Shown: positions 1-38,852 of the stretch, piece after piece
Layout: each line of letters begins with the position of its first letter
How positions within the stretch are numbered: the stretch's first letter is position 1
Assembly: GCA_049324655.1 (NCBI GenBank)
Contig: JBMONJ010000173.1
Location: forward strand, 1-38,852
DNA length: 38,852 bases
Origin: Candidatus Omnitrophota bacterium
Lineage (GTDB): Bacteria > Omnitrophota > Gorgyraeia > JAUYCX01 > JBMONJ01
Direction: 5' to 3'
Position numbers and translations under genes: made by a program
Notes under the pieces: generated by a model
What the model was told of the DNA's origin: nothing
The model's database searches: none
Seen by the model: the letters and a program-made list of their open reading frames with translations, nothing else

Positions 1-1
1 T

Positions 2-1216
2 GATTGTTTCTACCGGGACGCCAACCGGCTGATATTTTCCGCCGTCCTCGAGCTTTACAATAATCAGAAGAGCATTGATCTCATCACCTTAAGCGATGAA
101 TTAAAAAGAAAGGGGAGTCTTGACTCCGTTGGCGGAGTTGCCTATCTTACCAATCTTACCGAAGCTGTGCCTACCGCGGCAAATGTGTTGCATTATGCCA
201 AAATAGTCAAGGAAAAGAGCATCCTGCGGTTCTTAATCAACAACGCGACGCAGATAGTTTCCGAGAGCTTCGAGCCCAAAGGAAATGTGGACGAACTCTT
301 GGACCGCGCCGAGAAACTCATCTTTGAAATTTCCGATCATAAGGCCAAAGGCGGATATGTGGTTTTAAAAGACCTTATCCGCGACTCTATCGAGACCATT
401 GACCGGCTGTATCAGAAAAAGACCCATGTTACCGGCATCCCGACGGGTTTTCTGGATTTTGACCGGCAGACTTCCGGGTTACAGAATTCGGACCTTATCG
501 TGGTTGCCGGTCGGCCTTCAATGGGAAAAAGCGCGCTGGTTCTTTCCATTGCCGAATATGCTGCGGTAGTTGAAAAACTGCCCGTTGCCTTTTTCAGCCT
601 GGAGATGTCCAAGGAACAATTGGTGCAGCGGATGTTGTGTTCGCATGCTAAGGTTGACGCCCATAAGGTGCGTTCGGGTTTTCTTTCACCCTCGGACTGG
701 CCGCGGCTTACTGCGGCTGCGGGTAAATTGTCCGAGGCCCCGGTATTTATCGACGATTCTCCGGCGATATCCGCCTTGGAACTGCGTGCCAAGGCCCGGC
801 GTTTAAAATCTCACCACGATATAAAACTTATTGTCTTAGATTATTTGCAGTTGATGCGGGGAAGCACTCCGGCGGAAAGCCGGCAGCAGGAGATTTCCGA
901 GATCTCCCGCTCCTTAAAGGCCTTGGCCAGAGAGTTGAATGTGCCGGTGATTGCTATCAGCCAGCTTTCCCGTGCCGTGGAGGCCCGGCAGGACCACCGT
1001 CCGCAGTTATCCGATTTAAGAGAGTCGGGGGCTATCGAGCAGGACGCGGATGTGGTGGTTTTGCTGCTGCGCGAGGAATATTATTTCCCGACCGAGGAGA
1101 ATAAGGGGCAGGCCGAGGTAATCATCGCTAAGCAAAGAAATGGGCCGGTGGGCTCCATAAAACTGGCCTTTATCAAAGAATTTATGCGTTTCGAGAATCT
1201 GTCGCGGGGGGAATGA
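2..1216 (+). CDS. dnaB: Replicative DNA helicase DnaB, 5'-truncated by the window edge
   Basis: The frame of ORF 167..1216 stays open back to nt 2 (DCFYRDANRLIFSAVLELY...). It has Walker A GRPSMGKSAL, Walker B LIVLDYLQLM, and SQLSR and KQRNGP motifs typical of the DnaB RecA-like domain. Confidence 0.93.
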   Translation, partial: DCFYRDANRLIFSAVLELYNNQKSIDLITLSDELKRKGSLDSVGGVAYLTNLTEAVPTAANVLHYAKIVKEKSILRFLINNATQIVSESFEPKGNVDELLDRAEKLIFEISDHKAKGGYVVLKDLIRDSIETIDRLYQKKTHVTGIPTGFLDFDRQTSGLQNSDLIVVAGRPSMGKSALVLSIAEYAAVVEKLPVAFFSLEMSKEQLVQRMLCSHAKVDAHKVRSGFLSPSDWPRLTAAAGKLSEAPVFIDDSPAISALELRAKARRLKSHHDIKLIVLDYLQLMRGSTPAESRQQEISEISRSLKALARELNVPVIAISQLSRAVEARQDHRPQLSDLRESGAIEQDADVVVLLLREEYYFPTEENKGQAEVIIAKQRNGPVGSIKLAFIKEFMRFENLSRGE

Positions 1217-1243
1217 GAAGATCGACGTTAGACTTTAGTCGTG

Positions 1244-1361
1244 GTATTGGGGGTGAGTTGTGTGTTGTGGGGCGGGTTGTGGGGATGGGTTGTGAGGTTA
1301 TTAATACCTCACCCTCACTACGCACAACTCGACACCCAACTCACAACCCACCCTCATTCCC
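1244..1361. repeat. Family-1 G/T-word foldback element, copy 1 (118 nt)
   Basis: Starts gtattgggggtgag and ends ccaccctcattccc. The 5' arm is made of gtgag/ttgtg words and the 3' arm of ctcac/cacaac words, around the centre gtgaggttattaatacctcac. It has the same termini and length as the copy at 9826..9943. Confidence 0.8.
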
Positions 1362-1382
1362 TGCAAAATCTGAACTTTCCCC

Positions 1383-1411
1383 TTGTTTTGTTAAAGTTTT
1401 GCCGATATAAT
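1383..1411 (+). promoter_or_regulatory. Weak sigma70-like promoter candidate upstream of bamA
   Basis: ttgttt, 17 nt spacer, then tataat (1406..1411). The -10 box ends only 7 nt before the bamA ATG, so the fit is uncertain. Confidence 0.25.
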
Positions 1412-1418
1412 TAGGAAA

Positions 1419-3743
1419 ATGAAGATTTGCCGGAATTTACTTTTTTGCTTAGCCGTTTTGTCTGCGGCTGATTTTTTATATGCCCAAGAACCCGGCCAAA
1501 GCCCCATCTCTAAGGAATCTCCGAAACTGGTAAAGGCTATAGAGGTAAAAGGCAACCGCACTATCGCTACCGCGGTCATTCTCTCCAAGATCAAGACTAA
1601 AATCGGGCAGGAATATCTGCAAAATGTCATCAGCGAGGACATCAAAAGGCTTTACAGCACCGGATATTTCAGCGATGTCAACATCGACCGGGAAGATTAT
1701 CAGGCGGGGTTTAAGGTTATTTTTGTCCTTACGGAGAAACCGATAATCGAGAAGATAAGTTTCAGCAAGACGCGGTTTATCCGGGAGAGAAAACTGCGCA
1801 CAGTCATTGCTTCCAAGGATGGCGCGTTCTTGGACGAAAAAGTCATCAAGGACGACTTACGTTCCATCGCCGAGCTTTACCGTAAAGAAGGTTTCTCGTT
1901 GGCCAGCGTTGATTATGCCACCGAGATTGACGCGGCCGGGGCCAAGGCAAAGTTGAATTTCATCATCGAAGAGGGTCGCCGGACGCGCATCACCAAGATT
2001 TTCATAAAAGGTAACTCGTCATTTAAATCCGGTCGCATCCTCAAACTGATAAAGACCCGTCCCCGGTCGTTGTTTAACGCCGGTTTCTATAAAAGAGAGA
2101 TTCTCGACGAGGATATGGAGCGAATTGTCGCCTTCTACAATGGCGAGGGATTTTTGGACGCCAAGGCGGACTATGAGATTGATGAATCAAAGAAGAATCG
2201 CCTTTATGTCCGGATAAACATTGCCGAAGGCAAACGGTATTATGTGGGCAAGGTGACGGTATCCGGCAACACGGTGTTCTCCGAGAATGAGATTAAAGCC
2301 CAGATAAAGGAAACCAAGCCGGCAAAGATTTTCGCGCGAGCTCGGCTGGACGCGGATGCGGACAGTATCCGCGCGCTTTATTTCGACAAGGGTTATATCT
2401 TCGCCGATATCAAGTCCGATACCCTGCTCGATCCGGAAAGCGGCAAGGTGGATGTGACTCTGATTGTTGATGAAGGCGTGGTGGCCTATGTCAACAAGAT
2501 AAAGGTTCGTGGCAATGTTAAAACCAAGGATATAGTTATCCGTAGGGAATTAAGGATAAGGCCGGGAGACCGCTTTGATGGAAGCAAATTACGCCGCAGT
2601 CAGGAGCGCCTGCGCAATTTGGGTTTCTTTGAAGAAATAAGTTATGATGTGGAGATGCCCGAGCGGCCCTCGGAGGATAAGCGGGACTTGGTAGTGGAGG
2701 TTAAGGAATCCAAGACCGGGGAATTCAGTTTCGGCGGCGGATACAGTACTGTTGATCAGCTGGTCGGTTTTATCCAGTTAGAGCAGAAGAACTTCGACTG
2801 GAAGAATTTCCCGACCTTTACCGGCGCCGGACAAGACATTAAACTTCATTACGAGGCGGGCACGCTTAAACAGAACGCCTATTTAAGCTTTACTGAGCCG
2901 TGGCTCTTTGATTATCCGGTTTCCTTCGGCTTTGATGCCTTTCGCACCGAGCATAAACGCGCCGAGGATGTGGGTTACGGTTATGATGACAAGCGGGTCG
3001 GCGGCGACCTGCGGTTGGGCAAAGAATTTTCCGATTACCTGAAGGGTAACGCGATATATTCGCTGGAAGATATTACGATAAGCAATATTGACGATGCGGC
3101 GAGCTCCGAGTTAAAGAAAGAGGCTGGGACCAATACCGTGAGCAGGTTAGGACTGGGTCTTACCTACGACACCCGCGATAATATCTTAGACCCTACGCGG
3201 GGTTATATGCTTAACGCTTTTCTTGAGGGTGCGGGTGGGCCTTTAAGCGGAGACAAGAATTTCACCCGCTACACCTTTAAGGGTAGCTTAGATATACCGC
3301 TTGCCTTTAAATCAGTCTTGGAATTCCGTGGCCAGGCGGGTTTTGCCGATGCCTTCGGTGACTCGGATGAGGTGCCGATTTATGAAAGATATTTTGCCGG
3401 CGGCGCTTACACGATACGCGGATACAATGAAAGAAATGTCGGTCCGGTTGACCCTGCTTCCAATGATCCCATCGGCGGTAATTCCATGCTCGTCGGGAAT
3501 ATCGAACTTACCGTCCCGTTAATGGATTTTATTCGTGCCGCGGGTTTCTTCGATACCGGTAATGTCTGGGAAAAGGCCAAAGATTTCGGCAGCGGCGGTT
3601 TCAAATCCGGTTTAGGGTTTGGTTTCCGGGTCAAGACGCCTATCGGCCCGATAAGGCTGGATTACGGCTTCCCCTTAAACGAAGAGCCGGGAGAGGATAA
3701 AAAGAAAGGTAAATTCTATTTTAGTATGAGCCAGAACTTTTAA
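1419..3743 (+). CDS. bamA: Outer membrane protein assembly factor BamA (Omp85 family)
   Basis: 774 aa with an N-terminal signal peptide, repeated POTRA-like modules (IKVRGN..T.D..IRREL) and a C-terminal beta-barrel ending GFGFRVKTPIGPIRLDYGFPL...FYFSMSQNF. The aggaaa RBS sits before the ATG. Confidence 0.92.
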   Translation: MKICRNLLFCLAVLSAADFLYAQEPGQSPISKESPKLVKAIEVKGNRTIATAVILSKIKTKIGQEYLQNVISEDIKRLYSTGYFSDVNIDREDYQAGFKVIFVLTEKPIIEKISFSKTRFIRERKLRTVIASKDGAFLDEKVIKDDLRSIAELYRKEGFSLASVDYATEIDAAGAKAKLNFIIEEGRRTRITKIFIKGNSSFKSGRILKLIKTRPRSLFNAGFYKREILDEDMERIVAFYNGEGFLDAKADYEIDESKKNRLYVRINIAEGKRYYVGKVTVSGNTVFSENEIKAQIKETKPAKIFARARLDADADSIRALYFDKGYIFADIKSDTLLDPESGKVDVTLIVDEGVVAYVNKIKVRGNVKTKDIVIRRELRIRPGDRFDGSKLRRSQERLRNLGFFEEISYDVEMPERPSEDKRDLVVEVKESKTGEFSFGGGYSTVDQLVGFIQLEQKNFDWKNFPTFTGAGQDIKLHYEAGTLKQNAYLSFTEPWLFDYPVSFGFDAFRTEHKRAEDVGYGYDDKRVGGDLRLGKEFSDYLKGNAIYSLEDITISNIDDAASSELKKEAGTNTVSRLGLGLTYDTRDNILDPTRGYMLNAFLEGAGGPLSGDKNFTRYTFKGSLDIPLAFKSVLEFRGQAGFADAFGDSDEVPIYERYFAGGAYTIRGYNERNVGPVDPASNDPIGGNSMLVGNIELTVPLMDFIRAAGFFDTGNVWEKAKDFGSGGFKSGLGFGFRVKTPIGPIRLDYGFPLNEEPGEDKKKGKFYFSMSQNF

Positions 3744-3749
3744 GTAAAG

Positions 3750-4277
3750 GTGAGGAGGTATAAATTGAAAAATCTGAAGATTTTTTTGGCGACAGTGATA
3801 ATCCTGGGTTTTGCCGCTGGCGGTTTATGCGCGCAGGAGGCGATGAGATTCGCTTATGTGGATTTAAGCCGCCTGTTCGACGAATACTATAAGACCAAGG
3901 AATACGACGAGATTTTAAGCGGCAAGGCCAAGGTGAAGGAAGAGGAGCGCGGCAAAATCATAAATGTAATCAAGGACCTGCAGGCAAAGCTGGCCCTGGT
4001 AAGCGACAAGGAAAAAGACAAATTGCAGTCTCAGCTTGACGCAAAGATGAAGTCGTTAGAGGAATTTGACCGTGAGGCAACGGCTGATTTACGCAAGCAG
4101 CGCGACGAGCTGTTGCGCGAGGTCCTCAAGGATATTGAAAAGGTAGTGCGTGATTATGCCCAGAAGGAGAAATACGATTTTATCTTTAACGACCGTATAC
4201 TCCTTTACGGCGACGATGGTTATGATATTACCCAGCCGCTGATTAAGATTTTAAACGAGAAGGCGAAAAAGAAATAA
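3750..4277 (+). CDS. skp: Periplasmic chaperone Skp/OmpH
   Basis: About 170 aa with a signal peptide followed by lysine/glutamate-rich coiled coil. It sits in the classic position between bamA and lpxD. The true start may be TTG at 3765, which is 7 nt after a gaggagg RBS. Confidence 0.8.
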
Positions 4278-4282
4278 CCGAT

Positions 4283-5341
4283 ATGCGTAAGACATTGGCG
4301 GAAATTGCCAGCATAGTTGACGGAGAGATTATAGGCGACGGTGCAGTAGTCATCACCGGCATCTGCGGGATAAAAGAGGCCAAGCCCGGGGATTTGACCT
4401 TTGTGGCCAATCCCAAGTACCTTTCGCTTATGGAGCAGACGCAGGCCTCGGCGATTATTACCTCTAAAGAGATAAAATCGGCGCCCAAGCCGATTATCCG
4501 CACCGAGAATCCTTCGTTGGCCTTTGCCAAAATGGTTTCTTTAATTGCGCCAAATGAGGTACCGCATTTCTCCGGCGTGCATAAGACAGCGATCATCGGC
4601 CAGAATGTTAAACTCGGTAAAGATATCGCCGTCGGCCCCTATGTGATCGTGGAGGATAACGCGGTAATTGGAGAGCGTACCGTCATTTATGCCGGATGTT
4701 ATATTGGTCATCATGCGATAATCGGTAAGGACTGTCTTATTTATCCGGGCGTTTCCATTCGCGAGAGGATAACTATCGGCGGGAGGGTAATTATTCACAG
4801 CGGGACGGTTATCGGTTCCGACGGGTTCGGCTTTGCCACTATTAAGGGGTTGCACCATAAGATTCCGCAAATAGGCACGGTGATTATCGAAGACGATGTG
4901 GAAGTCGGCGCCAATGTCACTATTGACCGCGCGCGATTTGACAAGACGGTTATCGGTAAGGGGACCAAGATTGATAATTTAGTGCAAATCGCGCATAATG
5001 TTATCGTCGGAGAAAATTGTATCATCGTCGCCCAAGCGGGCATCTCCGGCAGCACGGCGCTGGGCAAGAATGTTCTCTTGGCCGGACAGGCCGGTTTAGT
5101 CGGTCATATCACCATCGGCGACGGCGTGGTAGTTGCGGCCCAAGCCGGCGTAACCAAATCGGTTCCCGCCAATACCAAGGTATCTGGATATCCCGCCAAA
5201 CCTCACGATACAGCTAAGAAGGTAAACGCCTGCCTGCAGCGTCTTCCCCAGCTCGTAGATAAGGTAAAGGAACTTGAGAAGAAGCTCGCTGAATTACAGG
5301 AGCAGCTGAAAAGCAAATATTCTACTTCGCATAGCCAATGA
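4283..5341 (+). CDS. lpxD: UDP-3-O-acylglucosamine N-acyltransferase LpxD
   Basis: N-terminal [16 protein letters not shown]...[12 protein letters not shown] followed by long left-handed beta-helix hexapeptide repeats. Confidence 0.92.
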
Positions 5342-5424
5342 GAAAAAATGGTAAATGCTTCGAAGAATATTCTCCGAAGCCCTACCACAGTTTGACTATG
5401 TAAGGGCGAAGGAGAATAGACGCC

Positions 5425-6738
5425 ATGGACTTGCAGAAAACTATAAGAAAAACCGTCTCCTTGGAAGGTATCGGTTTGCATACTGGCGGCCGGGTGAAGG
5501 TTACCTTTAAGCCGGCGCTGGCTAATGCGGGAATAAATTTTATCCGCGTGGATTTACCCGGAAAGCCGGTTATCTGCGCCGCGATAGATAATATTTTAGA
5601 TATTGATAAGGCCCCGCGCCGGACCTCGGTGGGTAAAGACGGAGTGGAGATTCATACCGTCGAGCATCTAATGGCCACCCTCTGCGGATTAGGCGTAGAT
5701 AATCTCAATATCGATATTGATAATAACGAAGTCCCTGGTTTGGACGGCAGCGGTCTCAATTTCTTAGAGGCCATTAAAGATGCGGGATTAGAGGAGCAGC
5801 AGTCTGCGCGGCGTTATTTCTATGTCAAAGAACCGGTGATGGTAGAGGAAAGAGATTGTTTCCTGGCCGCCTTTCCCCACGCCCACTACAAGATTGCCTA
5901 TACTCTCGATTATCATCATCCCTTAATGAAGGCGCAGTATTTGAATATCGAGTTAAACCACGAGAGCTTTGAAAAGGAAGTGGCGGGTTTTCGTACCTTT
6001 GTGTTGGAGGACGAGGTTGAGGATTTAAAGCTGCGCGGTCTTGGCCGGGGGGCAAACTATGAAAATACCCTCGTCGTCGGCGAAAAAGGCATAAAGGAAA
6101 ATACCCTGCGCGCGGAGAATGAATTTGTCCGGCACAAAGTACTGGATTTAATCGGCGACCTTTATCTTTTGGGAATGCCGATAAAGGCGGCGGTGGTCGG
6201 GGCAAAGAGCGGCCATGCGCTGAATATTCGTCTGTTAAAAAAAATAAATGAGCAAAAGGGCCAGTTTGAATTAGGCGGCGTGCAAGCGACGAGTATCGCC
6301 CGTGGCAAGGAACTGGATATTTCCCAGATAATGAAGATCCTGCCCCACCGTTATCCATTTCTCTTGGTAGACCGCATCATTTCCATTGAAGATGGCAAGC
6401 GCGCCGTGGGCGTAAAGAATGTCACCATTAACGAAGGTTTTTTCCAAGGCCACTTTCCCCAGCGTCCAGTGATGCCCGGGGTGTTGATTATCGAAGCCAT
6501 GGCGCAGGTGGGCGGCGTATTGATGCTTTCACAGGAACAGCATATGGGCAAAATTGCCTATTTTATCGCTGCCAACAACATAAAATTCCGCAAGACGGTG
6601 ACTCCCGGTGACCAGCTGGTTTTAGAGGTGGAGATTATAAAGGTTAAATCCAAGACCGGTCAGGTGCATACCGTTGCCAAGGTTGATGGCCGGGTGGTTG
6701 CTGAGGCAGATCTAATGTTTACTTTGGTTGAATCGTAA
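5425..6738 (+). CDS. lpxC-fabZ: Bifunctional LpxC deacetylase / FabZ 3-hydroxyacyl-ACP dehydratase fusion
   Basis: The N-terminal ~280 aa are LpxC-like (TIRKTVSLEGIGLHTGG, HTVEHL, HKVLDLIGDL). The C-terminal ~145 aa are FabZ-like (LPHRYPFLLVDRI, GHFPQRPVMPGVLIIEAMAQ). Confidence 0.9.
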   Translation: MDLQKTIRKTVSLEGIGLHTGGRVKVTFKPALANAGINFIRVDLPGKPVICAAIDNILDIDKAPRRTSVGKDGVEIHTVEHLMATLCGLGVDNLNIDIDNNEVPGLDGSGLNFLEAIKDAGLEEQQSARRYFYVKEPVMVEERDCFLAAFPHAHYKIAYTLDYHHPLMKAQYLNIELNHESFEKEVAGFRTFVLEDEVEDLKLRGLGRGANYENTLVVGEKGIKENTLRAENEFVRHKVLDLIGDLYLLGMPIKAAVVGAKSGHALNIRLLKKINEQKGQFELGGVQATSIARGKELDISQIMKILPHRYPFLLVDRIISIEDGKRAVGVKNVTINEGFFQGHFPQRPVMPGVLIIEAMAQVGGVLMLSQEQHMGKIAYFIAANNIKFRKTVTPGDQLVLEVEIIKVKSKTGQVHTVAKVDGRVVAEADLMFTLVES

Positions 6739-6774
6739 GCTAAAACGGGATTCGTTCGCAGAGCTTAATACAGA

Positions 6775-6800
6775 GACAGCAAATTATTTTGTTGTCTTTC
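6775..6800 (+). terminator. Candidate intrinsic terminator after lpxC-fabZ
   Basis: 9 bp stem gacagcaaa/tttgttgtc (one G.T pair), loop ttat, followed by tttc. Confidence 0.4.
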
Positions 6801-6820
6801 GAAGTTTGCGATATTATACT
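6792..6820 (+). promoter_or_regulatory. Sigma70-like promoter candidate for the 3-gene cassette
   Basis: ttgtct (6792..6797), 17 nt spacer, tatact (6815..6820). A ggagga RBS lies at 6832..6837 and the ATG at 6841. Confidence 0.45.
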
Positions 6821-6840
6821 ATTTCCCGGATGGAGGATAA

Positions 6841-7245
6841 ATGGACAAGCCAAAACCGATAGTCCTGTCGATGATAATATGCGACACCGTGCTTGATGAT
6901 AGGGCTACCAACAAGAAAACATTGGTTGGATTGTTTAGCAATATTTGGGCTTCTTCTTGTCCTTGCGTTCATCCGCGGCTTAATGTTTTTATAACCTTAA
7001 CTGATGGAAGAGGCAGTTATCAGGGTAGCTTAAAGTGTGTTAACGAAGATACGAATACGGAAATACTGAGACTTGAAGGTCCCATAATTTTTCAGAGCGG
7101 AGAGCATATTATAGAGTTAAATTTTGAATTAGTTAATGTTCGTTTCCCCGCTTTTGGAAGTTATCACTTTGAGTTTTGGTGCGACGGCGATATTCTAATA
7201 ACCAGAAGATTCGCAGTCACACAGCAGGAAAGCGTGGGAAGATAA
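6841..7245 (+). CDS. Hypothetical small protein (134 aa), first gene of the AT-rich cassette
   Basis: Good RBS and no recognisable catalytic motif. The alternating hydrophobic pattern looks beta-rich (IVLSMIICDTVL, LNVFITL, HIIELNFELVNVRF, GSYHFEFWCDGDILITRRFAV). It resembles small DUF-type beta-sandwich proteins, but that is from memory and unverified. Its stop is 1 nt before the next start. Confidence 0.6.
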   Translation: MDKPKPIVLSMIICDTVLDDRATNKKTLVGLFSNIWASSCPCVHPRLNVFITLTDGRGSYQGSLKCVNEDTNTEILRLEGPIIFQSGEHIIELNFELVNVRFPAFGSYHFEFWCDGDILITRRFAVTQQESVGR

Positions 7246-7246
7246 A

Positions 7247-7498
7247 ATGATAGACATAGTTCAAACTGACAGCCCGTCGGGACTTTACAATTTCTCGTCA
7301 AAAGAAAAAAATACGATAGTCAAAGGTATTCCCACAACTTGCCATAAGTTTGTCTTTCGTCACTCTATTATAGTTTCTAGCGTTGAGTTGTCGGACGAAG
7401 AAATGATCGCCATCGCCGAAAGGGCGGGGACATTTTCTTTTCTTAACAAGCCAGAAGAAGATATTTACACGATGGAAGATGGCGAAGCGGTCCAATGA
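7247..7498 (+). CDS. Putative antitoxin (83 aa) partner of the MazF/PemK toxin
   Basis: Its stop overlaps the toxin start (ATGA). It is small with an acidic C-terminus (LSDEEMIAIAERAG..FLNKPEEDIYTMEDGEAV). I recognised no DNA-binding motif. Confidence 0.5.
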   Translation: MIDIVQTDSPSGLYNFSSKEKNTIVKGIPTTCHKFVFRHSIIVSSVELSDEEMIAIAERAGTFSFLNKPEEDIYTMEDGEAVQ

Positions 7499-7842
7499 AA
7501 AAAGGCGATATATTATTAGTACGTTTTCCCTTTACCGATTTGACTTCTCTAAAAGTTCGTCCCACGGTAGTAATATCTCCGGATTCATATAATAAACAGC
7601 ATCAAGATCTGCTCTTAATGTTTATTACGACGAACGTCTCGACCTCCGGACCAGAAGATTTTCTACTAACAAATAAACACCCGGAGTTTGCTTTAACCGG
7701 TCTTAAAGTAAATTCGCTTTTCAAGATAAGTAAAATTAGTATTCTATCAAAACGTCTCGCTGTAAGAAAATTAGGCAATATCGGCCCCCAAATTTCTTCA
7801 GAGATAAATTCCAGATTGCAATCCTTCCTTCAATTAATGTAA
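7495..7842 (+). CDS. MazF/PemK-family toxin (endoribonuclease)
   Basis: N-terminal KKGDILLVRFPFTDLTSLKVRPTVVIS followed by LLLMFITTN, the hallmark pattern of PemK/MazF SH3-like toxins. 115 aa. Confidence 0.75.
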   Translation: MKKGDILLVRFPFTDLTSLKVRPTVVISPDSYNKQHQDLLLMFITTNVSTSGPEDFLLTNKHPEFALTGLKVNSLFKISKISILSKRLAVRKLGNIGPQISSEINSRLQSFLQLM

Positions 7843-7880
7843 TAACATAATTTTTGCCTTCCCGCCCGCCTTGAGTATTG

Positions 7881-7909
7881 TTGACAGTACTATTCCAATG
7901 TGTTAAAAT
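7881..7909 (+). promoter_or_regulatory. Strong sigma70-like promoter candidate upstream of aroK
   Basis: Consensus ttgaca (7881..7886), 17 nt spacer, extended -10 tgttaaaat (taaaat at 7904..7909). Confidence 0.55.
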
Positions 7910-7943
7910 TCCTCGTCTATGGAGAGCAATGTAAAAAATACAT

Positions 7944-7988
7944 CTTGACGCTAATTACCGCGAATCTATTAGCAGCCATTAGCGTTAA
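7944..7988. repeat. Family-3 cgctaat/attagcg-word box
   Basis: cttgacgctaattaccgcgaatctattagcagccattagcgttaa. Both halves recur upstream of topA (9769..9790 and 9947..9967). The arms acgctaat and attagcgt are complementary. Confidence 0.65.
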
Positions 7989-8013
7989 TCGAGTTTCTCA
8001 ATGCACTTCAGCT

Positions 8014-8535
8014 ATGCAGAAAAACATTGTCCTGATTGGATTTATGGGTTCGGGCAAGACTGCGGTGGGCAAGGCGCTTAGCCGGCGGTTGAAGCGGGAT
8101 TTCGTGGATTTGGACGAGGTTATTGTTCAAAGCGAAGGCCGGGCCATTACTGAAATTTTCGCCCAATCGGGAGAGGCATATTTTCGGCAAAAAGAGAAAG
8201 CGCTGGTAAAAGAATTCAGCTTAAAGAGTAATTTGATAATCTCCTGTGGCGGCGGGGTGGTTTTGGTCGCGGAGAACTTGAAGAATTTAAAGCGGGGCGG
8301 CACAGTAATTTATCTTAAGGCCGCCCCGCAGGTCATCTTAGCGCGCACCCGCCATTCTTCCCATCGTCCGCTTTTAAATGTTGCGGACCCGCAGAAAAAG
8401 ATAAAGAAGCTACTTGCTGCGCGCGAGCCGCTGTATTTGCAAGCGGATATTATCGTCGACACCACGCGTAAATCCGTTTCCGAGGTTGTTGAGGAAATAA
8501 TTAGTAAGATTGAAACAATAGGGAGAAGGTTTTAA
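8014..8535 (+). CDS. aroK: Shikimate kinase
   Basis: MQKNIVLIGFMGSGKTAVGKALSRRL..FVDLD. The upstream part of ORF 7900..8535 crosses promoter and repeat sequence, so I prefer the start at 8014. Confidence 0.88.
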   Translation: MQKNIVLIGFMGSGKTAVGKALSRRLKRDFVDLDEVIVQSEGRAITEIFAQSGEAYFRQKEKALVKEFSLKSNLIISCGGGVVLVAENLKNLKRGGTVIYLKAAPQVILARTRHSSHRPLLNVADPQKKIKKLLAAREPLYLQADIIVDTTRKSVSEVVEEIISKIETIGRRF

Positions 8536-8545
8536 TGCGGCATTT

Positions 8546-8635
8546 TGGGTGAGGATGGGTTGTGGGTTGTGAGTCGAGTTGTGTGTTGTGGGGGTGGGTA
8601 TTAATGACCTCACAACTCACCCCCAATGCCCACTA
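8546..8635. repeat. Family-1 G/T-word foldback element, copy 2 (opposite orientation to copy 1)
   Basis: Starts tgggtgaggatgggttgtg and ends cctcacaactcacccccaatgcccactac. Its right end is the reverse complement of the left end of copies 1 and 3. Confidence 0.75.
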
Positions 8636-8648
8636 CATATTCACAAAA

Positions 8649-9755
8649 ATGGATGAGCAAGAAAGTCTGATTGCCTTAAACCTGATAGAGAGCTTTCCCG
8701 CGGTTAAGCTGCGCCGGCTCTTTGACCATCTTGGTTCGGGGAAAAAGATTTTATCGGCCTTGCCGGAGGAATTGACGCGGGTGGAAGGTATAACTGCGGT
8801 CTTGGCGAGAAAGATTGGTCAGATTGAGAAATATCGAGTTGAGAAAGAATTGTCCCTGCTTAAAAAACATCACTTTAAGGTCATTACCATTAATGATAAA
8901 GATTATCCGCAGAATTTGCGCAGCTTACCGGATGCGCCATTGGTGCTTTATGTAAAAGGAAGTTTTACTCCCGAAGATGCGCAGGCCGTGGCCATTGTTG
9001 GTTCGCGCCGAGCCTCGATGTATGGAATCTCCTGCGCGCGGAAATTCAGCCGCGAATTGGCAGAATTGGGTATTACGGTGGTTTCCGGAATGGCGCGTGG
9101 AGTAGATACGGCAAGTCACGAAGGGGCATTGTCGGTTAAGGGGCGCACCATAGCTGTTTTGGGTAGTGGTCTCTTAAATATCTATCCGCCGGAAAATAAA
9201 AAGCTGGCAGAGAAGATTGCGCAAGCTGGCGCGGTGATTTCCGAGTTTCCTTTAGAGACCGCACCGTTCGCTTATAATTTTCCCCGCAGAAACCGTATCA
9301 TCAGCGGTATTTCTTTAGGGGTAGTGGTGGCGGAGGCAGCCAAGAACAGTGGAGCGTTGATCACTGCTGGATGTGCTTTGGAACAAGGCAGAGAGGTTTT
9401 TGCCGTGCCGGGAAAAGTGGACAGCACGAATTCTCAAGGAGTAAACGCGCTCATCCGGCAGGGGGCAAAACTTACTGCCAACATTGAGGATATCCTTGAA
9501 GAGCTGCGTTTACCGTTAAATGAGAATTTCAAACGGGCGCGGCAGGAGTCAAAGGCGAAGGCCGCGCCCCATCCCTCCTTAAGCGCGGCCGAGCATTCGC
9601 TGCTTCAAGGCTTAAGCGACTCGCCGGTGCATTTAAATGAGCTCTTGGAAAACAGTAGCCTGCAGCTTAACGAGGTTATGTCGCTTTTGACGCAGCTGGA
9701 ATTGCGTCGGGTCGTCAAACAGTTGCCGGGAAAGTTCTTTGTTAAAGTCAATTGA
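8649..9755 (+). CDS. dprA: DNA processing protein DprA (Smf)
   Basis: Motifs VGSRRASMYG and GMARGVDTASHEGAL, a Rossmann-like DprA core and a C-terminal winged-helix tail. I prefer the ATG at 8649 because the longer ORF start lies inside the repeat. Confidence 0.9.
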   Translation: MDEQESLIALNLIESFPAVKLRRLFDHLGSGKKILSALPEELTRVEGITAVLARKIGQIEKYRVEKELSLLKKHHFKVITINDKDYPQNLRSLPDAPLVLYVKGSFTPEDAQAVAIVGSRRASMYGISCARKFSRELAELGITVVSGMARGVDTASHEGALSVKGRTIAVLGSGLLNIYPPENKKLAEKIAQAGAVISEFPLETAPFAYNFPRRNRIISGISLGVVVAEAAKNSGALITAGCALEQGREVFAVPGKVDSTNSQGVNALIRQGAKLTANIEDILEELRLPLNENFKRARQESKAKAAPHPSLSAAEHSLLQGLSDSPVHLNELLENSSLQLNEVMSLLTQLELRRVVKQLPGKFFVKVN

Positions 9756-9768
9756 GACCACGGAAACG

Positions 9769-9967
9769 CTTGACGCCAATTACCGCTAATTTATAGCGAA
9801 TTGCCACTAATACCTAGAGCTATGGGTATTGGGGGTGAGCTGTGAGTTGTATGTCGGGGGTGAGGATGAGGGTGGGGATTGTTTTATTACCCATTCCCGC
9901 TACCCACAACCCGACTCACAACACACAACCCACCCTCATTCCCAGAATTAGCGGCCATTAGCGTTAA
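9769..9967. repeat. Family-3 box split around a family-1 element
   Basis: cttgacgccaattaccgctaat (9769..9790) and attagcggccattagcgttaa (9947..9967) match the two halves of the contiguous box at 7944..7988. Here they are about 155 nt apart, with the family-1 copy between them. Confidence 0.55.
9826..9943. repeat. Family-1 G/T-word foldback element, copy 3 (118 nt)
   Basis: Starts gtattgggggtgagc and ends ccaccctcattccc, with the same termini and length as copy 1. Confidence 0.8.
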
Positions 9968-9989
9968 AATTTTATTTACCTGTAAATCA

Positions 9990-11981
9990 ATGAAAAAACA
10001 AACCGCACAAAAATCTCTGGTCATTGTCGAGTCGCCGGCCAAGGCCAAGACTATTAATAGGATCCTCGGCGATAAATTCAGCGTGGAATCTTCCATGGGC
10101 CATATCGTAGATTTGCCCGCCTCCACCTTGGGTGTGGATATTAAAAATAATTTCGCCCCTACCTACGCCGTCATTGCCAACAAACAGAAAGTTCTGACTG
10201 CCCTGAAAAAAGCGGCCAAGGACAAGAAAGAAATTTACCTCGCCACCGACCCTGACCGCGAAGGCGAGGCTATTGGCTGGCATCTGTTAGAAAGGCTGGA
10301 TACCAAGGCCAAGTTTTCGCGCGTGGTCTTTCATGAAATTACTCCCGAAGCCATAAAAGAGGCTTTTAAGAACGCGCGCAATGTTAACTTAAATCTGGTC
10401 AATGCCCAAGTTGCCCGTCGGGTGCTTGACCGTATTGTGGGTTATCAGTTAAGCCCCCTATTATGGAAGAAAGTAGGTTCACGCTTAAGTGCCGGCAGAG
10501 TCCAGTCGGTTGCCTTAAGGCTGATCGTAGAAAGAGAAGAAGAGGTTCGCGCCTTTATTCCGCAGGAATATTGGGAAATTCATGCCGAGTTAAAGAAGCA
10601 AGATACTCCGGATACCTTTACTGCTGAATTGCAGAAATTAGAAGGCAAAAAGCCGCAGCTTTCCAATGCGGAACAGACACAGAAGCTCGTAGCAGAGATA
10701 AAGGGGCAGGAGTTTGTCGTCGGCGATATCCGGCAGAAGACAGTAAAACGCAACGCCCCGCCGCCATTTATCACCAGCTCCCTACAACAGGCAGCCTTCA
10801 ATAAATTGGGATTTACCGCGACAAGGACGATGTTGGTTGCCCAGCAGCTTTATGAGGGGATTGAATTAGGTTCCGAGGGCGCGGTAGGAGTCATCACCTA
10901 TATGCGAACCGATTCCTTTAATGTCGCCGCCGCAGCTATTGACGAGGTGCGCCGGTATATCGGCAAGAATTTCGGAAAGGAATATCTGCCTCCCAAGCCC
11001 AACTATTTTCGCTCCAGAAAATCCGCCCAGCAGGCGCACGAGGCCATTCGTCCCACTAAGGCATCGCGCTCTCCAGAGAAGATAAAAGGTTTTTTAATCG
11101 AGGAGCAGTTTAAATTATACGAGCTTATCTGGCAGCGGTTTGTGGCCAGCCAGATGTCTCCTGCTGTCTATGCGGTCACCATGGTAGATATTAAGGCCGG
11201 CCGCGCGCAATTCGCTGCCTCAGGAAGCAAACTGGTTTTTCCTGGCTTTACCGTGTTAAAGTCAGTAAATGATGTTGAGACGGAAAAGCTGCTTCCCCCG
11301 CTTTCCGTCGGCGAAAAGCTTGAATTGCTCAAGCTATTGCCCAGTCAGCATTTTACCAAGCCGCCAGCGCGTTATTCCGACGGCAGCTTAGTCAAGGTCC
11401 TTGAAGAAAAAGGCATTGGCCGGCCCAGTACCTATGCCCCGATTATCCAGACCTTGGTGTATCGCAATTATATCCTGCGTGAGCGGGGGTATTTTATCCC
11501 GACAGAATTGGGCTTTATCATTTGCGATTTGTTGCTCAAATTCTTTTCCAATATCATCGAAGTCGCCTTCACCGCCAAGATGGAAGAGGAATTGGATATG
11601 GTGGAGGAAGGAAAATTGGAGTGGCATCGTCTGTTAAATGATTTTTATCTTCCTTTTAAAAAGGACTTAGACTTTGCGCAGGAGAATATGCAGAAGACGC
11701 AGGTCTTTTCCGACCGGAAATGTCCGAAGTGCGGCAAACAGATGATGGTCAAGTGGGGACGCCACGGAAGATTTTTGAGTTGCTCGGGATTTCCTGACTG
11801 CCGTTTTGCCGAGGCCTTTACTACTTCGGTAAAGTGTCCGGAGGAAGATTGCGGCGGAGAATTAGTGGAGCACCGCTCGCGCAAGGGAGGGCTCTTTTAC
11901 GGTTGCAGCAATTATCCCAAATGCCGCTTTATGACCCGCCGTCTGCCGGTTCCCAAGGAAGAGGCAGCGGCCAGCGATTAG
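9990..11981 (+). CDS. topA: DNA topoisomerase I
   Basis: TOPRIM start LVIVESPAKAKTI, DPDREGE, active-site region YMRTDS, and C-terminal zinc-ribbon repeats (CPKCG..., CPEEDCGG...). The longer ORF start lies inside the repeat. Confidence 0.93.
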   Translation: MKKQTAQKSLVIVESPAKAKTINRILGDKFSVESSMGHIVDLPASTLGVDIKNNFAPTYAVIANKQKVLTALKKAAKDKKEIYLATDPDREGEAIGWHLLERLDTKAKFSRVVFHEITPEAIKEAFKNARNVNLNLVNAQVARRVLDRIVGYQLSPLLWKKVGSRLSAGRVQSVALRLIVEREEEVRAFIPQEYWEIHAELKKQDTPDTFTAELQKLEGKKPQLSNAEQTQKLVAEIKGQEFVVGDIRQKTVKRNAPPPFITSSLQQAAFNKLGFTATRTMLVAQQLYEGIELGSEGAVGVITYMRTDSFNVAAAAIDEVRRYIGKNFGKEYLPPKPNYFRSRKSAQQAHEAIRPTKASRSPEKIKGFLIEEQFKLYELIWQRFVASQMSPAVYAVTMVDIKAGRAQFAASGSKLVFPGFTVLKSVNDVETEKLLPPLSVGEKLELLKLLPSQHFTKPPARYSDGSLVKVLEEKGIGRPSTYAPIIQTLVYRNYILRERGYFIPTELGFIICDLLLKFFSNIIEVAFTAKMEEELDMVEEGKLEWHRLLNDFYLPFKKDLDFAQENMQKTQVFSDRKCPKCGKQMMVKWGRHGRFLSCSGFPDCRFAEAFTTSVKCPEEDCGGELVEHRSRKGGLFYGCSNYPKCRFMTRRLPVPKEEAAASD

Positions 11982-11995
11982 CGTTTAGCGGCGAG

Positions 11996-12065
11996 GAATT
12001 CGGGGGAATTCGGGGTGGAATTCGGGGGACACAACACTTAATTGCGAATTAAGTTATGTGTCCCC
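11996..12065. repeat. Tandem gaattcgggg words followed by a 19 bp-arm hairpin
   Basis: GAATTC occurs at 11996, 12006 and 12018 inside three gaattcgggg(g/t) units. The hairpin ggggacacaacacttaatt / aattaagttatgtgtcccc spans 12025..12065 with 2 mismatches, followed by an A-run. Confidence 0.7.
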
Positions 12066-12076
12066 AGAAAAAAAAC

Positions 12077-12946
12077 ATGCAGCGATACATCGACAAATTT
12101 ATTTCCTACTTAGAGATCGAGAAGAACTCTTCGCCGCATACTGTCCTAAATTACCGTATTGATTTAAGAGAGCTGGCGGCTTTTTTGGAAGAGAAAAAGC
12201 TGGCTATTGAGAAGGTCGGTTATCTTCATTTGAGGCAATTCTTAGCCAGGCTGCGGGAAAAAAATCCCCGGCCGCGCACCTTGGCCAGAAAACTTTCGGC
12301 AATCCGCAGCTTCTTTAAATTCCTCTGCCGCGAAAGTTATCTTAAAGATAATCCCGCGGGTCTGCTGTCTAGTCCTAAGTTAGACAAGCGCCTGCCGAAA
12401 TTCTTAAGCGAAGAGGAAGTAGTTAAATTAGTCGAGGCGCCTAGATCTTGCGAGGAAAACGGCCTGCGCGACCGGGCGATTCTTGAGACGCTCTATTCTA
12501 CGGGAATGCGTTTAAGCGAGTTGGTGGGCCTGGAAATTAAGGATATTGATTTTTTCAGCAATATGATTAAAGTTAAGGGCAAGGGAAAAAAGGAAAGACT
12601 CCTGCCAATTGGCGAGCAGGCCTTGCGGGCCCTCAAGCAATATCTTGATGAGCGGCTGTCGGGCTCCGGCGCAGTTTTTATAAGCAAAAGAAACTCTGCT
12701 TTAAGCGGACGGCAGGTCAGGAATATCCTTAATAAATATATCCGCCTGACCAGCCAGAGGGAAAATGTTTCTCCGCATGCCCTCAGGCATTCTTTCGCCA
12801 CCCACCTTCTAAACCGGGGCGCGGATTTGCGCTCAGTGCAGGAGCTCTTGGGTCATGCCAATCTTTCCACCACCCAGATATACACGCATCTCACCACTGA
12901 CCGCTTAAAGGCGGTGTATGAAAAGGCGCATCCCCATGCGCGATGA
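12077..12946 (+). CDS. xerC: Tyrosine recombinase XerC/XerD family
   Basis: N-terminal SAM-like domain and C-terminal catalytic HALRHSFATHLL..GADLRSVQELLGHANLSTTQIYTH. The alternative ATG at 12056 lies inside the hairpin. I cannot separate XerC from XerD by eye. Confidence 0.88.
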   Translation: MQRYIDKFISYLEIEKNSSPHTVLNYRIDLRELAAFLEEKKLAIEKVGYLHLRQFLARLREKNPRPRTLARKLSAIRSFFKFLCRESYLKDNPAGLLSSPKLDKRLPKFLSEEEVVKLVEAPRSCEENGLRDRAILETLYSTGMRLSELVGLEIKDIDFFSNMIKVKGKGKKERLLPIGEQALRALKQYLDERLSGSGAVFISKRNSALSGRQVRNILNKYIRLTSQRENVSPHALRHSFATHLLNRGADLRSVQELLGHANLSTTQIYTHLTTDRLKAVYEKAHPHAR

Positions 12947-12952
12947 GATTAT

Positions 12953-13073
12953 AATGTCAAATGAACAATGTCAAATAAATTCCCCTGCCTGCGGCAGGCA
13001 ATTTCCAATTCCCAATATTTGAAGTGGACCCCTGGGATTGGACATTTATTTGGCATTTGAAATTTGACATTGG
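12953..13073. repeat. Family-2 tgtcaaat/ccaat-word foldback
   Basis: 5' arm aatgtcaaatgaacaatgtcaaataaattccc and 3' arm gggattggacatttatttggcatttgaaatttgacattgg, with an inner hairpin ctgcctgcggcagg. Confidence 0.7.
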
Positions 13074-13084
13074 TGATTCTAAAG

Positions 13085-14374
13085 ATGGCTTGGCTGTATA
13101 ACTTAGCATTCATAATCTTCTTAATCTTCTCCCTCCCCGTTTATCTTCTGCGCGGGAAATTTCATCGAGGGCTTCTGATGCGGCTGGGAATTTTTCCCAA
13201 AGGTTTCTTTGCAGGGCTACAAAAATCCCGGCCGGTGTGGTTGCATGCGGTAAGCGTAGGCGAGGTAAACGCCATTGCCGGTCTGGTGAAAAAACTCCAG
13301 CAAGAATTTTCCGAAATAAGGCTGGTTATTTCCACGGTCACGCCAACCGGAAATCGGCTGGCAAAATCCTTGGCCCGGGACTGCGACTTGATCATCTATC
13401 TGCCGCTGGATTTAAGCTTTATTACTGAGCGGATAGTAAAAATGGTGAACCCGCAGCTTTTTATTACCACCGAGACCGAGCTCTGGCCCAATCTTTTGAC
13501 CAGTTTAAAAAAACAATTTATCCCTCTTGCTCTGGTAAACGGCAGAATCTCTCCTCGTTCCTTTGCCGGTTATCGCCTTTTCCGTTTTCTCCTTAAAGAT
13601 ATCCTCGGCGGATTTAGTCTTTTCTGCATGCAAAGCGAATTAGACCGCCGTCGGATAATTACTTTAGGCGCTAAGGCGGATAAGGTCAGGGTCTTGGGCA
13701 ATATGAAATTTGATATAGATTTGGCCGCGACCAACGGCAATAGAAACGGTCGCGGCCCCTTCGAGAATTTGGCGTCGCTTTTAGGCGGGAATGGTCAGCT
13801 GATAATCTGCGGCAGCACCCACTCGGGAGAAGAAGAAATAATCTTAAGAATTTATAAAGACCTCTTGCTGCAGTTTGATTACTTGCGTTTACTTATTGCT
13901 CCCCGACATATTGAGAGAGTGGAACAGGTGGAGAAGCTGGTTGCCGAAGCCGGGTTATCTGTGCTAAAGGTTTCCGAGCTGGCAAGCCGCGATTTACTGG
14001 AGAAAAATTGCGTTTTGATCTTGGATACCGTTGGAGAGTTAAAGCGGCTGTATGACTTGGCCACTATTGTCTTTATCGGCGGCAGCCTAGTCAGGAGGGG
14101 TGGGCACAATATTATCGAACCGGCCTTTTTCAGCAAGGCGATTATCGTTGGGCCGCATATGTTTAATTTTGCGGATATCACCCGGACCTTCCTTGAGAAT
14201 CAAGCGGCGATTCAGGTTCACGACGAACTGGAGCTTTTAGAGGAGATAAAGCTTTTGTTGCTTAGCCCGGCCAAGCGGGACAGGCTGGGGCAAAGGGCTA
14301 AGGAGACTATAGGGCACAATCGTGGGGCGACCGGGGCCACCTTCGACTTGTTAAGACACATAATCGCCAAATAA
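13085..14374 (+). CDS. waaA: 3-deoxy-D-manno-octulosonic acid (Kdo) transferase WaaA/KdtA
   Basis: N-terminal membrane anchor, WLHAVSVGEVNA motif and GT30 C-terminal domain (GGSLV..GGHNIIEP). I prefer the ATG at 13085 over the TTG at 13064. Confidence 0.9.
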   Translation: MAWLYNLAFIIFLIFSLPVYLLRGKFHRGLLMRLGIFPKGFFAGLQKSRPVWLHAVSVGEVNAIAGLVKKLQQEFSEIRLVISTVTPTGNRLAKSLARDCDLIIYLPLDLSFITERIVKMVNPQLFITTETELWPNLLTSLKKQFIPLALVNGRISPRSFAGYRLFRFLLKDILGGFSLFCMQSELDRRRIITLGAKADKVRVLGNMKFDIDLAATNGNRNGRGPFENLASLLGGNGQLIICGSTHSGEEEIILRIYKDLLLQFDYLRLLIAPRHIERVEQVEKLVAEAGLSVLKVSELASRDLLEKNCVLILDTVGELKRLYDLATIVFIGGSLVRRGGHNIIEPAFFSKAIIVGPHMFNFADITRTFLENQAAIQVHDELELLEEIKLLLLSPAKRDRLGQRAKETIGHNRGATGATFDLLRHIIAK

Positions 14375-14500
14375 CCGGGCTGTATAAAGTTTCCCGTCGG
14401 TTGTCGTCTAAAAAGGTTACGGCCTCGGTAAAGTATCGGTTACGTATAAAAAGTCTTGGGTGTATGTAAGGCTATCAAAGGCCCGCTTCGCGGAGCGAAG

Positions 14501-14772
14501 CGAGGCGAGCATATATGGCATATAAGGCTAACAAGGCAACCGGGGTAAAGGGTTATTAGGTCAATATGGCGTTAATGTCAAATGCCAAATTTCCAATGCC
14601 AAATCAATGTCAAATTCGCCAATTCCAAATTGGACATTGGATATTGGGAATTTATTAGTCATTTGACATTGGGCATTGAACTTTATGGGCATTGGTCATT
14701 AATCGCCTAATAGCCTTTCTGCCTTTCATAGCCTCGAAAAATAATTCTTCACGATAGACGACTGGCGAAACC
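14501..14772. repeat. Long foldback element IR-A (family-2 core); inverted partner at 22179..22402
   Basis: Hand alignment to the reverse complement of 22179..22402 gives 224 aligned nt with 2 substitutions, plus a 48 nt insertion (14641..14688) that partly duplicates the adjacent gacattgggcatt sequence. It lies in a 465 nt ORF-free spacer. Confidence 0.85.
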
Positions 14773-14840
14773 TTATAGACGATACGTAGCCGCAACCAAA
14801 CCTTTTATAACGGAGACCAATATTTACATTTGAATCGCTT

Positions 14841-15911
14841 ATGAAAGAATATTTATATCGTCTGGCGACTGATGAGGCAAAAGGTTGGTTGACACTCCTG
14901 CCCAAGGCGGTCTTGTTTATTCTGTCGCTTCTTTATGCCGCAGCGCTTAAAATATCTGCCGCCCTATATAGGTTAAAATTGCTGAAACAATACAAATTAA
15001 ATGCCAAGGTCATCAGCGTCGGTAATATCACTTGGGGCGGCACGGGTAAGACGCCGCTGGTTGTCTTTTTAGCGCAAACTCTTTCTAAAGACCATAAGCC
15101 CGCAGTGCTTATCCGCGGCTACGGCAGCGACTTAAGTCGAACTTCGGTTTGGGCGAAGTTCGGGGACGAGGCCTTTATGCTTTCTGAAACCGTTAATGTT
15201 CCGGTCTTGGCCAGAGAGGACCGGCTGATTTCGGCAAGACAGGCAATAAACGATTTTTCCTGCGATACCTTAATCCTCGATGATGGTTTTCAGCAATGGC
15301 GTATCGGAAAGGATTTAGAGATAGTAGTCATTGATGCCGCCGCTCCTTTTGGTAACGGCCGGCTTATCCCCCGAGGAATTTTGCGCGAGCCGCTTTCGGT
15401 TTTAAAGCGTGCCGAAATATTTTTCTTAACCCGCACGGATTTGGCCAGCAATTTGCCGCAATTACGAGAGCGGCTTGCCGCGCTTAATCCTGAAGCCTTG
15501 ATAGTGGAAAGCGTGCATCAGCCGGTTGGCTTTTATGATTTAAAGAAAAAAGACTATCGGATTGACGAGTTGGAATTAGCTTCGCTAAAGAATGTGGCGA
15601 TATTGTGTGCTATTGGAAACCCCCGGGCTTTTGAAAAGACTGTTTCTGCTCTGGGAATAAATGTGAAACTTAGGTTCTTTTTTTTGGACCATCACTGCTA
15701 TTCAACATCCGAGATGGATAATATAATCGAAACTTGCAGGAAGGAAGATATCCCCGTCGTCATTACTACACAAAAAGACGCGGTAAAGCTGCGGGATTAT
15801 GTCTTATCCACCGATTGTGGGGTCAGGGTTCTGGTTTTGAAGACCGAGATTTTTATAACCAAGGCGAGGAATGAATTTCTTAGTCGATTATCTGGGTTAT
15901 ATACTGCTTAG
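14841..15911 (+). CDS. lpxK: Tetraacyldisaccharide 4'-kinase LpxK
   Basis: N-terminal membrane helix, P-loop GNITWGGTGKTP and LDDGFQ motif. Confidence 0.9.
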   Translation: MKEYLYRLATDEAKGWLTLLPKAVLFILSLLYAAALKISAALYRLKLLKQYKLNAKVISVGNITWGGTGKTPLVVFLAQTLSKDHKPAVLIRGYGSDLSRTSVWAKFGDEAFMLSETVNVPVLAREDRLISARQAINDFSCDTLILDDGFQQWRIGKDLEIVVIDAAAPFGNGRLIPRGILREPLSVLKRAEIFFLTRTDLASNLPQLRERLAALNPEALIVESVHQPVGFYDLKKKDYRIDELELASLKNVAILCAIGNPRAFEKTVSALGINVKLRFFFLDHHCYSTSEMDNIIETCRKEDIPVVITTQKDAVKLRDYVLSTDCGVRVLVLKTEIFITKARNEFLSRLSGLYTA

Positions 15912-17796
15912 GGCGATAACCGTTTTCTTTGTCCATATACCGGCACAGTTGGCTTTGTATATCGGCAGGGTAATCGGGGTCGTGGGTTATCACCTTGATC
16001 GTCATCATCGCAACATCGCCTACCACAATCTCAAAATGGCCTTTGGCCAAGAGAAGCCGCCGGCAGAGCTTAAAAGGATAACCCGGCGGCTTTACCAGAA
16101 TTTCAGCCAGAACATCGTCGAGCTTTTGCGTCTTCCGGCAGTGGACGCGGCGTATCTTAAGCGTTATATTTCGATAGAGGGCGAGGAATATCTTAAAGGC
16201 GCGATTGGGCAAAAGAAGGGGTTTATCTTTCTGGCCGTGCATTTCGGCAGCTGGGAGGTTTCGAATGTCTTGGGCGCGATGTTCGGATACACCTACAAGG
16301 TCATTGCCAAAGAGCAGAAAAGGTTTAAGCGTTTAAGCGCGCTTTTGACTTCTTATCGTCAGATTACCGGCGCCAATGTGGTAAACAAAGGCTGGGGCAC
16401 GCGGGATATTATCGAGGGTTTGCAAAATAATGAGGTCGTGGGTATGGTCGCGGATCAGGGCGGCAAAAGCGGGGTCTTTATCAATTTCTTCGGCCGGCCC
16501 GCGTCAATGTCTGCTGGGGCAATTCGCATTGCCCTGAAACTTGGGGTCACCGTGCTGCCGGTTTTTTTGATAAGGATAAAAGGCCCGCATCATCTTTTAA
16601 AGGTGATGCCGCCGCTGGATTTAAATGCCGCCGCTGATTTCGAGGAAAAGGTCAGAATAAATCTGGCTAAGGCCATTGGCTATGCCGAGGAGGTTGTCCG
16701 CCAATATCCCGATCAATACGCGTGGTTCTACAAGGTCTGGAAGTATTCCCGCCAACGCGAGATTTTAATACTAAGCGACGGGAAGGCCGGCCATCTTCGA
16801 CAGTCTGAGGCGGTGGCCGGGGTTTTGGAAGAACAGCTTAAGAGGAAAGGGCTTGTCCCCGCGACGCGGACGATTGAGATAAGGTTTAAAAGTCGCTTTG
16901 CCTGCCGGGCAGCTATGGCCTCCAGTTTTTTCTCCAACCGTGGGCTGTGCCAGGGTTGCCAGAAGTGCCTGAAGTATTTTCTCGCCGAGAAGACCCATCA
17001 AGAGCTTTCCGGGGCAAACGCAGATTTTATTATCTCCTGCGGCTCGGCCTTGGCCGGAATAAATCTTATTGTAGCGGCGGAGAATCAGGCCAAGAGTATC
17101 GCGGTATTGAAGCCGGTGATTTTGGGAGTAAAAAGATTTTCGCTGGTGATAATGCCTAAACATGATCTGCCGCCGGCAGAGAAGAATGTCTTTATCACCT
17201 TGGGTGCGGTCAATGGGTTTGCTGCCGGTCCTAAACAATTTCCGCAATGGGATTCCGGGCGTAGTAAGATCGGGATTTTAATCGGCGGAGATACCAAGAA
17301 TTCAAGACTGGATAAAGGAACTCTGGCCTCGGCCCTTGATTTAATAAAGGCGCAGGCCGAGGCCAGAGATTTGGATATCCTTGTCACTACTTCCCGACGC
17401 ACCCCGCGGCAAATCGAGGAGCTAATAAAAGAAAAATTATCGGATTTCGCGCGCTGCAAGCTTTTGGTAGTTGCCAATGAGAAAAATATTCCCGATGCCG
17501 TTGCTGGGATTTTATCCTTAAGCCATATCCTCGTGGTCACTGATGACAGTATTTCGATGGTCTCCGAAGCGGCCTCTTCCGGACAGAGCGTCTTGGTGCT
17601 GCGCGAAAAATCAGCAAATCTCACCTACTCCCGGCGCGACCGCTTCTTAAGGGAATTATCCGAAAAGAACCATATCCTGCTTAGCGACCTTACCGGGTTG
17701 TCGCAAAATCTTGAAGCGCTTTTTTCCGGCAGACTTAAAACCAAGCTGCTTAACGACCGCGAGGTGCTGGTTAAAGCGGTTAATTCAATCATATGA
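15871..17796 (+). CDS. lpxL: Fusion of a lipid A late acyltransferase (LpxL/HtrB family) and an ELM1/DUF1022-like domain
   Basis: Residues ~1-290 carry the LPLAT fold with HFGSWEV (HX4E) and MVADQGG. Residues ~295-641 begin ILILSDGKAGHLRQSEAV, which resembles the start of the ELM1/DUF1022 family (from memory). Confidence 0.7.
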   Translation: MNFLVDYLGYILLRAITVFFVHIPAQLALYIGRVIGVVGYHLDRHHRNIAYHNLKMAFGQEKPPAELKRITRRLYQNFSQNIVELLRLPAVDAAYLKRYISIEGEEYLKGAIGQKKGFIFLAVHFGSWEVSNVLGAMFGYTYKVIAKEQKRFKRLSALLTSYRQITGANVVNKGWGTRDIIEGLQNNEVVGMVADQGGKSGVFINFFGRPASMSAGAIRIALKLGVTVLPVFLIRIKGPHHLLKVMPPLDLNAAADFEEKVRINLAKAIGYAEEVVRQYPDQYAWFYKVWKYSRQREILILSDGKAGHLRQSEAVAGVLEEQLKRKGLVPATRTIEIRFKSRFACRAAMASSFFSNRGLCQGCQKCLKYFLAEKTHQELSGANADFIISCGSALAGINLIVAAENQAKSIAVLKPVILGVKRFSLVIMPKHDLPPAEKNVFITLGAVNGFAAGPKQFPQWDSGRSKIGILIGGDTKNSRLDKGTLASALDLIKAQAEARDLDILVTTSRRTPRQIEELIKEKLSDFARCKLLVVANEKNIPDAVAGILSLSHILVVTDDSISMVSEAASSGQSVLVLREKSANLTYSRRDRFLRELSEKNHILLSDLTGLSQNLEALFSGRLKTKLLNDREVLVKAVNSII

Positions 17797-19874
17797 AGGT
17801 CCTGCAGATTTTACCCGAGTTGAATGTCGGCGGAGTGGAGACTGGCACCCTTGATTTATGCCGCTATCTTATCACTAAAGGCCATCAGGCAGTGGTGGTT
17901 TCTGGCGGTGGAAAGTTGGTGGAGGAACTAGAGCAAATCGGCGTTAAGCATTATACCCTGCCAGCTAACGAAAAATCCTTGTTTTCCATTTTGCGGATGA
18001 TTGATAAATTAAGCGTGATAATCCGCGAAGAAAAAGTGGCAATAGTTCACGCCCGTTCCCGCGTGCCGGCGTGGGCAACCTTTTTTGCCTGCCGTCGCAC
18101 TAATACCGCCTTTATCACGACCTGTCACGGTTACTATTCACATCATTTTTTCAGTCGGGTAATGGCCTGGCCCAAGCTGGTCATCTGCCCCAGCCGGGTA
18201 ATCGCCCGGCATATGGTGGAAGATTTTGGCCTGCCTCACGAGCGTCTCAGGCTTATACCGCGCAGCGTGAATTTGGAAAAATTTCCTTTCCGAGCGGTTG
18301 ACTCCCGGCCTGCGGAGGAATTTATCGTCGGGATAATCGGAAGGATTACTCCTTTAAAGGGCCACGAATATTTTCTGAGGGCTATGGCCAAAGTTATCCG
18401 GCAGGTTCCCTCGTTAAAGGTTTGGATTATCGGCGATGCGCCAGAGGGCAAACAGGATTATAAACAGGAACTGATGACTTTGGTGCGCCGTCTGGTTTTG
18501 TCAAACTATGTGGAGTTTTTAGGCAACCGTAGCGATATACCGGAATTGCTCTCCCATATGCATTGCTTGGTGCTTTCTACGGTTACCGAAGAGGCCTTTG
18601 GCCGGGTTATCCTTGAGGCGCAGGCTGCGGGGGTGCCGGTGGTGGCGACCAGGGTGGGCGGAGTAGTAGATATTGTAGATGAGGAAAAAACCGGACTCTT
18701 AGTTACGCCCCGCGATCCCGACGAAATGGCTGCGGCGACAATCCGTATCTTTAAGGATAAAACCCTATCCCGGCGCTTAAGCGCAGCAGGCCGCAGAAAG
18801 GTTGAGCAACAATTTACCTTAAAAGAGATGGGGGATAAGACTCTCAAGGTTTATGACGAGCTTTTGCATTTGCAGAATATTTTGGTCATAAAGCTCGGTG
18901 CGGTGGGTGATGTGATTCTGGTGACTCCGTCTTTACGGGCTATCCGCGGGCATTTTCCCCGAGCAAAAATCTTTTGCTTGACGGGAAAAGAAGGCCGCGA
19001 GGTGTTGCAGCGCTGTCCTTTTTTGGACGACTTGATAGTTTATGATTACAAAGAGGCGAACCGCGGCATTAAAGGGCTTCTGTGTCTTGGCCAGCAACTA
19101 AGAAGATACAATTTTGATCTGGCAATAGATTTTCAGAATTCCCGCAAGAGCCACTGGCTTTCTTTTTTAAGTCTGGCACGCCAGCGCTGCGGTTATGACC
19201 GTAAATTCGGTTTTCTGCTTAACCAAAAGGTAAAGTACGACGGTGGTCAACTTCCCGCAGTGGAGCATCAATTTCAACTGCTTCAGGCATTGGGTATAAA
19301 ACCCCAAGACCGGACTTTAAAACTGTGGCCGGCAAAAACGGATGAAGATTATGTTGCCGGCCTCCTTGATTCAGAATGGCTTTCTGAGGTCACCAACATC
19401 GTCGGCATAAACATCGCCGCTTCCGAAAAATGGCTCAGCAAAAGTTGGCCCATAGAAAATATTGTTCGCCTCTGCGACGAGCTTTCCCGGCGTAATATCC
19501 GCGTGGTCTTGACTGGCACTTTAGTGGATATGCCAAAGGCTGAACGGATTATGCGGCTTACCAAATCCAGGCCGGTCAACTTCACGGGCAAAACCACCAT
19601 AATGCAGTTGGCCAGCCTGATAAAAAGATGCAAGGTATATATAAGCGCGGATTCCGCGCCTTTGCATATTGCCGCGGCAATGGGCGCGGCGGTAATTGGG
19701 CTTTTTGGTCCTACCTCGCCACAACGCCATATGCCGCCAGCGGAAAAATTTGCGATAATCAAAGGCAAGGCCGACTGCGCGCCCTGCTACAAGCCGAATT
19801 GCCGTCGGGTAGAATGCATGTATTCGATAGGCGTGGAAGAGGTTCTTGAAGCGATAATGAGATTCCTTGATTAA
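17793..19874 (+). CDS. Fusion glycosyltransferase: GT4 (GT-B, EX7E) N-terminal domain plus GT9 heptosyltransferase C-terminal domain
   Basis: The N-terminal half has GGVETGTLDL and EAFGRVILEAQAAGVPVVATRVGGVVDIV. The C-terminal half has ILVIKLGAVGDVILVTPSLRAIR and ISADSAPLHIAAAMGAAVIGLFGPT. ATGA overlap with the upstream gene. Confidence 0.85.
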   Translation: MKVLQILPELNVGGVETGTLDLCRYLITKGHQAVVVSGGGKLVEELEQIGVKHYTLPANEKSLFSILRMIDKLSVIIREEKVAIVHARSRVPAWATFFACRRTNTAFITTCHGYYSHHFFSRVMAWPKLVICPSRVIARHMVEDFGLPHERLRLIPRSVNLEKFPFRAVDSRPAEEFIVGIIGRITPLKGHEYFLRAMAKVIRQVPSLKVWIIGDAPEGKQDYKQELMTLVRRLVLSNYVEFLGNRSDIPELLSHMHCLVLSTVTEEAFGRVILEAQAAGVPVVATRVGGVVDIVDEEKTGLLVTPRDPDEMAAATIRIFKDKTLSRRLSAAGRRKVEQQFTLKEMGDKTLKVYDELLHLQNILVIKLGAVGDVILVTPSLRAIRGHFPRAKIFCLTGKEGREVLQRCPFLDDLIVYDYKEANRGIKGLLCLGQQLRRYNFDLAIDFQNSRKSHWLSFLSLARQRCGYDRKFGFLLNQKVKYDGGQLPAVEHQFQLLQALGIKPQDRTLKLWPAKTDEDYVAGLLDSEWLSEVTNIVGINIAASEKWLSKSWPIENIVRLCDELSRRNIRVVLTGTLVDMPKAERIMRLTKSRPVNFTGKTTIMQLASLIKRCKVYISADSAPLHIAAAMGAAVIGLFGPTSPQRHMPPAEKFAIIKGKADCAPCYKPNCRRVECMYSIGVEEVLEAIMRFLD

Positions 19875-19905
19875 GTTGCAAAGATCCTCCATCAAGTAGG
19901 TGTAG

Positions 19906-20016
19906 TTTTGGGTATCGGTATGGGTAAGGTCGGGTTGTCGTTCTAGGTGTTGTTCTCGTTTTCGGAACGATAACCGCACCGATAACCAGAGCCAGACGTT
20001 ACCGATACCCAGAACG
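19906..20016. repeat. One-off word foldback (ggtatcgg/cgataacc words)
   Basis: ttttgggtatcggta (5' end) is complementary to taccgatacccagaa (3' end). The inner arms are built of ggttgtcg versus cgataacc words, centred near 19962. Confidence 0.65.
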
Positions 20017-20028
20017 AAAATATTTTTT

Positions 20029-21132
20029 ATGAATATTTTATTTCTCACCACCCACTTCAACGAAGGCGGGATAAGCCGTTACTGTCTGGCTTTGAGCACC
20101 CAGCTTAATAAAATGGGTCACCGGGTATTTGTGGCTTCAGACCGCGGCGGCTTGGTTGAGGAGCTTGAGAAAAACGGGATTATTCATTTTTCTTTGAACC
20201 TCCGTACCAAATCCGAATTGAGCTTAAAAGTTTGGCTTAGCCTTTTTGCTCTTAAAAAAATACTTAAGGATAATGATATTCAAATCATCCACGCCCAAAC
20301 GCGCGTGACGCAAGTGTTGGCCTGTCTCACGCAAAGCTTCTACAAGGTGCCGTATATTTCCACCTGCCACGGTTTTTTTAAGCCGCGGTTTTTCCGTCGT
20401 AAATTTCCTTGCTGGGGTCAAAGGGCAATTGCCATTTCCCGGCCGGTGAAGGAACATTTAATAAAAGACTTACAGGTTCCTGCCGCAAAAGTAGTTTACA
20501 TCCGCCACGGCTTGGATTTTTCGCGGTTTAAGCGTTTCAGCCCGGAGATTATCAATGAATGCCGCAAAGGTTTGGGTCTTGCCGAAGGTCCGGTAGCCGG
20601 GATCATCGCCCGGCTCTCTTCAATTAAAGGCCACGAGTTTTTATTGCAGGCAATGCCGCAGGTATTGCAAGAATTTCCCTTGGCCCAGCTTTTAATCATT
20701 GGCGAGGGAGGGCTAAAGAATAAATTATCGCGGCTGGCCAAAGCATTGGGCTTATCCAAGAATATTATCTTTGTGCCCGCGGTGAAGGATACGGCGGTTG
20801 CCTTGGACCTGATGGATGTTTTTGTTATGCCGTCCCTGCAGGAAGGCCTGGGGCTTTCGGTTATGGAGGCGATGGCCGCGGAAAAACCGATTGTGGCCAG
20901 CCGCGTGGGAGGAATACCGGATTTGATAAAAGACGGTCAGACTGGAATTTTGGTTTCTGCCGGTGATCCCTCGTCGCTGGGAAGCGCCATAATTAGTCTG
21001 CTTAAGGATAAAGAATTGAGGACGCGCTTGGGAGAATCCGCCGGAGAATTCATCAGAAAAGAATATCCTTTGGAGCAAATGGTAGTTGAGACGGAGAAAG
21101 TCTATGCCGAGGTTTTGCGTGAAAGACAATAA
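20029..21132 (+). CDS. Glycosyltransferase family 4 (GT-B)
   Basis: GGISRY near the N-terminus, ARLSSIKGHE, and EGLGLSVMEAMAAEKPIVASRVGGIPDLI (EX7E region). Confidence 0.85.
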   Translation: MNILFLTTHFNEGGISRYCLALSTQLNKMGHRVFVASDRGGLVEELEKNGIIHFSLNLRTKSELSLKVWLSLFALKKILKDNDIQIIHAQTRVTQVLACLTQSFYKVPYISTCHGFFKPRFFRRKFPCWGQRAIAISRPVKEHLIKDLQVPAAKVVYIRHGLDFSRFKRFSPEIINECRKGLGLAEGPVAGIIARLSSIKGHEFLLQAMPQVLQEFPLAQLLIIGEGGLKNKLSRLAKALGLSKNIIFVPAVKDTAVALDLMDVFVMPSLQEGLGLSVMEAMAAEKPIVASRVGGIPDLIKDGQTGILVSAGDPSSLGSAIISLLKDKELRTRLGESAGEFIRKEYPLEQMVVETEKVYAEVLRERQ

Positions 21133-22165
21133 GGACCTAAAACGAATCCTGGTGGTCAATGTCAACTGGCTCGGTGATGTTTTGTTTTCCACGCCCGCCT
21201 TTAAGGCGCTTAAAAGCGCTTATCCCCAAAGTTATCTTGCCGGTATGGTGGTGCCGCGCGTTAAAGAAGTTTTGGAGGATAACCCCTATATCGATGAGTT
21301 GATTATTTTTGACGAGGAGGGTGCGCATAAGTCGCTGTTTGGAAAAATCAGCCTGATTAGGAAGCTGCGACAGAGAAAATTCGACACGGCTTTTTTGCTG
21401 CATCGTTCATTTACCCGCGCGCTTTTGGTTTTTCTGGCCGGAATCCCCAATCGCATTGGTTATTACACCCGCAAGCGGGGATTTTTACTGACTAAGGCAG
21501 TTTATCCCGACACCGCAGAAATCCATCGTATGGATTATTATCTTAAGGTAGTGGAAAGTGCTGGCGTGAAGATTGTTGACCGCCATTATCAGTTTTTCCT
21601 CCAAGACGATGACCGTCGGTTTATCGAGCGTTTGCTTAAAGAAAAGGGCTTGGCTGCGGATGAGCCGTTTGTGGTCTTAAATCCCGGCGGAAACTGGGAT
21701 TTGAAGCGCTGGCCGCCGGAAAATTTCCGTCTTCTGGCCGGGCGCTTGATTCCTGAAACGGGTTTTAAAATAGTGATCTCTGGTGCGGCAGGTGATATAG
21801 CCTTGGCCAAAGAAATCTCCGGTGGAGTGGCCGGGAAAGCGACTGTTCTTGTCGGAGAAACCAATTTAAAACAACTCGGCGCATTATTTGAAAGGGCGAA
21901 AGTGGTGGTGTCGGCAGACAGCGGGCCGGCGCACCTTGCTTGCGCCGTGGGTGCGCCGGCCCTGATTTTATTTGGTCCTACCGCAAAAACGGTAACCGGG
22001 CCGCGGGGAAAAAACCAGTGCGTGATTATCCAGAAATCAATAGCGGGTTGTCGCGTGCCTTGTTACCAGCTTGATTGTCCGGATAATCGGTGTATGCGGG
22101 CAATTGGGGTGGAGGAGGTATTTGAAGAAATTAAGAAGCTTAACAGTGAAAAGATAGTGAAATGA
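21086..22165 (+). CDS. GT9 LPS heptosyltransferase (WaaF/WaaC-like)
   Basis: ILVVNVNWLGDVLFSTPAFKALK and VSADSGPAHLACAVGAPALILFGPT. The start is uncertain because it overlaps the preceding gene by up to 47 nt. Confidence 0.85.
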   Translation: MRRRKSMPRFCVKDNKDLKRILVVNVNWLGDVLFSTPAFKALKSAYPQSYLAGMVVPRVKEVLEDNPYIDELIIFDEEGAHKSLFGKISLIRKLRQRKFDTAFLLHRSFTRALLVFLAGIPNRIGYYTRKRGFLLTKAVYPDTAEIHRMDYYLKVVESAGVKIVDRHYQFFLQDDDRRFIERLLKEKGLAADEPFVVLNPGGNWDLKRWPPENFRLLAGRLIPETGFKIVISGAAGDIALAKEISGGVAGKATVLVGETNLKQLGALFERAKVVVSADSGPAHLACAVGAPALILFGPTAKTVTGPRGKNQCVIIQKSIAGCRVPCYQLDCPDNRCMRAIGVEEVFEEIKKLNSEKIVK

Positions 22166-22178
22166 GGGGATGTATGTT

Positions 22179-22402
22179 GGTTTCGTCAGTCGTCTATCGT
22201 GAAAAATTATTTTTCGAGGCTATGAAAGGCAGAAAGGCTATTAGGCGATTAATGACCAATGCCCAATGTCCAATTTGGAATTGGCGAATTTGACATTGAT
22301 TTGGCATTGGAAATTTGGCATTTGACATTAACGCCATATTGACCTAATAACCCTTTACCCCGGTTGCCTTGTTAGCCTTATATGCCATATATGCTCGCCT
22401 CG
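22179..22402. repeat. Long foldback element IR-B, inverted partner of 14501..14772
   Basis: See IR-A. It lies in a 339 nt ORF-free spacer between two heptosyltransferase genes. Confidence 0.85.
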
Positions 22403-22504
22403 CGGCGAGGTCGAGGGCCGGCAAGGCAGGGAGTCTTTGCGATTTAGCGGTGTAAAACGACTTTTTCAACAGTCTTCTAAACGCGGCCGTCTGAGAAATA
22501 TTCT

Positions 22505-24514
22505 ATGAAAATACTCTTTATAACCTTAAGTAACATCGGCGATGTAATTCTCACTCTTCCGGCAATGGATATCCTGCGCCGCGATTTTCCCGAGGCGCAA
22601 TTTACCGTACTTTGCTCAGAGAAGGCCGCGGATATTTTCCGTAATGACCCACAGGTGGAACTGTTAGTTTTTGACAAGCGTGCTTCAATAAAAGATTATA
22701 TCCGCCTTACCCTTGCTTTGAGAAAGGAATGTTTTGACTGGATATTCGATTTTCGCAATACCGCCTTTCCTTGGTTACTGCGCAGCCAGCGGCACACCTC
22801 TGCGTTTATCAAAATCCCTAAGGACATTGTGCATAAGAAAGGTCAGCATCTTTTCCGGTTAAGATCCATTTATCCCTTTGCCGGCGAGGCGGCGGCAAAT
22901 TCTATTTTTATAGAGGAGAAAGACCGGCAATTCATCGCCGATAAATTGGGAGTTCTTGAAGGACGCAAGTTGGTAGTCATCAGCGCTGGTGCAGCCAATG
23001 AATGGAAGTGTTGGACCGAAGAGGGTTTTGCCGTGGTAGCCGACTGGTTAATTGAAGAATACGCAGTGGCAGCGGTCTTGGTCGGCGATGAGAAGGATAG
23101 GGAGTCAAGCGGCCGGATAAGCGAGAAGATGCGCAACCGGCCGCTTAACCTCTCCGCAGAAACCTCGCTTAAGCAGTTGGCAGTTTTATTGTCCAAAGCT
23201 GATTTGGTAATTTCCAATGACAGCGCAGTAATGCACCTCGCCAGTTACTTAAATGTGCCGGTTGTTGCGTTGTTCGGCCCCAGCAACGAGAAAAGGTATG
23301 GGCCGTGGAGCAGGAAGCGTTTCGTGGTGCGTAGTAATGTGTCGTGTGCGCCTTGCGAAAAATCCGGTTGTGACCAGGAACATGATTGTATGCGCTCTAT
23401 CCCGCCACTGCAGGTTATCAAGGTACTTAAAGAGAATTTCTCCGAACTTAAAGTAGAACTTCCGGCGGCCAGGGATTTTTCTAAAGACAGAAAGCGGATT
23501 CTATTGGTGCGTACTGACCGTATCGGAGATGTACTGTTGACTACGCCGGTGCTTAAGGCCCTAAAGGAATTCTGGCCGTATAGTTATGTGGCGATGTTAA
23601 TCGCCCCGCAAACCCGCGAGATTGTAGAAGGTAATCCTTATTTAGACGAGGTGATGGTTTTTGATAAACAAAAAGGCTGGCGGGGATTTTGGGGGATGGT
23701 TAGGAAGTTAAGAAGTAAGCATTTTGATCTAGCTCTGGTTTTGCATACCAAGCGCTGGACTAATCTATTGTGTTTTCTTTCGGGGATAAAAGAACGGGTG
23801 GGGTATCATAATAATAAATTCGGTTTTCTTTTGACACAAAAGATTCCCGATACCCGGCCACAAGGCAAAATGCATGAAGCTGAATATTGTCTGGCGGCTT
23901 TAAGTAGGATTGGGATTCCGGCGCAATATTCCCCGCCGTTTATGCCGATAAGTTCTTCGGCTGAGATTTGGGCGGACGAGGTTCTGAAAAGTAATGGAGT
24001 GGCGAGAAAGGATTTATTGATCGCCCTTAATCCCGGGGCAAGTTGTCCTTCCAAGCGCTGGAGAGAGGAAAAATGGGCGATTTTGGCGCGGCGCTTGTCC
24101 GAAAAGCTCGGCGCCAAAATCGCCATCATATGCGGCTCTTCGGATATGTCGGTAGCCCAAGAAGTATTAAGCCGCGTATCTTTTCCGGTCATTGACCTTG
24201 CCGGCAAAACTTCGCTTAAGCAACTGGCCAGTTTTTTGCGCCGCGCTAATCTATTTATCACCAATGATTCCGGGCCAATGCATATTGCCTGTGCGGTGAA
24301 CACGCCGGTGGTGGCCGTTTTCGGCAGAAATGAAAAAGGATTAAGCCCAAGACGCTGGGGGCCCTGGGGAAAGCTCTCGACGGTGTTGCACAAAGAAGTG
24401 GGTTGCGAACTTTGCCTTGCCCACAACTGTCAGAAAGGCTTTGCCTGCCTTGAGGCAATTTCTCCTGAAGAAGTGCTGACAGTCGCAGAGCAACTTTTAA
24501 GTAGCTCACGATGA
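22505..24514 (+). CDS. Tandem GT9::GT9 heptosyltransferase fusion
   Basis: Two complete GT9 modules. Module 1 has ILFITLSNIGDVILTLPAM...ISNDSAVMHLASYLNVPVVALFGPS. Module 2 has ILLVRTDRIGDVLLTTPVLKAL...ITNDSGPMHIACAVNTPVVAVFG. Confidence 0.85.
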   Translation: MKILFITLSNIGDVILTLPAMDILRRDFPEAQFTVLCSEKAADIFRNDPQVELLVFDKRASIKDYIRLTLALRKECFDWIFDFRNTAFPWLLRSQRHTSAFIKIPKDIVHKKGQHLFRLRSIYPFAGEAAANSIFIEEKDRQFIADKLGVLEGRKLVVISAGAANEWKCWTEEGFAVVADWLIEEYAVAAVLVGDEKDRESSGRISEKMRNRPLNLSAETSLKQLAVLLSKADLVISNDSAVMHLASYLNVPVVALFGPSNEKRYGPWSRKRFVVRSNVSCAPCEKSGCDQEHDCMRSIPPLQVIKVLKENFSELKVELPAARDFSKDRKRILLVRTDRIGDVLLTTPVLKALKEFWPYSYVAMLIAPQTREIVEGNPYLDEVMVFDKQKGWRGFWGMVRKLRSKHFDLALVLHTKRWTNLLCFLSGIKERVGYHNNKFGFLLTQKIPDTRPQGKMHEAEYCLAALSRIGIPAQYSPPFMPISSSAEIWADEVLKSNGVARKDLLIALNPGASCPSKRWREEKWAILARRLSEKLGAKIAIICGSSDMSVAQEVLSRVSFPVIDLAGKTSLKQLASFLRRANLFITNDSGPMHIACAVNTPVVAVFGRNEKGLSPRRWGPWGKLSTVLHKEVGCELCLAHNCQKGFACLEAISPEEVLTVAEQLLSSSR

Positions 24515-24735
24515 AAAAGCTAAAATGGATAATCGCACGGGAGGTCTTGATACTTATTGCGTTGGGGGTTGTACTTCACCTGCTATTGTCTCTCCTGCAG
24601 AATGTGGCAATAGTTCTGCCGCAGTATCGCTCTCTTTTAGGCGTTAACTTTCTTTACCAACTGGCGATGGCCTATCTCGCTTGGTTTGTCGTCCGTTTTG
24701 CCATTTGGATAACCGGTGCGGTTAGGGATAAATGA
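24511..24735 (+). CDS. Small predicted membrane protein (74 aa, two hydrophobic helices)
   Basis: ATGA overlap with the upstream gene. It has two ~20 aa hydrophobic stretches and I recognised no homology. Confidence 0.45.
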   Translation: MKKLKWIIAREVLILIALGVVLHLLLSLLQNVAIVLPQYRSLLGVNFLYQLAMAYLAWFVVRFAIWITGAVRDK

Positions 24736-24741
24736 GGAGTG

Positions 24742-24770
24742 TTGACGCCTGCCTTAAACTATGGTAGAAT
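24742..24770 (+). promoter_or_regulatory. Sigma70-like promoter candidate overlapping the first ATG of the next ORF
   Basis: ttgacg (24742..24747), 17 nt spacer, tagaat (24765..24770). If it is used, translation would start at the ATG at 24782 on a near-leaderless mRNA. Confidence 0.35.
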
Positions 24771-25705
24771 CTCTCGAAAAAATGGACCTCGGTAAACTCA
24801 AAACTTATTCTCTAAATCGGCGTAAAAGCAAGGTTAATCTTCAGTTATTTGCCCGCTCCCTGCATAAAGGCGCCAGCTTTAAAGAGTTTTATGCCTCTTT
24901 GCCTAAGGTGCTGGCAGCAGAGAATTTGCATAAAGTATCGGCAGCGGTGGTAAACAGCGCCAAGGCCAAAAAAATGGTTATTTTTATGGCCGGCGCCCAT
25001 GTCCTCAAATGCGGCTTAAATCCTATTGTCATCAATTTAATAAAAAGAGGCGTCATCAAGTGCGTGGTCTTAAACGGCGCGGGCATTATCCATGACTTTG
25101 AGCTCGCCTATGCGGGGTTTACTTCCGAGGATGTCTCTGAGGCGATTAAAGACGGCAGCTTTGGCATGGCCAAGGAAACCGCAGAGTTTATTAACACGGC
25201 AATCAAAGAAGGGAATGACTGTGGCCTCGGCTTGGGAAAAAGTGTGGCCGAGGCCATAGATAAGCATAACCTGCCCCACAGAAATTTAAGTCTGCTTTAC
25301 AATTGCCTTAAATATAAAATTCCAGTTTGTGTGCAAGTGGCGATTGGCACGGATATTATCCATCAGCATCCTTCCTGCGACGGGGCAGCCGTGGGCGAGG
25401 CATCGTTACGCGATTTTCATCAGCTCATCGCGCAAGTGGCAAAATTGGAAAAAGGCGTGTTGTTGAATTTCGGCTCCGCAGTGATTCTGCCCGAGGTTTT
25501 CTTAAAAGCCCTGACCGTAGCCAGAAATTTAGGTTATAAGGTAAAGGATTTTACCACGGCAAATTTCGATATGCTTTTCCATTACCGGCCGCAGCAGAAT
25601 ATCGTTTGCCGCCCAACCCAAGGTACGGGCAAAGGTTATTATATCCTCGGCCATCACGAGATTATGCTGCCCCTCTTGGCAGCGGCTGTCATTGAGAAAC
25701 TTTGA
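24761..25705 (+). CDS. Deoxyhypusine synthase (DHS)-fold family protein, function unknown
   Basis: Blocks are collinear with eukaryotic DHS as I recall it: VIFMAGAHVLKCGLNPIVINLIKRGVIKCVVLNGAGIIHDF, KYKIPVCVQVAIGTDIIHQH, GVLLNFGSAV, and C-terminal MLPLLAAAV. Alternative start at 24782. Confidence 0.55.
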   Translation: MVESLEKMDLGKLKTYSLNRRKSKVNLQLFARSLHKGASFKEFYASLPKVLAAENLHKVSAAVVNSAKAKKMVIFMAGAHVLKCGLNPIVINLIKRGVIKCVVLNGAGIIHDFELAYAGFTSEDVSEAIKDGSFGMAKETAEFINTAIKEGNDCGLGLGKSVAEAIDKHNLPHRNLSLLYNCLKYKIPVCVQVAIGTDIIHQHPSCDGAAVGEASLRDFHQLIAQVAKLEKGVLLNFGSAVILPEVFLKALTVARNLGYKVKDFTTANFDMLFHYRPQQNIVCRPTQGTGKGYYILGHHEIMLPLLAAAVIEKL

Positions 25706-25724
25706 ATTATTATGAAGAGCCGTC

Positions 25725-25820
25725 TACACCGCTAAAGCGCAAAATGTCCGCAAAAGCGCAAAGATTTTCCTATCAAAAAGAACTTTGCGTCTTTGCGGGT
25801 TTTGGCGGTTTTGCGGTGTA
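25725..25820. repeat. One-off word foldback (gcgcaaa/tttgcg words)
   Basis: 5' arm tacaccgctaaagcgcaaaatgtccgcaaaagcgcaaag and 3' arm ctttgcgtctttgcgggttttggcggttttgcggtgta. It ends 8 nt before the hldA start. Confidence 0.7.
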
Positions 25821-25827
25821 AAAATCT

Positions 25828-26838
25828 ATGAAAAATCTTAAACAAATAATTTCAGAATTTAACCGCGTCAGGATAATGGTGGTCGGCGACTTGGTTTGGG
25901 ATGAATTTATCTGGGGAAAGGTGGAGAGGATTTCTCCCGAGGCGCCGGTGCCGGTTGTGTTAGAAACCCGCAGGTCCTATATGCCTGGGGGCGCGGCAAA
26001 TGTCGCCAATAACTTAAGGAGTATCGGTTGTGCGGTAAGTCTCGTCGGAAAAGTCGGCGATGATGCGGAAGGCAAAACGCTCCTTGAGGACATAAAAAAA
26101 CTGGGCATTGCGACTAACGGGATCCTGTGCGATAAAAAATCACCTACCATTGTCAAGACCCGGGTTATTGCCCAGCACCAGCAGGTGGTGCGGGTTGATC
26201 GGGAGACCGTAGGCTTAAGTCCTGACTTCGCAAATCAGCTGGCTACTTTTATCATTAAGCAGCTTCCCGCCTTCGATGCGATCATCATTGAAGATTACGG
26301 CAAAGGAGTAATCAATCCCGGCTTACTGCATAAAGTTTTTCCGGTTGCCCGTCAGTTAAACAAGGTAATTGCCGTGGACCCCAAAGAGGATCACTTTGAT
26401 TTTTACGCGGGCGCCACAGTGATTACCCCGAACCGCAAAGAAGCGGAAAATGCCGTGAGTTATCTCAAGATAAAAGACGACCAGAATCGTTTTCGAATGA
26501 ATGTCGCCCGCCTCAACACCGACAAGGATCTTAACTCGGCGGGCAAAGAGTTGCTGCGTTATCTTGATCTGGAAGCGGTATTGATTACCTTGGGCGAGCA
26601 AGGGATGCGGTTGTTTGAGAAGGACAAGCCACCCCTGCATATCGATACTGTGGCGCAGGAAGTTTTTGATGTCTCCGGTGCCGGAGATACAGTAATCGCT
26701 GTCTTTACTGCGGCCTTGGCCAGCGGTGCCGGGAAAAGAGAATCCGCCATTCTTGCCAATTTTGCCGCGGGTATTGTCGTCGGTAAATTAGGCGTTGCTA
26801 CCGTCAGCCAACAGGAATTACTTAAGACTATAAGATAG
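25828..26838 (+). CDS. hldA: D-glycero-beta-D-manno-heptose-7-phosphate kinase (RfaE domain I, PfkB family)
   Basis: VGDLVWDEFIWGKVERISPEAPVPV, ITPNRKE and DVSGAGDTVIAVF. It has the kinase domain only, with no adenylyltransferase domain. Confidence 0.88.
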   Translation: MKNLKQIISEFNRVRIMVVGDLVWDEFIWGKVERISPEAPVPVVLETRRSYMPGGAANVANNLRSIGCAVSLVGKVGDDAEGKTLLEDIKKLGIATNGILCDKKSPTIVKTRVIAQHQQVVRVDRETVGLSPDFANQLATFIIKQLPAFDAIIIEDYGKGVINPGLLHKVFPVARQLNKVIAVDPKEDHFDFYAGATVITPNRKEAENAVSYLKIKDDQNRFRMNVARLNTDKDLNSAGKELLRYLDLEAVLITLGEQGMRLFEKDKPPLHIDTVAQEVFDVSGAGDTVIAVFTAALASGAGKRESAILANFAAGIVVGKLGVATVSQQELLKTIR

Positions 26839-26853
26839 GGATTAAGAAGTATT

Positions 26854-26977
26854 TGTTGTGAGTAGTGTGGGTGAGTTGTGAGTAGTGAGTCGAGTTGTGG
26901 GTTGTGAGGGTGAGGAGAAATATTCCCCACCCCCATCCCCATTACCCGACCCACAACACACAACTCATCCGCACCCC
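26854..26977. repeat. Family-1 G/T-word foldback element, copy 4
   Basis: 5' arm ttgtgagtagtgtgggtgagttgtgagtagtgagtcgagttgtgggttgtgagggtgagg with a ~7 nt gtgag periodicity. 3' arm ccccacccccatccccattacccgacccacaacacacaactcatccgcacccc. Confidence 0.75.
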
Positions 26978-27011
26978 AAGAGTAAAATATTATTTCACCT
27001 CAAACAAGACG

Positions 27012-29361
<2,350 letters not shown>

Positions 29362-29363
29362 GA

Positions 29364-29448
29364 CACGGATTTACACGGATTTAATTCGGATTTGCACGGA
29401 TATGATTTGTCCGTGCTAATCCGGTTTCTTATCTGTGTTAATCCGTGC
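29364..29448. repeat. One-off word foldback (cacggatt/aatccgtg words)
   Basis: 5' arm cacggatttacacggatttaattcggatttgcacgga and 3' arm tccgtgctaatccggtt...taatccgtg. It fills the pyrG-kdsA spacer. Confidence 0.7.
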
Positions 29449-29454
29449 AATAAT

Positions 29455-30288
29455 ATGGTTAAGGCAATAAGAGTAAAGGACATCAAAATCGGCACGGGTC
29501 AGCCGCTCGTGTTAATCGCCGGGCCTTGCGTGATTGAAAGCCGGGATGCGGCTTTACGCGCGGCAAAAAGACTTAAATCCCGCGTCGGAAAACTTAAGAT
29601 GCCGTTTATATTTAAGTCAAGTTATGATAAAGCCAACCGCACCTCGATTAAGTCCTTTCGCGGCCCGGGCCTTAAAAGGGGGTTGCAGGTTTTAAGGGAA
29701 ATTAAGGAAACGCTGGCTGTGCCGGTTTTAAGCGATGTGCATTCGGTTGTCGAGGTCAAGGCCGCGGCCCAGGTTTTGGATGTGATACAAATACCCGCAC
29801 TCTTGTCACGGCAGACGGATTTGCTGCGCGCTGCTGCTGAGACCGGCAAGGTTATCAATGTCAAGAAGGGCCAGTTTTCTGCGCCGTGGGATATGATTGA
29901 GGTTATAAAAAAGATTGAGAGCGCCGGGAATAAAAATATCCTGATAACCGAAAGGGGCGTAAGCTTCGGGTATAATAATCTGGTCTCGGATTTTCGTTCG
30001 TTGGTAATTATGCGTAAATTCGGTTATCCGGTGGTTTATGATGCCACGCACAGTGTGCAGCTTCCCGCGGGTGCCGGGGAAAGCTCCTCGGGACAGAGTG
30101 AGTTTGTACCGTTTTTGTCACGCGCGGCCGCGGCGGTGGGCTGCGACGGTTTGTTTTTGGAGGTGCATGAGAATCCCGCGGCCGCGCTCTGCGACGGCCC
30201 GAATATGATTTCCTTGCACGAGCTCGAGACCTTATTAAAACAAGTCATTGCCATTGAGAGAGCGTTAAAAAGTCAAGTTAGACGGTAG
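29455..30288 (+). CDS. kdsA: 3-deoxy-8-phosphooctulonate (Kdo-8-P) synthase
   Basis: LIAGPCVIES, FKSSYDKANR and VYDATHSVQ. I prefer the ATG at 29455 because the longer ORF start lies in the repeat. Confidence 0.92.
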   Translation: MVKAIRVKDIKIGTGQPLVLIAGPCVIESRDAALRAAKRLKSRVGKLKMPFIFKSSYDKANRTSIKSFRGPGLKRGLQVLREIKETLAVPVLSDVHSVVEVKAAAQVLDVIQIPALLSRQTDLLRAAAETGKVINVKKGQFSAPWDMIEVIKKIESAGNKNILITERGVSFGYNNLVSDFRSLVIMRKFGYPVVYDATHSVQLPAGAGESSSGQSEFVPFLSRAAAAVGCDGLFLEVHENPAAALCDGPNMISLHELETLLKQVIAIERALKSQVRR

Positions 30289-30293
30289 TTTCA

Positions 30294-30385
30294 GGGGTGA
30301 GGATGGGTTGTGAGTAGTGAGTCGGGTTGTGTGTTGTGAGGGTGGGGTGTTAATTCCTCACAACTCACCCACAATACTCACAACC
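30294..30385. repeat. Family-1 G/T-word foldback element, copy 5
   Basis: Starts ggggtgaggatgggttgtgag and ends cctcacaactcacccacaatactcacaacc, matching the termini of copy 2. Confidence 0.75.
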
Positions 30386-30395
30386 TAAAGATCGA

Positions 30396-31355
30396 ATGAC
30401 TATTCAAAGAGCAAAAAAGGTATTGTTAACCGAAGCCACGGCAATAAAGAAACTTACCCGACGGGTCGATCAACATTTCTTGAAGGCCGTAGAAATGATC
30501 TGCCGCAGCAGGGGTCGGGTCGTGGTCACGGGAATGGGCAAGGCCGGAATCATCGGACAAAAAATTTCTGCAACTCTCTCCTCGGTAGGCACGCCAAGTT
30601 TATGGTTGCACAGCGCCGAGGCCATTCACGGCGATTTAGGCCGGGTCACCAAAGACGACATCATTATCCTTTTATCCAACAGCGGAGAGACTGACGAGGT
30701 AAAGAAATTATTGCCGCTTTTGAAAAAATTAGGGGCTAAGATAATTGCTATTACCGGACAGCTTAAATCCACGCTGGCAAAATACAGCGATGTGGTCTTG
30801 GATGTCTCGGTAAAAGAAGAGGGTTGCCCGCTGGGTCTGGCCCCAATGGCCTCGACCACGGCAATGTTAGCAATGGGCGATGCCTTGTCTGCGTGCCTTA
30901 TTGAGCGCAAGGGTTTTAAGCGCGAGGACTTTGCCTTCTTACATCCCGGCGGAAACTTGGGGAAAAGGCTTTTGCTAAGGGTTGAAGATATTATGCGTAA
31001 AGGCGCCGCCAATCCGATAGTGAGCGAGGAAAAAAAAGTAAAGGATGTACTTTTAAATATAACCCAAGCCCGCGCCGGCTCGGCAACCATTGTAAATAAA
31101 CAAGGCCGCCTTGTTGGGATATTTACCGACGGAGATTTGCGTCGGCATTTGGAAAAAGACCCGGACTTATCCTTGCGAAAAGTAAGCGAGGTTATGACCA
31201 AAAATCCCATCACCATTTCCCCCGGCCGTCTGGCCGTGGAAGCCCTGCGCGTCTTGGAGGAGAAAAAGATTGATGAAATCCCGGTAGTGGACTGCCGCCA
31301 TAAGCCGGTGGGGTTGTTGGATATTCAGGATGTTTTAAAAGCAGGTTTGGTATAA
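30396..31355 (+). CDS. kdsD: Arabinose-5-phosphate isomerase (SIS domain plus tandem CBS domains)
   Basis: GMGKAGIIGQKISATLSSVGTPS, SNSGET, and a C-terminal CBS pair. Confidence 0.9.
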   Translation: MTIQRAKKVLLTEATAIKKLTRRVDQHFLKAVEMICRSRGRVVVTGMGKAGIIGQKISATLSSVGTPSLWLHSAEAIHGDLGRVTKDDIIILLSNSGETDEVKKLLPLLKKLGAKIIAITGQLKSTLAKYSDVVLDVSVKEEGCPLGLAPMASTTAMLAMGDALSACLIERKGFKREDFAFLHPGGNLGKRLLLRVEDIMRKGAANPIVSEEKKVKDVLLNITQARAGSATIVNKQGRLVGIFTDGDLRRHLEKDPDLSLRKVSEVMTKNPITISPGRLAVEALRVLEEKKIDEIPVVDCRHKPVGLLDIQDVLKAGLV

Positions 31356-31380
31356 CTTCTTTCCGATTTGTTTAATGAAA

Positions 31381-31466
31381 AATGTCCGATGACTAATGCC
31401 AAATAAATTTCCAATGCCCAATTGGTCATTGGAAATTTGACATTGATTTGACATTTGACATTGGAA
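31381..31466. repeat. Family-2 tgtcaaat/ccaat-word foldback
   Basis: 5' arm aatgtccgatgactaatgccaaataaatttccaatgcccaatt and 3' arm ggtcattggaaatttgacattgatttgacatttgacattgg. Confidence 0.7.
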
Positions 31467-31477
31467 ATTAAAGAATA

Positions 31478-31996
31478 ATGACTTTAAGAGAGAGACTGAA
31501 AAGGATTAAGCTGTTGATAATGGATGTTGACGGTGTCTTAACCGACGGGAAAATCGTCTTTGACGATCAAGGCGGCGAGTTGAAGTTTTTCGATGTGCAG
31601 GACGGTTTGGGCGTGGTGCTGATAAAAAGGGTGGGGGTCAAGACGGCTATAATCACCGCTAAGGGCTCCAAGGTCGTGGAGCGCCGCGCCGCGGATATGC
31701 AGGTTGACCATCTTTATCAGGATGCCGAAGACAAAACCATTGCCTTCCGTCATCTTTTGGAAGAATCGAAACTTAAAGCCGAAGACGCCTGCTTTATTGC
31801 CGACGAGCTTATTGACCTGCCGGTAATCAAGCTGGCCGGTCTGGCCGTAGCCGTAAAGAATGCCGCGCCGGAAGTAAAAAGATACGCCCATTACATCACC
31901 AAGAGAAACGGCGGACAGGGCGCGGTCCGGGAAGTTATCGAAATGATTTTAAAGGCGCAGGGCGAGTGGCGACGTGCCACTGAGAAATATATTTGA
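31478..31996 (+). CDS. kdsC: Kdo-8-phosphate phosphatase (HAD family)
   Basis: LLIMDVDGVLTDGKI and a typical KdsC length of 172 aa. Confidence 0.88.
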   Translation: MTLRERLKRIKLLIMDVDGVLTDGKIVFDDQGGELKFFDVQDGLGVVLIKRVGVKTAIITAKGSKVVERRAADMQVDHLYQDAEDKTIAFRHLLEESKLKAEDACFIADELIDLPVIKLAGLAVAVKNAAPEVKRYAHYITKRNGGQGAVREVIEMILKAQGEWRRATEKYI

Positions 31997-32072
31997 GGAC
32001 ACCACGACACCTGACACCAAGTCACCCGTAGACTGTTGACGGGTGGCATGGTGTCTTGGTGGCTTGGTGACC
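31997..32072. repeat. One-off word foldback (gacacc/ggtgtc words)
   Basis: 5' arm ggacaccacgacacctgacaccaagtcaccc, 13 nt loop, 3' arm gggtggcatggtgtcttggtggcttggtgacc. Here the C/A-rich arm comes first. Confidence 0.7.
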
Positions 32073-32078
32073 TAGCGT

Positions 32079-32957
32079 ATGAATAAGAAAATTTTTTTAT
32101 TCTTAGTGTTCTTTCTTATCAGCGGCTGGGTCGTCGCCGAGGAGCCTTCTAACCAGCAATTCCTCGATTTTAATCTGTCCGGCTATGGTCAGGGTGGCAA
32201 AAAGACTTGGGAGGTCCGGGGTCAGTCCGCGGACATCTTCGAGAATATCGTCAAGCTCACCAACATTGTGGCTAATGTCTATGGTCAGGATGAGGATATG
32301 ACTCTTACCGCCAAGACCGGCAGTATGAATAAGGAAACCGGCAATATGCATTTGGAGCAGGATGTGGTGGCCACCACCAAAAGCGGAGCAAAGCTCACTA
32401 CTGATTCTCTTGACTGGCAGCGCTCCAAGGATTTGATAACCACGCCGGACAAGGTAGTGGTGGAAAAAGAGAATATGACCGCCGTGGGTTTTGGCGCCGA
32501 GGCCAAGCCCAGCATGAGTCAGGCTGAGTTTAAGAAAGACATCACTGTAAATATTAATACTGCCGAGAAGGATAAGCCAGCAAACTTTACCATCATCACC
32601 TGTGATGGCCCAATGGAGATAGACTATCAAAAACAGCAGGCGGTCTTTAACAAAAACTGCAAGGCGGTTGATGCGCAAGGGACGATTACTGCCGAGCGCA
32701 TGGAGGTATATTTTGATTTGAACACCAAACAGCTGATTAAGATCATTTGCAAGGGTAATGTGAAGATACAAAAGGGCGAGAATACCAGTTTCTCCGACGA
32801 GGCGATTTATCTGGCTGCGGAAAAAAAGATGACTCTCCTGGGCCGTCCGAAATTGATTTTACTGACTGAGGGGGAGGAAGAATCAGGATCTCTGGGAGAC
32901 AATGATAAATCCCAAATCCCAATTTCCAAATCCCAAACAAATCCAGATTCCCAATAG
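32079..32957 (+). CDS. LptC-like plus LptA/OstA-like LPS transport protein (single ORF)
   Basis: N-terminal anchor or signal, an LptC-like beta-jellyroll pattern, then an OstA-like segment (ITAERMEVYFD...CKGNVKIQKGENTSFSDEAIYL...MTLLGRPKL). It sits directly upstream of lptB. The low-complexity C-terminal tail is encoded by repeat words. Confidence 0.7.
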   Translation: MNKKIFLFLVFFLISGWVVAEEPSNQQFLDFNLSGYGQGGKKTWEVRGQSADIFENIVKLTNIVANVYGQDEDMTLTAKTGSMNKETGNMHLEQDVVATTKSGAKLTTDSLDWQRSKDLITTPDKVVVEKENMTAVGFGAEAKPSMSQAEFKKDITVNINTAEKDKPANFTIITCDGPMEIDYQKQQAVFNKNCKAVDAQGTITAERMEVYFDLNTKQLIKIICKGNVKIQKGENTSFSDEAIYLAAEKKMTLLGRPKLILLTEGEEESGSLGDNDKSQIPISKSQTNPDSQ

Positions 32958-32970
32958 CCAAATTTACAAA
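32905..32970. repeat. Family-2-like half element (cccaaat/ccaat words only)
   Basis: gataaatcccaaatcccaatttccaaatcccaaacaaatccagattcccaatagccaaattt. I found no complementary arm. It overlaps the last ~17 codons of the lptC/A-like ORF. Confidence 0.5.
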
Positions 32971-32978
32971 TCTGAAAA

Positions 32979-33701
32979 ATGAATTTGTTGGAAACTAAGG
33001 GGTTGGTTAAGACTTATGCCGGCCGGCGGGTGGTAGATAAGGTGGACATCGCGGTCAAGCGCTCGGAAATCGTCGGGCTCTTAGGGCCAAATGGCGCGGG
33101 AAAGACCACCACCTTTTATATGATCGTCGGGGTTATCCCGCCGACCGAAGGAAAGATTCATTTTGACCAGCAGGATATTTCTAATTTTCCCATTCACCAG
33201 CGCTGCCGTTTGGGAATGGGGTATCTTTCGCAGGAGCCGTCGATATTTCGCCGGCTTACCGTGGAAGAAAATATTATGGCTATTTTAGAGACCTTGCCAA
33301 TTGGCATCCGCGAACGCAGACGGCGCCTTAAGAATCTTTTGGCCGAGCTGAATATCTCTCACTTGGCAAAACACAAGGCCTATACCCTTTCCGGCGGTGA
33401 GCGCCGGCGCCTGGAGATCACCCGCGCCTTGGTTACTAATCCGTCATTTATTTTATTGGACGAGCCTTTTTCCGGCATTGATCCCATTGTGGTTGCCGAG
33501 GCCCAGCAGATAATTCGCGACCTAAAAGAAAGGGGCTTGGGGATATTATTGACTGACCACAATGTAAGGGAGACCCTGTCCATAACCGATCGCGCCTATC
33601 TGATTGCCGAGGGTAGAATTCTTATCTCCGGTAAGGCTGAGGATTTAATCAATGACCCGCGGGCGCGGCAGATTTATTTGGGCGAACAATTCCGTATGTA
33701 A
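32979..33701 (+). CDS. lptB: LPS export ABC transporter ATP-binding protein LptB
   Basis: GPNGAGKTT, YLSQEPSIFRRLTVEENI, LSGGERRRLEITRAL, LLDEPF. Confidence 0.93.
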   Translation: MNLLETKGLVKTYAGRRVVDKVDIAVKRSEIVGLLGPNGAGKTTTFYMIVGVIPPTEGKIHFDQQDISNFPIHQRCRLGMGYLSQEPSIFRRLTVEENIMAILETLPIGIRERRRRLKNLLAELNISHLAKHKAYTLSGGERRRLEITRALVTNPSFILLDEPFSGIDPIVVAEAQQIIRDLKERGLGILLTDHNVRETLSITDRAYLIAEGRILISGKAEDLINDPRARQIYLGEQFRM

Positions 33702-33716
33702 TCAAAAAAAGAAAAA

Positions 33717-34631
33717 ATGCTTATCAAGAAATGCGATGTCAAAAAATTGGATGCCTGCAAAAGGCAAATTAATATTGAGATTGCCAAAGAGACCGTGGAC
33801 CAAAAATTAGATCAGGTCCTCTCTGAGATTAACAAGAATGCCAAGGTGGATGGTTTCCGTCCCGGCAAGGCCCCGCGTTATATCATCGACGAGAAACACG
33901 GCAACCAAGCCCGCGGAGAGGCGATTAAGCGTTTGATTTCCGATTCCTACGACGAGGCCATTGCCGGCGAGAAATTAGCTCCTCTTGACCTTCCCGAGAT
34001 TTTTGATGTCGAGTTTAAGGAGGGAACGTTATTTTATAAGGCCAAGTTAGAAGTCAAGCCTGAAGTTAAAATTAAGGATTACCGGGGGATAAAGATTACC
34101 CGCAAGCCAGTGGAGGTTTCTTCCGACGAGATTCAGAAGGCGATTGAATACCTTAAAGGAACGCAAGGCCTGAACAAAGATACGCCTGCCGACGATGCCT
34201 TTGCTCGGGGATTGGGTTATCCCTCGCTTAAAAGTTTGGAGGATTCCATAAAAAAGCAATTAGAGGTTAACAAAGAGCAGATAGCGCGCTCCCAGATGGA
34301 GGAAGAATTAATTGAGCAGCTCTTGGCTAATGCCTCGTTCGTCCTGCCGGAGGCCGCGGTAAAGAAACAACTCGAGCGTCTCTGGCGCGACGCCCAGCAC
34401 CGCTTAATGGCGCAGGGCGTAAAAAAGGAAGACCTCACGGCGAAAGAAGAGGAATACAAAAAGGAATTAAAAAAGGCCGCGGAGCGGGACATCGCCGTAT
34501 ATTTTATTTTTGACAAGATCGCCGAGTTAGAGAATATCAAGCCAGAAAAGCCGGAGGGGATGTTCCGCAAGGTTTTGGAATTCTTAATGCGCGAGGCAAA
34601 ATGGGAAGGGGGAGAGACTAATGGACAGTAA
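33717..34631 (+). CDS. tig: Trigger factor lacking the PPIase domain (304 aa)
   Basis: Ribosome-binding signature GFRPGKAP near residue 47. The N-terminal domain runs straight into the helical C-terminal arm domain, with no FKBP-type segment. It lies upstream of clpP. Confidence 0.8.
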
Positions 34632-35223
34632 ATTACAAACTTTAGTTCCGATAGTGGTGGAGCAGCGCGGGCAAATAGAGCGGGCGTATGATATCTATTC
34701 GCGTCTGTTAAAAGACCGGATTATTTTTATTGGCACGCCCATTGACGATATGGTTGCCAACTTGGTTATCGCCCAGTTGCTATTTTTACAGATGGAGGAT
34801 GAGAAAAAGGATATCAATCTTTATATCAACACCCCCGGCGGCTCGGTTACCGCGGGCTTGGCGGTTTATGACACGATGCAGTTTGTTAAACCCGATGTGT
34901 GCACCTACGGCGTCGGGCAAGCCACCAGTATGGGCGCGCTTTTACTTTGCGCCGGCACTAAGGGCAAACGTTTTGGTCTGCCCCATTCGCGGATTATGAT
35001 TCATCAACCGTGGGGCGGGGTGCAGGGCGCGGCCGCGGATATTTCTATTCAAGCCAAGGAAATCCTGCGTCTGCGCGATAAGATAAATGAATTGCTGGCC
35101 AGCCACACCGGTCAGCCTTTGGAGAAAATCCAGAAGGATACGGATCGCGACTTCTTTATGTCCGCGGCCGAAGCCAAGGATTATGGCTTGATTGATGAAG
35201 TGGTGATTGGGAAGAAGAAATAG
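34621..35223 (+). CDS. clpP: ATP-dependent Clp protease proteolytic subunit
   Basis: [25 protein letters not shown] (Ser), MIHQP (His), DTDRD (Asp). Confidence 0.95.
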
Positions 35224-35239
35224 CAAAGGAGAAATTTTC

Positions 35240-36379
35240 ATGAAGAAAAATATATTATTGACCCCCGGTCCAACCCCGCTGCCGCCGGAGGTCTGCGAGG
35301 CCTTAAGCCGGCCGATAATTCATCATCGCACCCCGCAGTTTCAGAAGGTCTTGGCCGAGGCTGCGGAAAACCTGAAATATATTTTTCAGACCAAGAACGA
35401 TGTCTTTATCCTCGCCTCTTCGGGAACCGGCGCGATGGAGGCGGCGGTCTGCAATTTACTCTCGGCCGGCGATACCGCGATTAGCATTGAGGCGGGAAAA
35501 TTTGGCGAGCGCTGGACGGAGTTATTAAAGACTTACGGCGTAAACCCCATAGTTTTCAAAGCCGAGTGGGGAAAGACCGTCGGCCCCAAAGAAGTTGCCA
35601 AGGCCTTAAAAGAAAATCCCGGCGCCAAGGCCGTGTTTGCGACTTTGTGCGAAACCTCGACGGGAGTTACCGCGGATATTAAGGAAATTGCGGCAGTGGC
35701 AAAAGATTCACCGGCCGTGTTGGTTGTGGATGCGATAAGCGGGCTGGGGGTTTTGGATCTAAAGACCGACGACTGGGGCGTGGATGTGGTGGTTTCCGGC
35801 TCGCAAAAGGGCCTGATGCTTCCTCCGGGGCTGGGTTTAATCAGCGCGAGCGCCAAGGCCTGGAAGGCAATTGAGCGGTCGCGCATACCGAAATATTATT
35901 TTAGTCTCAAGGCCGCCAAAAAGGCCCTGGATAAAACCGATACCCCTTTTACGCCGGCGATTGGTTTGGTTATTGCGATGAATGAAAGCCTGAAAATGAT
36001 TAAGCAGGAGGGGTTGGAAAATATTTTCGCTTATTATCATAAGCTGGCTGAGGCAGTGAGAAAGGCCGCGCTGGCCTTGGGGTTAGAGCTGTTTGCCAGC
36101 GCGGACTGCGCCTCGGACGCCATTACCGCCATAAAGGTGCCGGCAGGCATTGACGGAGAAAAAATGGTCAAGACTATGCGCGACACCTACGGGATTACCA
36201 TTGCGGGAGGTCAATCGGAGATGAAAGGCAAAATTTTCCGCATTGCCTCAATGGGTTACATCAATGAGTTCGATATCTTAACCGGAATCGCCTGTCTGGA
36301 AAAAGTTTTAAAACAGATGGGTCATAAGTTTGAGATAGGCGCGGGAGTGGCCGCCGCGCAGAAAGTATTTAATAGTTGA
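35240..36379 (+). CDS. Class V PLP-dependent aminotransferase (serine-pyruvate / alanine-glyoxylate type)
   Basis: LLTPGPTPLPPEV, HHRTPQF and SGSQKGLMLPPGLG (PLP lysine). An aaggag RBS precedes the ATG at 35240. Confidence 0.85.
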   Translation: MKKNILLTPGPTPLPPEVCEALSRPIIHHRTPQFQKVLAEAAENLKYIFQTKNDVFILASSGTGAMEAAVCNLLSAGDTAISIEAGKFGERWTELLKTYGVNPIVFKAEWGKTVGPKEVAKALKENPGAKAVFATLCETSTGVTADIKEIAAVAKDSPAVLVVDAISGLGVLDLKTDDWGVDVVVSGSQKGLMLPPGLGLISASAKAWKAIERSRIPKYYFSLKAAKKALDKTDTPFTPAIGLVIAMNESLKMIKQEGLENIFAYYHKLAEAVRKAALALGLELFASADCASDAITAIKVPAGIDGEKMVKTMRDTYGITIAGGQSEMKGKIFRIASMGYINEFDILTGIACLEKVLKQMGHKFEIGAGVAAAQKVFNS

Positions 36380-36442
36380 TTTTTAACGCGAATTTTCGCG
36401 AATCCCTGCCTGCCTTCGGCAGGCGAGCAAATTAACGCAGAT

Positions 36443-37585
36443 ATGAAAACCAACGAACAAGTCTTGGATTTATCGGTTGATTTGGAGAAAGAGCAATACG
36501 ACTGGAAGAAGGATGTTATCGTTAATAAGTCGAAGCTCTTGGAGAAGGTGGAAGAAGCCGAGAACTTAAGGGATATTCCGCAGCTCAAGAACCGCATTTT
36601 TTCCATCAAGTCCGTCATTAGCTATCCCAAAAGCGATACCGAAGGCTTATTAAACATCGAGCAAAACGGCGACACGATTGTCCTTAAAAAGGGCGCACTC
36701 GTAGAGGAATTGAGACAGATAGAAGAAGCACATACCATTGAGAGGGCCCGATATTATCTCGACCGCCTTAAAAAAGGTATAAGTGAAATAAAAACCAGCA
36801 AGATTAACGATATAAATTTGAACCGCTGGAAGGAATATCAGGAAATTATCACCGATAGTTTATGGCTTTTGGAAAAAAGAGACACCTCGGGCGCGCATAT
36901 CGGCTGGTATTGGGGGAATTTTGTTCCCCAGATACCCCACCAATTAATGCTGCGTTATACTAAGAAAGACGACTGGGTTATCGATCCTTTTGTTGGCAGC
37001 GGGACGACTTTAATTGAATGCCGCCGCTTGGGCAGAAACGGTATCGGTATTGATTTAAACCCCATAGTTGTAAGAGAAGCCAAGAATCTAATTAAGAAAG
37101 AGGATAATACCCATAATGTTGTCAACGAAGTTGTCGCCGCAGACAGCAGAAAGATAAACCTGAGAGAGACGCTGGATAAGCTTGGCGTAAAACAGGTTCA
37201 GCTTCTTATTATGCACCCTCCGTATCACGATATCATTAGATTCAGCAGGAGTAAGGATGACTTATCCAATGCTTCAACTACGGAAGAATTCGTCAAAATG
37301 TTCGGGGAGGTCTTGGACAATACAGCGCCGTATCTGGAAAAGGGAAGATATCTCGGCATTGTAATCGGCGATAAATATTACAAAGGTACTTGGATACCTT
37401 TGGGGTTTTATGTAATGAACGAGGTCCTAAAGAGAGACTTTACCCTGAAAAGCATAATTGTGAAGAACTTTGAACAGACAAGAGGCAAGCGGAATCAGCA
37501 GGAATTATGGCGATATAGGGCATTAGTGGGTGGGTTCTATATCTTTAAGCACGAGTATATTTTGTTGTTTAAAAAGAGTAAGTAA
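36443..37585 (+). CDS. SAM-dependent N6-adenine/N4-cytosine-type methyltransferase with a ~180 aa N-terminal extension
   Basis: AdoMet motif WVIDPFVGSGTTLIEC followed ~70 aa later by the catalytic-type LLIMHPPY. The N-terminal 180 aa are charged and helical with no motif I recognise. The stop overlaps the next start (TAATG). Confidence 0.75.
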   Translation: MKTNEQVLDLSVDLEKEQYDWKKDVIVNKSKLLEKVEEAENLRDIPQLKNRIFSIKSVISYPKSDTEGLLNIEQNGDTIVLKKGALVEELRQIEEAHTIERARYYLDRLKKGISEIKTSKINDINLNRWKEYQEIITDSLWLLEKRDTSGAHIGWYWGNFVPQIPHQLMLRYTKKDDWVIDPFVGSGTTLIECRRLGRNGIGIDLNPIVVREAKNLIKKEDNTHNVVNEVVAADSRKINLRETLDKLGVKQVQLLIMHPPYHDIIRFSRSKDDLSNASTTEEFVKMFGEVLDNTAPYLEKGRYLGIVIGDKYYKGTWIPLGFYVMNEVLKRDFTLKSIIVKNFEQTRGKRNQQELWRYRALVGGFYIFKHEYILLFKKSK

Positions 37586-38796
37586 TGACTACGCATGTTT
37601 TTATAGTAGATTCGACTACATTCAAGGTACACTTAGAAAATCTTTTTGCTGGCACTGGTGCCAAAGATATGGTTGTTGATTTTAACGATAGTGCTAATTC
37701 CAAACTGGGCCCTACGACAGAACAGATGTTGGTGGATATGATTGCCGATGTAAGTCGAATAAGAGAAGGCGAGCAATTAATCTTTTATTTGCAGCAGAAT
37801 TTCCAAGATGGAATAAGAGAAGGTAAATTTTATGGGGTATTTAAGATAAAGAAAGCCGGAGAACTGCTTGCCTTTTATGACCCCAATGACAGTAAGCAAT
37901 ATCTTATGGACGAATTAGATAAGTCCCTTACCTTTAGAGTTTTAATTGAACCATATCAAGTATATCCTATTGGCGTCACCGAATGGGAAGCGCTCGACGA
38001 TATCAAGAATATAATTTCGCCGCACCAGATGCTTTGGAGCTTGATTTATCGAAAGCTAAAGGGCAATAGGGGATGTACCGCGATAACAACTTATGAGTCC
38101 CAGCGACTTTGTAATCTTATAAGAGCTAAGAATAATCGAATCGCTTTAGAGGTGAATAATAGACAACTGACTTTTAACAAGAAGTCTGAGCAGATAGAGT
38201 TGCTCAATCGTAAAAGTCCGGAATATGCAGGACGAAGAGTAGATTTAAACATTTTTCCGCGCCTGATAGAGAAGTACAAAGAGAATAAACAATTCGAGCA
38301 CCATCTGGAGGCGTTAATATCCAAGAATCTGGGTTTCGGGACGAATCCGTCTTTGGATAAATATCTATTAGAAAATAAGGAATTGGTTTGGTTAGGGAAT
38401 CAGGTAGCTTGTGGTGTAGGTATGCAAAGAATAGATATTCTATTTTCTCTCAAAGAGGGGGAGCAATATTTTCATTGTCCGGTAGAATTAAAGTCAACAT
38501 TCGCCAGTGAAGATAATATTCGACAGCTAAGAAGATATATGGATTGGATGAACCAATATTTTATCCCTAATTTGCCGGGTGATTTATGTCCTATTTTGAT
38601 TACGAGAAAAATTCCAAGCCAGCAAATCGGGAGGAAGGGGGAGTTCAAATTTGTGTCTAAAGGTAGGTCAGAATATTTTAAGAATCTTATCGCTTGTTTT
38701 GATCAGTTTAACGCAGAATACCGTTGTAGAATAAAGTTTCTAGAATATGCTATTGATAGCCGTGATAATTTAACTTTTGAAGAAACGGATTATTAA
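37585..38796 (+). CDS. Putative restriction-type nuclease: N-terminal PUA-like (EVE/ASCH-like) domain plus C-terminal PD-(D/E)xK domain
   Basis: The C-terminus GMQRIDILFSLKEGEQYFHCPVELKSTFASEDNIRQLRRYMDW fits the D...ExK...QxxxY pattern of NucS/RecB-like nucleases. The N-terminus HVFIVDSTTFKVHL...IREGEQLIFYLQQ...GKFYGVFKIKK resembles PUA-like beta-barrels, but that is inference only. Confidence 0.6.
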   Translation: MTTHVFIVDSTTFKVHLENLFAGTGAKDMVVDFNDSANSKLGPTTEQMLVDMIADVSRIREGEQLIFYLQQNFQDGIREGKFYGVFKIKKAGELLAFYDPNDSKQYLMDELDKSLTFRVLIEPYQVYPIGVTEWEALDDIKNIISPHQMLWSLIYRKLKGNRGCTAITTYESQRLCNLIRAKNNRIALEVNNRQLTFNKKSEQIELLNRKSPEYAGRRVDLNIFPRLIEKYKENKQFEHHLEALISKNLGFGTNPSLDKYLLENKELVWLGNQVACGVGMQRIDILFSLKEGEQYFHCPVELKSTFASEDNIRQLRRYMDWMNQYFIPNLPGDLCPILITRKIPSQQIGRKGEFKFVSKGRSEYFKNLIACFDQFNAEYRCRIKFLEYAIDSRDNLTFEETDY

Positions 38797-38852
38797 CTCG
38801 TAATCCGGGCTCGCTGGGGAACTGGAGCGCTGGGGCGCGCGTGGCTAATCGC

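Follow-up and report, generated by a model that had tools for sequence, protein, structure and literature searches.

Five hairpin-filled spacers in an Omnitrophota contig belong to a genome-wide family of small inserted DNA palindromes

The five hairpins found in the window (the whole 38,852-nt stretch of DNA analysed here) are genuine members of a family of small inserted DNA palindromes, family 1, which occupies approximately 70 loci in a 1.67 Mb Omnitrophota MAG, as determined by genome scans, alignment and a covariance model (R1). With a probability of about 0.62 we regard family 1 as small ORF-less, imperfectly palindromic insertion elements that fall within a wider class of foldbacks with arms of tandem words of approximately 7 nt. 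In our reading they are the ORF-less miniature members of an IVS-like, heptamer-armed class of foldback elements.

The covariance model R1 was built in this study and gave 136 matches genome-wide, which resolved into the approximately 70 loci. The core pattern TGNGTCGRGTWGTG was found 47 + 47 times in the genome and its reversed control zero times, and 40 relatives contained 0–1 matches per genome. Family-1 elements are approximately 110–140 bp long, imperfectly palindromic and, with the exception of the C120 copy described below, ORF-less. One arm is rich in G, lacks C and consists of GTGNGTW heptads around a TCGRG centre; an A/T loop separates it from the complementary C-rich arm, which has the counterpart centre CYCGA. 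Each arm comprises about 50–55 nt of heptad words, and the ends are fuzzy runs of such words. The periodicity of about 7 nt that had been proposed for the G/T arm is real and corresponds to these heptads. The arms show a strict segregation of G from C, and a GGG tract appears wherever N is G. The paired positions are 95–100% invariant (G-C or T-A), while the N and W positions are near-random, with A, G and T used almost equally. The original prediction described the interiors as not alignable and composed of reshuffled words. This was not the case: the interiors align in register, anchored copies measure 117–128 nt, the spacing of the two arm centres is near-constant, and the apparent reshuffling is free variation at the fixed N/W positions together with one heptad gained or lost in the inner stem. 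It had further been suggested that the family is unlike REP or MITE families copied from one master sequence, which does not fit with the single, fixed scaffold and its weak subfamily structure, but agrees with the observation that identity between any two copies of the genome does not exceed 91% (one assembly duplicate excepted). This upper limit of identity means that there is no sign of recent transposition. The search of the window against Rfam yielded no family at the gathering thresholds and no rRNA, in line with the earlier view that the element is not a described family; the sub-threshold matches were solely to generic microRNA-precursor hairpins (≤37 bits, compared to thresholds of 50–117).

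All five window copies were recovered by R1 where they had been predicted (Table 1), and the genes named on either side of them were confirmed by Pfam, i.e. DnaB and BamA, the series shikimate kinase, DprA and TopA, PfkB kinase and KdsB-type cytidylyltransferase, and KdsA-type and SIS+CBS proteins. Copies 1 and 3 are oriented one way and copies 2, 4 and 5 the opposite way; the reverse orientation had already been suspected for copies 2 and 5. The G-rich arm of copy 2 is complete and its C-rich arm is internally deleted between CACAAC words, and a similar deletion between CACAAC words is present in the C-rich arm of copy 5. Only 5 nt separate the end of copy 5 from the downstream SIS+CBS gene, whose ATG is at 30396. 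Copy 3 is nested between the halves of a CGCTAAT/ATTAGCG box. The full-length copies 1, 3 and 4 form long imperfect hairpins on both strands, both as RNA (between -56 and -72 kcal/mol, with z between -4.6 and -10; for the two strands of copy 1 -64.2 and -56.5 kcal/mol with z about -5, and for copy 4 -63.9 and -72.3 kcal/mol with z -9 and -10) and as DNA (between -26 and -33 kcal/mol, with z between -3 and -8). Copies 2 and 5 fold poorly (z -0.3 to -5.6, the weak fold of copy 2 having z -0.3).

Table 1. Positions of the family-1 copies in the window and of the ORF-bearing copy elsewhere in the genome.
Copy	Location	Position	Strand	Match
Copy 1, full length	dnaB–bamA spacer	1244..1361	-	R1 at 1248-1356, 112.6 bits on - vs 81.4 on +
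Copy 2	aroK–dprA spacer	8546..8645	+	R1 at 8550-8645, 54.9 bits
Copy 3, full length	dprA–topA spacer	9826..9943	-	R1 at 9830-9938, 87.9 bits
Copy 4, full length	PfkB-type kinase (hldA-like)–kdsB spacer	26854..26977	+	R1 at 26866-26973, 110.7 bits
Copy 5	kdsA–kdsD spacer	30294..30391	+	R1 at 30298-30391, 49.1 bits
Cargo copy (family-1 G arm + S23p ORF + family-1 C arm)	outside window	C120:4898-5400		PF05635

All of the approximately 70 loci are situated in spacers between protein-coding genes, and the copies usually lie 0–20 nt from the stop codon and from the next ribosome-binding site or start codon. Co-directional genes flank 48 of the approximately 50 copies that could be classified, and only one copy was located between convergent genes. 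Spacers hosting copies in this or other genomes include pyrH–frr, ribH–ribBA and tsaB–tsaE. The relatives compared at aroK–dprA–topA (DprA 79% and 61% identical) have element-free junctions that are 4 nt long or in which the genes overlap. The aroK–dprA junction in L044 and L045 is an 8-nt overlap with no R1 match, and in L043, with a DprA 79% identical, the 123 nt that precede dprA are free of the element; dprA and topA are 4 nt apart in L043 and overlap in L044 and L045, with no R1 match in any of the three. Since the orthologous junctions are empty in relatives, the family-1 elements were gained by insertion. The original prediction of a mobile or recombining structured element is supported to the extent that the element is dispersed and structured and was gained in this way. 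Conversely, five copies in other genomes occupy spacers in which this genome has either nothing or another hairpin; in L022, for instance, the element stands between TAG and AGGAG, whereas the corresponding window positions 35220-35237 read TAG-CAA-AGGAG. In L014 and C230, which are distant genomes, the same orthologous spacer is occupied. Target-site duplications were absent, both as direct repeats in the oriented flanks of 45 copies and in the comparisons of filled with empty sites.

The proposed search of the whole genome and related MAGs retrieved, besides the loci reported above, the same scaffold in other Omnitrophota MAGs, among which its occurrence is patchy. Among the genomes sampled from the phylum 11 of 401 were positive, scattered over at least seven families of one class, and the genome studied here had by far the highest copy number. 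This occurrence in other MAGs, the maintained mismatches and the S23p cargo copy are observations that go beyond the original prediction.

The N/W position of each heptad is free to vary yet is kept non-complementary to its partner. At the 10 variable positions 117 of 460 pairs were Watson-Crick pairs, compared to 194±9 in shuffled data, and none of 20000 shuffles was as low, although kinship among the copies inflates this permutation significance. The same depletion was present outside this genome, where 12 other MAGs contributed 14 copies (41 of 140 pairs, compared to 65±4.7), and the effect size and this replication in other genomes argue against an artefact. The depletion is specific to the register, as it disappeared when the partner was offset by one heptad, and it was absent between neighbouring heptads within one arm. 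An independent count of the stem gave 54.3% standard pairs (expected 62.7±1.2) and 5 double changes (expected 32.6±4.6). Perfect duplex runs are typically 6–9 bp long; the longest run per stem averages 7.2 (expected 9.8±0.43), and runs of at least 10 bp occur in 14% of the copies (expected 45%). No compensatory covariation was found in the stem: its conserved pairs are the same in every copy, and its variable pairs avoid complementarity.

One copy outside the window carries a gene. In the C120 copy the place of the loop is taken by an intact S23p ORF of 113 aa (C120:4960-5301; PF05635, 55.6 bits; TIGR02436, 48.6 bits), an ORF that the five window copies lack, as do approximately 69 of the 70 loci. 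The encoded protein (23S_rRNA_IVP/S23p) is of the Avd-like four-helix-bundle type; we know of no enzymatic activity of S23p, nor is it, to our knowledge, a known transposase. All other S23p genes of the genome and both of its PDDEXK_3 (PF13366) genes lie between inverted word arms of their own, with inverted-repeat scores of 55, 49, 36 and 28 around the other S23p and two PF13366 genes, compared to a 95th percentile of 23 among 417 control genes. In 15 other MAGs approximately 20 of 26 S23p genes were flanked by inverted heptamer arrays, and none of these 26 had family-1 arms. S23p genes are equally common in relatives without family 1 (16 of 22), and the link is therefore to the element class and not to family 1 itself. 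Neither a transposase linked to family 1 nor an insertion sequence with family-1 ends was found.

The alternative that family 1 is a host-selected intercistronic RNA element, in which the transcript hairpin serves the operon (as a 3'-exonuclease barrier, by differential cistron stability, as a processing site for RNase III or another enzyme, or by uncoupling translation) and spread by insertion is secondary, is unlikely in our view, despite several observations in its favour. The elements are placed precisely between stop codon and ribosome-binding site in housekeeping operons, here and in other genomes, the RNA folds are very stable, and the scaffold is conserved while the other positions are saturated. 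Moreover, orthologous spacers carry different hairpins in different genomes, suggesting that any hairpin suffices, and the spacer shared by L014 and C230 points in the same direction. However, orientation relative to transcription is unbiased (21 vs 17), G·U on the sense strand is not in excess over A·C (90 vs 77, p = 0.35), folding energies of sense and antisense strands do not differ, and covariation is lacking. Close relatives with overlapping genes at the same junctions and the loss of half of one arm in two of the five window copies also speak against such a function. Intrinsic terminators can hardly account for the family: stable hairpins downstream of genes would fit, but T/U runs after the 3' arm are missing from the five window copies and the oriented flanks, and the copies mostly lie inside conserved operons of tightly spaced genes directly before the next ribosome-binding site. 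Known terminators also differ from a stem that has approximately 50 nt in each arm and mismatches at periodic intervals. The terminator role offered by the original prediction is accordingly improbable.

Family 1 resembles the REP/BIME sequences of enterobacteria and the REPIN-RAYT system of Pseudomonas in being a set of high-copy extragenic imperfect palindromes within or after operons in both orientations (PMC3116915, PMC8266576), in its combination of conserved and variable positions, and in its mosaic or nested arrangements, as in copy 3 within the CGCTAAT box; irregularities of the REP stem are functionally required, the bulge mismatches being essential for E. coli TnpA_REP (PMC8266576). 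The genome also contains two PF01797 ORFs of approximately 219 aa that match the NCBIfam model "REP-associated tyrosine transposase". Mobilisation in trans by one of these RAYT-like Y1 (HUH) transposases is nevertheless quite improbable, as the scores of the two proteins (72.6 and 64.8 bits) do not reach the curated cut-off of 80 bits, neither gene is flanked by family 1, and the gene on C126 has a different inverted repeat of its own, GGGGACACATNACTTAATT. Y1_Tnp genes occur in 16 of 20 relatives without family 1 and are missing from five of 12 family-1 MAGs, including the two with most copies, with no co-occurrence across 43 genomes. A terminal GTAG or CGTC tag is absent, GTAG occurring only inside the arms as the variable word GTWGTG, and a single hairpin of 110–140 nt with heptad periodicity differs from a REPIN composed of two REPs of 20–40 nt. 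A very improbable explanation is a structural or binding site at the DNA level, for example a G-quadruplex/i-motif, a site prone to cruciform formation or an array to whose double-stranded arms a nucleoid or replication protein binds. It would agree with the segregation of G and C between the arms and with a constraint that is symmetric between strands and orientations. There is also a likeness to the G-rich intergenic heptamer repeats of Xanthomonas (GGGAATC) and Nostoc (GGGGAYT), many of which form convergent inverted pairs (Rehm et al., 2015; PMC4692102) and which in Xanthomonas form G4 in vitro (PMC4692102): both are dispersed in intergenic regions and consist of tandem G-rich 7-nt units followed by their complement, with stem-loop/G4 potential. 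Those simple-sequence arrays, however, repeat one unit in variable copy number, whereas family 1 has a fixed length, heterogeneous words, the unique TCGRG/CYCGA centre, defined variable positions and conservation across genomes. GGG tracts hinge on the variable N instead of being conserved, binding to duplex arms would leave the exact-register non-complementarity of partner positions unexplained, and the sporadic distribution and empty orthologous sites speak against chromosome maintenance.

Our preferred reading, an IVS-like insertion element, draws on the comparison with the intervening sequences of 23S rRNA. ORF-bearing IVSs of Coxiella burnetii and Leptospira are sporadic and regarded as selfish; the IVS of C. 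burnetii combines a stem of terminal inverted repeats with an S23p ORF, and RNase III excises it (PMC4990558). In family 1 terminal inverted repeats likewise form a stem around the element, and the C120 copy has the same layout of a long stem enclosing a small S23p gene. In contrast to IVSs, family 1 is located between protein-coding genes and not in the 23S rRNA gene, where IVSs occupy helix 9, 25 or 45, approximately 69 of 70 copies have no ORF, and the arms, which are approximately 55 nt of heptad words, retain many mismatches, compared to the nearly perfect 28-bp stem in Coxiella (PMC4990558). Like MITEs, the elements are small, ORF-less and multi-copy, are polymorphic in their insertions from genome to genome, and have a longer relative that bears an ORF; unlike MITEs, which have short terminal inverted repeats and an unrelated core, they are palindromic throughout, and neither a target-site duplication nor a transposase-encoding parent was found.

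According to this IVS-like reading the short copies would be miniature, non-autonomous derivatives of S23p-type cassettes, and they would spread by way of an intermediate with paired arms, whether this is a hairpin of single-stranded DNA, a cruciform or RNA. The periodic stem mismatches are probably selected, either because long perfect palindromes or dsRNA in essential operons would be deleterious (through deletion or SbcCD-type or RNase III-type cleavage), or because the mobilising machinery may need an irregular stem, by analogy with the need of TnpA_REP for the REP bulge. Against this reading, host selection acting on every copy where it stands could likewise account for a scaffold of such extreme conservation next to saturated N positions. 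Because they are located inside operons, the copies would be co-transcribed and probably also form intercistronic RNA hairpins; any effect of these hairpins would be a by-product or secondary use rather than the reason for the existence of the family.

As contig C173, the window belongs to a fragmented 1.67 Mb MAG (230 contigs, 85% complete), and the gene calls used were crude ORF calls made for the present analysis. Homologues of its DprA are labeled Candidatus Omnitrophota. The five foldbacks of family 1 were present at the sites named in the original prediction, as read directly from the sequences, and Pfam returned the flanking genes that it had claimed (see table). Each copy consists of a G/T-rich arm almost without C, a short A/T-rich loop, and a C/A-rich arm almost without G. 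The interiors had been described as not simply alignable; this was incorrect, as the copies line up in register as GTGNGTW heptads on both sides of a unique central motif, which reads GTCGRG in the G arm and CYCGAC in the C arm; the length is 117-128 nt when copies are anchored on both centres. Across 46 copies of the source genome the pairing positions are 95-100% invariant G-C or T-A, while A, G, and T are about equally frequent at the N and W positions of the G arm heptads, as are C, T, and A at those of the C arm. In the inner stem the order or number of words is unlike between the arms; this leaves either an internal loop or a bulge of 7 nt, from which each copy gains an orientation. In copies 2 and 5 the middle of the C arm is missing between two CACAAC words. 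On either strand, full copies fold stably into long hairpins with interruptions: the RNA energies are -56 to -72 kcal/mol (z -4.6 to -10), and the DNA energies -26 to -33 kcal/mol. The longest ORF of dprA starts at a GTG within copy 2 (window 8562-8648) and the conserved DprA protein starts at the ATG at 8649 (MDEQESL...), an example of how these repeats create spurious start codons and can mislead start calling.

Positions of the family 1 copies in the window and of other repeats, hairpins and gene cassettes (C, contigs of the source genome; L, numbered loci).
Feature	Position	Strand	Remarks
Copy 1	window 1244-1361	-	between DnaB and BamA
Copy 2	window 8546-8645	+	between shikimate kinase and DprA
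Copy 3	window 9826-9943	-	between DprA and topoisomerase I
Copy 4	window 26854-26977	+	between PfkB-type kinase and KdsB-type cytidylyltransferase
Copy 5	window 30294-30391	+	between KdsA-type and SIS+CBS genes
CGCTAAT/ATTAGCG palindromic box	window 7944-7988		contiguous, upstream of aroK, TTGACG before box
CGCTAAT/ATTAGCG box	window 9769-9825 / 9944-9967		upstream of topA, split by extra words and copy 3
Second word family	window 12953-13078		
Second word family	window 14500-14772		complementary to 22179-22403
Second word family	window 22179-22403		complementary to 14500-14772
Second word family	window 31372-31478		
Complete family 1 G arm	C120:4898-4952		one side of S23p ORF
Intact S23p ORF, 113 codons	C120:4960-5301		PF05635 55.6 bits, TIGR02436 48.6 bits
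Complete family 1 C arm	C120:5336-5400		other side of S23p ORF
Foldback-cassette island	C120:3000-7400		
RAYT-like Y1 gene	C126:1-830		between its own inverted repeat
RAYT-like Y1 gene	L027:1380-2170		between its own inverted repeat
Unrelated hairpin	C95:8990-9050		other MAGs hold family 1 here
Unrelated hairpin	C60:10607-10773		other MAGs hold family 1 here

Further copies of the family, which the original prediction had proposed to look for, were found at ~70 loci of the source genome. A composition scan for a G-rich run followed by a C-rich run yielded 63 loci of at least 95 nt, and the core word TGNGTCGRGTWGTG occurred 47 times per strand (reversed control: 0). The covariance model R1, which was built from 41 oriented copies (alignment A1), gave 136 matches corresponding to the ~70 loci; scores were mostly 100-118 bits on one strand and ~25 bits lower on the other, so that the orientation of each copy is defined. 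Many copies sit at contig ends (one locus is represented twice, terminally on C28 and on C129), and the repeats therefore break assemblies. The family matched no known Rfam family: the gathering mode gave nothing, and the E-value mode nothing but generic microRNA-like hairpin noise. Some 10-mers are as common genome-wide as the words of family 1: GGCCAAGGCC occurs 74 times, words of the GCCGGCGAGGAGGC type 64-73 times, and AATTCCAAAT 62 times.

None of 40 sampled relatives showed the pattern above chance; the sample comprised one genome from the same order plus 39 others from the class, each representing a different family. When GTDB species genomes were scanned for the exact pattern, typical copies were found in 12 other MAGs, several of them labeled Candidatus Omnitrophota, some carrying loose NCBI names (e.g., “uncultured Planctomycetia”), and one labeled Saganbacteria. 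Among 401 genomes sampled evenly across the phylum 11 were R1-positive, ten of which belonged to the same class, across at least seven families and often with negative sister genera. Copy numbers in other genomes were low (up to 14 pattern matches per genome) and are lower bounds, since the large genome searches scored nine candidates per genome; the source genome represents an expansion of the family. Identity between any two of its copies never exceeded 91%, and copies were nearly as alike between genomes (0.747) as within the genome (0.776). The sharing of variable-site patterns was slightly above chance (nearest neighbour mean 16.7 of 22 sites vs. 15.3±0.15), and this excess points to descent among the copies.

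Of the ~50 classifiable copies 48 lie between co-directional genes, usually 0-20 nt from the stop codon and directly before the next ribosome-binding site. The closest relative compared (L043, a Logan contig, 79% DprA identity) has a dprA-topA junction of 4 nt and no element upstream of dprA. Two other contigs, both long and with a DprA of 61% identity (L044, L045), conserve the gene order from bamA to kdtA, and in them aroK/dprA and dprA/topA overlap by 8 nt. R1 matched at none of these three loci, and their tight or overlapping junctions thus identify window copies 2 and 3 as gains. Conversely, copies in other MAGs occupy junctions that are empty in the source genome: at L022 the sequence reads TAG-[element]-AGGAGA-ATG where the window reads TAG-CAA-AGGAGA-ATG (35220-35237). 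Two further family 1 sites of other MAGs (L016, L020) correspond to junctions of 6-8 nt in the source genome, two (L010, L018) to junctions that there hold unrelated hairpins, and one junction carries an element on both sides of the comparison (L014 and C230). Neither a target-site duplication nor a conserved target was seen in the copy flanks or in comparisons of filled and empty sites. The unrelated hairpins on C95 and C60 comprise one GC-rich stem-loop and one foldback of GCAGAT/ATCTGC words; equivalent operon junctions tend to hold some hairpin in different genomes.

Other repeats accompany the family. Words of the CGCTAAT box, which copy 3 helps to split upstream of topA, also bracket family 1 copies on C23, C85, C93, C101, and C217, and the genome has 56 and 62 occurrences of the associated words ATTAGCGG/CCGCTAAT. 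Four sites of the window hold a second word family, AATGTCAAAT / ATTTGACATT, TTGGCATT; two of its blocks, of 156 nt and 87 nt, are 97-98% complementary and enclose 7.4 kb.

The variable positions of the two arms avoid complementarity. At ten such positions Watson-Crick pairs filled 117 of 460 cells vs. 194±9 expected when the 3′ letters were shuffled among copies (0 of 20000 shuffles as low), and the same was found for 14 copies of the 12 other MAGs (41 of 140 vs. 65±4.7 expected). The avoidance is confined to the true register, as partners offset by one heptad were at chance level, and so were adjacent heptads of one arm. In a separate count, standard pairs including G·U made up 54.3% vs. 62.7±1.2 expected, and double (compensatory) changes numbered 5 vs. 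32.6±4.6. Over the outer 36 positions the longest perfect run averaged 7.2 bp vs. 9.8±0.43 expected, and runs of at least 10 bp occurred in 14% of the copies vs. 45%; these permutation statistics are somewhat inflated by descent among copies. As a control, avoidance of identical adjacent heptads within one arm was assessed and was not significant. Covariation is a signal for detecting functional RNAs, and the in-register avoidance of Watson-Crick pairs, replicated across genomes, is its opposite. Its register specificity shows that the two arms of family 1 pair, as hairpin or cruciform, at some stage.

Several origins of the mismatches were considered. One asymmetric master copied in two orientations, or two arm types, would leave the states of the variable positions linked, and they are unlinked; copies oriented by their inner asymmetry keep their mismatches (position 35: A·C 23, G·T 13, G·C 12, A·T 0). 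DGR-like or reverse-transcriptase diversification of the N positions was rejected, with no RVT_1 gene in the genome, as was adenine mutagenesis, against which the conserved A positions in the C-rich arm speak. A host function of the RNA hairpin is possible but gains no support from orientation, strand asymmetry or covariation: copies lie in one or the other orientation to transcription in 21 vs. 17 cases, and the consensus pairs alone reach just -7.6 kcal/mol, without covariation in the model alignment. Nor is there the excess on the sense strand that strand-specific RNA selection would leave (G·U 90 vs. A·C 77), and within elements the sign is inconsistent, with sense and antisense folding energies alike. 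This symmetry of strand and orientation fits a constraint at the DNA level, or one equal on either transcript. Long perfect palindromes or double-stranded RNA may be selected against within essential operons, or a mobilising machinery may require an irregular stem, for which the REP bulge of E. coli is a precedent, where restored pairing abolished TnpA_REP activity (PMC8266576).

The role of terminator offered by the original prediction does not agree with the copies, which have no U tract and are not at the terminator position. Family 1 works like REP/BIME/REPIN and MITE-type repeats, but it differs from REPIN-RAYT systems in having neither a cognate RAYT nor a GTAG tag, and from MITEs in having neither target duplication nor a transposase parent. 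RAYT-like genes are present, as two Y1 proteins in the source genome, both under the NCBIfam cut-off, without adjacency to or co-occurrence with family 1: no copies flank either gene, and Y1 genes were found in 16 of 20 relatives lacking the family and were absent from 5 of 12 MAGs having it. One of the two genes has its own, different inverted repeat, GGGGACACAT(A/C)ACTTAATT (C126 and L027, see table); this 20-mer recurs several times around an adjacent RHS/YD-like ORF and may represent a separate REP-like family with a cognate RAYT. Viral carriage was rejected, as the model did not confirm the one pattern match on an IMG/VR contig. No candidate mobilising gene was seen near single-copy occurrences, which lie in housekeeping operons only (nine loci in seven other genomes).

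Small genes can also lie between such arms. The source genome has five PF05635 (23S_rRNA_IVP, S23p) genes by HMM and a sixth paralogue by tblastn. One of these, on C120, is an intact ORF between a complete family 1 G arm and a complete C arm; the other four found by HMM are each enclosed by a pair of complementary arms made of different words, as are two PF13366 (PDDEXK_3, GxxExxY) genes. The flank-complementarity scores of the S23p genes were 55, 49, 36, 28, and 20, vs. a median of 17 and a 95th percentile of 23 for 417 control genes of 90-200 aa under one scoring scheme (1.7% reach 30). In 15 other Omnitrophota MAGs inverted tandem-heptamer arrays, each of its own word, flank ~20 of the 26 S23p genes examined, none of the 26 having family 1 arms. 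S23p was multi-copy in 16 of 22 relatives without family 1, which associates it with the element class and not with family 1. The C120 island holds a PDDEXK_3 (GxxExxY) gene between CACGGAT/ATCCGTG arms, then three S23p genes with AAAATCAAA/TTTTGATTT, family 1, and GTAGGG-type arms, and a response-regulator gene among the cassettes. The S23p flank words are ATAGACT/AGTCTAT at L060 (G045) and L064 (G336), two genomes, and CGTAAGT/ACTTACG-like at L055, L056, and L065, three genomes, suggesting that other word families also cross genomes.

The cargo copy has the same build as the intervening sequence (IVS) of 23S rRNA, from which family 1 differs in that its sites are not in rRNA. The IVS of Coxiella is a “selfish” element of 428-444 nt whose terminal stem measures 28 bp; it contains an S23p ORF and is excised by RNase III (PMC4990558). 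PF05635 proteins resemble Avd, the accessory protein of diversity-generating retroelements (PMC10053308), and the nearest solved structure by sequence was the PF05635 protein XCC0516 of Xanthomonas (PDB 2GSC), a weak match with an E-value of 0.02. On the basis of gene position, the S23p or PD-(D/E)XK protein may have a role in mobility. Heptad arms and inverted pairing are common to family 1 and the G-rich heptamer repeats of Xanthomonas and Nostoc, which are simple-sequence arrays, unlike family 1 (PMC4692102). No account of such elements in Omnitrophota, or of maintained mismatches, was found in the searchable literature.

The best-supported interpretation is that family 1 comprises ORF-less miniature members of an IVS-like foldback class with heptad-built arms, which would have entered the operon junctions of this lineage by insertion and would persist under a strongly constrained scaffold. 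More broadly, and tentatively (a probability of roughly one in five), heptamer-armed foldbacks could form one undescribed class of prokaryotic mobile elements, comprising the ORF-bearing 23S rRNA IVS, the S23p/PDDEXK_3 cassettes, and the ORF-less Omnitrophota junction hairpins. What identifies a member of such a class would be the geometry of its hairpin with periodic mismatches, not the sequence; recognition and cutting would fall to an Avd-like S23p pentamer and/or the PD-(D/E)XK protein, and the kept mismatch of every heptad would be part of the recognition code.

To our knowledge, the S23p/Avd-like four-helix-bundle genes are widespread and of no known function, and IVS elements, these genes, and heptamer inverted repeats have so far been treated separately. 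Because family 1 has a cargo member built like a 23S rRNA IVS, our analysis suggests a link between the three. The kept mismatches give a concrete hypothesis open to mutagenesis. Bacteria of the Omnitrophota are abundant and uncultivated, and their genomes are compact, yet in this genome ~70 operon junctions are given to one hairpin family and others to sister families.

Follow-up and report, generated by a model that had tools for sequence, protein, structure and literature searches.

Based on the distribution of homologous copies through the genome and on the state of the same gene junctions in relatives, we propose that five hairpin-forming spacers in a 38,852-nt stretch of Candidatus Omnitrophota DNA (the whole analysed stretch, hereafter the window) represent five families of palindromic, non-autonomous mobile repeats of the REPIN/MITE kind. 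The elements are 55–115 nt long and would have been inserted pre-formed. We place the probability of this reading at roughly 70%. We take as shown the observations that carry it: dispersal of the copies, presence and absence at conserved junctions, occupation of one junction by different families in different lineages, nesting of one element within another, random orientation and the lack of an internal ORF in the elements. The original prediction had described word-built hairpins that are not terminators and are enriched in this lineage, and in these respects it was right; its further proposals, that each spacer has a private word and that each hairpin arose in place, are not supported by the comparisons described below.

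Architecture and folding of the five foldbacks

The first element, F1 (11990..12072), lies between the topA stop codon at 11981 and the xerC ATG at 12077. It comprises three tandem GGAATTCGGGG words followed by a REP hairpin at 12021-12069 (GGGGACACAACACTTAATT / AATTAAGTTATGTGTCCCC), and the words are confined to its 5' side, as had been noticed before. F2 (19905..20016) separates a GT4-GT9 fusion gene (stop 19874) from a GT4 gene (ATG 20029), and its hairpin sets GGTATC/GGTTTC-type hexamer words against GATACC/GATAAC words. F3 (25725..25820), between a GSU2086-family gene and rfaE/hldE domain I, has a hairpin composed of CGCAAA(A)-type words (TACACCGC...GCGGTGTA). F4 (29364..29448), between the pyrG stop at 29361 and the kdsA ATG at about 29456, carries four CACGGAT(TT) words per arm, and F5 (31997..32072), between the kdsC stop at 31996 and the lptC ATG at 32079, four GACACC-type words per arm. 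All five foldbacks are real and lie within about 5 nt of where they had been placed.

The RNA fold energies of F1 to F5 are -34.4, -56.1, -45.1, -48.0 and -46.0 kcal/mol, with z-scores against dinucleotide shuffles of -5.5, -7.2, -5.9, -10.2 and -5.5. For each element, none of 200 shuffles matched the native fold. Folding as single-stranded DNA is likewise significant for either strand of the elements, with z between -4.5 and -9.4. The G:T pair noted earlier between 32022 and 32046 is found in the computed fold. The arrangement of tandem words in one arm and complementary words in the other is also borne out: a lag-autocorrelation test against 2000 shuffles reaches p≤0.02 for one or both arms of every element, with best lags of 12, 6, 8, 10 and 8 nt for F1 to F5, and TRF detects the tandem-word periodicity in F1, F3, F4 and F5. 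The lag-6 periodicity of F2 has p values of 0.006 and 0.014. F1 is a single 55-nt palindrome, a REP-type hairpin with a putative cognate RAYT-like HUH/Y1 transposase gene elsewhere in the genome. F2-F5 are low-copy tandem-word families with three to four variants of one 6-11 nt word per arm; their words are non-palindromic, and the arms are tandem arrays rather than paired REP mini-palindromes.

An intrinsic terminator likewise places a stable hairpin just past a stop codon, but the elements lack a U-tract, are 3-5 times longer and lie inside conserved operons, and the canonical terminator was rejected as an explanation, in agreement with the original prediction. The terminator scan of 11950-31949 was negative, giving no pattern match for F1-F4; for F5, beyond the scanned stretch, inspection by eye finds no T-run after the hairpin. 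Only 8% of 102 hairpins in the genome have a T-rich tail. Ordinary terminators with T-runs are also present in this genome, for example at C53:6735 and C98:5870.

Dispersed copies and conserved junctions

Are the five hairpins private to their spacers? The original prediction had argued that the word differs in every spacer and that the hairpins are therefore not copies, yet all five have full-length copies on other contigs. The genome is a 1.67 Mb Omnitrophota MAG that is 85% complete and breaks at repeats, with a genome size of about 2 Mb. In it, each of F1-F5 has full-length copies of 74-94% identity on four to eight other contigs, with unrelated flanks, and the families occupy 8-11 (F1), 5 (F2), 6-9 (F3), 6-11 (F4) and 6-15 (F5) loci. 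Copies of F1 (84-94% identity) lie on contigs C126, C94, C224, C133 and C127, and those of F2 (78-81%) on C73, C210, C162 and C76. F3 is found on C8, C99, C70, C90, C9 and C7 (77-83%), the C90 copy with a nested insert, and F4 on C111, C194, C74, C9, C12 and C122, with a short form on C99. F5 has copies on C23, C60 (two) and C178 and solo arms on C186, C128 and C177. The displayed copies of F1-F4 and the hairpin-form copies of F5 are all outside ORFs; some F5 solo word arrays fall within them. Between copies, same-strand identity (78-83%) exceeds arm-to-arm complementarity (68-76%), which argues that the whole imperfect hairpin is inherited as one unit. Position-specific variants are shared as well, the third word of F4 being TTCGGAT or AACGGAT in all six aligned copies.

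The window also holds three context families of similar construction. Family A (26855..26975) sets GTGAG/GTGGG heptamers against CTCAC/CCCAC, with further copies in the window at 1264-1356, 8550-8625, 9861-9944 and 30306-30385; it occupies 65-97 loci in the genome and is present in 10 of 301 genomes of the class. Family B (9769..9967) is built of CGCTAAT/CGCGAAT words, and a family A element is nested exactly in the apical loop of its hairpin. This composite recurs at C23:20091-20287, and an uninterrupted short copy of family B lies at 7944-7988. Family E (31405..31470; AATGTCAAAT / CAATGCC words) lies between kpsF and kdsC, has a second copy in the window at 12953-13078 and occupies 17-26 loci in the genome. 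On C177, one mosaic spacer combines parts of three families: a fragment of A, a half of F1 and one arm of F5.

Strong hairpins are frequent in the spacers of this genome. Among 448 spacers of 40-250 nt, 37% have z<-3 and 25% z<-4, against 1.3% and 1.1% of length-matched coding controls (Mann-Whitney p=4e-32). The share at z<-4 is 12.5% at other Omnitrophota loci and 5% at loci from other phyla, an enrichment in this lineage that had been foreseen. A homolog in another spacer exists for 95 of the 112 spacers at z<-4 (85%), against 58 of 244 at z>-2, and the genome contains at least 13 multi-member hairpin clusters, many with word-built arms.

Relatives show the same junctions with and without hairpins. 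G001, a member of the same order and the nearest genome compared (PyrG 79% identical), follows the window's gene order between aroK and the GT genes, its homologs separated by small gaps only; L128 (KdsC 81% identical) shares the synteny of the window, and L131 has a KdsC that is 87% identical. L127, whose KdsC is identical, is uninformative because its contig is 99.98% identical to the window. In G001 the topA/xerC junction is tight and F1 is absent, and the GT9/GT4 junction, where F2 sits, is tight in the junction alignment. The pyrG/kdsA junction (F4 site) overlaps (ATGA) in L128 and is tight in G001 and G020; the kdsA/kpsF junction is tight in G001. At the F5 site kdsC and lptC overlap or abut in L128 and G001, both without F5, and an orthologous copy of F5 is present in L131. 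The F3 spacer (DS/rfaE) carries a different, family-E-like word hairpin in L128. The rfaE/kdsB junction, where family A sits, is tight in both G001 and G020; in L128 it is occupied by a different word hairpin. The kpsF/kdsC junction (family E site) measures 1 nt in L128 and about 45 nt, with no hairpin, in G001. Such clean presence and absence at conserved junctions argues for the insertion of pre-formed elements and against their local generation by slippage and inverted duplication, as the original prediction had it. A separate observation is that the end of kdsC in the window is now unlike that of its relatives. An integron attC-like reading was set aside, since housekeeping genes in conserved synteny flank the elements.

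How might such elements have spread? In the model that we favour, their targets in this Omnitrophota lineage would be conserved operons, at junctions where the genes overlap or are separated by very little DNA. An enzyme acting in trans would move them, most likely a Y1 transposase of the RAYT type working on single-stranded DNA hairpins or, alternatively, another small nuclease. F2-F5 would then be a tandem-word form of the type of selfish DNA to which F1 belongs. The hairpins may persist in operons because, with no U-tract, they would not terminate transcription. Once co-transcribed, the RNA hairpins might stabilise or process mRNA or uncouple translation as a by-product, like the REPs of E. 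coli. The words most likely predate the spread of each family; speculatively, they could have arisen from a mini-hairpin nesting repeatedly into its own loop, or from a slipped fold-back followed by fill-in.

Known repeat systems and candidate mobilisers

REP and REPIN-RAYT systems are known from Pseudomonas fluorescens SBW25 and E. coli, a REPIN consisting of two inverted REPs, each a small imperfect palindrome, with a spacer between them (PMC3116915, PMC3337134, PMC3733652). The elements of the window resemble them in several respects: they are gene-less extragenic palindromes, about 50-110 nt long, with hairpins in single-stranded DNA or mRNA; they occur in tens of copies between same-strand genes, belong to several families per genome and have repeat pieces clustered in tandem beside copies. 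For F1 only, the likeness extends to a Y1/HUH transposase gene that has the repeat on its flanks in inverted orientation. They differ from REPINs in that F2-F5 and families A, B and E have arms built from arrays of 6-11 nt words that are not palindromic, that no cognate RAYT and no GTAG or CGTC tag was found for these families, that the compensatory changes common in REPINs were not observed, and that at least 13 families stand against three RAYT loci. REP sub-hairpins, the known binding substrate of RAYT/IS200-type enzymes, are also missing from F2-F5.

Other repeats share some of these features. In the BIMEs of enterobacteria, REP types are joined to defined linker motifs, and IHF or gyrase is bound; a similar mosaic is seen here in spacers that mix pieces of different repeat families (C177, and A nested in B). 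Correia/CREE elements of Neisseria, ERIC and RUP are hairpin MITEs with defined TIRs, a TA or other target duplication and an IS relative. Our elements match them in size class, intergenic position, probable co-transcription and a palindrome over most of their length, but defined TIRs, a target duplication and an IS relative are not demonstrated here. The STRR of cyanobacteria are tandem heptamer repeats. The TAACTGA repeats of Beggiatoaceae are direct repeats (PMC4679880). Both resemble the present families in having short, 7-nt words in intergenic tandem, lineage-specific and of several types, but both are described as arrays of direct repeats rather than as complementary arrays paired into one long hairpin. 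A literature search for repeats in Omnitrophota found nothing specific, and the tandem-word architecture is not part of the published REPIN/MITE descriptions consulted.

A RAYT-like Y1_Tnp gene at C126:2322-2981 is bracketed by F1 half-copies in inverted orientation, one at 2263-2301 and two opposite halves at 2978-3035, and the REP-associated tyrosine transposase model is the only one in NCBIfam that it matches with E≤0.01. This model, NF047646, gives scores of 64.8 and 72.6 bits, under its 80-bit cut-off; the PF01797 match is above cut-off, and the protein sequences show HUH motifs (HIH, HYH). The 19-nt core of F1 is found unchanged on more than 120 metagenome contigs. Among 120 core-bearing metagenome loci examined, 12 carry a gene for a RAYT-1 homolog (45-62% identity), and 11 of these 12 have the core no further than about 180 nt from the end of that gene. 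No copy of F2-F5 or of families A, B, D and E was found in 723 kb of these core-bearing contigs. The other Y1 genes of the genome are RAYT-2 only, on C63 and as 5' ends on C94 and C5, and their flanks are TAGACGCTTTAT / AAAGCGTCTA, not F2-F5 words. No Y1/RAYT gene flanked by F2-F5 words was found, which is weak evidence because the MAG is only 85% complete.

A tentative and, in our estimation, unlikely alternative is that the word hairpins are a distinct mobile class, not REPINs, built by repeated insertion of a mini-hairpin into the single-stranded apical loop of other copies of itself, or by fold-back fill-in, and moved by an enzyme that reads hairpin geometry and not sequence. Such a mobiliser would account for more than 13 unrelated word types sharing one design. 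An enzyme that is not a RAYT might fill this role, for instance one of the small GIY-YIG nucleases seen next to hairpin repeats in the phylum.

What do these repeats mean for their host and for genome analysis? At least 13 palindromic families occupy junctions of essential conserved operons (LPS core, pyrG, topA/xerC), among them junctions that are stop/start overlaps in relatives. This offers a natural experiment on how much inter-cistronic structure operons tolerate, and it shows how gene ends, such as that of kdsC, are rebuilt after insertion. Omnitrophota joins the few lineages with rich REP-like repeats, and RAYT-like genes are near-universal in the class (245 of 301 genomes). Repeats of this kind break assemblies, and they inflate ORF calls because several longest-ORF starts extend through hairpins; the tandem-word architecture may show how long palindromes grow.

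Alternative readings

We consider it quite unlikely that the hairpins are functional inter-cistronic RNA structures (exonuclease barriers, RNase III or RNase E sites, modulators of translational coupling) kept by selection, however they originated, although several observations would fit. Hairpins occur almost only in transcribed same-strand spacers (z<-4 in 24-31% of tandem spacers but in 12-13% of those where the genes diverge or converge), begin a median of 7 nt past the upstream stop codon and lack T-runs. In the F3 and F4 families the word cores are far better conserved among copies than linkers and loops, and in the F3 alignment the cores are invariant and the linkers variable; this could reflect purifying selection on each inserted copy and hence a function at the level of the host. 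Most hairpins of the window are also stabler on the sense strand (F2, -57.9 against -46.0 kcal/mol). Against this reading, the same junctions are hairpin-free, with overlapping genes, in G001 and L128, and different families occupy one junction in different lineages. The elements have no preferred orientation with respect to the genes (26 sense against 19 antisense in family A, 23 against 21 in A2). The sense-strand advantage from G:U pairs, which the original prediction had said would still form in a sense RNA, is -1.6 kcal/mol, no greater than in non-hairpin spacers (-1.7), and a strand-specific RNA function through such pairs was rejected on this ground. Covarying stem changes, a check that the original prediction had suggested, do not rise above shuffles: any double change is seen in 2 of 31 pairs of F4 and 1 of 31 of F3, and 19 copies of family A give one cell changed on both sides against 3.0 +/- 2.5 in shuffles. 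Differences between the F5 orthologs of the window and L131 are, by eye, not neatly compensatory, and Rfam covariance models at gathering score have no match across the whole window.

Very unlikely, in our judgement, is the possibility that the elements are classical MITEs, deletion derivatives of DDE-type IS elements whose arms are TIRs with reiterated binding words and whose transposase is missing from the MAG. Their dispersed, gene-less and palindromic nature fits, as do the conserved ends of F3 (TACACCGC...GCGGTGTA) and F4 (CACGG...CCGTGC), and some transposons, such as Tn7 and Mu, are known to carry sub-terminal binding sites in reiterated form. F4 and F5 have an ATG/TGA-containing pentamer in both flanks (AATGAG / ATATGG and TTTGA / TATGA), which may have diverged from a 3-5 nt duplication of an ATGA overlap in the ancestor and would then point to a DDE-type enzyme. 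However, no target-site duplication is visible at F2 or at the nesting of A in B, and a scan for inverted family arms 250-9000 nt apart found no autonomous partner. With more than 13 unrelated word types, this reading would also demand numerous transposases from a genome of about 2 Mb. Candidates for autonomous elements on C74, C157 and C129 were rejected: by eye, the genes between the separate complete hairpins look ordinary (PilT-, NuoH-, ferredoxin- and DAHP-synthase-like).

The generation of each hairpin in its own spacer by slipped word duplication and inverted duplication through template switching is scarcely credible: local word expansion does occur, as the threefold GGAATTCGGGG at F1, its reiteration beside other F1 copies, perfect fourfold AAGACACC arrays with no partner arm and the varying number of words per arm among copies attest, but homologous full-length copies share position-specific variants and resemble each other more than their arms complement one another.

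Folding and distribution of the word hairpins

The MAG from which the window (contig C173) derives comprises 1.67 Mb in 230 contigs (G+C 47.5%, completeness 85%); it is fragmented and incomplete, and its contigs break at repeats. Every large gene of the window lies on the + strand, including topA, xerC, LPS-core glycosyl- and heptosyl-transferase genes, the gene for a GSU2086-family protein, rfaE domain I, pyrG, kdsA, kdsC and lptC. The closest relatives of PyrG are found in Candidatus Omnitrophota MAGs. Genes were called as greedy longest ORFs, which makes start-side distances approximate; the calls for kdsA, topA, kdsB and xerC are over-extended and begin within or upstream of hairpins.

The five foldbacks named in the original prediction were all found in place: F1 between topA and xerC (11990-12072), F2 between GT9 and GT4 (19905-20016), F3 between the GSU2086-family gene and rfaE (25725-25820), F4 between pyrG and kdsA (29364-29448) and F5 between kdsC and lptC (31997-32072). 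Their folding exceeds that of dinucleotide-shuffled controls, with RNA z-scores of -5.5 (F1), -7.2 (F2), -5.9 (F3), -10.2 (F4) and -5.5 (F5) and no equally good fold in 200 shuffles each; folded as single-stranded DNA, both strands reach significance (z -4.5 to -9.4). In F1, F3, F4 and F5, TRF detected tandem arm arrays with a period of 7-15 nt. Lag autocorrelation was significant in at least one arm of each foldback (p<=0.02) and recovered the 6-nt period of F2 that TRF missed. The view that these are not canonical terminators also holds: no terminator-like site coincides with F1-F4 in the scanned stretch (11950-31949), and F5, which lies outside it, was judged by eye. Rfam gave no family match across the whole window.

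The anticipated enrichment of intergenic foldbacks is evident throughout the MAG. Of the 448 spacers 40-250 nt long, 37% fold with z<-3 and 25% with z<-4, as against 1.3% and 1.1% of length-matched coding segments (p=4e-32). The same spacer measure gives 5% in 40 loci from other phyla, 12.5% in nine loci from other Omnitrophota, and 4 of 10 spacers in L128, a 272-kb JGI contig from a closer relative. The 102 strongest hairpins of same-strand spacers have a median length of 98 nt and start a median of 7 nt past the upstream stop codon. Only 8% carry a T-rich tail, and ordinary terminators with T-runs coexist in the MAG; the long hairpins therefore form a class separate from terminators.

The original prediction regarded each foldback as private to its spacer, and this is refuted. 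Sensitive BLAST against the MAG yielded copies of every one, complete or almost so and in unrelated flanking sequence: F1 on contigs C126 (several), C94 (two), C224, C133 and C127, at 84-94% identity; F2 on C73, C210, C162 and C76; F3 on C8, C99, C70, C90, C9 and C7; F4 on C111, C194, C74, C9, C12, C122 and C99; F5 on C23, C60 (two) and C178, besides single arms. Copies have position-specific word variants in common, such as TTCGGAT or AACGGAT as the third F4 word. Identity between copies on the same strand (78-83%) exceeds arm-to-arm complementarity (68-76%), which indicates that the whole imperfect hairpin is inherited as a unit. A homolog in another spacer exists for 95 of 112 spacers with z<-4, compared with 58 of 244 with z>-2. 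Clustering of the dominant hairpins produced at least 13 multi-member clusters and many more word types, including TATCAG, GATTACAG, CGCAGAT, CGCGAAT, GTCATAC and AAATCAAAA. Family A (GTGAG heptamers) occupies 65-97 loci, family B (CGCTAAT/CGCGAAT) 23-39 and family E 17-26.

Could the hairpins act as structured RNA? Orientation can be defined for each family and is unbiased with respect to flanking genes (A, 26 sense and 19 antisense; A2, 23 and 21; small families about even). The stem mismatches with G opposite T noted in the window are real, and sense RNA is on average 1.6 kcal/mol stabler than antisense (62 vs 40 hairpins). This advantage is not hairpin-specific: spacers free of hairpins have an equal sense bias (1.7 kcal/mol), so that the observation reflects strand composition. 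Covariation does not speak for maintained pairing either: double, compensatory changes are rare (F4, 2 of 31 pairs; F3, 1 of 31), and family A has one compensatory cell vs 3.0 in shuffles. In family alignments, paired word cores are nearly invariant, and linkers and loops are variable. Judged from these alignments, an old structured RNA is a poorer fit than young copies of master sequences; even so, core and linker differ in a way that leaves room for selection on each copy.

Occupancy of gene junctions in relatives

The comparison genomes are distant, save two short contigs. In G001, the nearest genome compared (same order, other family; PyrG identity 79%), aroK leads into the GT genes as in the window, with small gaps only between matched genes, and the order DS (the GSU2086-family gene)-rfaE-kdsB-pyrG-kdsA-kpsF-kdsC-lptC-lptB is kept. 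G001 lacks hairpins at the junctions of F1, F2, F4 and F5, where, as at several junctions of families A and E, the genes overlap or stand no more than about 25 nt apart; its kpsF/kdsC junction, of about 45 nt, has no hairpin. L128 has the same synteny (KdsC 81% identical). There, pyrG/kdsA and kdsC/lptC overlap, kpsF and kdsC are 1 nt apart, a family-E-like word hairpin stands in place of F3 in the DS/rfaE spacer, and a CGCAGAT-word hairpin replaces family A between rfaE and kdsB. An orthologous F5 copy is present in L131, from a closer relative (KdsC 87%), with substitutions that are not neatly compensatory. Junction occupancy thus varies by lineage, and one junction is open to different families. 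Junction alignments contain clean indels (A3, kdsC/lptC; A4, pyrG/kdsA; A5, topA/xerC and GT9/GT4). On these comparisons, the hairpins are insertions.

At its end, kdsC has exchanged its final codons for F5 sequence (...KYTV* in L128, ...KYI* in the window). At 31985-32085 the kdsC frame now ends at a TGA on the left junction of F5, and at 29355-29460 F4 parts pyrG from kdsA, two genes that in relatives overlap by an ATGA (stop/start). A pentamer containing ATG/TGA occurs in both flanks of F4 and of F5; the ancestral ATGA overlap might have been duplicated there and then diverged. No target duplication was seen at F2, nor around the family A element lodged in the apical loop of a family B hairpin, a composite found twice (window and C23).

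Word architecture and its possible origin

The word architecture is real and common to many families, and the number of words per arm varies among copies (family B, 2+2 to 4+4; family A, 3-6). Two routes to such palindromes can be proposed: a mini-hairpin might nest again and again within its own copy's loop, or a fold-back in slipped register might be followed by fill-in. The unpaired linkers observed are what nesting would leave as loop halves; both routes stay proposals. By eye, word families seem partly related (CGCTAAT/CGCGAAT/CGCAGAT/CACGGAT/CGCAAAA; GTGAG/GGTATC/GGTGTC), which might hint at rapid concerted divergence.

Perfect fourfold arrays of the F5 word, AAGACACC, occur without a partner arm at C128:680-760 and C186:3500-3590, in frame inside two ORFs, so that word arrays can also enter, or expand within, coding sequence. 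One array interrupts a protein that is LysA-like by eye (...YHEIVPL-KTPRHQDTKTP-VDVVGPICE...). Outside any hairpin, AAATCCC is repeated 4.4 times in tandem close to where the lptC ORF ends (32907-32937). Some spacers are mosaics of several families' fragments; the one at C177:4260-4495, a BIME-like patchwork, joins a fragment of family A to one F1 half, accompanied by reiterated CCGGAAC words, and to the right arm of F5.

F1, Y1 transposases and related repeats

F1 is a REP element and qualifies operationally as a REP with a cognate RAYT (PMC3116915, PMC3337134). Y1_Tnp (PF01797) genes lie on C126 and C63 of the MAG; both proteins match a single NCBIfam model, that of the REP-associated tyrosine transposase, with scores of 64.8 and 72.6 bits that fall below its 80-bit cut-off. 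The C126 gene (RAYT-1, 2322-2981) has GGAATTCCGGGGACACATAACTTAATT upstream and two copies of AATTAAGTGATGTGTCCCC downstream, the inverted halves of the F1 hairpin. The GGAATTCGGGG words beside F1 in the window reiterate the outer foot of its hairpin, and similar reiterations accompany other F1 copies and the RAYT gene itself. The exact 19-nt F1 core is present on over 120 metagenome contigs. Of 120 retrieved loci, 12 encode a RAYT-1 homolog (45-62% identical), and in 11 of these 12 no more than about 180 nt separates the core from the gene end; in one locus, L264, inverted copies of the core flank the homolog on either side. A search of the class detected family A in 10 of 301 genomes, and none of F2-F5, A, B, D and E was found in 723 kb of metagenome contigs bearing the F1 core. 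It follows that the REP core has a wide distribution, with the word families confined to a narrow lineage. Of 301 sampled genomes of the class, 245 carry RAYT-like Y1 transposase genes, often with several matches apiece, a prevalence unusual at genome sizes of 1-2.5 Mb.

F2-F5 resemble REPINs and MITEs in being dispersed, extragenic, palindromic and non-autonomous. Unlike REPINs, they show no inverted REP sub-palindromes, no cognate RAYT in this 85%-complete MAG, and no GTAG or CGTC tags (PMC3733652). They differ from MITEs in having no demonstrable terminal repeats with a target duplication and no IS partner, and no internal ORF or autonomous partner of the hairpin families was found in the MAG. 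Tandem heptamer arrays are present in intergenic DNA of cyanobacteria. Such arrays also occur in Beggiatoaceae (PMC4679880). Both are direct, whereas the word arrays described here are paired and complementary; the literature searched yielded no description of such repeats for Omnitrophota.

The second RAYT-like gene (C63:1-660, with 5' ends at C94:10300-10425 and C5:2-127) occurs in at least two genomic contexts and is flanked by inverted TAGACGCTTTAT/AAAGCGTCTA motifs. In the GSU2086-family gene/rfaE spacer of G001 (L113:15415-15830), three hairpins form a repeat module around a small ORF whose signature looks GIY-YIG-like by eye (YYGYTNNLERRLKEH), a possible alternative mobiliser. In the MAG, weak tblastn matches to it (E 2e-4 to 7e-3) at C161:2742-2843, C106:3740-3826 and C228:651-779 adjoin CTTCGGCG-word or F1-like hairpins.

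Two other repeat structures were also observed. An inverted pair at 14500-14772 and 22179-22403, 98% identical over about 150-270 nt and containing family-E words, brackets 7.4 kb of genes for lipid A and core. In G001, the junction on its left side (g13064/g14841) measures just a few nt. A complex multi-hairpin module, GACATAAGTTAT...GAATTTGACCCTTGACA...CTCATTAAAGGAG, is common to the MAG (C87:10914-11034, C188:3516-3591), L128 (13630-13840, 14980-15190) and G001 (L114:11137-11423). Its end coincides with the following gene's Shine-Dalgarno sequence, and it represents a repeat class distinct from the word hairpins and more widely conserved.

Follow-up and report, generated by a model that had tools for sequence, protein, structure and literature searches.

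Two near-identical inverted repeats, which bracket a 7.4 kb block of lipid A and inner-core genes in a Candidatus Omnitrophota genome, are young members of an ordinary, selfish-looking family of intergenic repeats, and nothing points to a gene switch. We consider it probable that the pair consists of ordinary intergenic palindromic repeats with the make-up of a BIME-like composite mosaic, which were recently copied or homogenised and are probably selfish or neutral passengers. The analysis covered a window of 38,852 nt, which is the whole stretch of DNA from position 1 to 38,852 of contig JBMONJ010000173.1 (assembly GCA_049324655.1), and the other contigs of the source genome, a fragmented MAG that is 85% complete.

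The finding serves mainly as a caution and adds a modest natural-history observation. In at least one lineage of Omnitrophota, the spacers of otherwise very compact operons have been enlarged by nested palindromic repeats built from short words. Such repeats break short-read assemblies and can mimic the borders of a cassette or an invertible segment. For LPS biology the outcome is negative: the lipid A/inner-core genes form an ancient, native operon with a collinear order throughout the phylum. No description of repeats of this sort in Omnitrophota turned up in the literature searched.

The inverted pair and its modules

Copy A (14500..14772, + strand, 273 nt) is a composite of modules M1 and M2, a family-2 foldback, and modules M3 and M4. 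It lies to the right of waaA, the gene of the Kdo transferase (13064..14374, + strand; PF04413, E = 8e-60). Copy B (22179..22403, − strand, 225 nt) is inverted relative to A, begins 13 nt past the stop codon of the GT9 gene and lies to the left of GT9::GT9, which encodes a double heptosyltransferase (22505..24514, + strand; PF01075 in two stretches). Global alignment of A with the reverse complement of B gave 225 aligned positions with 2 substitutions and one 48-nt gap, which bears out the near-identical inverted pair of the preliminary description. The initial 138 nt are identical, and both substitutions (C at 14747 versus T at 22204, and G at 14765 versus A at 22186) fall in the final 87 nt. 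A repeat search of the window returned the inverted arms 14500–14655/22248–22403 (156 nt, 97%) and 14686–14772/22179–22265 (87 nt, 98%). Judged from these comparisons, the likeness of A and B is beyond chance. Other copies of the core in the window are 66–76% identical, in agreement with the earlier remark that the remaining repeats there are more diverged.

As described before, the two copies occupy the longest ORF-free gaps of the window, namely spacer A between waaA and lpxK (14375..14840, + strand, 466 nt) and spacer B (22166..22504, 339 nt). Neither spacer contains an ORF above 49–57 aa (at most 49 aa in spacer A), and the genome is otherwise compact, with a median spacer of 14 nt. Spacer A is a nested foldback of repeated modules throughout. 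Almost every stretch of it matches another place in the genome in the contig search, and its RNA has a minimum free energy of −140.8 kcal/mol (z = −6.8). Each copy had been described as a long imperfect palindrome; this applies to copy A, which folds as a single long hairpin (RNA fold z = −4.9), but not to copy B, which folds poorly (z = −2.0).

The leftmost module of spacer A (14431..14482, + strand, 52 nt) is identical to positions 41–92 of contig C79 (− strand). In module M0 (14468..14509, + strand), GGCTATCAAAGG precedes the GC-rich hairpin CGCTTCGC-GGA-GCGAAGCG, after which comes the tail GCGAGGCGAG. The module is common to spacer A, C39 and C47 (three copies in the genome), and its hairpin and tail also occur sporadically in distant Omnitrophota genomes. 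The AT-rich family-2 core of A (14573..14704, + strand) pairs CCAAAT/GTCAAAT words with ATTTGG/ATTTGAC words. Module M5 (AGACGATACGTAGCCGCAACC..., 14776..14818, + strand) comes after M4 in A as well as in C185; B lacks it. Beside B, the place of M0 is taken by module N (22392..22453, − strand), a second GC-hairpin (CTCGCC-GCGA-GGCGAG) with the same GCGAGGCGAG tail. N was also found in C90, in C119 and within the composite of C39, and has about six copies in the genome. Spacer B is composed almost entirely of the shared A/B tract and module N, and the two copies differ at their sides, B being without M0 on one side and without M5 on the other.

The borders of A/B identity coincide with the borders of small modules that recur elsewhere in other combinations. 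C39 carries a third composite, with flanks of 88–97% and a core of 69% identity; when A, B and C39 are aligned together, M0 and N prove to be exchanged, and N is inserted inside the C39 composite. C185 and C47 possess M2/M4/M5 without the same core, and single modules are shared with the A/B composite by C47, C185, C79, C90, C119, C3 and C105. The flanking modules are short and common to three to six other loci, and the genome holds three full and two partial composites. Single modules sit in either orientation relative to the neighbouring genes. The module map of both spacers shows palindromic units and linkers recurring in varied combinations and orientations, as in an extragenic mosaic.

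Two kinds of module are present, GC-rich REP-like hairpins and AT-rich foldbacks of 80–130 nt built from short words. The family-2 core was found at about 25 loci with 65–85% identity. The search for further copies proposed earlier did uncover a dispersed family. Nearly all of these loci lie in spacers between co-directional genes, where the elements often take up the whole distance between one stop codon and the next start codon. Individual members fold as hairpins, but RNAalifold found no common structure in an alignment of 14 members, because the register of pairing differs from member to member. The MAG breaks at repeats, with 5 of the 25 family-2 loci lying within 250 nt of a contig end compared with 1.7 expected (P = 0.026). 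Since the MAG is also incomplete, the copy numbers and the statement that A and B are the only near-identical pair are lower bounds.

Class membership and mobilising enzymes

The preliminary description had regarded the copies as a recent insertion or gene conversion of a MITE-like element. What stands of this is a lineage-specific palindromic repeat that was recently copied or converted, while the MITE-like label fits only loosely, as terminal inverted repeats, target-site duplication and a matching transposase were not found. The elements are indeed small, non-coding and dispersed, as MITEs are (225–273 nt for the two copies). However, GCGAGGCGAGCATATATGG... and ...GACTGGCGAAACC, the two ends of the A/B tract, are not inversely complementary to each other, and the flanks of A (...GAGCGAA / TTATAGA...) and B (...CCTCGCC / AACATAC...) contain no direct repeat that would mark a target-site duplication. 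The inner family-2 foldback has inverted ends (TTAATG...CATTAA) but is palindromic throughout, and it is flanked by TTAA, itself palindromic, so that a duplication is not separable from the palindrome there.

The DDE transposase families PF01609 and PF13358 gave no match in the 85% complete MAG, and the only rve gene (C87) is single-copy, with ends unlike those of the A/B composite. Two RAYT-like Y1 transposase genes are present, on C63 and C126 (PF01797, 42–49 bits; NF047646, 65–73 bits, which is under the 80-bit cut-off). Both flanks can be seen only for the gene on C126, and they carry another inverted motif, AATTAAGTGATGTGTCCCC, instead of A/B modules; this motif has 26 matches across the genome, none of them in spacer A or B. 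Among the RAYT-like, DDE and rve genes examined, no mobilising enzyme could be linked to the A/B modules. On the layout of its modules, we class the A/B repeat as a composite BIME-like mosaic, by architecture and not by sequence, and not as a classical MITE.

Like the BIMEs formed by REP/PU palindromes in Escherichia coli and its relatives, the repeats are non-coding, extragenic and mosaic. They are made up of linkers and palindromic units, and the units recur in varied combinations and orientations between co-directional operon genes, without terminal inverted repeats or target duplication. Some BIME copies serve as intercistronic RNA hairpins. However, no sequence relation exists between the two, the present repeats are not known to have a binding protein or a function, and the main unit here is an AT-rich word-built foldback of 80–130 nt compared with the 35-nt GC-rich palindrome of BIMEs. 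The GC-hairpin modules are also few here (three copies of M0 and about six of N), whereas REP sequences are short GC-rich palindromes with a GTAG/CGTC tag that occur in high copy (PMC3733652).

The REPIN/RAYT system, for example of Pseudomonas fluorescens, resembles the present family in comprising hairpin-forming intergenic elements, about 100 nt long, which multiply inside the genome and form populations with a few near-identical young copies (PMC3116915, PMC3337134); the two RAYT-like Y1 genes add to this likeness. In contrast to REPINs, the RAYT-like gene with visible flanks is associated with another motif, the A/B composite is larger and mosaic, and most family-2 members are 65–85% identical, so that they do not form an actively homogeneous population. 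The Correia elements (CREE/NEMIS) of Neisseria and the ERIC/IRU sequences of enterobacteria are likewise imperfect palindromes of 100–150 nt in spacers, which are co-transcribed and form long RNA hairpins, and they have short variants arising by internal deletion, comparable to copy B. However, the terminal inverted repeats of Correia elements are defined and come with a TA duplication, and the ERIC consensus is conserved across genera; neither property was seen here.

Origin of the near-identical copies

The 48 nt that are present in A and missing from B (14638..14685, + strand) had been taken for an insertion in copy A. This is not the case, as they are family sequence found at other loci: GGGAATTTATTAGTCATTTG, which lies within the 48 nt, is present in C57, C107, C68, C133 and C190, and GCATTGAACTTTATGGGCATTGG is present in C111. 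In addition, A is converted exactly into B by removing 32 nt between two GACATTGG repeats and 16 nt between two TGGGCATTG repeats. This indicates that the 48 nt are ancestral and were lost from B by deletion between exact direct word repeats. Since the 48 nt are held by the wider family and the deletion from A to B is exact, the comparison shows B, at the level of sequence, to be a shortened derivative of an A-type sequence.

For the pair to be so nearly identical, it must have been copied recently or have undergone gene conversion. In a copying scenario, a 270–290 nt piece of an A-type composite would recently have been copied into the junction between GT9 and GT9::GT9. This may have happened by a single-strand transposition that depends on hairpins; alternatively, the common 10-nt GCGAGGCGAG tail may have been the site of templated repair or template switching. 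Afterwards, B would have lost the 48 nt by slippage between the direct word repeats and gained the two substitutions. The elements, most likely selfish or neutral passengers, would be transcribed within polycistronic mRNAs and act at most as intercistronic RNA hairpins, like REP/BIME and Correia elements. Their modules nest inside one another, as those of enterobacterial BIMEs do, and the genome has many spacers of its otherwise compact operons filled with them.

In the case of gene conversion, old and diverged composites would have stood in both spacers and been homogenised recently by non-reciprocal homologous recombination between the nearby inverted copies, which we regard as possible but rather unlikely. 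Consistent with such a history, A and B lie just 7.4 kb apart on one replicon, the pair is 99% identical while all other family members are at 65–85%, and their identity ends at module borders, where homology would end too. However, spacer B retains no diverged remnant of M0 or M5 beside the shared tract, and the homology requirements of RecA make conversion inefficient between copies at 70–85% identity. Furthermore, other repeat families of this genome also have copies that are 96–98% identical, and these lie on different contigs, which fits recent copying and suggests that recent repeat activity is general in the genome.

A repeat at one junction, or a join through the repeat, might in principle have been made by the assembler. 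The MAG does contain artefacts of k = 127, seen in C12, C89, C135 and C14 as exact direct repeats of 127 nt that are 227 nt apart, as well as 64 unmerged end-to-end contig overlaps, and at 138 nt the identical stretch is longer than k. Nevertheless, an artefact is highly improbable, since B has a private deletion and two substitutions with unique sequence on both sides, and both joins give gene adjacencies conserved in relatives. In addition, an independent Logan assembly of SRR32167786 matches positions 14717–21851 at 99.986%, with the A-type variants beside lpxK. Exact protein look-up found only two Logan contigs; the source of both is SRR32167786, the sole public run in which this strain was found, and each of them ends at or next to the repeats. 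Exact look-ups of the waaA, GT9 and xerC proteins for same-strain contigs gave no match, perhaps owing to differing called start codons.

The enclosed lipid A and inner-core genes

The block between the copies (14841..22165, + strand) contains five genes, whose Pfam matches agree with the preliminary assignment: lpxK (14841–15911; LpxK), the fusion lpxL::ELM1 (15871–17796; Lip_A_acyltrans and ELM1), the fusion GT4::GT9 (17793–19874), GT4 (20029–21132) and GT9 (21086–22165), all on the + strand. Upstream, a gene for a XerC/XerD-type tyrosine recombinase (12056..12946, + strand; PF00589 and PF02899) lies between topA and waaA. The synteny comparison suggested earlier revealed that 89 other Omnitrophota loci, in which the repeats are absent, are collinear and co-oriented with the order topA-xerC-waaA-lpxK-lpxL::ELM1-GT4::GT9-GT4-GT9-GT9::GT9 seen here. 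The waaA/lpxK junction measures at most 36 nt in 20 of 48 loci and contains extra ORFs in the others, and the A/B repeat was never present at the same junctions of relatives, where gaps of a few to a few dozen nt or extra genes were found instead. These relatives are not close, the best LpxK identity being 48% among the 40 related GTDB genomes searched and 47–48% among JGI/ENA metagenome contigs.

It had also been proposed that the repeats mark the boundaries of an exchanged LPS-core module. The sole support for such a horizontally acquired cassette is the position of the repeats at both ends of the LPS gene block. Against it, gene order and orientation are kept phylum-wide through both junctions (89 of 89 loci), and in tetranucleotide composition the block is typical of its genome (21st percentile of distance). 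GC content and GC skew are unchanged at the repeats and uniform across the block, and genes within the block have the same best relative, L032, as genes beyond it. We therefore discard this proposal as extremely improbable; by composition and synteny, the 7.4 kb block appears native to the genome and in its ancestral orientation.

The 138 identical nt exceed the length that RecA needs, so homologous inversion is possible in principle, and the pair can in principle be considered a passive substrate for RecA-mediated inversion and not a designed switch. A functional bracket, in which either RecA flips lpxK-GT9 to yield a subpopulation with altered lipid A and core, or an RNA stalk of about 225 bp is cut by RNase III, is very unlikely on present sequence evidence. 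If true, it would represent new regulation of LPS-core synthesis in an ultra-small, possibly host-dependent bacterium, although no evidence leads in the direction of such a regulatory device.

For the inversion switch, recombination between A and B would flip the block and thereby vary lipid A and core synthesis. The inverted repeats of 138 + 87 nt do bracket the block, and the tyrosine recombinase gene lies 2.4 kb upstream. However, this gene is a conserved neighbour, standing in the order topA-xerC-waaA in relatives that lack the repeats, and is thus no dedicated recombinase tied to them. Every gene in the 38.8 kb window lies on the same strand, and there is an overlap between lpxK and lpxL::ELM1, so that an inversion would uncouple conserved lipid A/core genes from their operon. 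Moreover, the sign of the GC skew is constant across the block, no contig with the alternative junction exists in the MAG, and the block is inverted in none of the 89 relatives. Such a switch is accordingly very doubtful. Invertons are DNA segments bracketed by inverted repeats as well, but theirs are short repeats with a dedicated recombinase that usually flips a promoter or alternative gene ends, in contrast to the long dispersed-family repeats, the conserved five-gene operon segment and the conserved topA neighbour found here.

At the RNA level, A and B might pair over about 225 nt in a transcript from waaA to GT9::GT9, and RNase III, which cuts the processing stalks of rRNA, would then free the lpxK-GT9 segment. 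The two copies are complementary within one transcript if the genes are co-transcribed, which is suggested by their position on one strand with short gaps. However, copy A has a stable fold of its own that would form during transcription, and relatives do without such a stalk; this reading is very unlikely.

A pathway-specific leader or regulatory RNA was also considered and rejected, as the other composites adjoin functionally unrelated genes (PGI/PEGA, radical SAM/archease, and membrane protein/SerS) and single modules occur in both orientations. Rfam gave no match at the gathering threshold in the window, and only sub-threshold miRNA-hairpin noise in spacer A; scans of both spacers for sigma-70 promoters and intrinsic terminators returned nothing inside the repeats above shuffled expectation. 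Finally, a 14-codon micro-ORF in copy A (MAYKANKATGVKGY, 14515–14559), which reads MADRAKRAGRVKDY in the C47 version, was rejected as a conserved peptide, since amino-acid changes affect seven codons while one change is synonymous, and module N interrupts the C39 copy.

Architecture of the inverted pair

A repeat search of the window recovered inverted arms of 156 nt (14500-14655/22248-22403) and 87 nt (14686-14772/22179-22265). Global alignment of 14500-14772 (copy A, forward strand) with the reverse complement of 22179-22403 (copy B) gave 138 identical nt, a 48-nt gap in B and then 87 nt in which the copies differ twice, at 14747 (C) versus 22204 (T) and at 14765 (G) versus 22186 (A). The near-identical inverted pair reported in the preliminary description is thus real, and its copies do lie in the two longest ORF-free gaps of the window (466 and 339 nt). 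Pfam also confirmed the named genes, in the order waaA, copy A, LpxK, a Lip_A_acyltrans+ELM1 fusion, a GT4+GT9 fusion, GT4, GT9, copy B and a double GT9. Overall, the observation is confirmed, while its first interpretation is borne out in part: A and B are ordinary palindromic mosaic repeats of intergenic spacers, and as a pair they are young or were recently homogenised; such repeats are a known general type for which literature searches turned up no description in this lineage.

The core of copy A (14573-14704) is an AT-rich foldback of a dispersed family, family-2, whose arms are built of short words (GTCAAAT, GCCAAAT, TCCAAT) opposite complementary words. The genome holds about 25 such loci at 65-85% identity, and since the arm sequences are conserved across a 14-member alignment, this is a true family and not merely a common word style. 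The loci are almost all intergenic, with co-directional neighbours at 13 of them and not at two; four overlap a predicted ORF. The element often occupies the whole stop-to-start gap, and the genome median spacer is 14 nt.

The flanks of both copies are not family-2 sequence but short modules found again at other loci. M0 (14468-14509), which precedes copy A and recurs on contigs C39 and C47, consists of the GC-rich hairpin CGCTTCGC-GGA-GCGAAGCG followed by the tail GCGAGGCGAG. Module N (22392-22453) takes the equivalent position beside B, has a GC hairpin of its own that ends in the M0 tail, and is also present on C90, C119 and inside a composite on C39. M4, at the right of the composite, and M5 (14776-14818) are seen again in C185, C3, C105 and C44, and the leftmost module of spacer A, 52 nt long, has an exact match at C79:41-92. 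The C39 composite is the third full one, with flanks 88-97% identical to A and a core of only 69%. Because the flank modules recur in this way and a third composite exists, spacers A and B are built almost wholly of reused, nested modules; single modules occur in both orientations. This mosaic architecture is closer to enterobacterial BIMEs than to a classical MITE. The proposed MITE-like character is only loosely right for this dispersed palindromic family: the borders of the A/B tract are neither inverse complements nor flanked by a duplication.

The 48 nt, previously read as an insertion in A, include GGGAATTTATTAGTCATTTG, found also in C57, C107, C68, C133 and C190, and GCATTGAACTTTATGGGCATTGG, found also in C111. 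Since these words recur in other family-2 loci, the 48 nt are ancestral and were lost from B. Two deletions turn A exactly into B, 32 nt between copies of GACATTGG and 16 nt between copies of TGGGCATTG; deletions between direct word repeats are the signature that slipped-strand deletion would leave. Each copy had been called palindromic, which is true of A: its spacer forms one long hairpin in RNA folding (z = -4.9 over 14470-14800; z = -6.8 over all of 14375-14840). In contrast, most of the right arm is gone from B, whose fold is no more stable than that of shuffled sequences (z = -2.0). M0 and M5, which go with the composite in A, C39, C47 and C185, are missing from B, the only composite copy oriented against its neighbouring genes. 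Because of this orientation and the absence of the 48 nt, M0 and M5, B appears to be a copy of A-type sequence that has been truncated and is decaying.

The enclosed block in relatives

The locus was mapped with window proteins in 89 other Omnitrophota loci, of which 9 came from GTDB genomes and 80 from metagenome contigs. As far as the contigs extend, all 89 show topA-xerC-waaA-lpxK-lpxL::ELM1-GT4::GT9-GT4-GT9-GT9::GT9 in the same order and strand, and none carries an inverted block. The GT9 to GT9::GT9 gap in relatives is at most 50 nt in 24 of 33 loci (maximum 287 nt), and that between waaA and lpxK at most 36 nt in 20 of 48; most of the 16 intermediate waaA-lpxK gaps examined (100-1,300 nt) hold ORFs of 140-320 aa, not non-coding foldbacks. 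Neither GC content nor GC skew changes at the repeats within the window, by its tetranucleotide composition the block (14841-22165) ranks at the 21st percentile for distance from the genome mean, and the same locus, L032, is the best-scoring relative for inner and outer genes alike. Therefore, the block is native to the genome and stands in the ancestral orientation, and the suggestion that the repeats border an exchanged LPS-core module is rejected.

The tyrosine recombinase at 12056-12946 was considered as an invertase recruited to the pair and discarded, since it is a conserved neighbour of topA and waaA in repeat-free relatives. Of 48 loci, 28 have 0.1-5.7 kb of additional sequence at the waaA-lpxK junction (L079-L158, L032-L040), usually with ORFs of 140-320 aa; this junction is a hot spot for extra DNA across Omnitrophota, and the rest of the operon is tight. 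The fusion of the late acyltransferase LpxL with an ELM1-like domain (15871-17796) is a single ORF in all Omnitrophota loci covering it (53 with at least 80% coverage) and is therefore phylum-wide, not peculiar to the source genome.

Origin of the pair and state of the assembly

We infer that the near-identity of A and B requires recent copying or gene conversion. Gene conversion that recently homogenised the two copies would account for it equally; it is less favoured because spacer B (22166-22504) holds only a few dozen unique nt besides the A/B-identical tract and module N, with no diverged remnant beside the tract, and because other repeat families of the genome have copies 96-98% identical on different contigs. 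Recent copying is thus favoured. The left border of A/B identity falls exactly in the 10-nt tail GCGAGGCGAG common to M0 and N, which suggests joining at this tail by template switching or microhomology, or by a hairpin-guided single-strand mechanism. Two RAYT-like Y1 transposase genes were found (C126:2322-2981 and C63:1-660; PF01797, NF047646 below cut-off). The C126 gene, the one with visible flanks, is bracketed by inverted AATTAAGTGATGTGTCCCC, a motif different from the A/B modules with 26 genomic hits, and probably represents a separate REP/REPIN-RAYT system. DDE families PF01609 and PF13358 are absent from the 85%-complete MAG, and the single rve gene has no ends matching the repeats.

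The source of the window, which is contig C173, is a MAG of 1.67 Mb in 230 contigs, 85% complete. All relatives of the window proteins belong to Candidatus Omnitrophota; the source genome is the sole family member among 40 related GTDB genomes searched, where the nearest LpxK is 48% identical, and the metagenome contigs searched held none closer. The same strain was traced only in two Logan contigs, both from run SRR32167786. The first matches window 14717-21851 at 99.986%, with the A-type variants beside lpxK, the second begins at 22435, and both end at the repeats. In the MAG, a contig end is no more than 250 nt away from 5 of the 25 family-2 loci (1.7 expected, P = 0.026). Since the MAG is incomplete and its contigs break at these repeats, further near-identical copies may exist.

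The assembly contains k = 127 artefacts and 64 unmerged end overlaps. Exact 127-nt direct repeats at 227 nt spacing occur on C12, C14, C89 and C135, and the 64 contig-end pairs overlap end-to-end by roughly 60-370 nt at about 99% identity; together they show the pattern typical of a k = 127 de Bruijn assembly whose contigs stayed unmerged, and the overlaps could allow further scaffolding of the MAG. Despite these artefacts, the A and B junctions are supported by private variants, unique flanks and conserved gene adjacency. Two larger repeats, a 3.6 kb direct repeat of 100% identity and 9.2 kb separation (C17:2586-6195 and 11808-15417) and a 2.2 kb tandem repeat at 99.9% (C94:2379-4638 and 4557-6816), are each genuine, as a duplication or a repeat-rich giant gene, or else an artefact of assembly.

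Possible function and related hairpins

Nothing supports a specific function for the repeats. They match no Rfam family, scans detected no promoter or terminator signals above background inside them, and the genes beside other composites are functionally unrelated. A 14-codon ORF in modules M1-M2, left of the core, shows 7 replacement changes versus 1 silent change between copies, as read from the sequences. Because the genes around them are co-directional and closely spaced, the elements are probably transcribed as part of polycistronic mRNAs, where they would form intercistronic RNA hairpins by analogy with REP/BIME and Correia elements. It is highly improbable that the bracket plays a functional role via inversion or long-range RNA pairing.

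A few distant Omnitrophota genomes carry the GC hairpin with its tail, CGCTTCGC-N(2-6)-GCGAAGCGAGGCGAG (window 14484-14509), at 90-97% conservation over 29 nt. Of 301 genomes sampled, 4 have it, counting that of the window, plus genome G040 with at least 13 copies; the further sites are L070-L077 in G040, L078 in G006, and sites in G051 and G304. In G040 this hairpin sits at the apex of foldbacks with quite different arm words (CACGAAT/ATTCGTG). The short hairpin motif, common across families with lineage-specific arms, may mark a unit that is mobile or recognised by a protein.

A perfect 20-nt palindrome, CCTGCCTGCCGGCAGGCAGG, and its variants occur at about 8 loci of the genome (C57:106-125, C148, C185:2475-2494, C119, C128, C153, C187 and window 12984-12998). 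At several of these sites the palindrome caps an AT-rich foldback or adjoins one, so that GC hairpins are nested inside word foldbacks. Finally, four copies of a GC-rich repeat, 131-144 nt long and 96-98% identical (C20:125-268, C115:6085-6226, C117:6864-6998 and C193:3311-3458), represent a further repeat family that was recently active or homogenised and has no relation to the A/B modules.

Follow-up and report, generated by a model that had tools for sequence, protein, structure and literature searches.

A fusion of an EVE or other PUA-type domain to a nuclease is now read as a hallmark of modification-dependent (Type IV/IIM) restriction, and the lack of a methylase nearby is counted as support in screens. 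A gene pair at the 3' edge of a 38,852-nt contig from a Candidatus Omnitrophota bacterium (the whole of this stretch is referred to here as the window) raises the question of how such a fusion works when it is encoded directly behind a methyltransferase. The current NCBI names of the two products are 'TRM11 family methyltransferase' and 'DUF91 protein'. Our analysis makes it probable that the pair is a horizontally mobile classical Type II restriction-modification (R-M) operon with an unusual EVE-bearing nuclease.

Layout and composition of the gene pair

36380-36442, + strand: spacer with two hairpins, from the aminotransferase gene to the methyltransferase gene (RNA fold, sequence)
36443-37585, + strand: gene of the DNA methyltransferase (380 aa), a long-form amino-methyltransferase of the permuted beta-like ('class E') type (Pfam, PADLOC, alignments)
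37583-37587, + strand: TAATG stop/start overlap, with TAA at 37583-37585 and ATG at 37585-37587, one base in common (sequence)
37585-38796, + strand: candidate restriction endonuclease gene, 403 aa, with EVE domain, helical middle region, and PD-(D/E)xK domain (AF2, Foldseek)

The first-pass annotation had described two AT-rich open reading frames joined by TAATG behind a hairpin-containing spacer, and all three features were recovered. The overlap suggests that the methyltransferase and the nuclease are translationally coupled. Compared with 1150-nt windows over the rest of the contig (GC of 0.485 ± 0.021), the GC content is 0.419 in the methyltransferase gene (z = -3.1) and 0.375 in the nuclease gene (z = -5.2), and none of the upstream 1150-nt windows is as low as the latter. 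The low GC content and the presence of the pair in many phyla, including archaea, point to a foreign, horizontally mobile origin. The two spacer hairpins have stems at 36387-36391/36396-36400 and 36407-36414/36418-36425, and the fold (dG of -21.6 kcal/mol, z = -2.57) was equaled by five of 200 shuffles. These hairpins are probably a terminator or the boundary of the upstream housekeeping operon; no T-run follows them, and a terminator scan made no call there. Searches for insertion boundaries by tRNA genes, Rfam families, and flanking repeats found none, and the contig ends 56 nt past the nuclease gene.

A permuted methyltransferase with an HPPY motif

36443-36796, + strand: optional N-terminal extension, aa 1 to ~118, two beta-alpha-alpha repeats (AF2)
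36803-36922, + strand: conserved stretch at aa 121-160, ahead of motif X, KINDINLNRWKEY..DSLWLL.KRD.SGAH..YWGNF (conservation)
36983-37009, + strand: SAM-binding motif I, DPFVGSGTT, aa 181-189 (aligns with motif I of TTHA0409, M.MboIIA, and CcrM)
37214-37225, + strand: catalytic motif IV, HPPY, aa 258-261 (aligns with SPPY/DPPY of solved beta-class enzymes)
37466-37549, + strand: conserved C-terminal segment, aa 342-369, NFE.TRGKRNQ.ELWRYRAL.GGFY (conservation)

The closest sequence relatives of the methyltransferase are beta-class enzymes. It matches Pfam N6_N4_Mtase (PF01555) in two stretches (E = 3.3e-23; 83 bits against a cutoff of 26.7), and both its motif X/I block and its motif IV-VIII block align to TTHA0409, M.MboIIA, CcrM, DpnA, and M.PvuII. 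However, the blocks are permuted, with the motif order X-I-...-IV rather than the linear IV-VIII, TRD, X-I-III of the beta class, and the central TRD is absent. In the alignment to TTHA0409, the two parts match in swapped order (profile 52-108 to chain residues 224-280, and profile 128-200 to chain residues 29-101). Judged from these alignments, the enzyme is a circular permutation of the beta-class N6/N4 DNA methyltransferases. Its layout fits the 'topology/class E' of the preprint by Samokhina and Alexeevski, which includes M1.BcnI and M4.BstF5I; the assignment is made by the description of that class, as fewer than 100 aa separate the SAM motif from the catalytic motif behind it, the halves of beta-type (class B/D) profiles match in swapped order, and a TRD insertion is absent. 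Recognition in class E is presumed to occur via loops. Unlike the window enzyme, class E as described mentions neither HPPY nor an optional ~118-aa N-terminal extension.

Class E thus supplies a precedent for an architecture that the first-pass annotation had called atypical. The distances given in that annotation were accurate: the SAM motif lies ~70 aa ahead of the catalytic motif (from aa 189, the last residue of motif I, to aa 258, the first of HPPY), and 119 aa follow HPPY, where about 115 had been estimated. Its DPPY frame for the catalytic motif requires adjustment, since the tetrapeptide is HPPY and not a variant of (D/N/S)PPY, with His at the canonical Asp/Asn/Ser position of (D/N/S)PP(Y/F). 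HPPY is found in 74 of the 76 upstream methyltransferase open reading frames surveyed in genomes (the one in L029 has no match, and the one in L048 is only 36 aa), and it is invariant in A3 and A4. A literature search for HPPY as a catalytic motif returned nothing relevant. It is conceivable that this center produces a modification different from the customary m6A or m4C.

The N-terminal ~180 aa had been described as having no recognized motif. This holds for aa 1 to ~118, which have no Pfam match and are missing from about half of the family: among the 76 upstream open reading frames, 28 are long-form and 39 are short-form (~260-285 aa), the latter being paired with the same nuclease family. 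It does not hold for aa 121-160, which contain many invariant columns in both forms and are among the most conserved residues of the protein. The first 180 aa were also considered as a relocated TRD, which was rejected because residues 1-118 are dispensable. Despite its conservation, the segment at aa 121-160 has AF2 pLDDT below 50, as does the segment at aa 342-369. From their conservation, the former is a candidate DNA-recognition element and the latter a candidate for the second half of such an element, split between the two. The methyltransferase offers a natural test case both for a His at the first residue of (D/N/S)PPY and for recognition by loops in a minimal permuted enzyme of ~260 aa.

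The NCBI name 'TRM11 family' would suit a different type of system, namely an RNA-directed, toxin-antitoxin-like pair in which a Trm11/RlmL-like methyltransferase and an EVE RNA-binding nuclease act on tRNA or rRNA. Foldseek places Trm11, TTHA1280, Trm14, and PrmA first for the methyltransferase model, Pfam UPF0020 is matched at 22.5 bits (cutoff 22.3), and EVE domains were originally described as RNA-binding, some homologues of the nuclease being labeled 'predicted RNA-binding protein' by JGI. However, the likeness to Trm11 is one of shared strand order and is limited to the Rossmann core (about 220 aligned columns, TMq of 0.35-0.38), and the sequential alignment of Foldseek penalizes permuted beta-class DNA enzymes. 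The NCBIfam model TIGR01177 gives 29.7 bits where 316.55 would be required, and a THUMP domain was not detected. By sequence, the DNA families are far ahead, as seen in the N6_N4_Mtase score given above and in the full-length match to the PADLOC model MTase_II PDLC03351 (E = 1.9e-143, 476 bits). This Type II model presumably derives from REBASE sequences. The same methyltransferase family also partners IceA/NlaIII-type DNA enzymes, and a distant HPPY homologue in Fusobacterium sits within a Dam/DpnII/Mrr_cat cluster, which puts HPPY enzymes in another R-M cluster without fixing their specificity. The Pfam score, the PADLOC match, the alignments to DNA methyltransferases, and the Fusobacterium cluster together argue for a DNA substrate, and we regard an RNA-directed pair as very improbable.

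An EVE-bearing nuclease with a NucS-like core

37585-38010, + strand: EVE-like (PUA superfamily) domain, aa 1 to ~142 (Foldseek; Pfam in homologues)
38023-38370, + strand: middle region, mainly helical, aa ~147-262, with the invariant WSLIYRKLKG.RG.T (DSSP of model)
38380-38793, + strand: NucS-like PD-(D/E)xK nuclease domain, aa 266-403 (invariant residues, Pfam, Foldseek)
38434-38436, 38485-38487, and 38491-38493, + strand: catalytic residues D284, E301, and K303, respectively (conservation)

The nuclease was modeled by AF2 with a pLDDT of 87.6 and a pTM of 0.87. Its sequence gave only chance matches in a search against the PDB and no match to the NCBIfam models or the PADLOC REase models.

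The two modules predicted for the nuclease at first sight, an EVE/PUA-like N-terminus and a D...ExK...QxxxY core at the C-terminus, are both supported. For the N-terminal domain, the top Foldseek matches in the PDB are PH1033, MJECL36, and THYN1, with a probability of 1.0 to 2hd9, 2p5d, 5j3e, 2ar1, and 3eop at TMt of 0.51-0.71 (0.69 with E = 2e-6 for 2hd9, and 0.71 for 2p5d); 5j3e is THYN1 with 5mC DNA. Pfam EVE (PF01878) matches weakly in 14 of 60 nuclease homologues (best E = 6e-4) and in a divergent subfamily (E = 0.0049; 17.3 bits against a cutoff of 23), and the window nuclease itself has no match at E <= 1 and does not reach the gathering score. Across the family, the EVE domain equals the nuclease core in its degree of conservation, and a swap was never seen. 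The possibility that it is an exchangeable accessory was rejected, as it is found frameshifted (two loci) or expanded by an insertion, never replaced. For the middle region, no specific structural match was obtained; WSLIYRKLKG.RG.T is invariant across both nuclease subfamilies, and the region is a candidate sequence-recognition or linker module.

In the C-terminal domain, D284, E301-x-K303, and Q314...Y318 are invariant in the 60 homologues, and D284/E301/K303 also in the divergent subfamily. Pfam NucS_C (PF01939) matches at E <= 1 in 56 of the 60 homologues (best E = 6.5e-6), and four homologues have precomputed PF01939 matches; the window nuclease scores 13.9 bits, under the cutoff of 24. 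Foldseek matches of this domain include EndoMS/NucS (5gke and 2vld), Nt.BspD6I, FokI, and BamHI. The C-terminal domain of NucS/EndoMS (PF01939, DUF91) thus shares both the PD-(D/E)xK core and the D...ExK...QxxxY pattern. This likeness, together with an adjacent dedicated methylase that recalls Dam and MutH, would be in keeping with methyl-directed repair, in which the EVE domain of a NucS/EndoMS- or MutH-like nuclease reads the parental methyl mark and the unmethylated daughter strand is nicked. However, the NucS N-terminal domain is missing, and the context is one of R-M rather than repair, with classical restriction endonucleases (REases) in the same operon. The patchy spread across phyla, the AT-richness relative to the host, the position at a contig edge, and the occasional decay (in two loci, the nuclease is frameshifted beside an intact methyltransferase) are further marks of selfish mobile defense. 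Repair is the least probable of the explanations weighed here.

With the VcaM4I/TspA15I group of EVE-HNH enzymes, the nuclease shares an N-terminal EVE domain of ~145 aa, a helical linker, and a C-terminal nuclease, and the numbering of VcaM4I (EVE 1-147, linker 148-178) is nearly collinear with that of the window protein. The differences are that the nuclease of this group is HNH rather than PD-(D/E)xK, and that its members are solitary and cut 5mC/5hmC DNA, whereas nearly every member of the family of the window nuclease is coupled to a methyltransferase. Reliable counterparts of the VcaM4I pocket residues P24/W82/Y130 were not obtained, since the N-domain profile aligns to PH1033 at E = 0.15, too weak for residue-level mapping of the pocket. 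F82 and Y127 are invariant in the family, and their equivalence to W82/Y130 is one of near-collinear numbering only. The EVE-PD(D/E)XK fusions of Bell, Wolf and Koonin (2020) have the same two-domain core and were found by sensitive methods only. In the available text of that study, these fusions are predicted to be Type IV and modification-dependent, an obligate overlapping upstream methyltransferase is not described, and EVE-methyltransferase fusions are called extremely rare.

Linkage, partner exchange, and the mode of restriction

The nuclease family comprises 2,715 homologous clusters from many phyla, and is found in CPR bacteria, Omnitrophota, Chloroflexota, Bacteroidota, Planctomycetota, Proteobacteria, and some archaea. 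It is absent from annotated plasmids and phages; the methyltransferase is absent from annotated phages, and the plasmid set gave one distant match, which is a mislabeled Fusobacterium chromosome. The R-M-like pairing proposed in the first-pass annotation extends across the family, as a member of the same methyltransferase family lies beside the nuclease in 78 of 80 genome loci (one further locus was unscorable). In 76 loci, the methyltransferase is upstream on the same strand, within about 36 nt in 66 and overlapping or within 5 nt in 59 (4-nt overlaps in 19, 1-nt overlaps in 10, and gaps of 0-5 nt in 30). Such near-obligate linkage is the pattern expected of a nuclease that is toxic without its methylase. 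By comparison, a DNA methyltransferase lies within 3 kb of less than 6% of PUA-nuclease fusions (Lutz et al.), and this difference separates the EVE-nuclease family from modification-dependent enzymes. In the literature searched, no report of EVE-nuclease fusions next to their own protective methyltransferase was found.

The partners are also exchanged. Across 112 pairs, the identities of methyltransferase and nuclease to the window pair are uncorrelated (r = -0.08), with examples such as L052 (85% and 52%, respectively), L088 (70% and 33%), and L085 (71% and 75%). Shuffling of this kind could persist only among lineages with a common specificity. Among 80 metagenome loci picked via the methyltransferase for a survey of its partners, 37 contain the EVE-nuclease; in most of the others, the partner is a 277-aa candidate PD-(D/E)xK protein or else an HNH enzyme of the IceA superfamily, and a few are orphans. 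The use of unrelated REases by one methyltransferase family is typical Type II behavior. The organization is likewise that of Type II, with separate and adjacent methyltransferase and endonuclease genes and without an ATPase, translocase, or specificity subunit; the first-pass annotation had seen no ATPase or specificity subunit, and neither protein has such a match. Taken together, the near-obligate linkage, the partner shuffling, and the classical REase partners favor ordinary Type II logic, as far as comparisons of sequences and gene neighborhoods can indicate. The decay seen in two loci, where the nuclease is frameshifted and the methyltransferase left intact, also lends this indirect support.

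According to this logic, the first gene would encode an exocyclic-amino methyltransferase with class E layout, an HPPY center, and no recognition-domain insert, and this enzyme would mark host DNA at a short target sequence. The coupled second gene would encode a nuclease that cuts unmarked DNA via the NucS-like PD-(D/E)xK center D284/E301/K303, with DNA binding and discrimination provided by the EVE domain and the conserved middle region. By inference, the nuclease would cut sites that lack the methyl mark, and those that bear it would be protected. As a tentative proposal, the EVE pocket may probe the flipped target base and reject its methylated form. Somewhat more doubtful is the further idea that the EVE domain, a fold known elsewhere as a reader of modified bases, acts as a self/non-self checkpoint that flips the very base modified by its HPPY partner, forming a closed writer-reader-nuclease loop; the pocket would then license the nuclease only on encountering an unmethylated base, or alternatively keep it inactive while the methylated base is bound. 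A role for EVE in a methylation-blocked enzyme is without precedent, because the characterized EVE-nuclease fusions, in the available text of the sources, are all modification-dependent and have no methyltransferase.

A sensor domain fused to a nuclease, here EVE with PD-(D/E)xK, is also the architecture of modification-dependent REases. The EVE domain could recruit the nuclease to foreign modified bases (5mC and 5hmC in phage DNA), as in VcaM4I, and the methyltransferase would write a different mark, unread by EVE, that protects the host's own sites against a basal nuclease activity independent of modification. In the available text of Bell et al., the same logic is proposed for EVE proteins with Type I and helicase-nuclease systems, the methyltransferases of EVE-associated systems are suggested to make marks unread by EVE, and EVE-PD(D/E)XK fusions are classed as putative Type IV. 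The fold match to THYN1 bound to 5mC DNA and the flipping of 5mC/5hmC into a hydrophobic pocket by characterized EVE-HNH enzymes agree with this explanation, as does the addition of an IceA-like REase in about 13 of 179 loci, as if the EVE-nuclease had a second activity. However, modification-dependent REases are expected in methyltransferase-free loci, and their PUA-nucleases are near a methyltransferase in less than 6% of cases, compared with 78 of 80 loci and overlapping frames here. Moreover, sensors of phage-variable modifications usually diversify, whereas this EVE domain is conserved like the nuclease core and never swapped, and its pocket residues are not reliably mappable (PH1033 alignment, E = 0.15). 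Modification-dependent or dual-mode action is therefore considered unlikely.

If the Type II reading is correct, an EVE-nuclease family of thousands of members contradicts the rule by which such fusions are diagnosed, and annotation pipelines could misclassify it. Should the EVE pocket read the target base in its methylated or unmethylated state, a restriction enzyme would be sensing its protective mark in a new manner, and the range of ligands known for EVE domains would grow.

The alternative partners provide a lead to the target sequence. M.NlaIII and M.HpyI are alpha/D12-class enzymes and lie outside the HPPY family. Of 179 loci, 17 encode an endonuclease of the IceA family, as in the NlaIII and IceA1-M.HpyI systems (CATG), beside a member of the HPPY methyltransferase family, implying a common protective mark. 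A full-length IceA (PF05315, E = 2e-111) lies between the methyltransferase and the EVE-nuclease in L024, L076, and L079, and a second IceA-related branch, matched by Pfam ICEA with 26.4 bits (cutoff 24) and by PADLOC REase_II with E = 1.7e-32, occurs beside long-form methyltransferases. When the alternative partners were named by NCBIfam and PADLOC, 're2' alone was matched, by the PADLOC REase_II model. IceA1, a homologue of NlaIII, is an endonuclease specific for CATG (PMC13340068). As CATG endonucleases of the IceA/NlaIII type share this methyltransferase family, CATG is a possible, if still uncertain, candidate target; the window has no IceA gene, unlike those systems, and for its own pair the specificity is drawn by analogy. 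Searches for the fold of the chlorovirus CATG enzyme R.CviAII in BFVD gave no full-length match, and a literature search on FatI/CviAII folds found nothing. Palindrome avoidance was rejected as a guide, as other palindromes are depleted like CATG. In the window, the observed/expected ratio is 0.43 for CATG, 0.24 for ACGT, 0.30 for CTAG, 0.41 for GATC, and 0.43 for GTAC; in the pooled host flanks (552 kb), CATG has a ratio of 0.64, no lower than CTAG, GATC, or GGCC, and avoidance specific to CATG was found in neither set. The nuclease family may yield new compact restriction reagents, possibly including a CATG neoschizomer. Finally, the about 13 loci in which an IceA-like REase is added to the methyltransferase and the EVE-nuclease place two nucleases under one methyltransferase, which is unusual for a simple Type II system and gives a hint of some additional function of the EVE-nuclease.

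Gene pair and its contig setting

The pair proposed in the first-pass annotation, a methyltransferase (MTase) coupled to a nuclease by a TAATG junction, is present as described, and both ORFs are supported by the ORF listing and the raw sequence:

36443-37585, + strand, MTase ORF (380 aa)
37585-38796, + strand, nuclease ORF (403 aa; hereafter EVE-nuclease)

Base 37585 is common to the MTase stop codon (TAA) and the nuclease start codon (ATG). The reported AT-richness also holds. The GC contents of the MTase and nuclease genes are 0.419 (z = -3.1) and 0.375 (z = -5.2), respectively, compared with 0.485 +/- 0.021 for 1150-nt windows of the rest of the contig, and no 1150-nt window upstream reaches a value as low as that of the nuclease gene. 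The 63-nt spacer between the upstream aminotransferase gene and the MTase gene, noted earlier as containing a hairpin, folds as RNA into two hairpins (dG -21.6 kcal/mol, z = -2.57). The contig ends 56 nt 3' of the nuclease gene, such that the downstream boundary of the module is out of view.

The window comprises the entire 38,852-nt contig, from a Candidatus Omnitrophota MAG, and all of its credible long ORFs are on the + strand. The cumulative GC skew climbs monotonically over 1-38852, and the contig appears to be one unidirectional gene block. No tRNA genes or Rfam matches were found on the contig. The only other strongly AT-rich patch (6841-7842; GC 0.387) contains three small ORFs and probably represents an inserted type II toxin-antitoxin module:

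6841-7245, + strand, DUF6941 protein (E = 2e-19)
7247-7498, + strand, 83-aa ORF that matches no family
7495-7842, + strand, PemK/MazF-type toxin (E = 1.1e-12), with a start that overlaps the 83-aa ORF

Domain architecture of the two proteins

Two separate stretches of the MTase match Pfam N6_N4_Mtase (E = 3.3e-23). Two PADLOC Type II MTase models are dedicated to this family: residues 26-378 align with positions 7-347 of the 348 in PDLC03351, i.e., over its full length (E = 1.9e-143), and PDLC03376 (249 positions) spans residues 126-378. These models are presumably derived from REBASE sequences. When a profile built from nine diverse family members was searched against PDB sequences, the matches were beta-class DNA amino-methyltransferases (TTHA0409, M.MboIIA, CcrM, DpnA, N4C enzymes, and M.PvuII). 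In the TTHA0409 alignment, the two conserved blocks occur in swapped order: the block with motifs X and I (profile positions 52-108) falls on chain residues 224-280, and the block from motif IV onward (positions 128-200) falls on residues 29-101. Judged from these alignments, the MTase is a circular permutation of the beta-class enzymes. The motif order had thus been read correctly, with the AdoMet motif (DPFVGSGTT, aa 181-189) ahead of the catalytic motif (HPPY, aa 258-261), which is followed by 119 residues. However, the supposedly atypical architecture has a precedent, as it corresponds to the layout termed topology or class E in a preprint by Samokhina and Alexeevski. There, class E is defined by a SAM motif that comes first, a catalytic motif less than 100 aa later, the lack of an inserted target recognition domain (TRD), and detection by class B/D profiles; M1.BcnI and M4.BstF5I are its characterized members. 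The likeness of our MTase to these enzymes is drawn from this class description, which, in the sections consulted, includes neither the HPPY motif nor the long and short forms that we found in the MTase family. The HPPY tetrapeptide is present in 74 of the 76 MTase ORFs extracted upstream of nuclease homologs (the exceptions being L029, which has no match, and L048, with an ORF truncated to 36 aa), and the literature search found no description of a histidine at this position.

Structural comparison of the MTase model by Foldseek ranked Trm11, TTHA1280, Trm14, and PrmA at the top. This ranking is attributed to the unpermuted strand order that these proteins have in common, which a sequential aligner rewards, and the NCBI name "TRM11 family" can probably be traced to the same likeness. 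With 29.7 bits, the MTase falls short of the 316-bit cutoff of the NCBIfam model for Trm11-type enzymes, and Pfam search revealed no THUMP domain. Despite the Trm11 resemblance, an RNA-directed role for the pair is very improbable, as both the MTase sequence evidence and the REase partners of its family argue against it.

The MTase family includes a short form (about 260-285 aa), starting at the equivalent of residue ~119, and a long form with about 118 additional N-terminal residues, to which the MTase studied here belongs. The extension was modeled by AlphaFold as two beta-alpha-alpha repeats. The charged N-terminus of ~180 aa without recognizable motifs that had been pointed out is therefore in part real, as an optional add-on of ~118 aa; its reading as a displaced target-recognition part was rejected because the short form lacks it. 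Two other segments, aa 121-160 and 342-369 (36803-36922 and 37466-37549 of the contig), have the highest sequence conservation yet AlphaFold2 pLDDT values below 50, unlike the optional extension (pLDDT up to ~90). In the permuted protein, they would correspond to the beta-class TRD region split in two. Their conservation without confident placement suggests that they fold only on DNA, and we infer that they form a putative DNA-recognition element.

For the nuclease, no Pfam or NCBIfam family was above threshold; the sub-threshold matches were NucS_C (E = 0.054) and the EVE-like NCBIfam model PRK00809 (E = 0.068). The fold guessed earlier for the N-terminus, an EVE/PUA-like domain, was borne out by the AlphaFold2 model (pLDDT 87.6, pTM 0.87; alignment of 60 homologs), for which the best PDB matches in Foldseek are all EVE domains, namely PH1033 (E = 2e-6, TMt 0.69), MJECL36 (TMt 0.71), human THYN1 with 5mC DNA, and Leishmania 2ar1. 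These are followed by the PD-(D/E)xK proteins Nt.BspD6I, EndoMS/NucS, FokI, BamHI, Cap4, and Card1. Sequence support independent of the model comes from scans of 60 single homologs: 56 match NucS_C, with E values as low as 6.5e-6, and 14 match Pfam EVE (6e-4 at best). In a divergent subfamily (~32% identity), a marginal Pfam EVE signal is likewise seen. A profile search recovered PH1033, aligning SRVKPGDKLVIYV with SRVREGDQVIFYL, a signal too weak for residue-level mapping of the pocket. The domains are as follows:

aa 1 to ~142, + strand gene, EVE domain (model, Foldseek, and homolog Pfam matches)
aa ~147-262, + strand gene, mainly helical middle region with invariant WSLIYRKLKG.RG.T
aa 266-403, + strand gene, PD-(D/E)xK nuclease domain (D284, E301-x-K303, Q314..Y318)

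The last of these contains the D...ExK...QxxxY core that had been claimed, and all aligned homologs, those of the divergent subfamily included, retain D284, E301, and K303 unchanged. In the subclade of this nuclease, an insertion of about 15-18 aa, SQQIGRKGEFKFVSKGRS, is found at aa ~345-362 (38617-38670) with low pLDDT; the CPR-type majority lacks it. Another subclade (~455-473 aa; homologs P0013 and P0011, and locus L147) has a ~70-aa insertion within the EVE domain.

The nuclease belongs to a large family of well-conserved proteins. Its homologs group into 2,715 clusters when the identity threshold is 90% (names include "DUF91 domain-containing protein" and "predicted RNA-binding protein") and into 292 when it is 50%. 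Among species-representative genomes, 197 loci were confirmed. The bacterial hosts include CPR phyla, Omnitrophota, Dehalococcoidia, Ignavibacteria, Planctomycetota, Bacteroidota, and Gamma- and Epsilonproteobacteria, and the archaeal hosts include Altarchaeum and Woesearchaeota MAGs.

Linkage, exchange, and a probable restriction-modification system

A homolog of the MTase is present in 78 of the 80 genome loci fetched via the nuclease, upstream on the same strand in 76 and downstream on the opposite strand in two; one of the remaining loci has no MTase and the other has too little upstream sequence. Among the 76, the two genes overlap by 4 nt in 19 loci and by 1 nt in 10, and another 30 loci have a gap of 0-5 nt; in 66, the distance is at most about 36 nt. 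This pattern is opposite to that of nucleases with PUA-superfamily domains, for which a DNA MTase was found within 3 kb in less than 6% of cases, a scarcity taken there as evidence of modification dependence (Lutz et al.). The methylase-coupled EVE-nuclease is a clear and checkable exception to a rule used in defense-system annotation.

From the MTase side, 80 metagenome loci with the closest relatives of the long form were sampled. The EVE-nuclease is present in 37, eight have no downstream room, and 35 have room but no EVE-nuclease. Of these 35, about two dozen encode a conserved 277-aa protein that contains a "GIDIFFNGQPFDLK" motif and could be assigned to no family. Several have an HNH enzyme (PADLOC REase_II, E = 1.7e-32; just above the Pfam IceA cutoff), and a few look like orphan MTases.

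Gene combinations in the census of all 179 loci
MTase + EVE-nuclease: 101
MTase alone: 30
MTase + 277-aa protein: 24
MTase + EVE-nuclease + IceA-type enzyme: 13
MTase + IceA-type enzyme only: 4
EVE-nuclease alone: 3
MTase + EVE-nuclease + 277-aa protein: 2
MTase + EVE-nuclease + 181-aa ORF: 2

Across 112 pairs, how closely an MTase resembles the one studied here in percent identity does not correlate with how closely its EVE-nuclease does (r = -0.08), as exemplified by L052 (85% and 52%, respectively), L088 (70% and 33%), and L085 (71% and 75%). The Omnitrophota loci L051 and L052 have MTases 78-85% identical to ours and nucleases that are only 52% identical, CPR-type, and without the insertion; L081, L085, and L086 have nucleases of our type (74-81% identity). 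Comparison of these sequences indicates that the nuclease gene was recently exchanged behind a nearly unchanged MTase within Omnitrophota. In two loci, a frameshifted nuclease lies beside an intact MTase. In IMG/VR, two contigs carry the nuclease and 17 the MTase, in most cases on its own; PLSDB plasmids and INPHARED phages have neither gene, except for one distant MTase homolog.

Taken together, a nuclease rarely found without the MTase, an MTase often found without the nuclease, several unrelated nuclease partners, and free recombination between lineages point to a Type II restriction-modification system. From these four patterns it would follow that the EVE-nuclease is lethal to cells without its methylase and that one target specificity is retained throughout the family, a reading that we hold to be likely. 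A role in methyl-directed repair is very improbable for a module that is mobile, patchy, and AT-rich. Alternatively, the EVE domain may direct the nuclease to modified bases in foreign DNA, with the MTase adding another mark that shields against a basal activity, following the logic that Bell et al. (2020) proposed for other MTase-associated EVE systems. We consider this main rival unlikely, although it accounts slightly better for the loci in which one MTase is accompanied by two nucleases. Under the Type II reading, it is possible, if somewhat doubtful, that the EVE domain probes the target base itself. Its conservation equals that of the catalytic core, and it was never seen replaced by another domain in the family loci, as would suit a constant ligand more than the sensing of modifications that vary among phages. 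Such EVE-based sensing by a restriction enzyme, if true, would be a new mechanism, plausible but unproven.

IceA-superfamily enzymes may provide a clue to the target. IceA1 is a CATG endonuclease and a homolog of NlaIII (PMC13340068), and such enzymes accompany this MTase family in 17 loci, where the MTase must protect against them. By this analogy, CATG may tentatively be put forward as the target, at somewhat less than even chances; palindrome-avoidance statistics spoke neither for nor against it.

Type II restriction-modification logic, the class E layout, and the NucS-like nuclease core are already known, and Bell et al. (2020) catalogued the EVE-PD(D/E)XK pairing among putative Type IV enzymes. 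The nuclease matched no PADLOC REase or NCBIfam model. In the literature and family libraries searched (Pfam, NCBIfam, and PADLOC), we found no description of an obligately methylase-coupled EVE-nuclease family, of an invariant HPPY catalytic motif, or of an MTase family such as this one serving several REase families as a hub.

Alternative partners and unusual loci

A full-length IceA/NlaIII-family HNH gene (PF05315, E = 2e-111) sits between the MTase and EVE-nuclease genes in L024 (~5304-5998), L076 (~5308-5998), and L079 (~5303-5998), such that one methylase serves two unrelated nucleases. In L035, a more distant IceA-related REase and a small HTH-like ORF occupy this position, and in L142 and L159 this more distant REase is located after the EVE-nuclease.

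The ~277-aa protein replaces the EVE-nuclease directly 3' of close relatives of our MTase in L087 (1924-2757), as well as in L091, L095, L096, L098, L100, L108, L109, L111-L113, L115, L138, L143, L146, L150, and L158. It begins with MPLLSxKEVLNLKL..., has an N-terminus that is SAP-like by eye, and contains the GIDIFFNGQPFDLK stretch as a D...DxK motif. It has no match in Pfam, PADLOC, or NCBIfam, and is probably an uncharacterized alternative restriction endonuclease for the same MTase. The 181-aa ORF between the MTase and the EVE-nuclease (L034, 3903-4388; L066, 5443-5998) has the pattern ...GLYLGRD..AL..FYS.DF..P...GYDGIRY.D.DATGEEFVLY... and likewise matches nothing in these three libraries.

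Finally, L180 (Fusobacterium vincentii NZ_CP084075.1; 2.1 Mb though listed as a plasmid, with a PLSDB record essentially without annotation) has a cluster at 1339-4705 that contains, in order, a Dam-like MTase (by eye), R.DpnII (PF04556, E = 5e-109), an Mrr_cat endonuclease, and a 244-aa permuted MTase. The last has THPPY and is 34% identical to our MTase, indicating that HPPY extends to a more distant branch with other REase neighbors.
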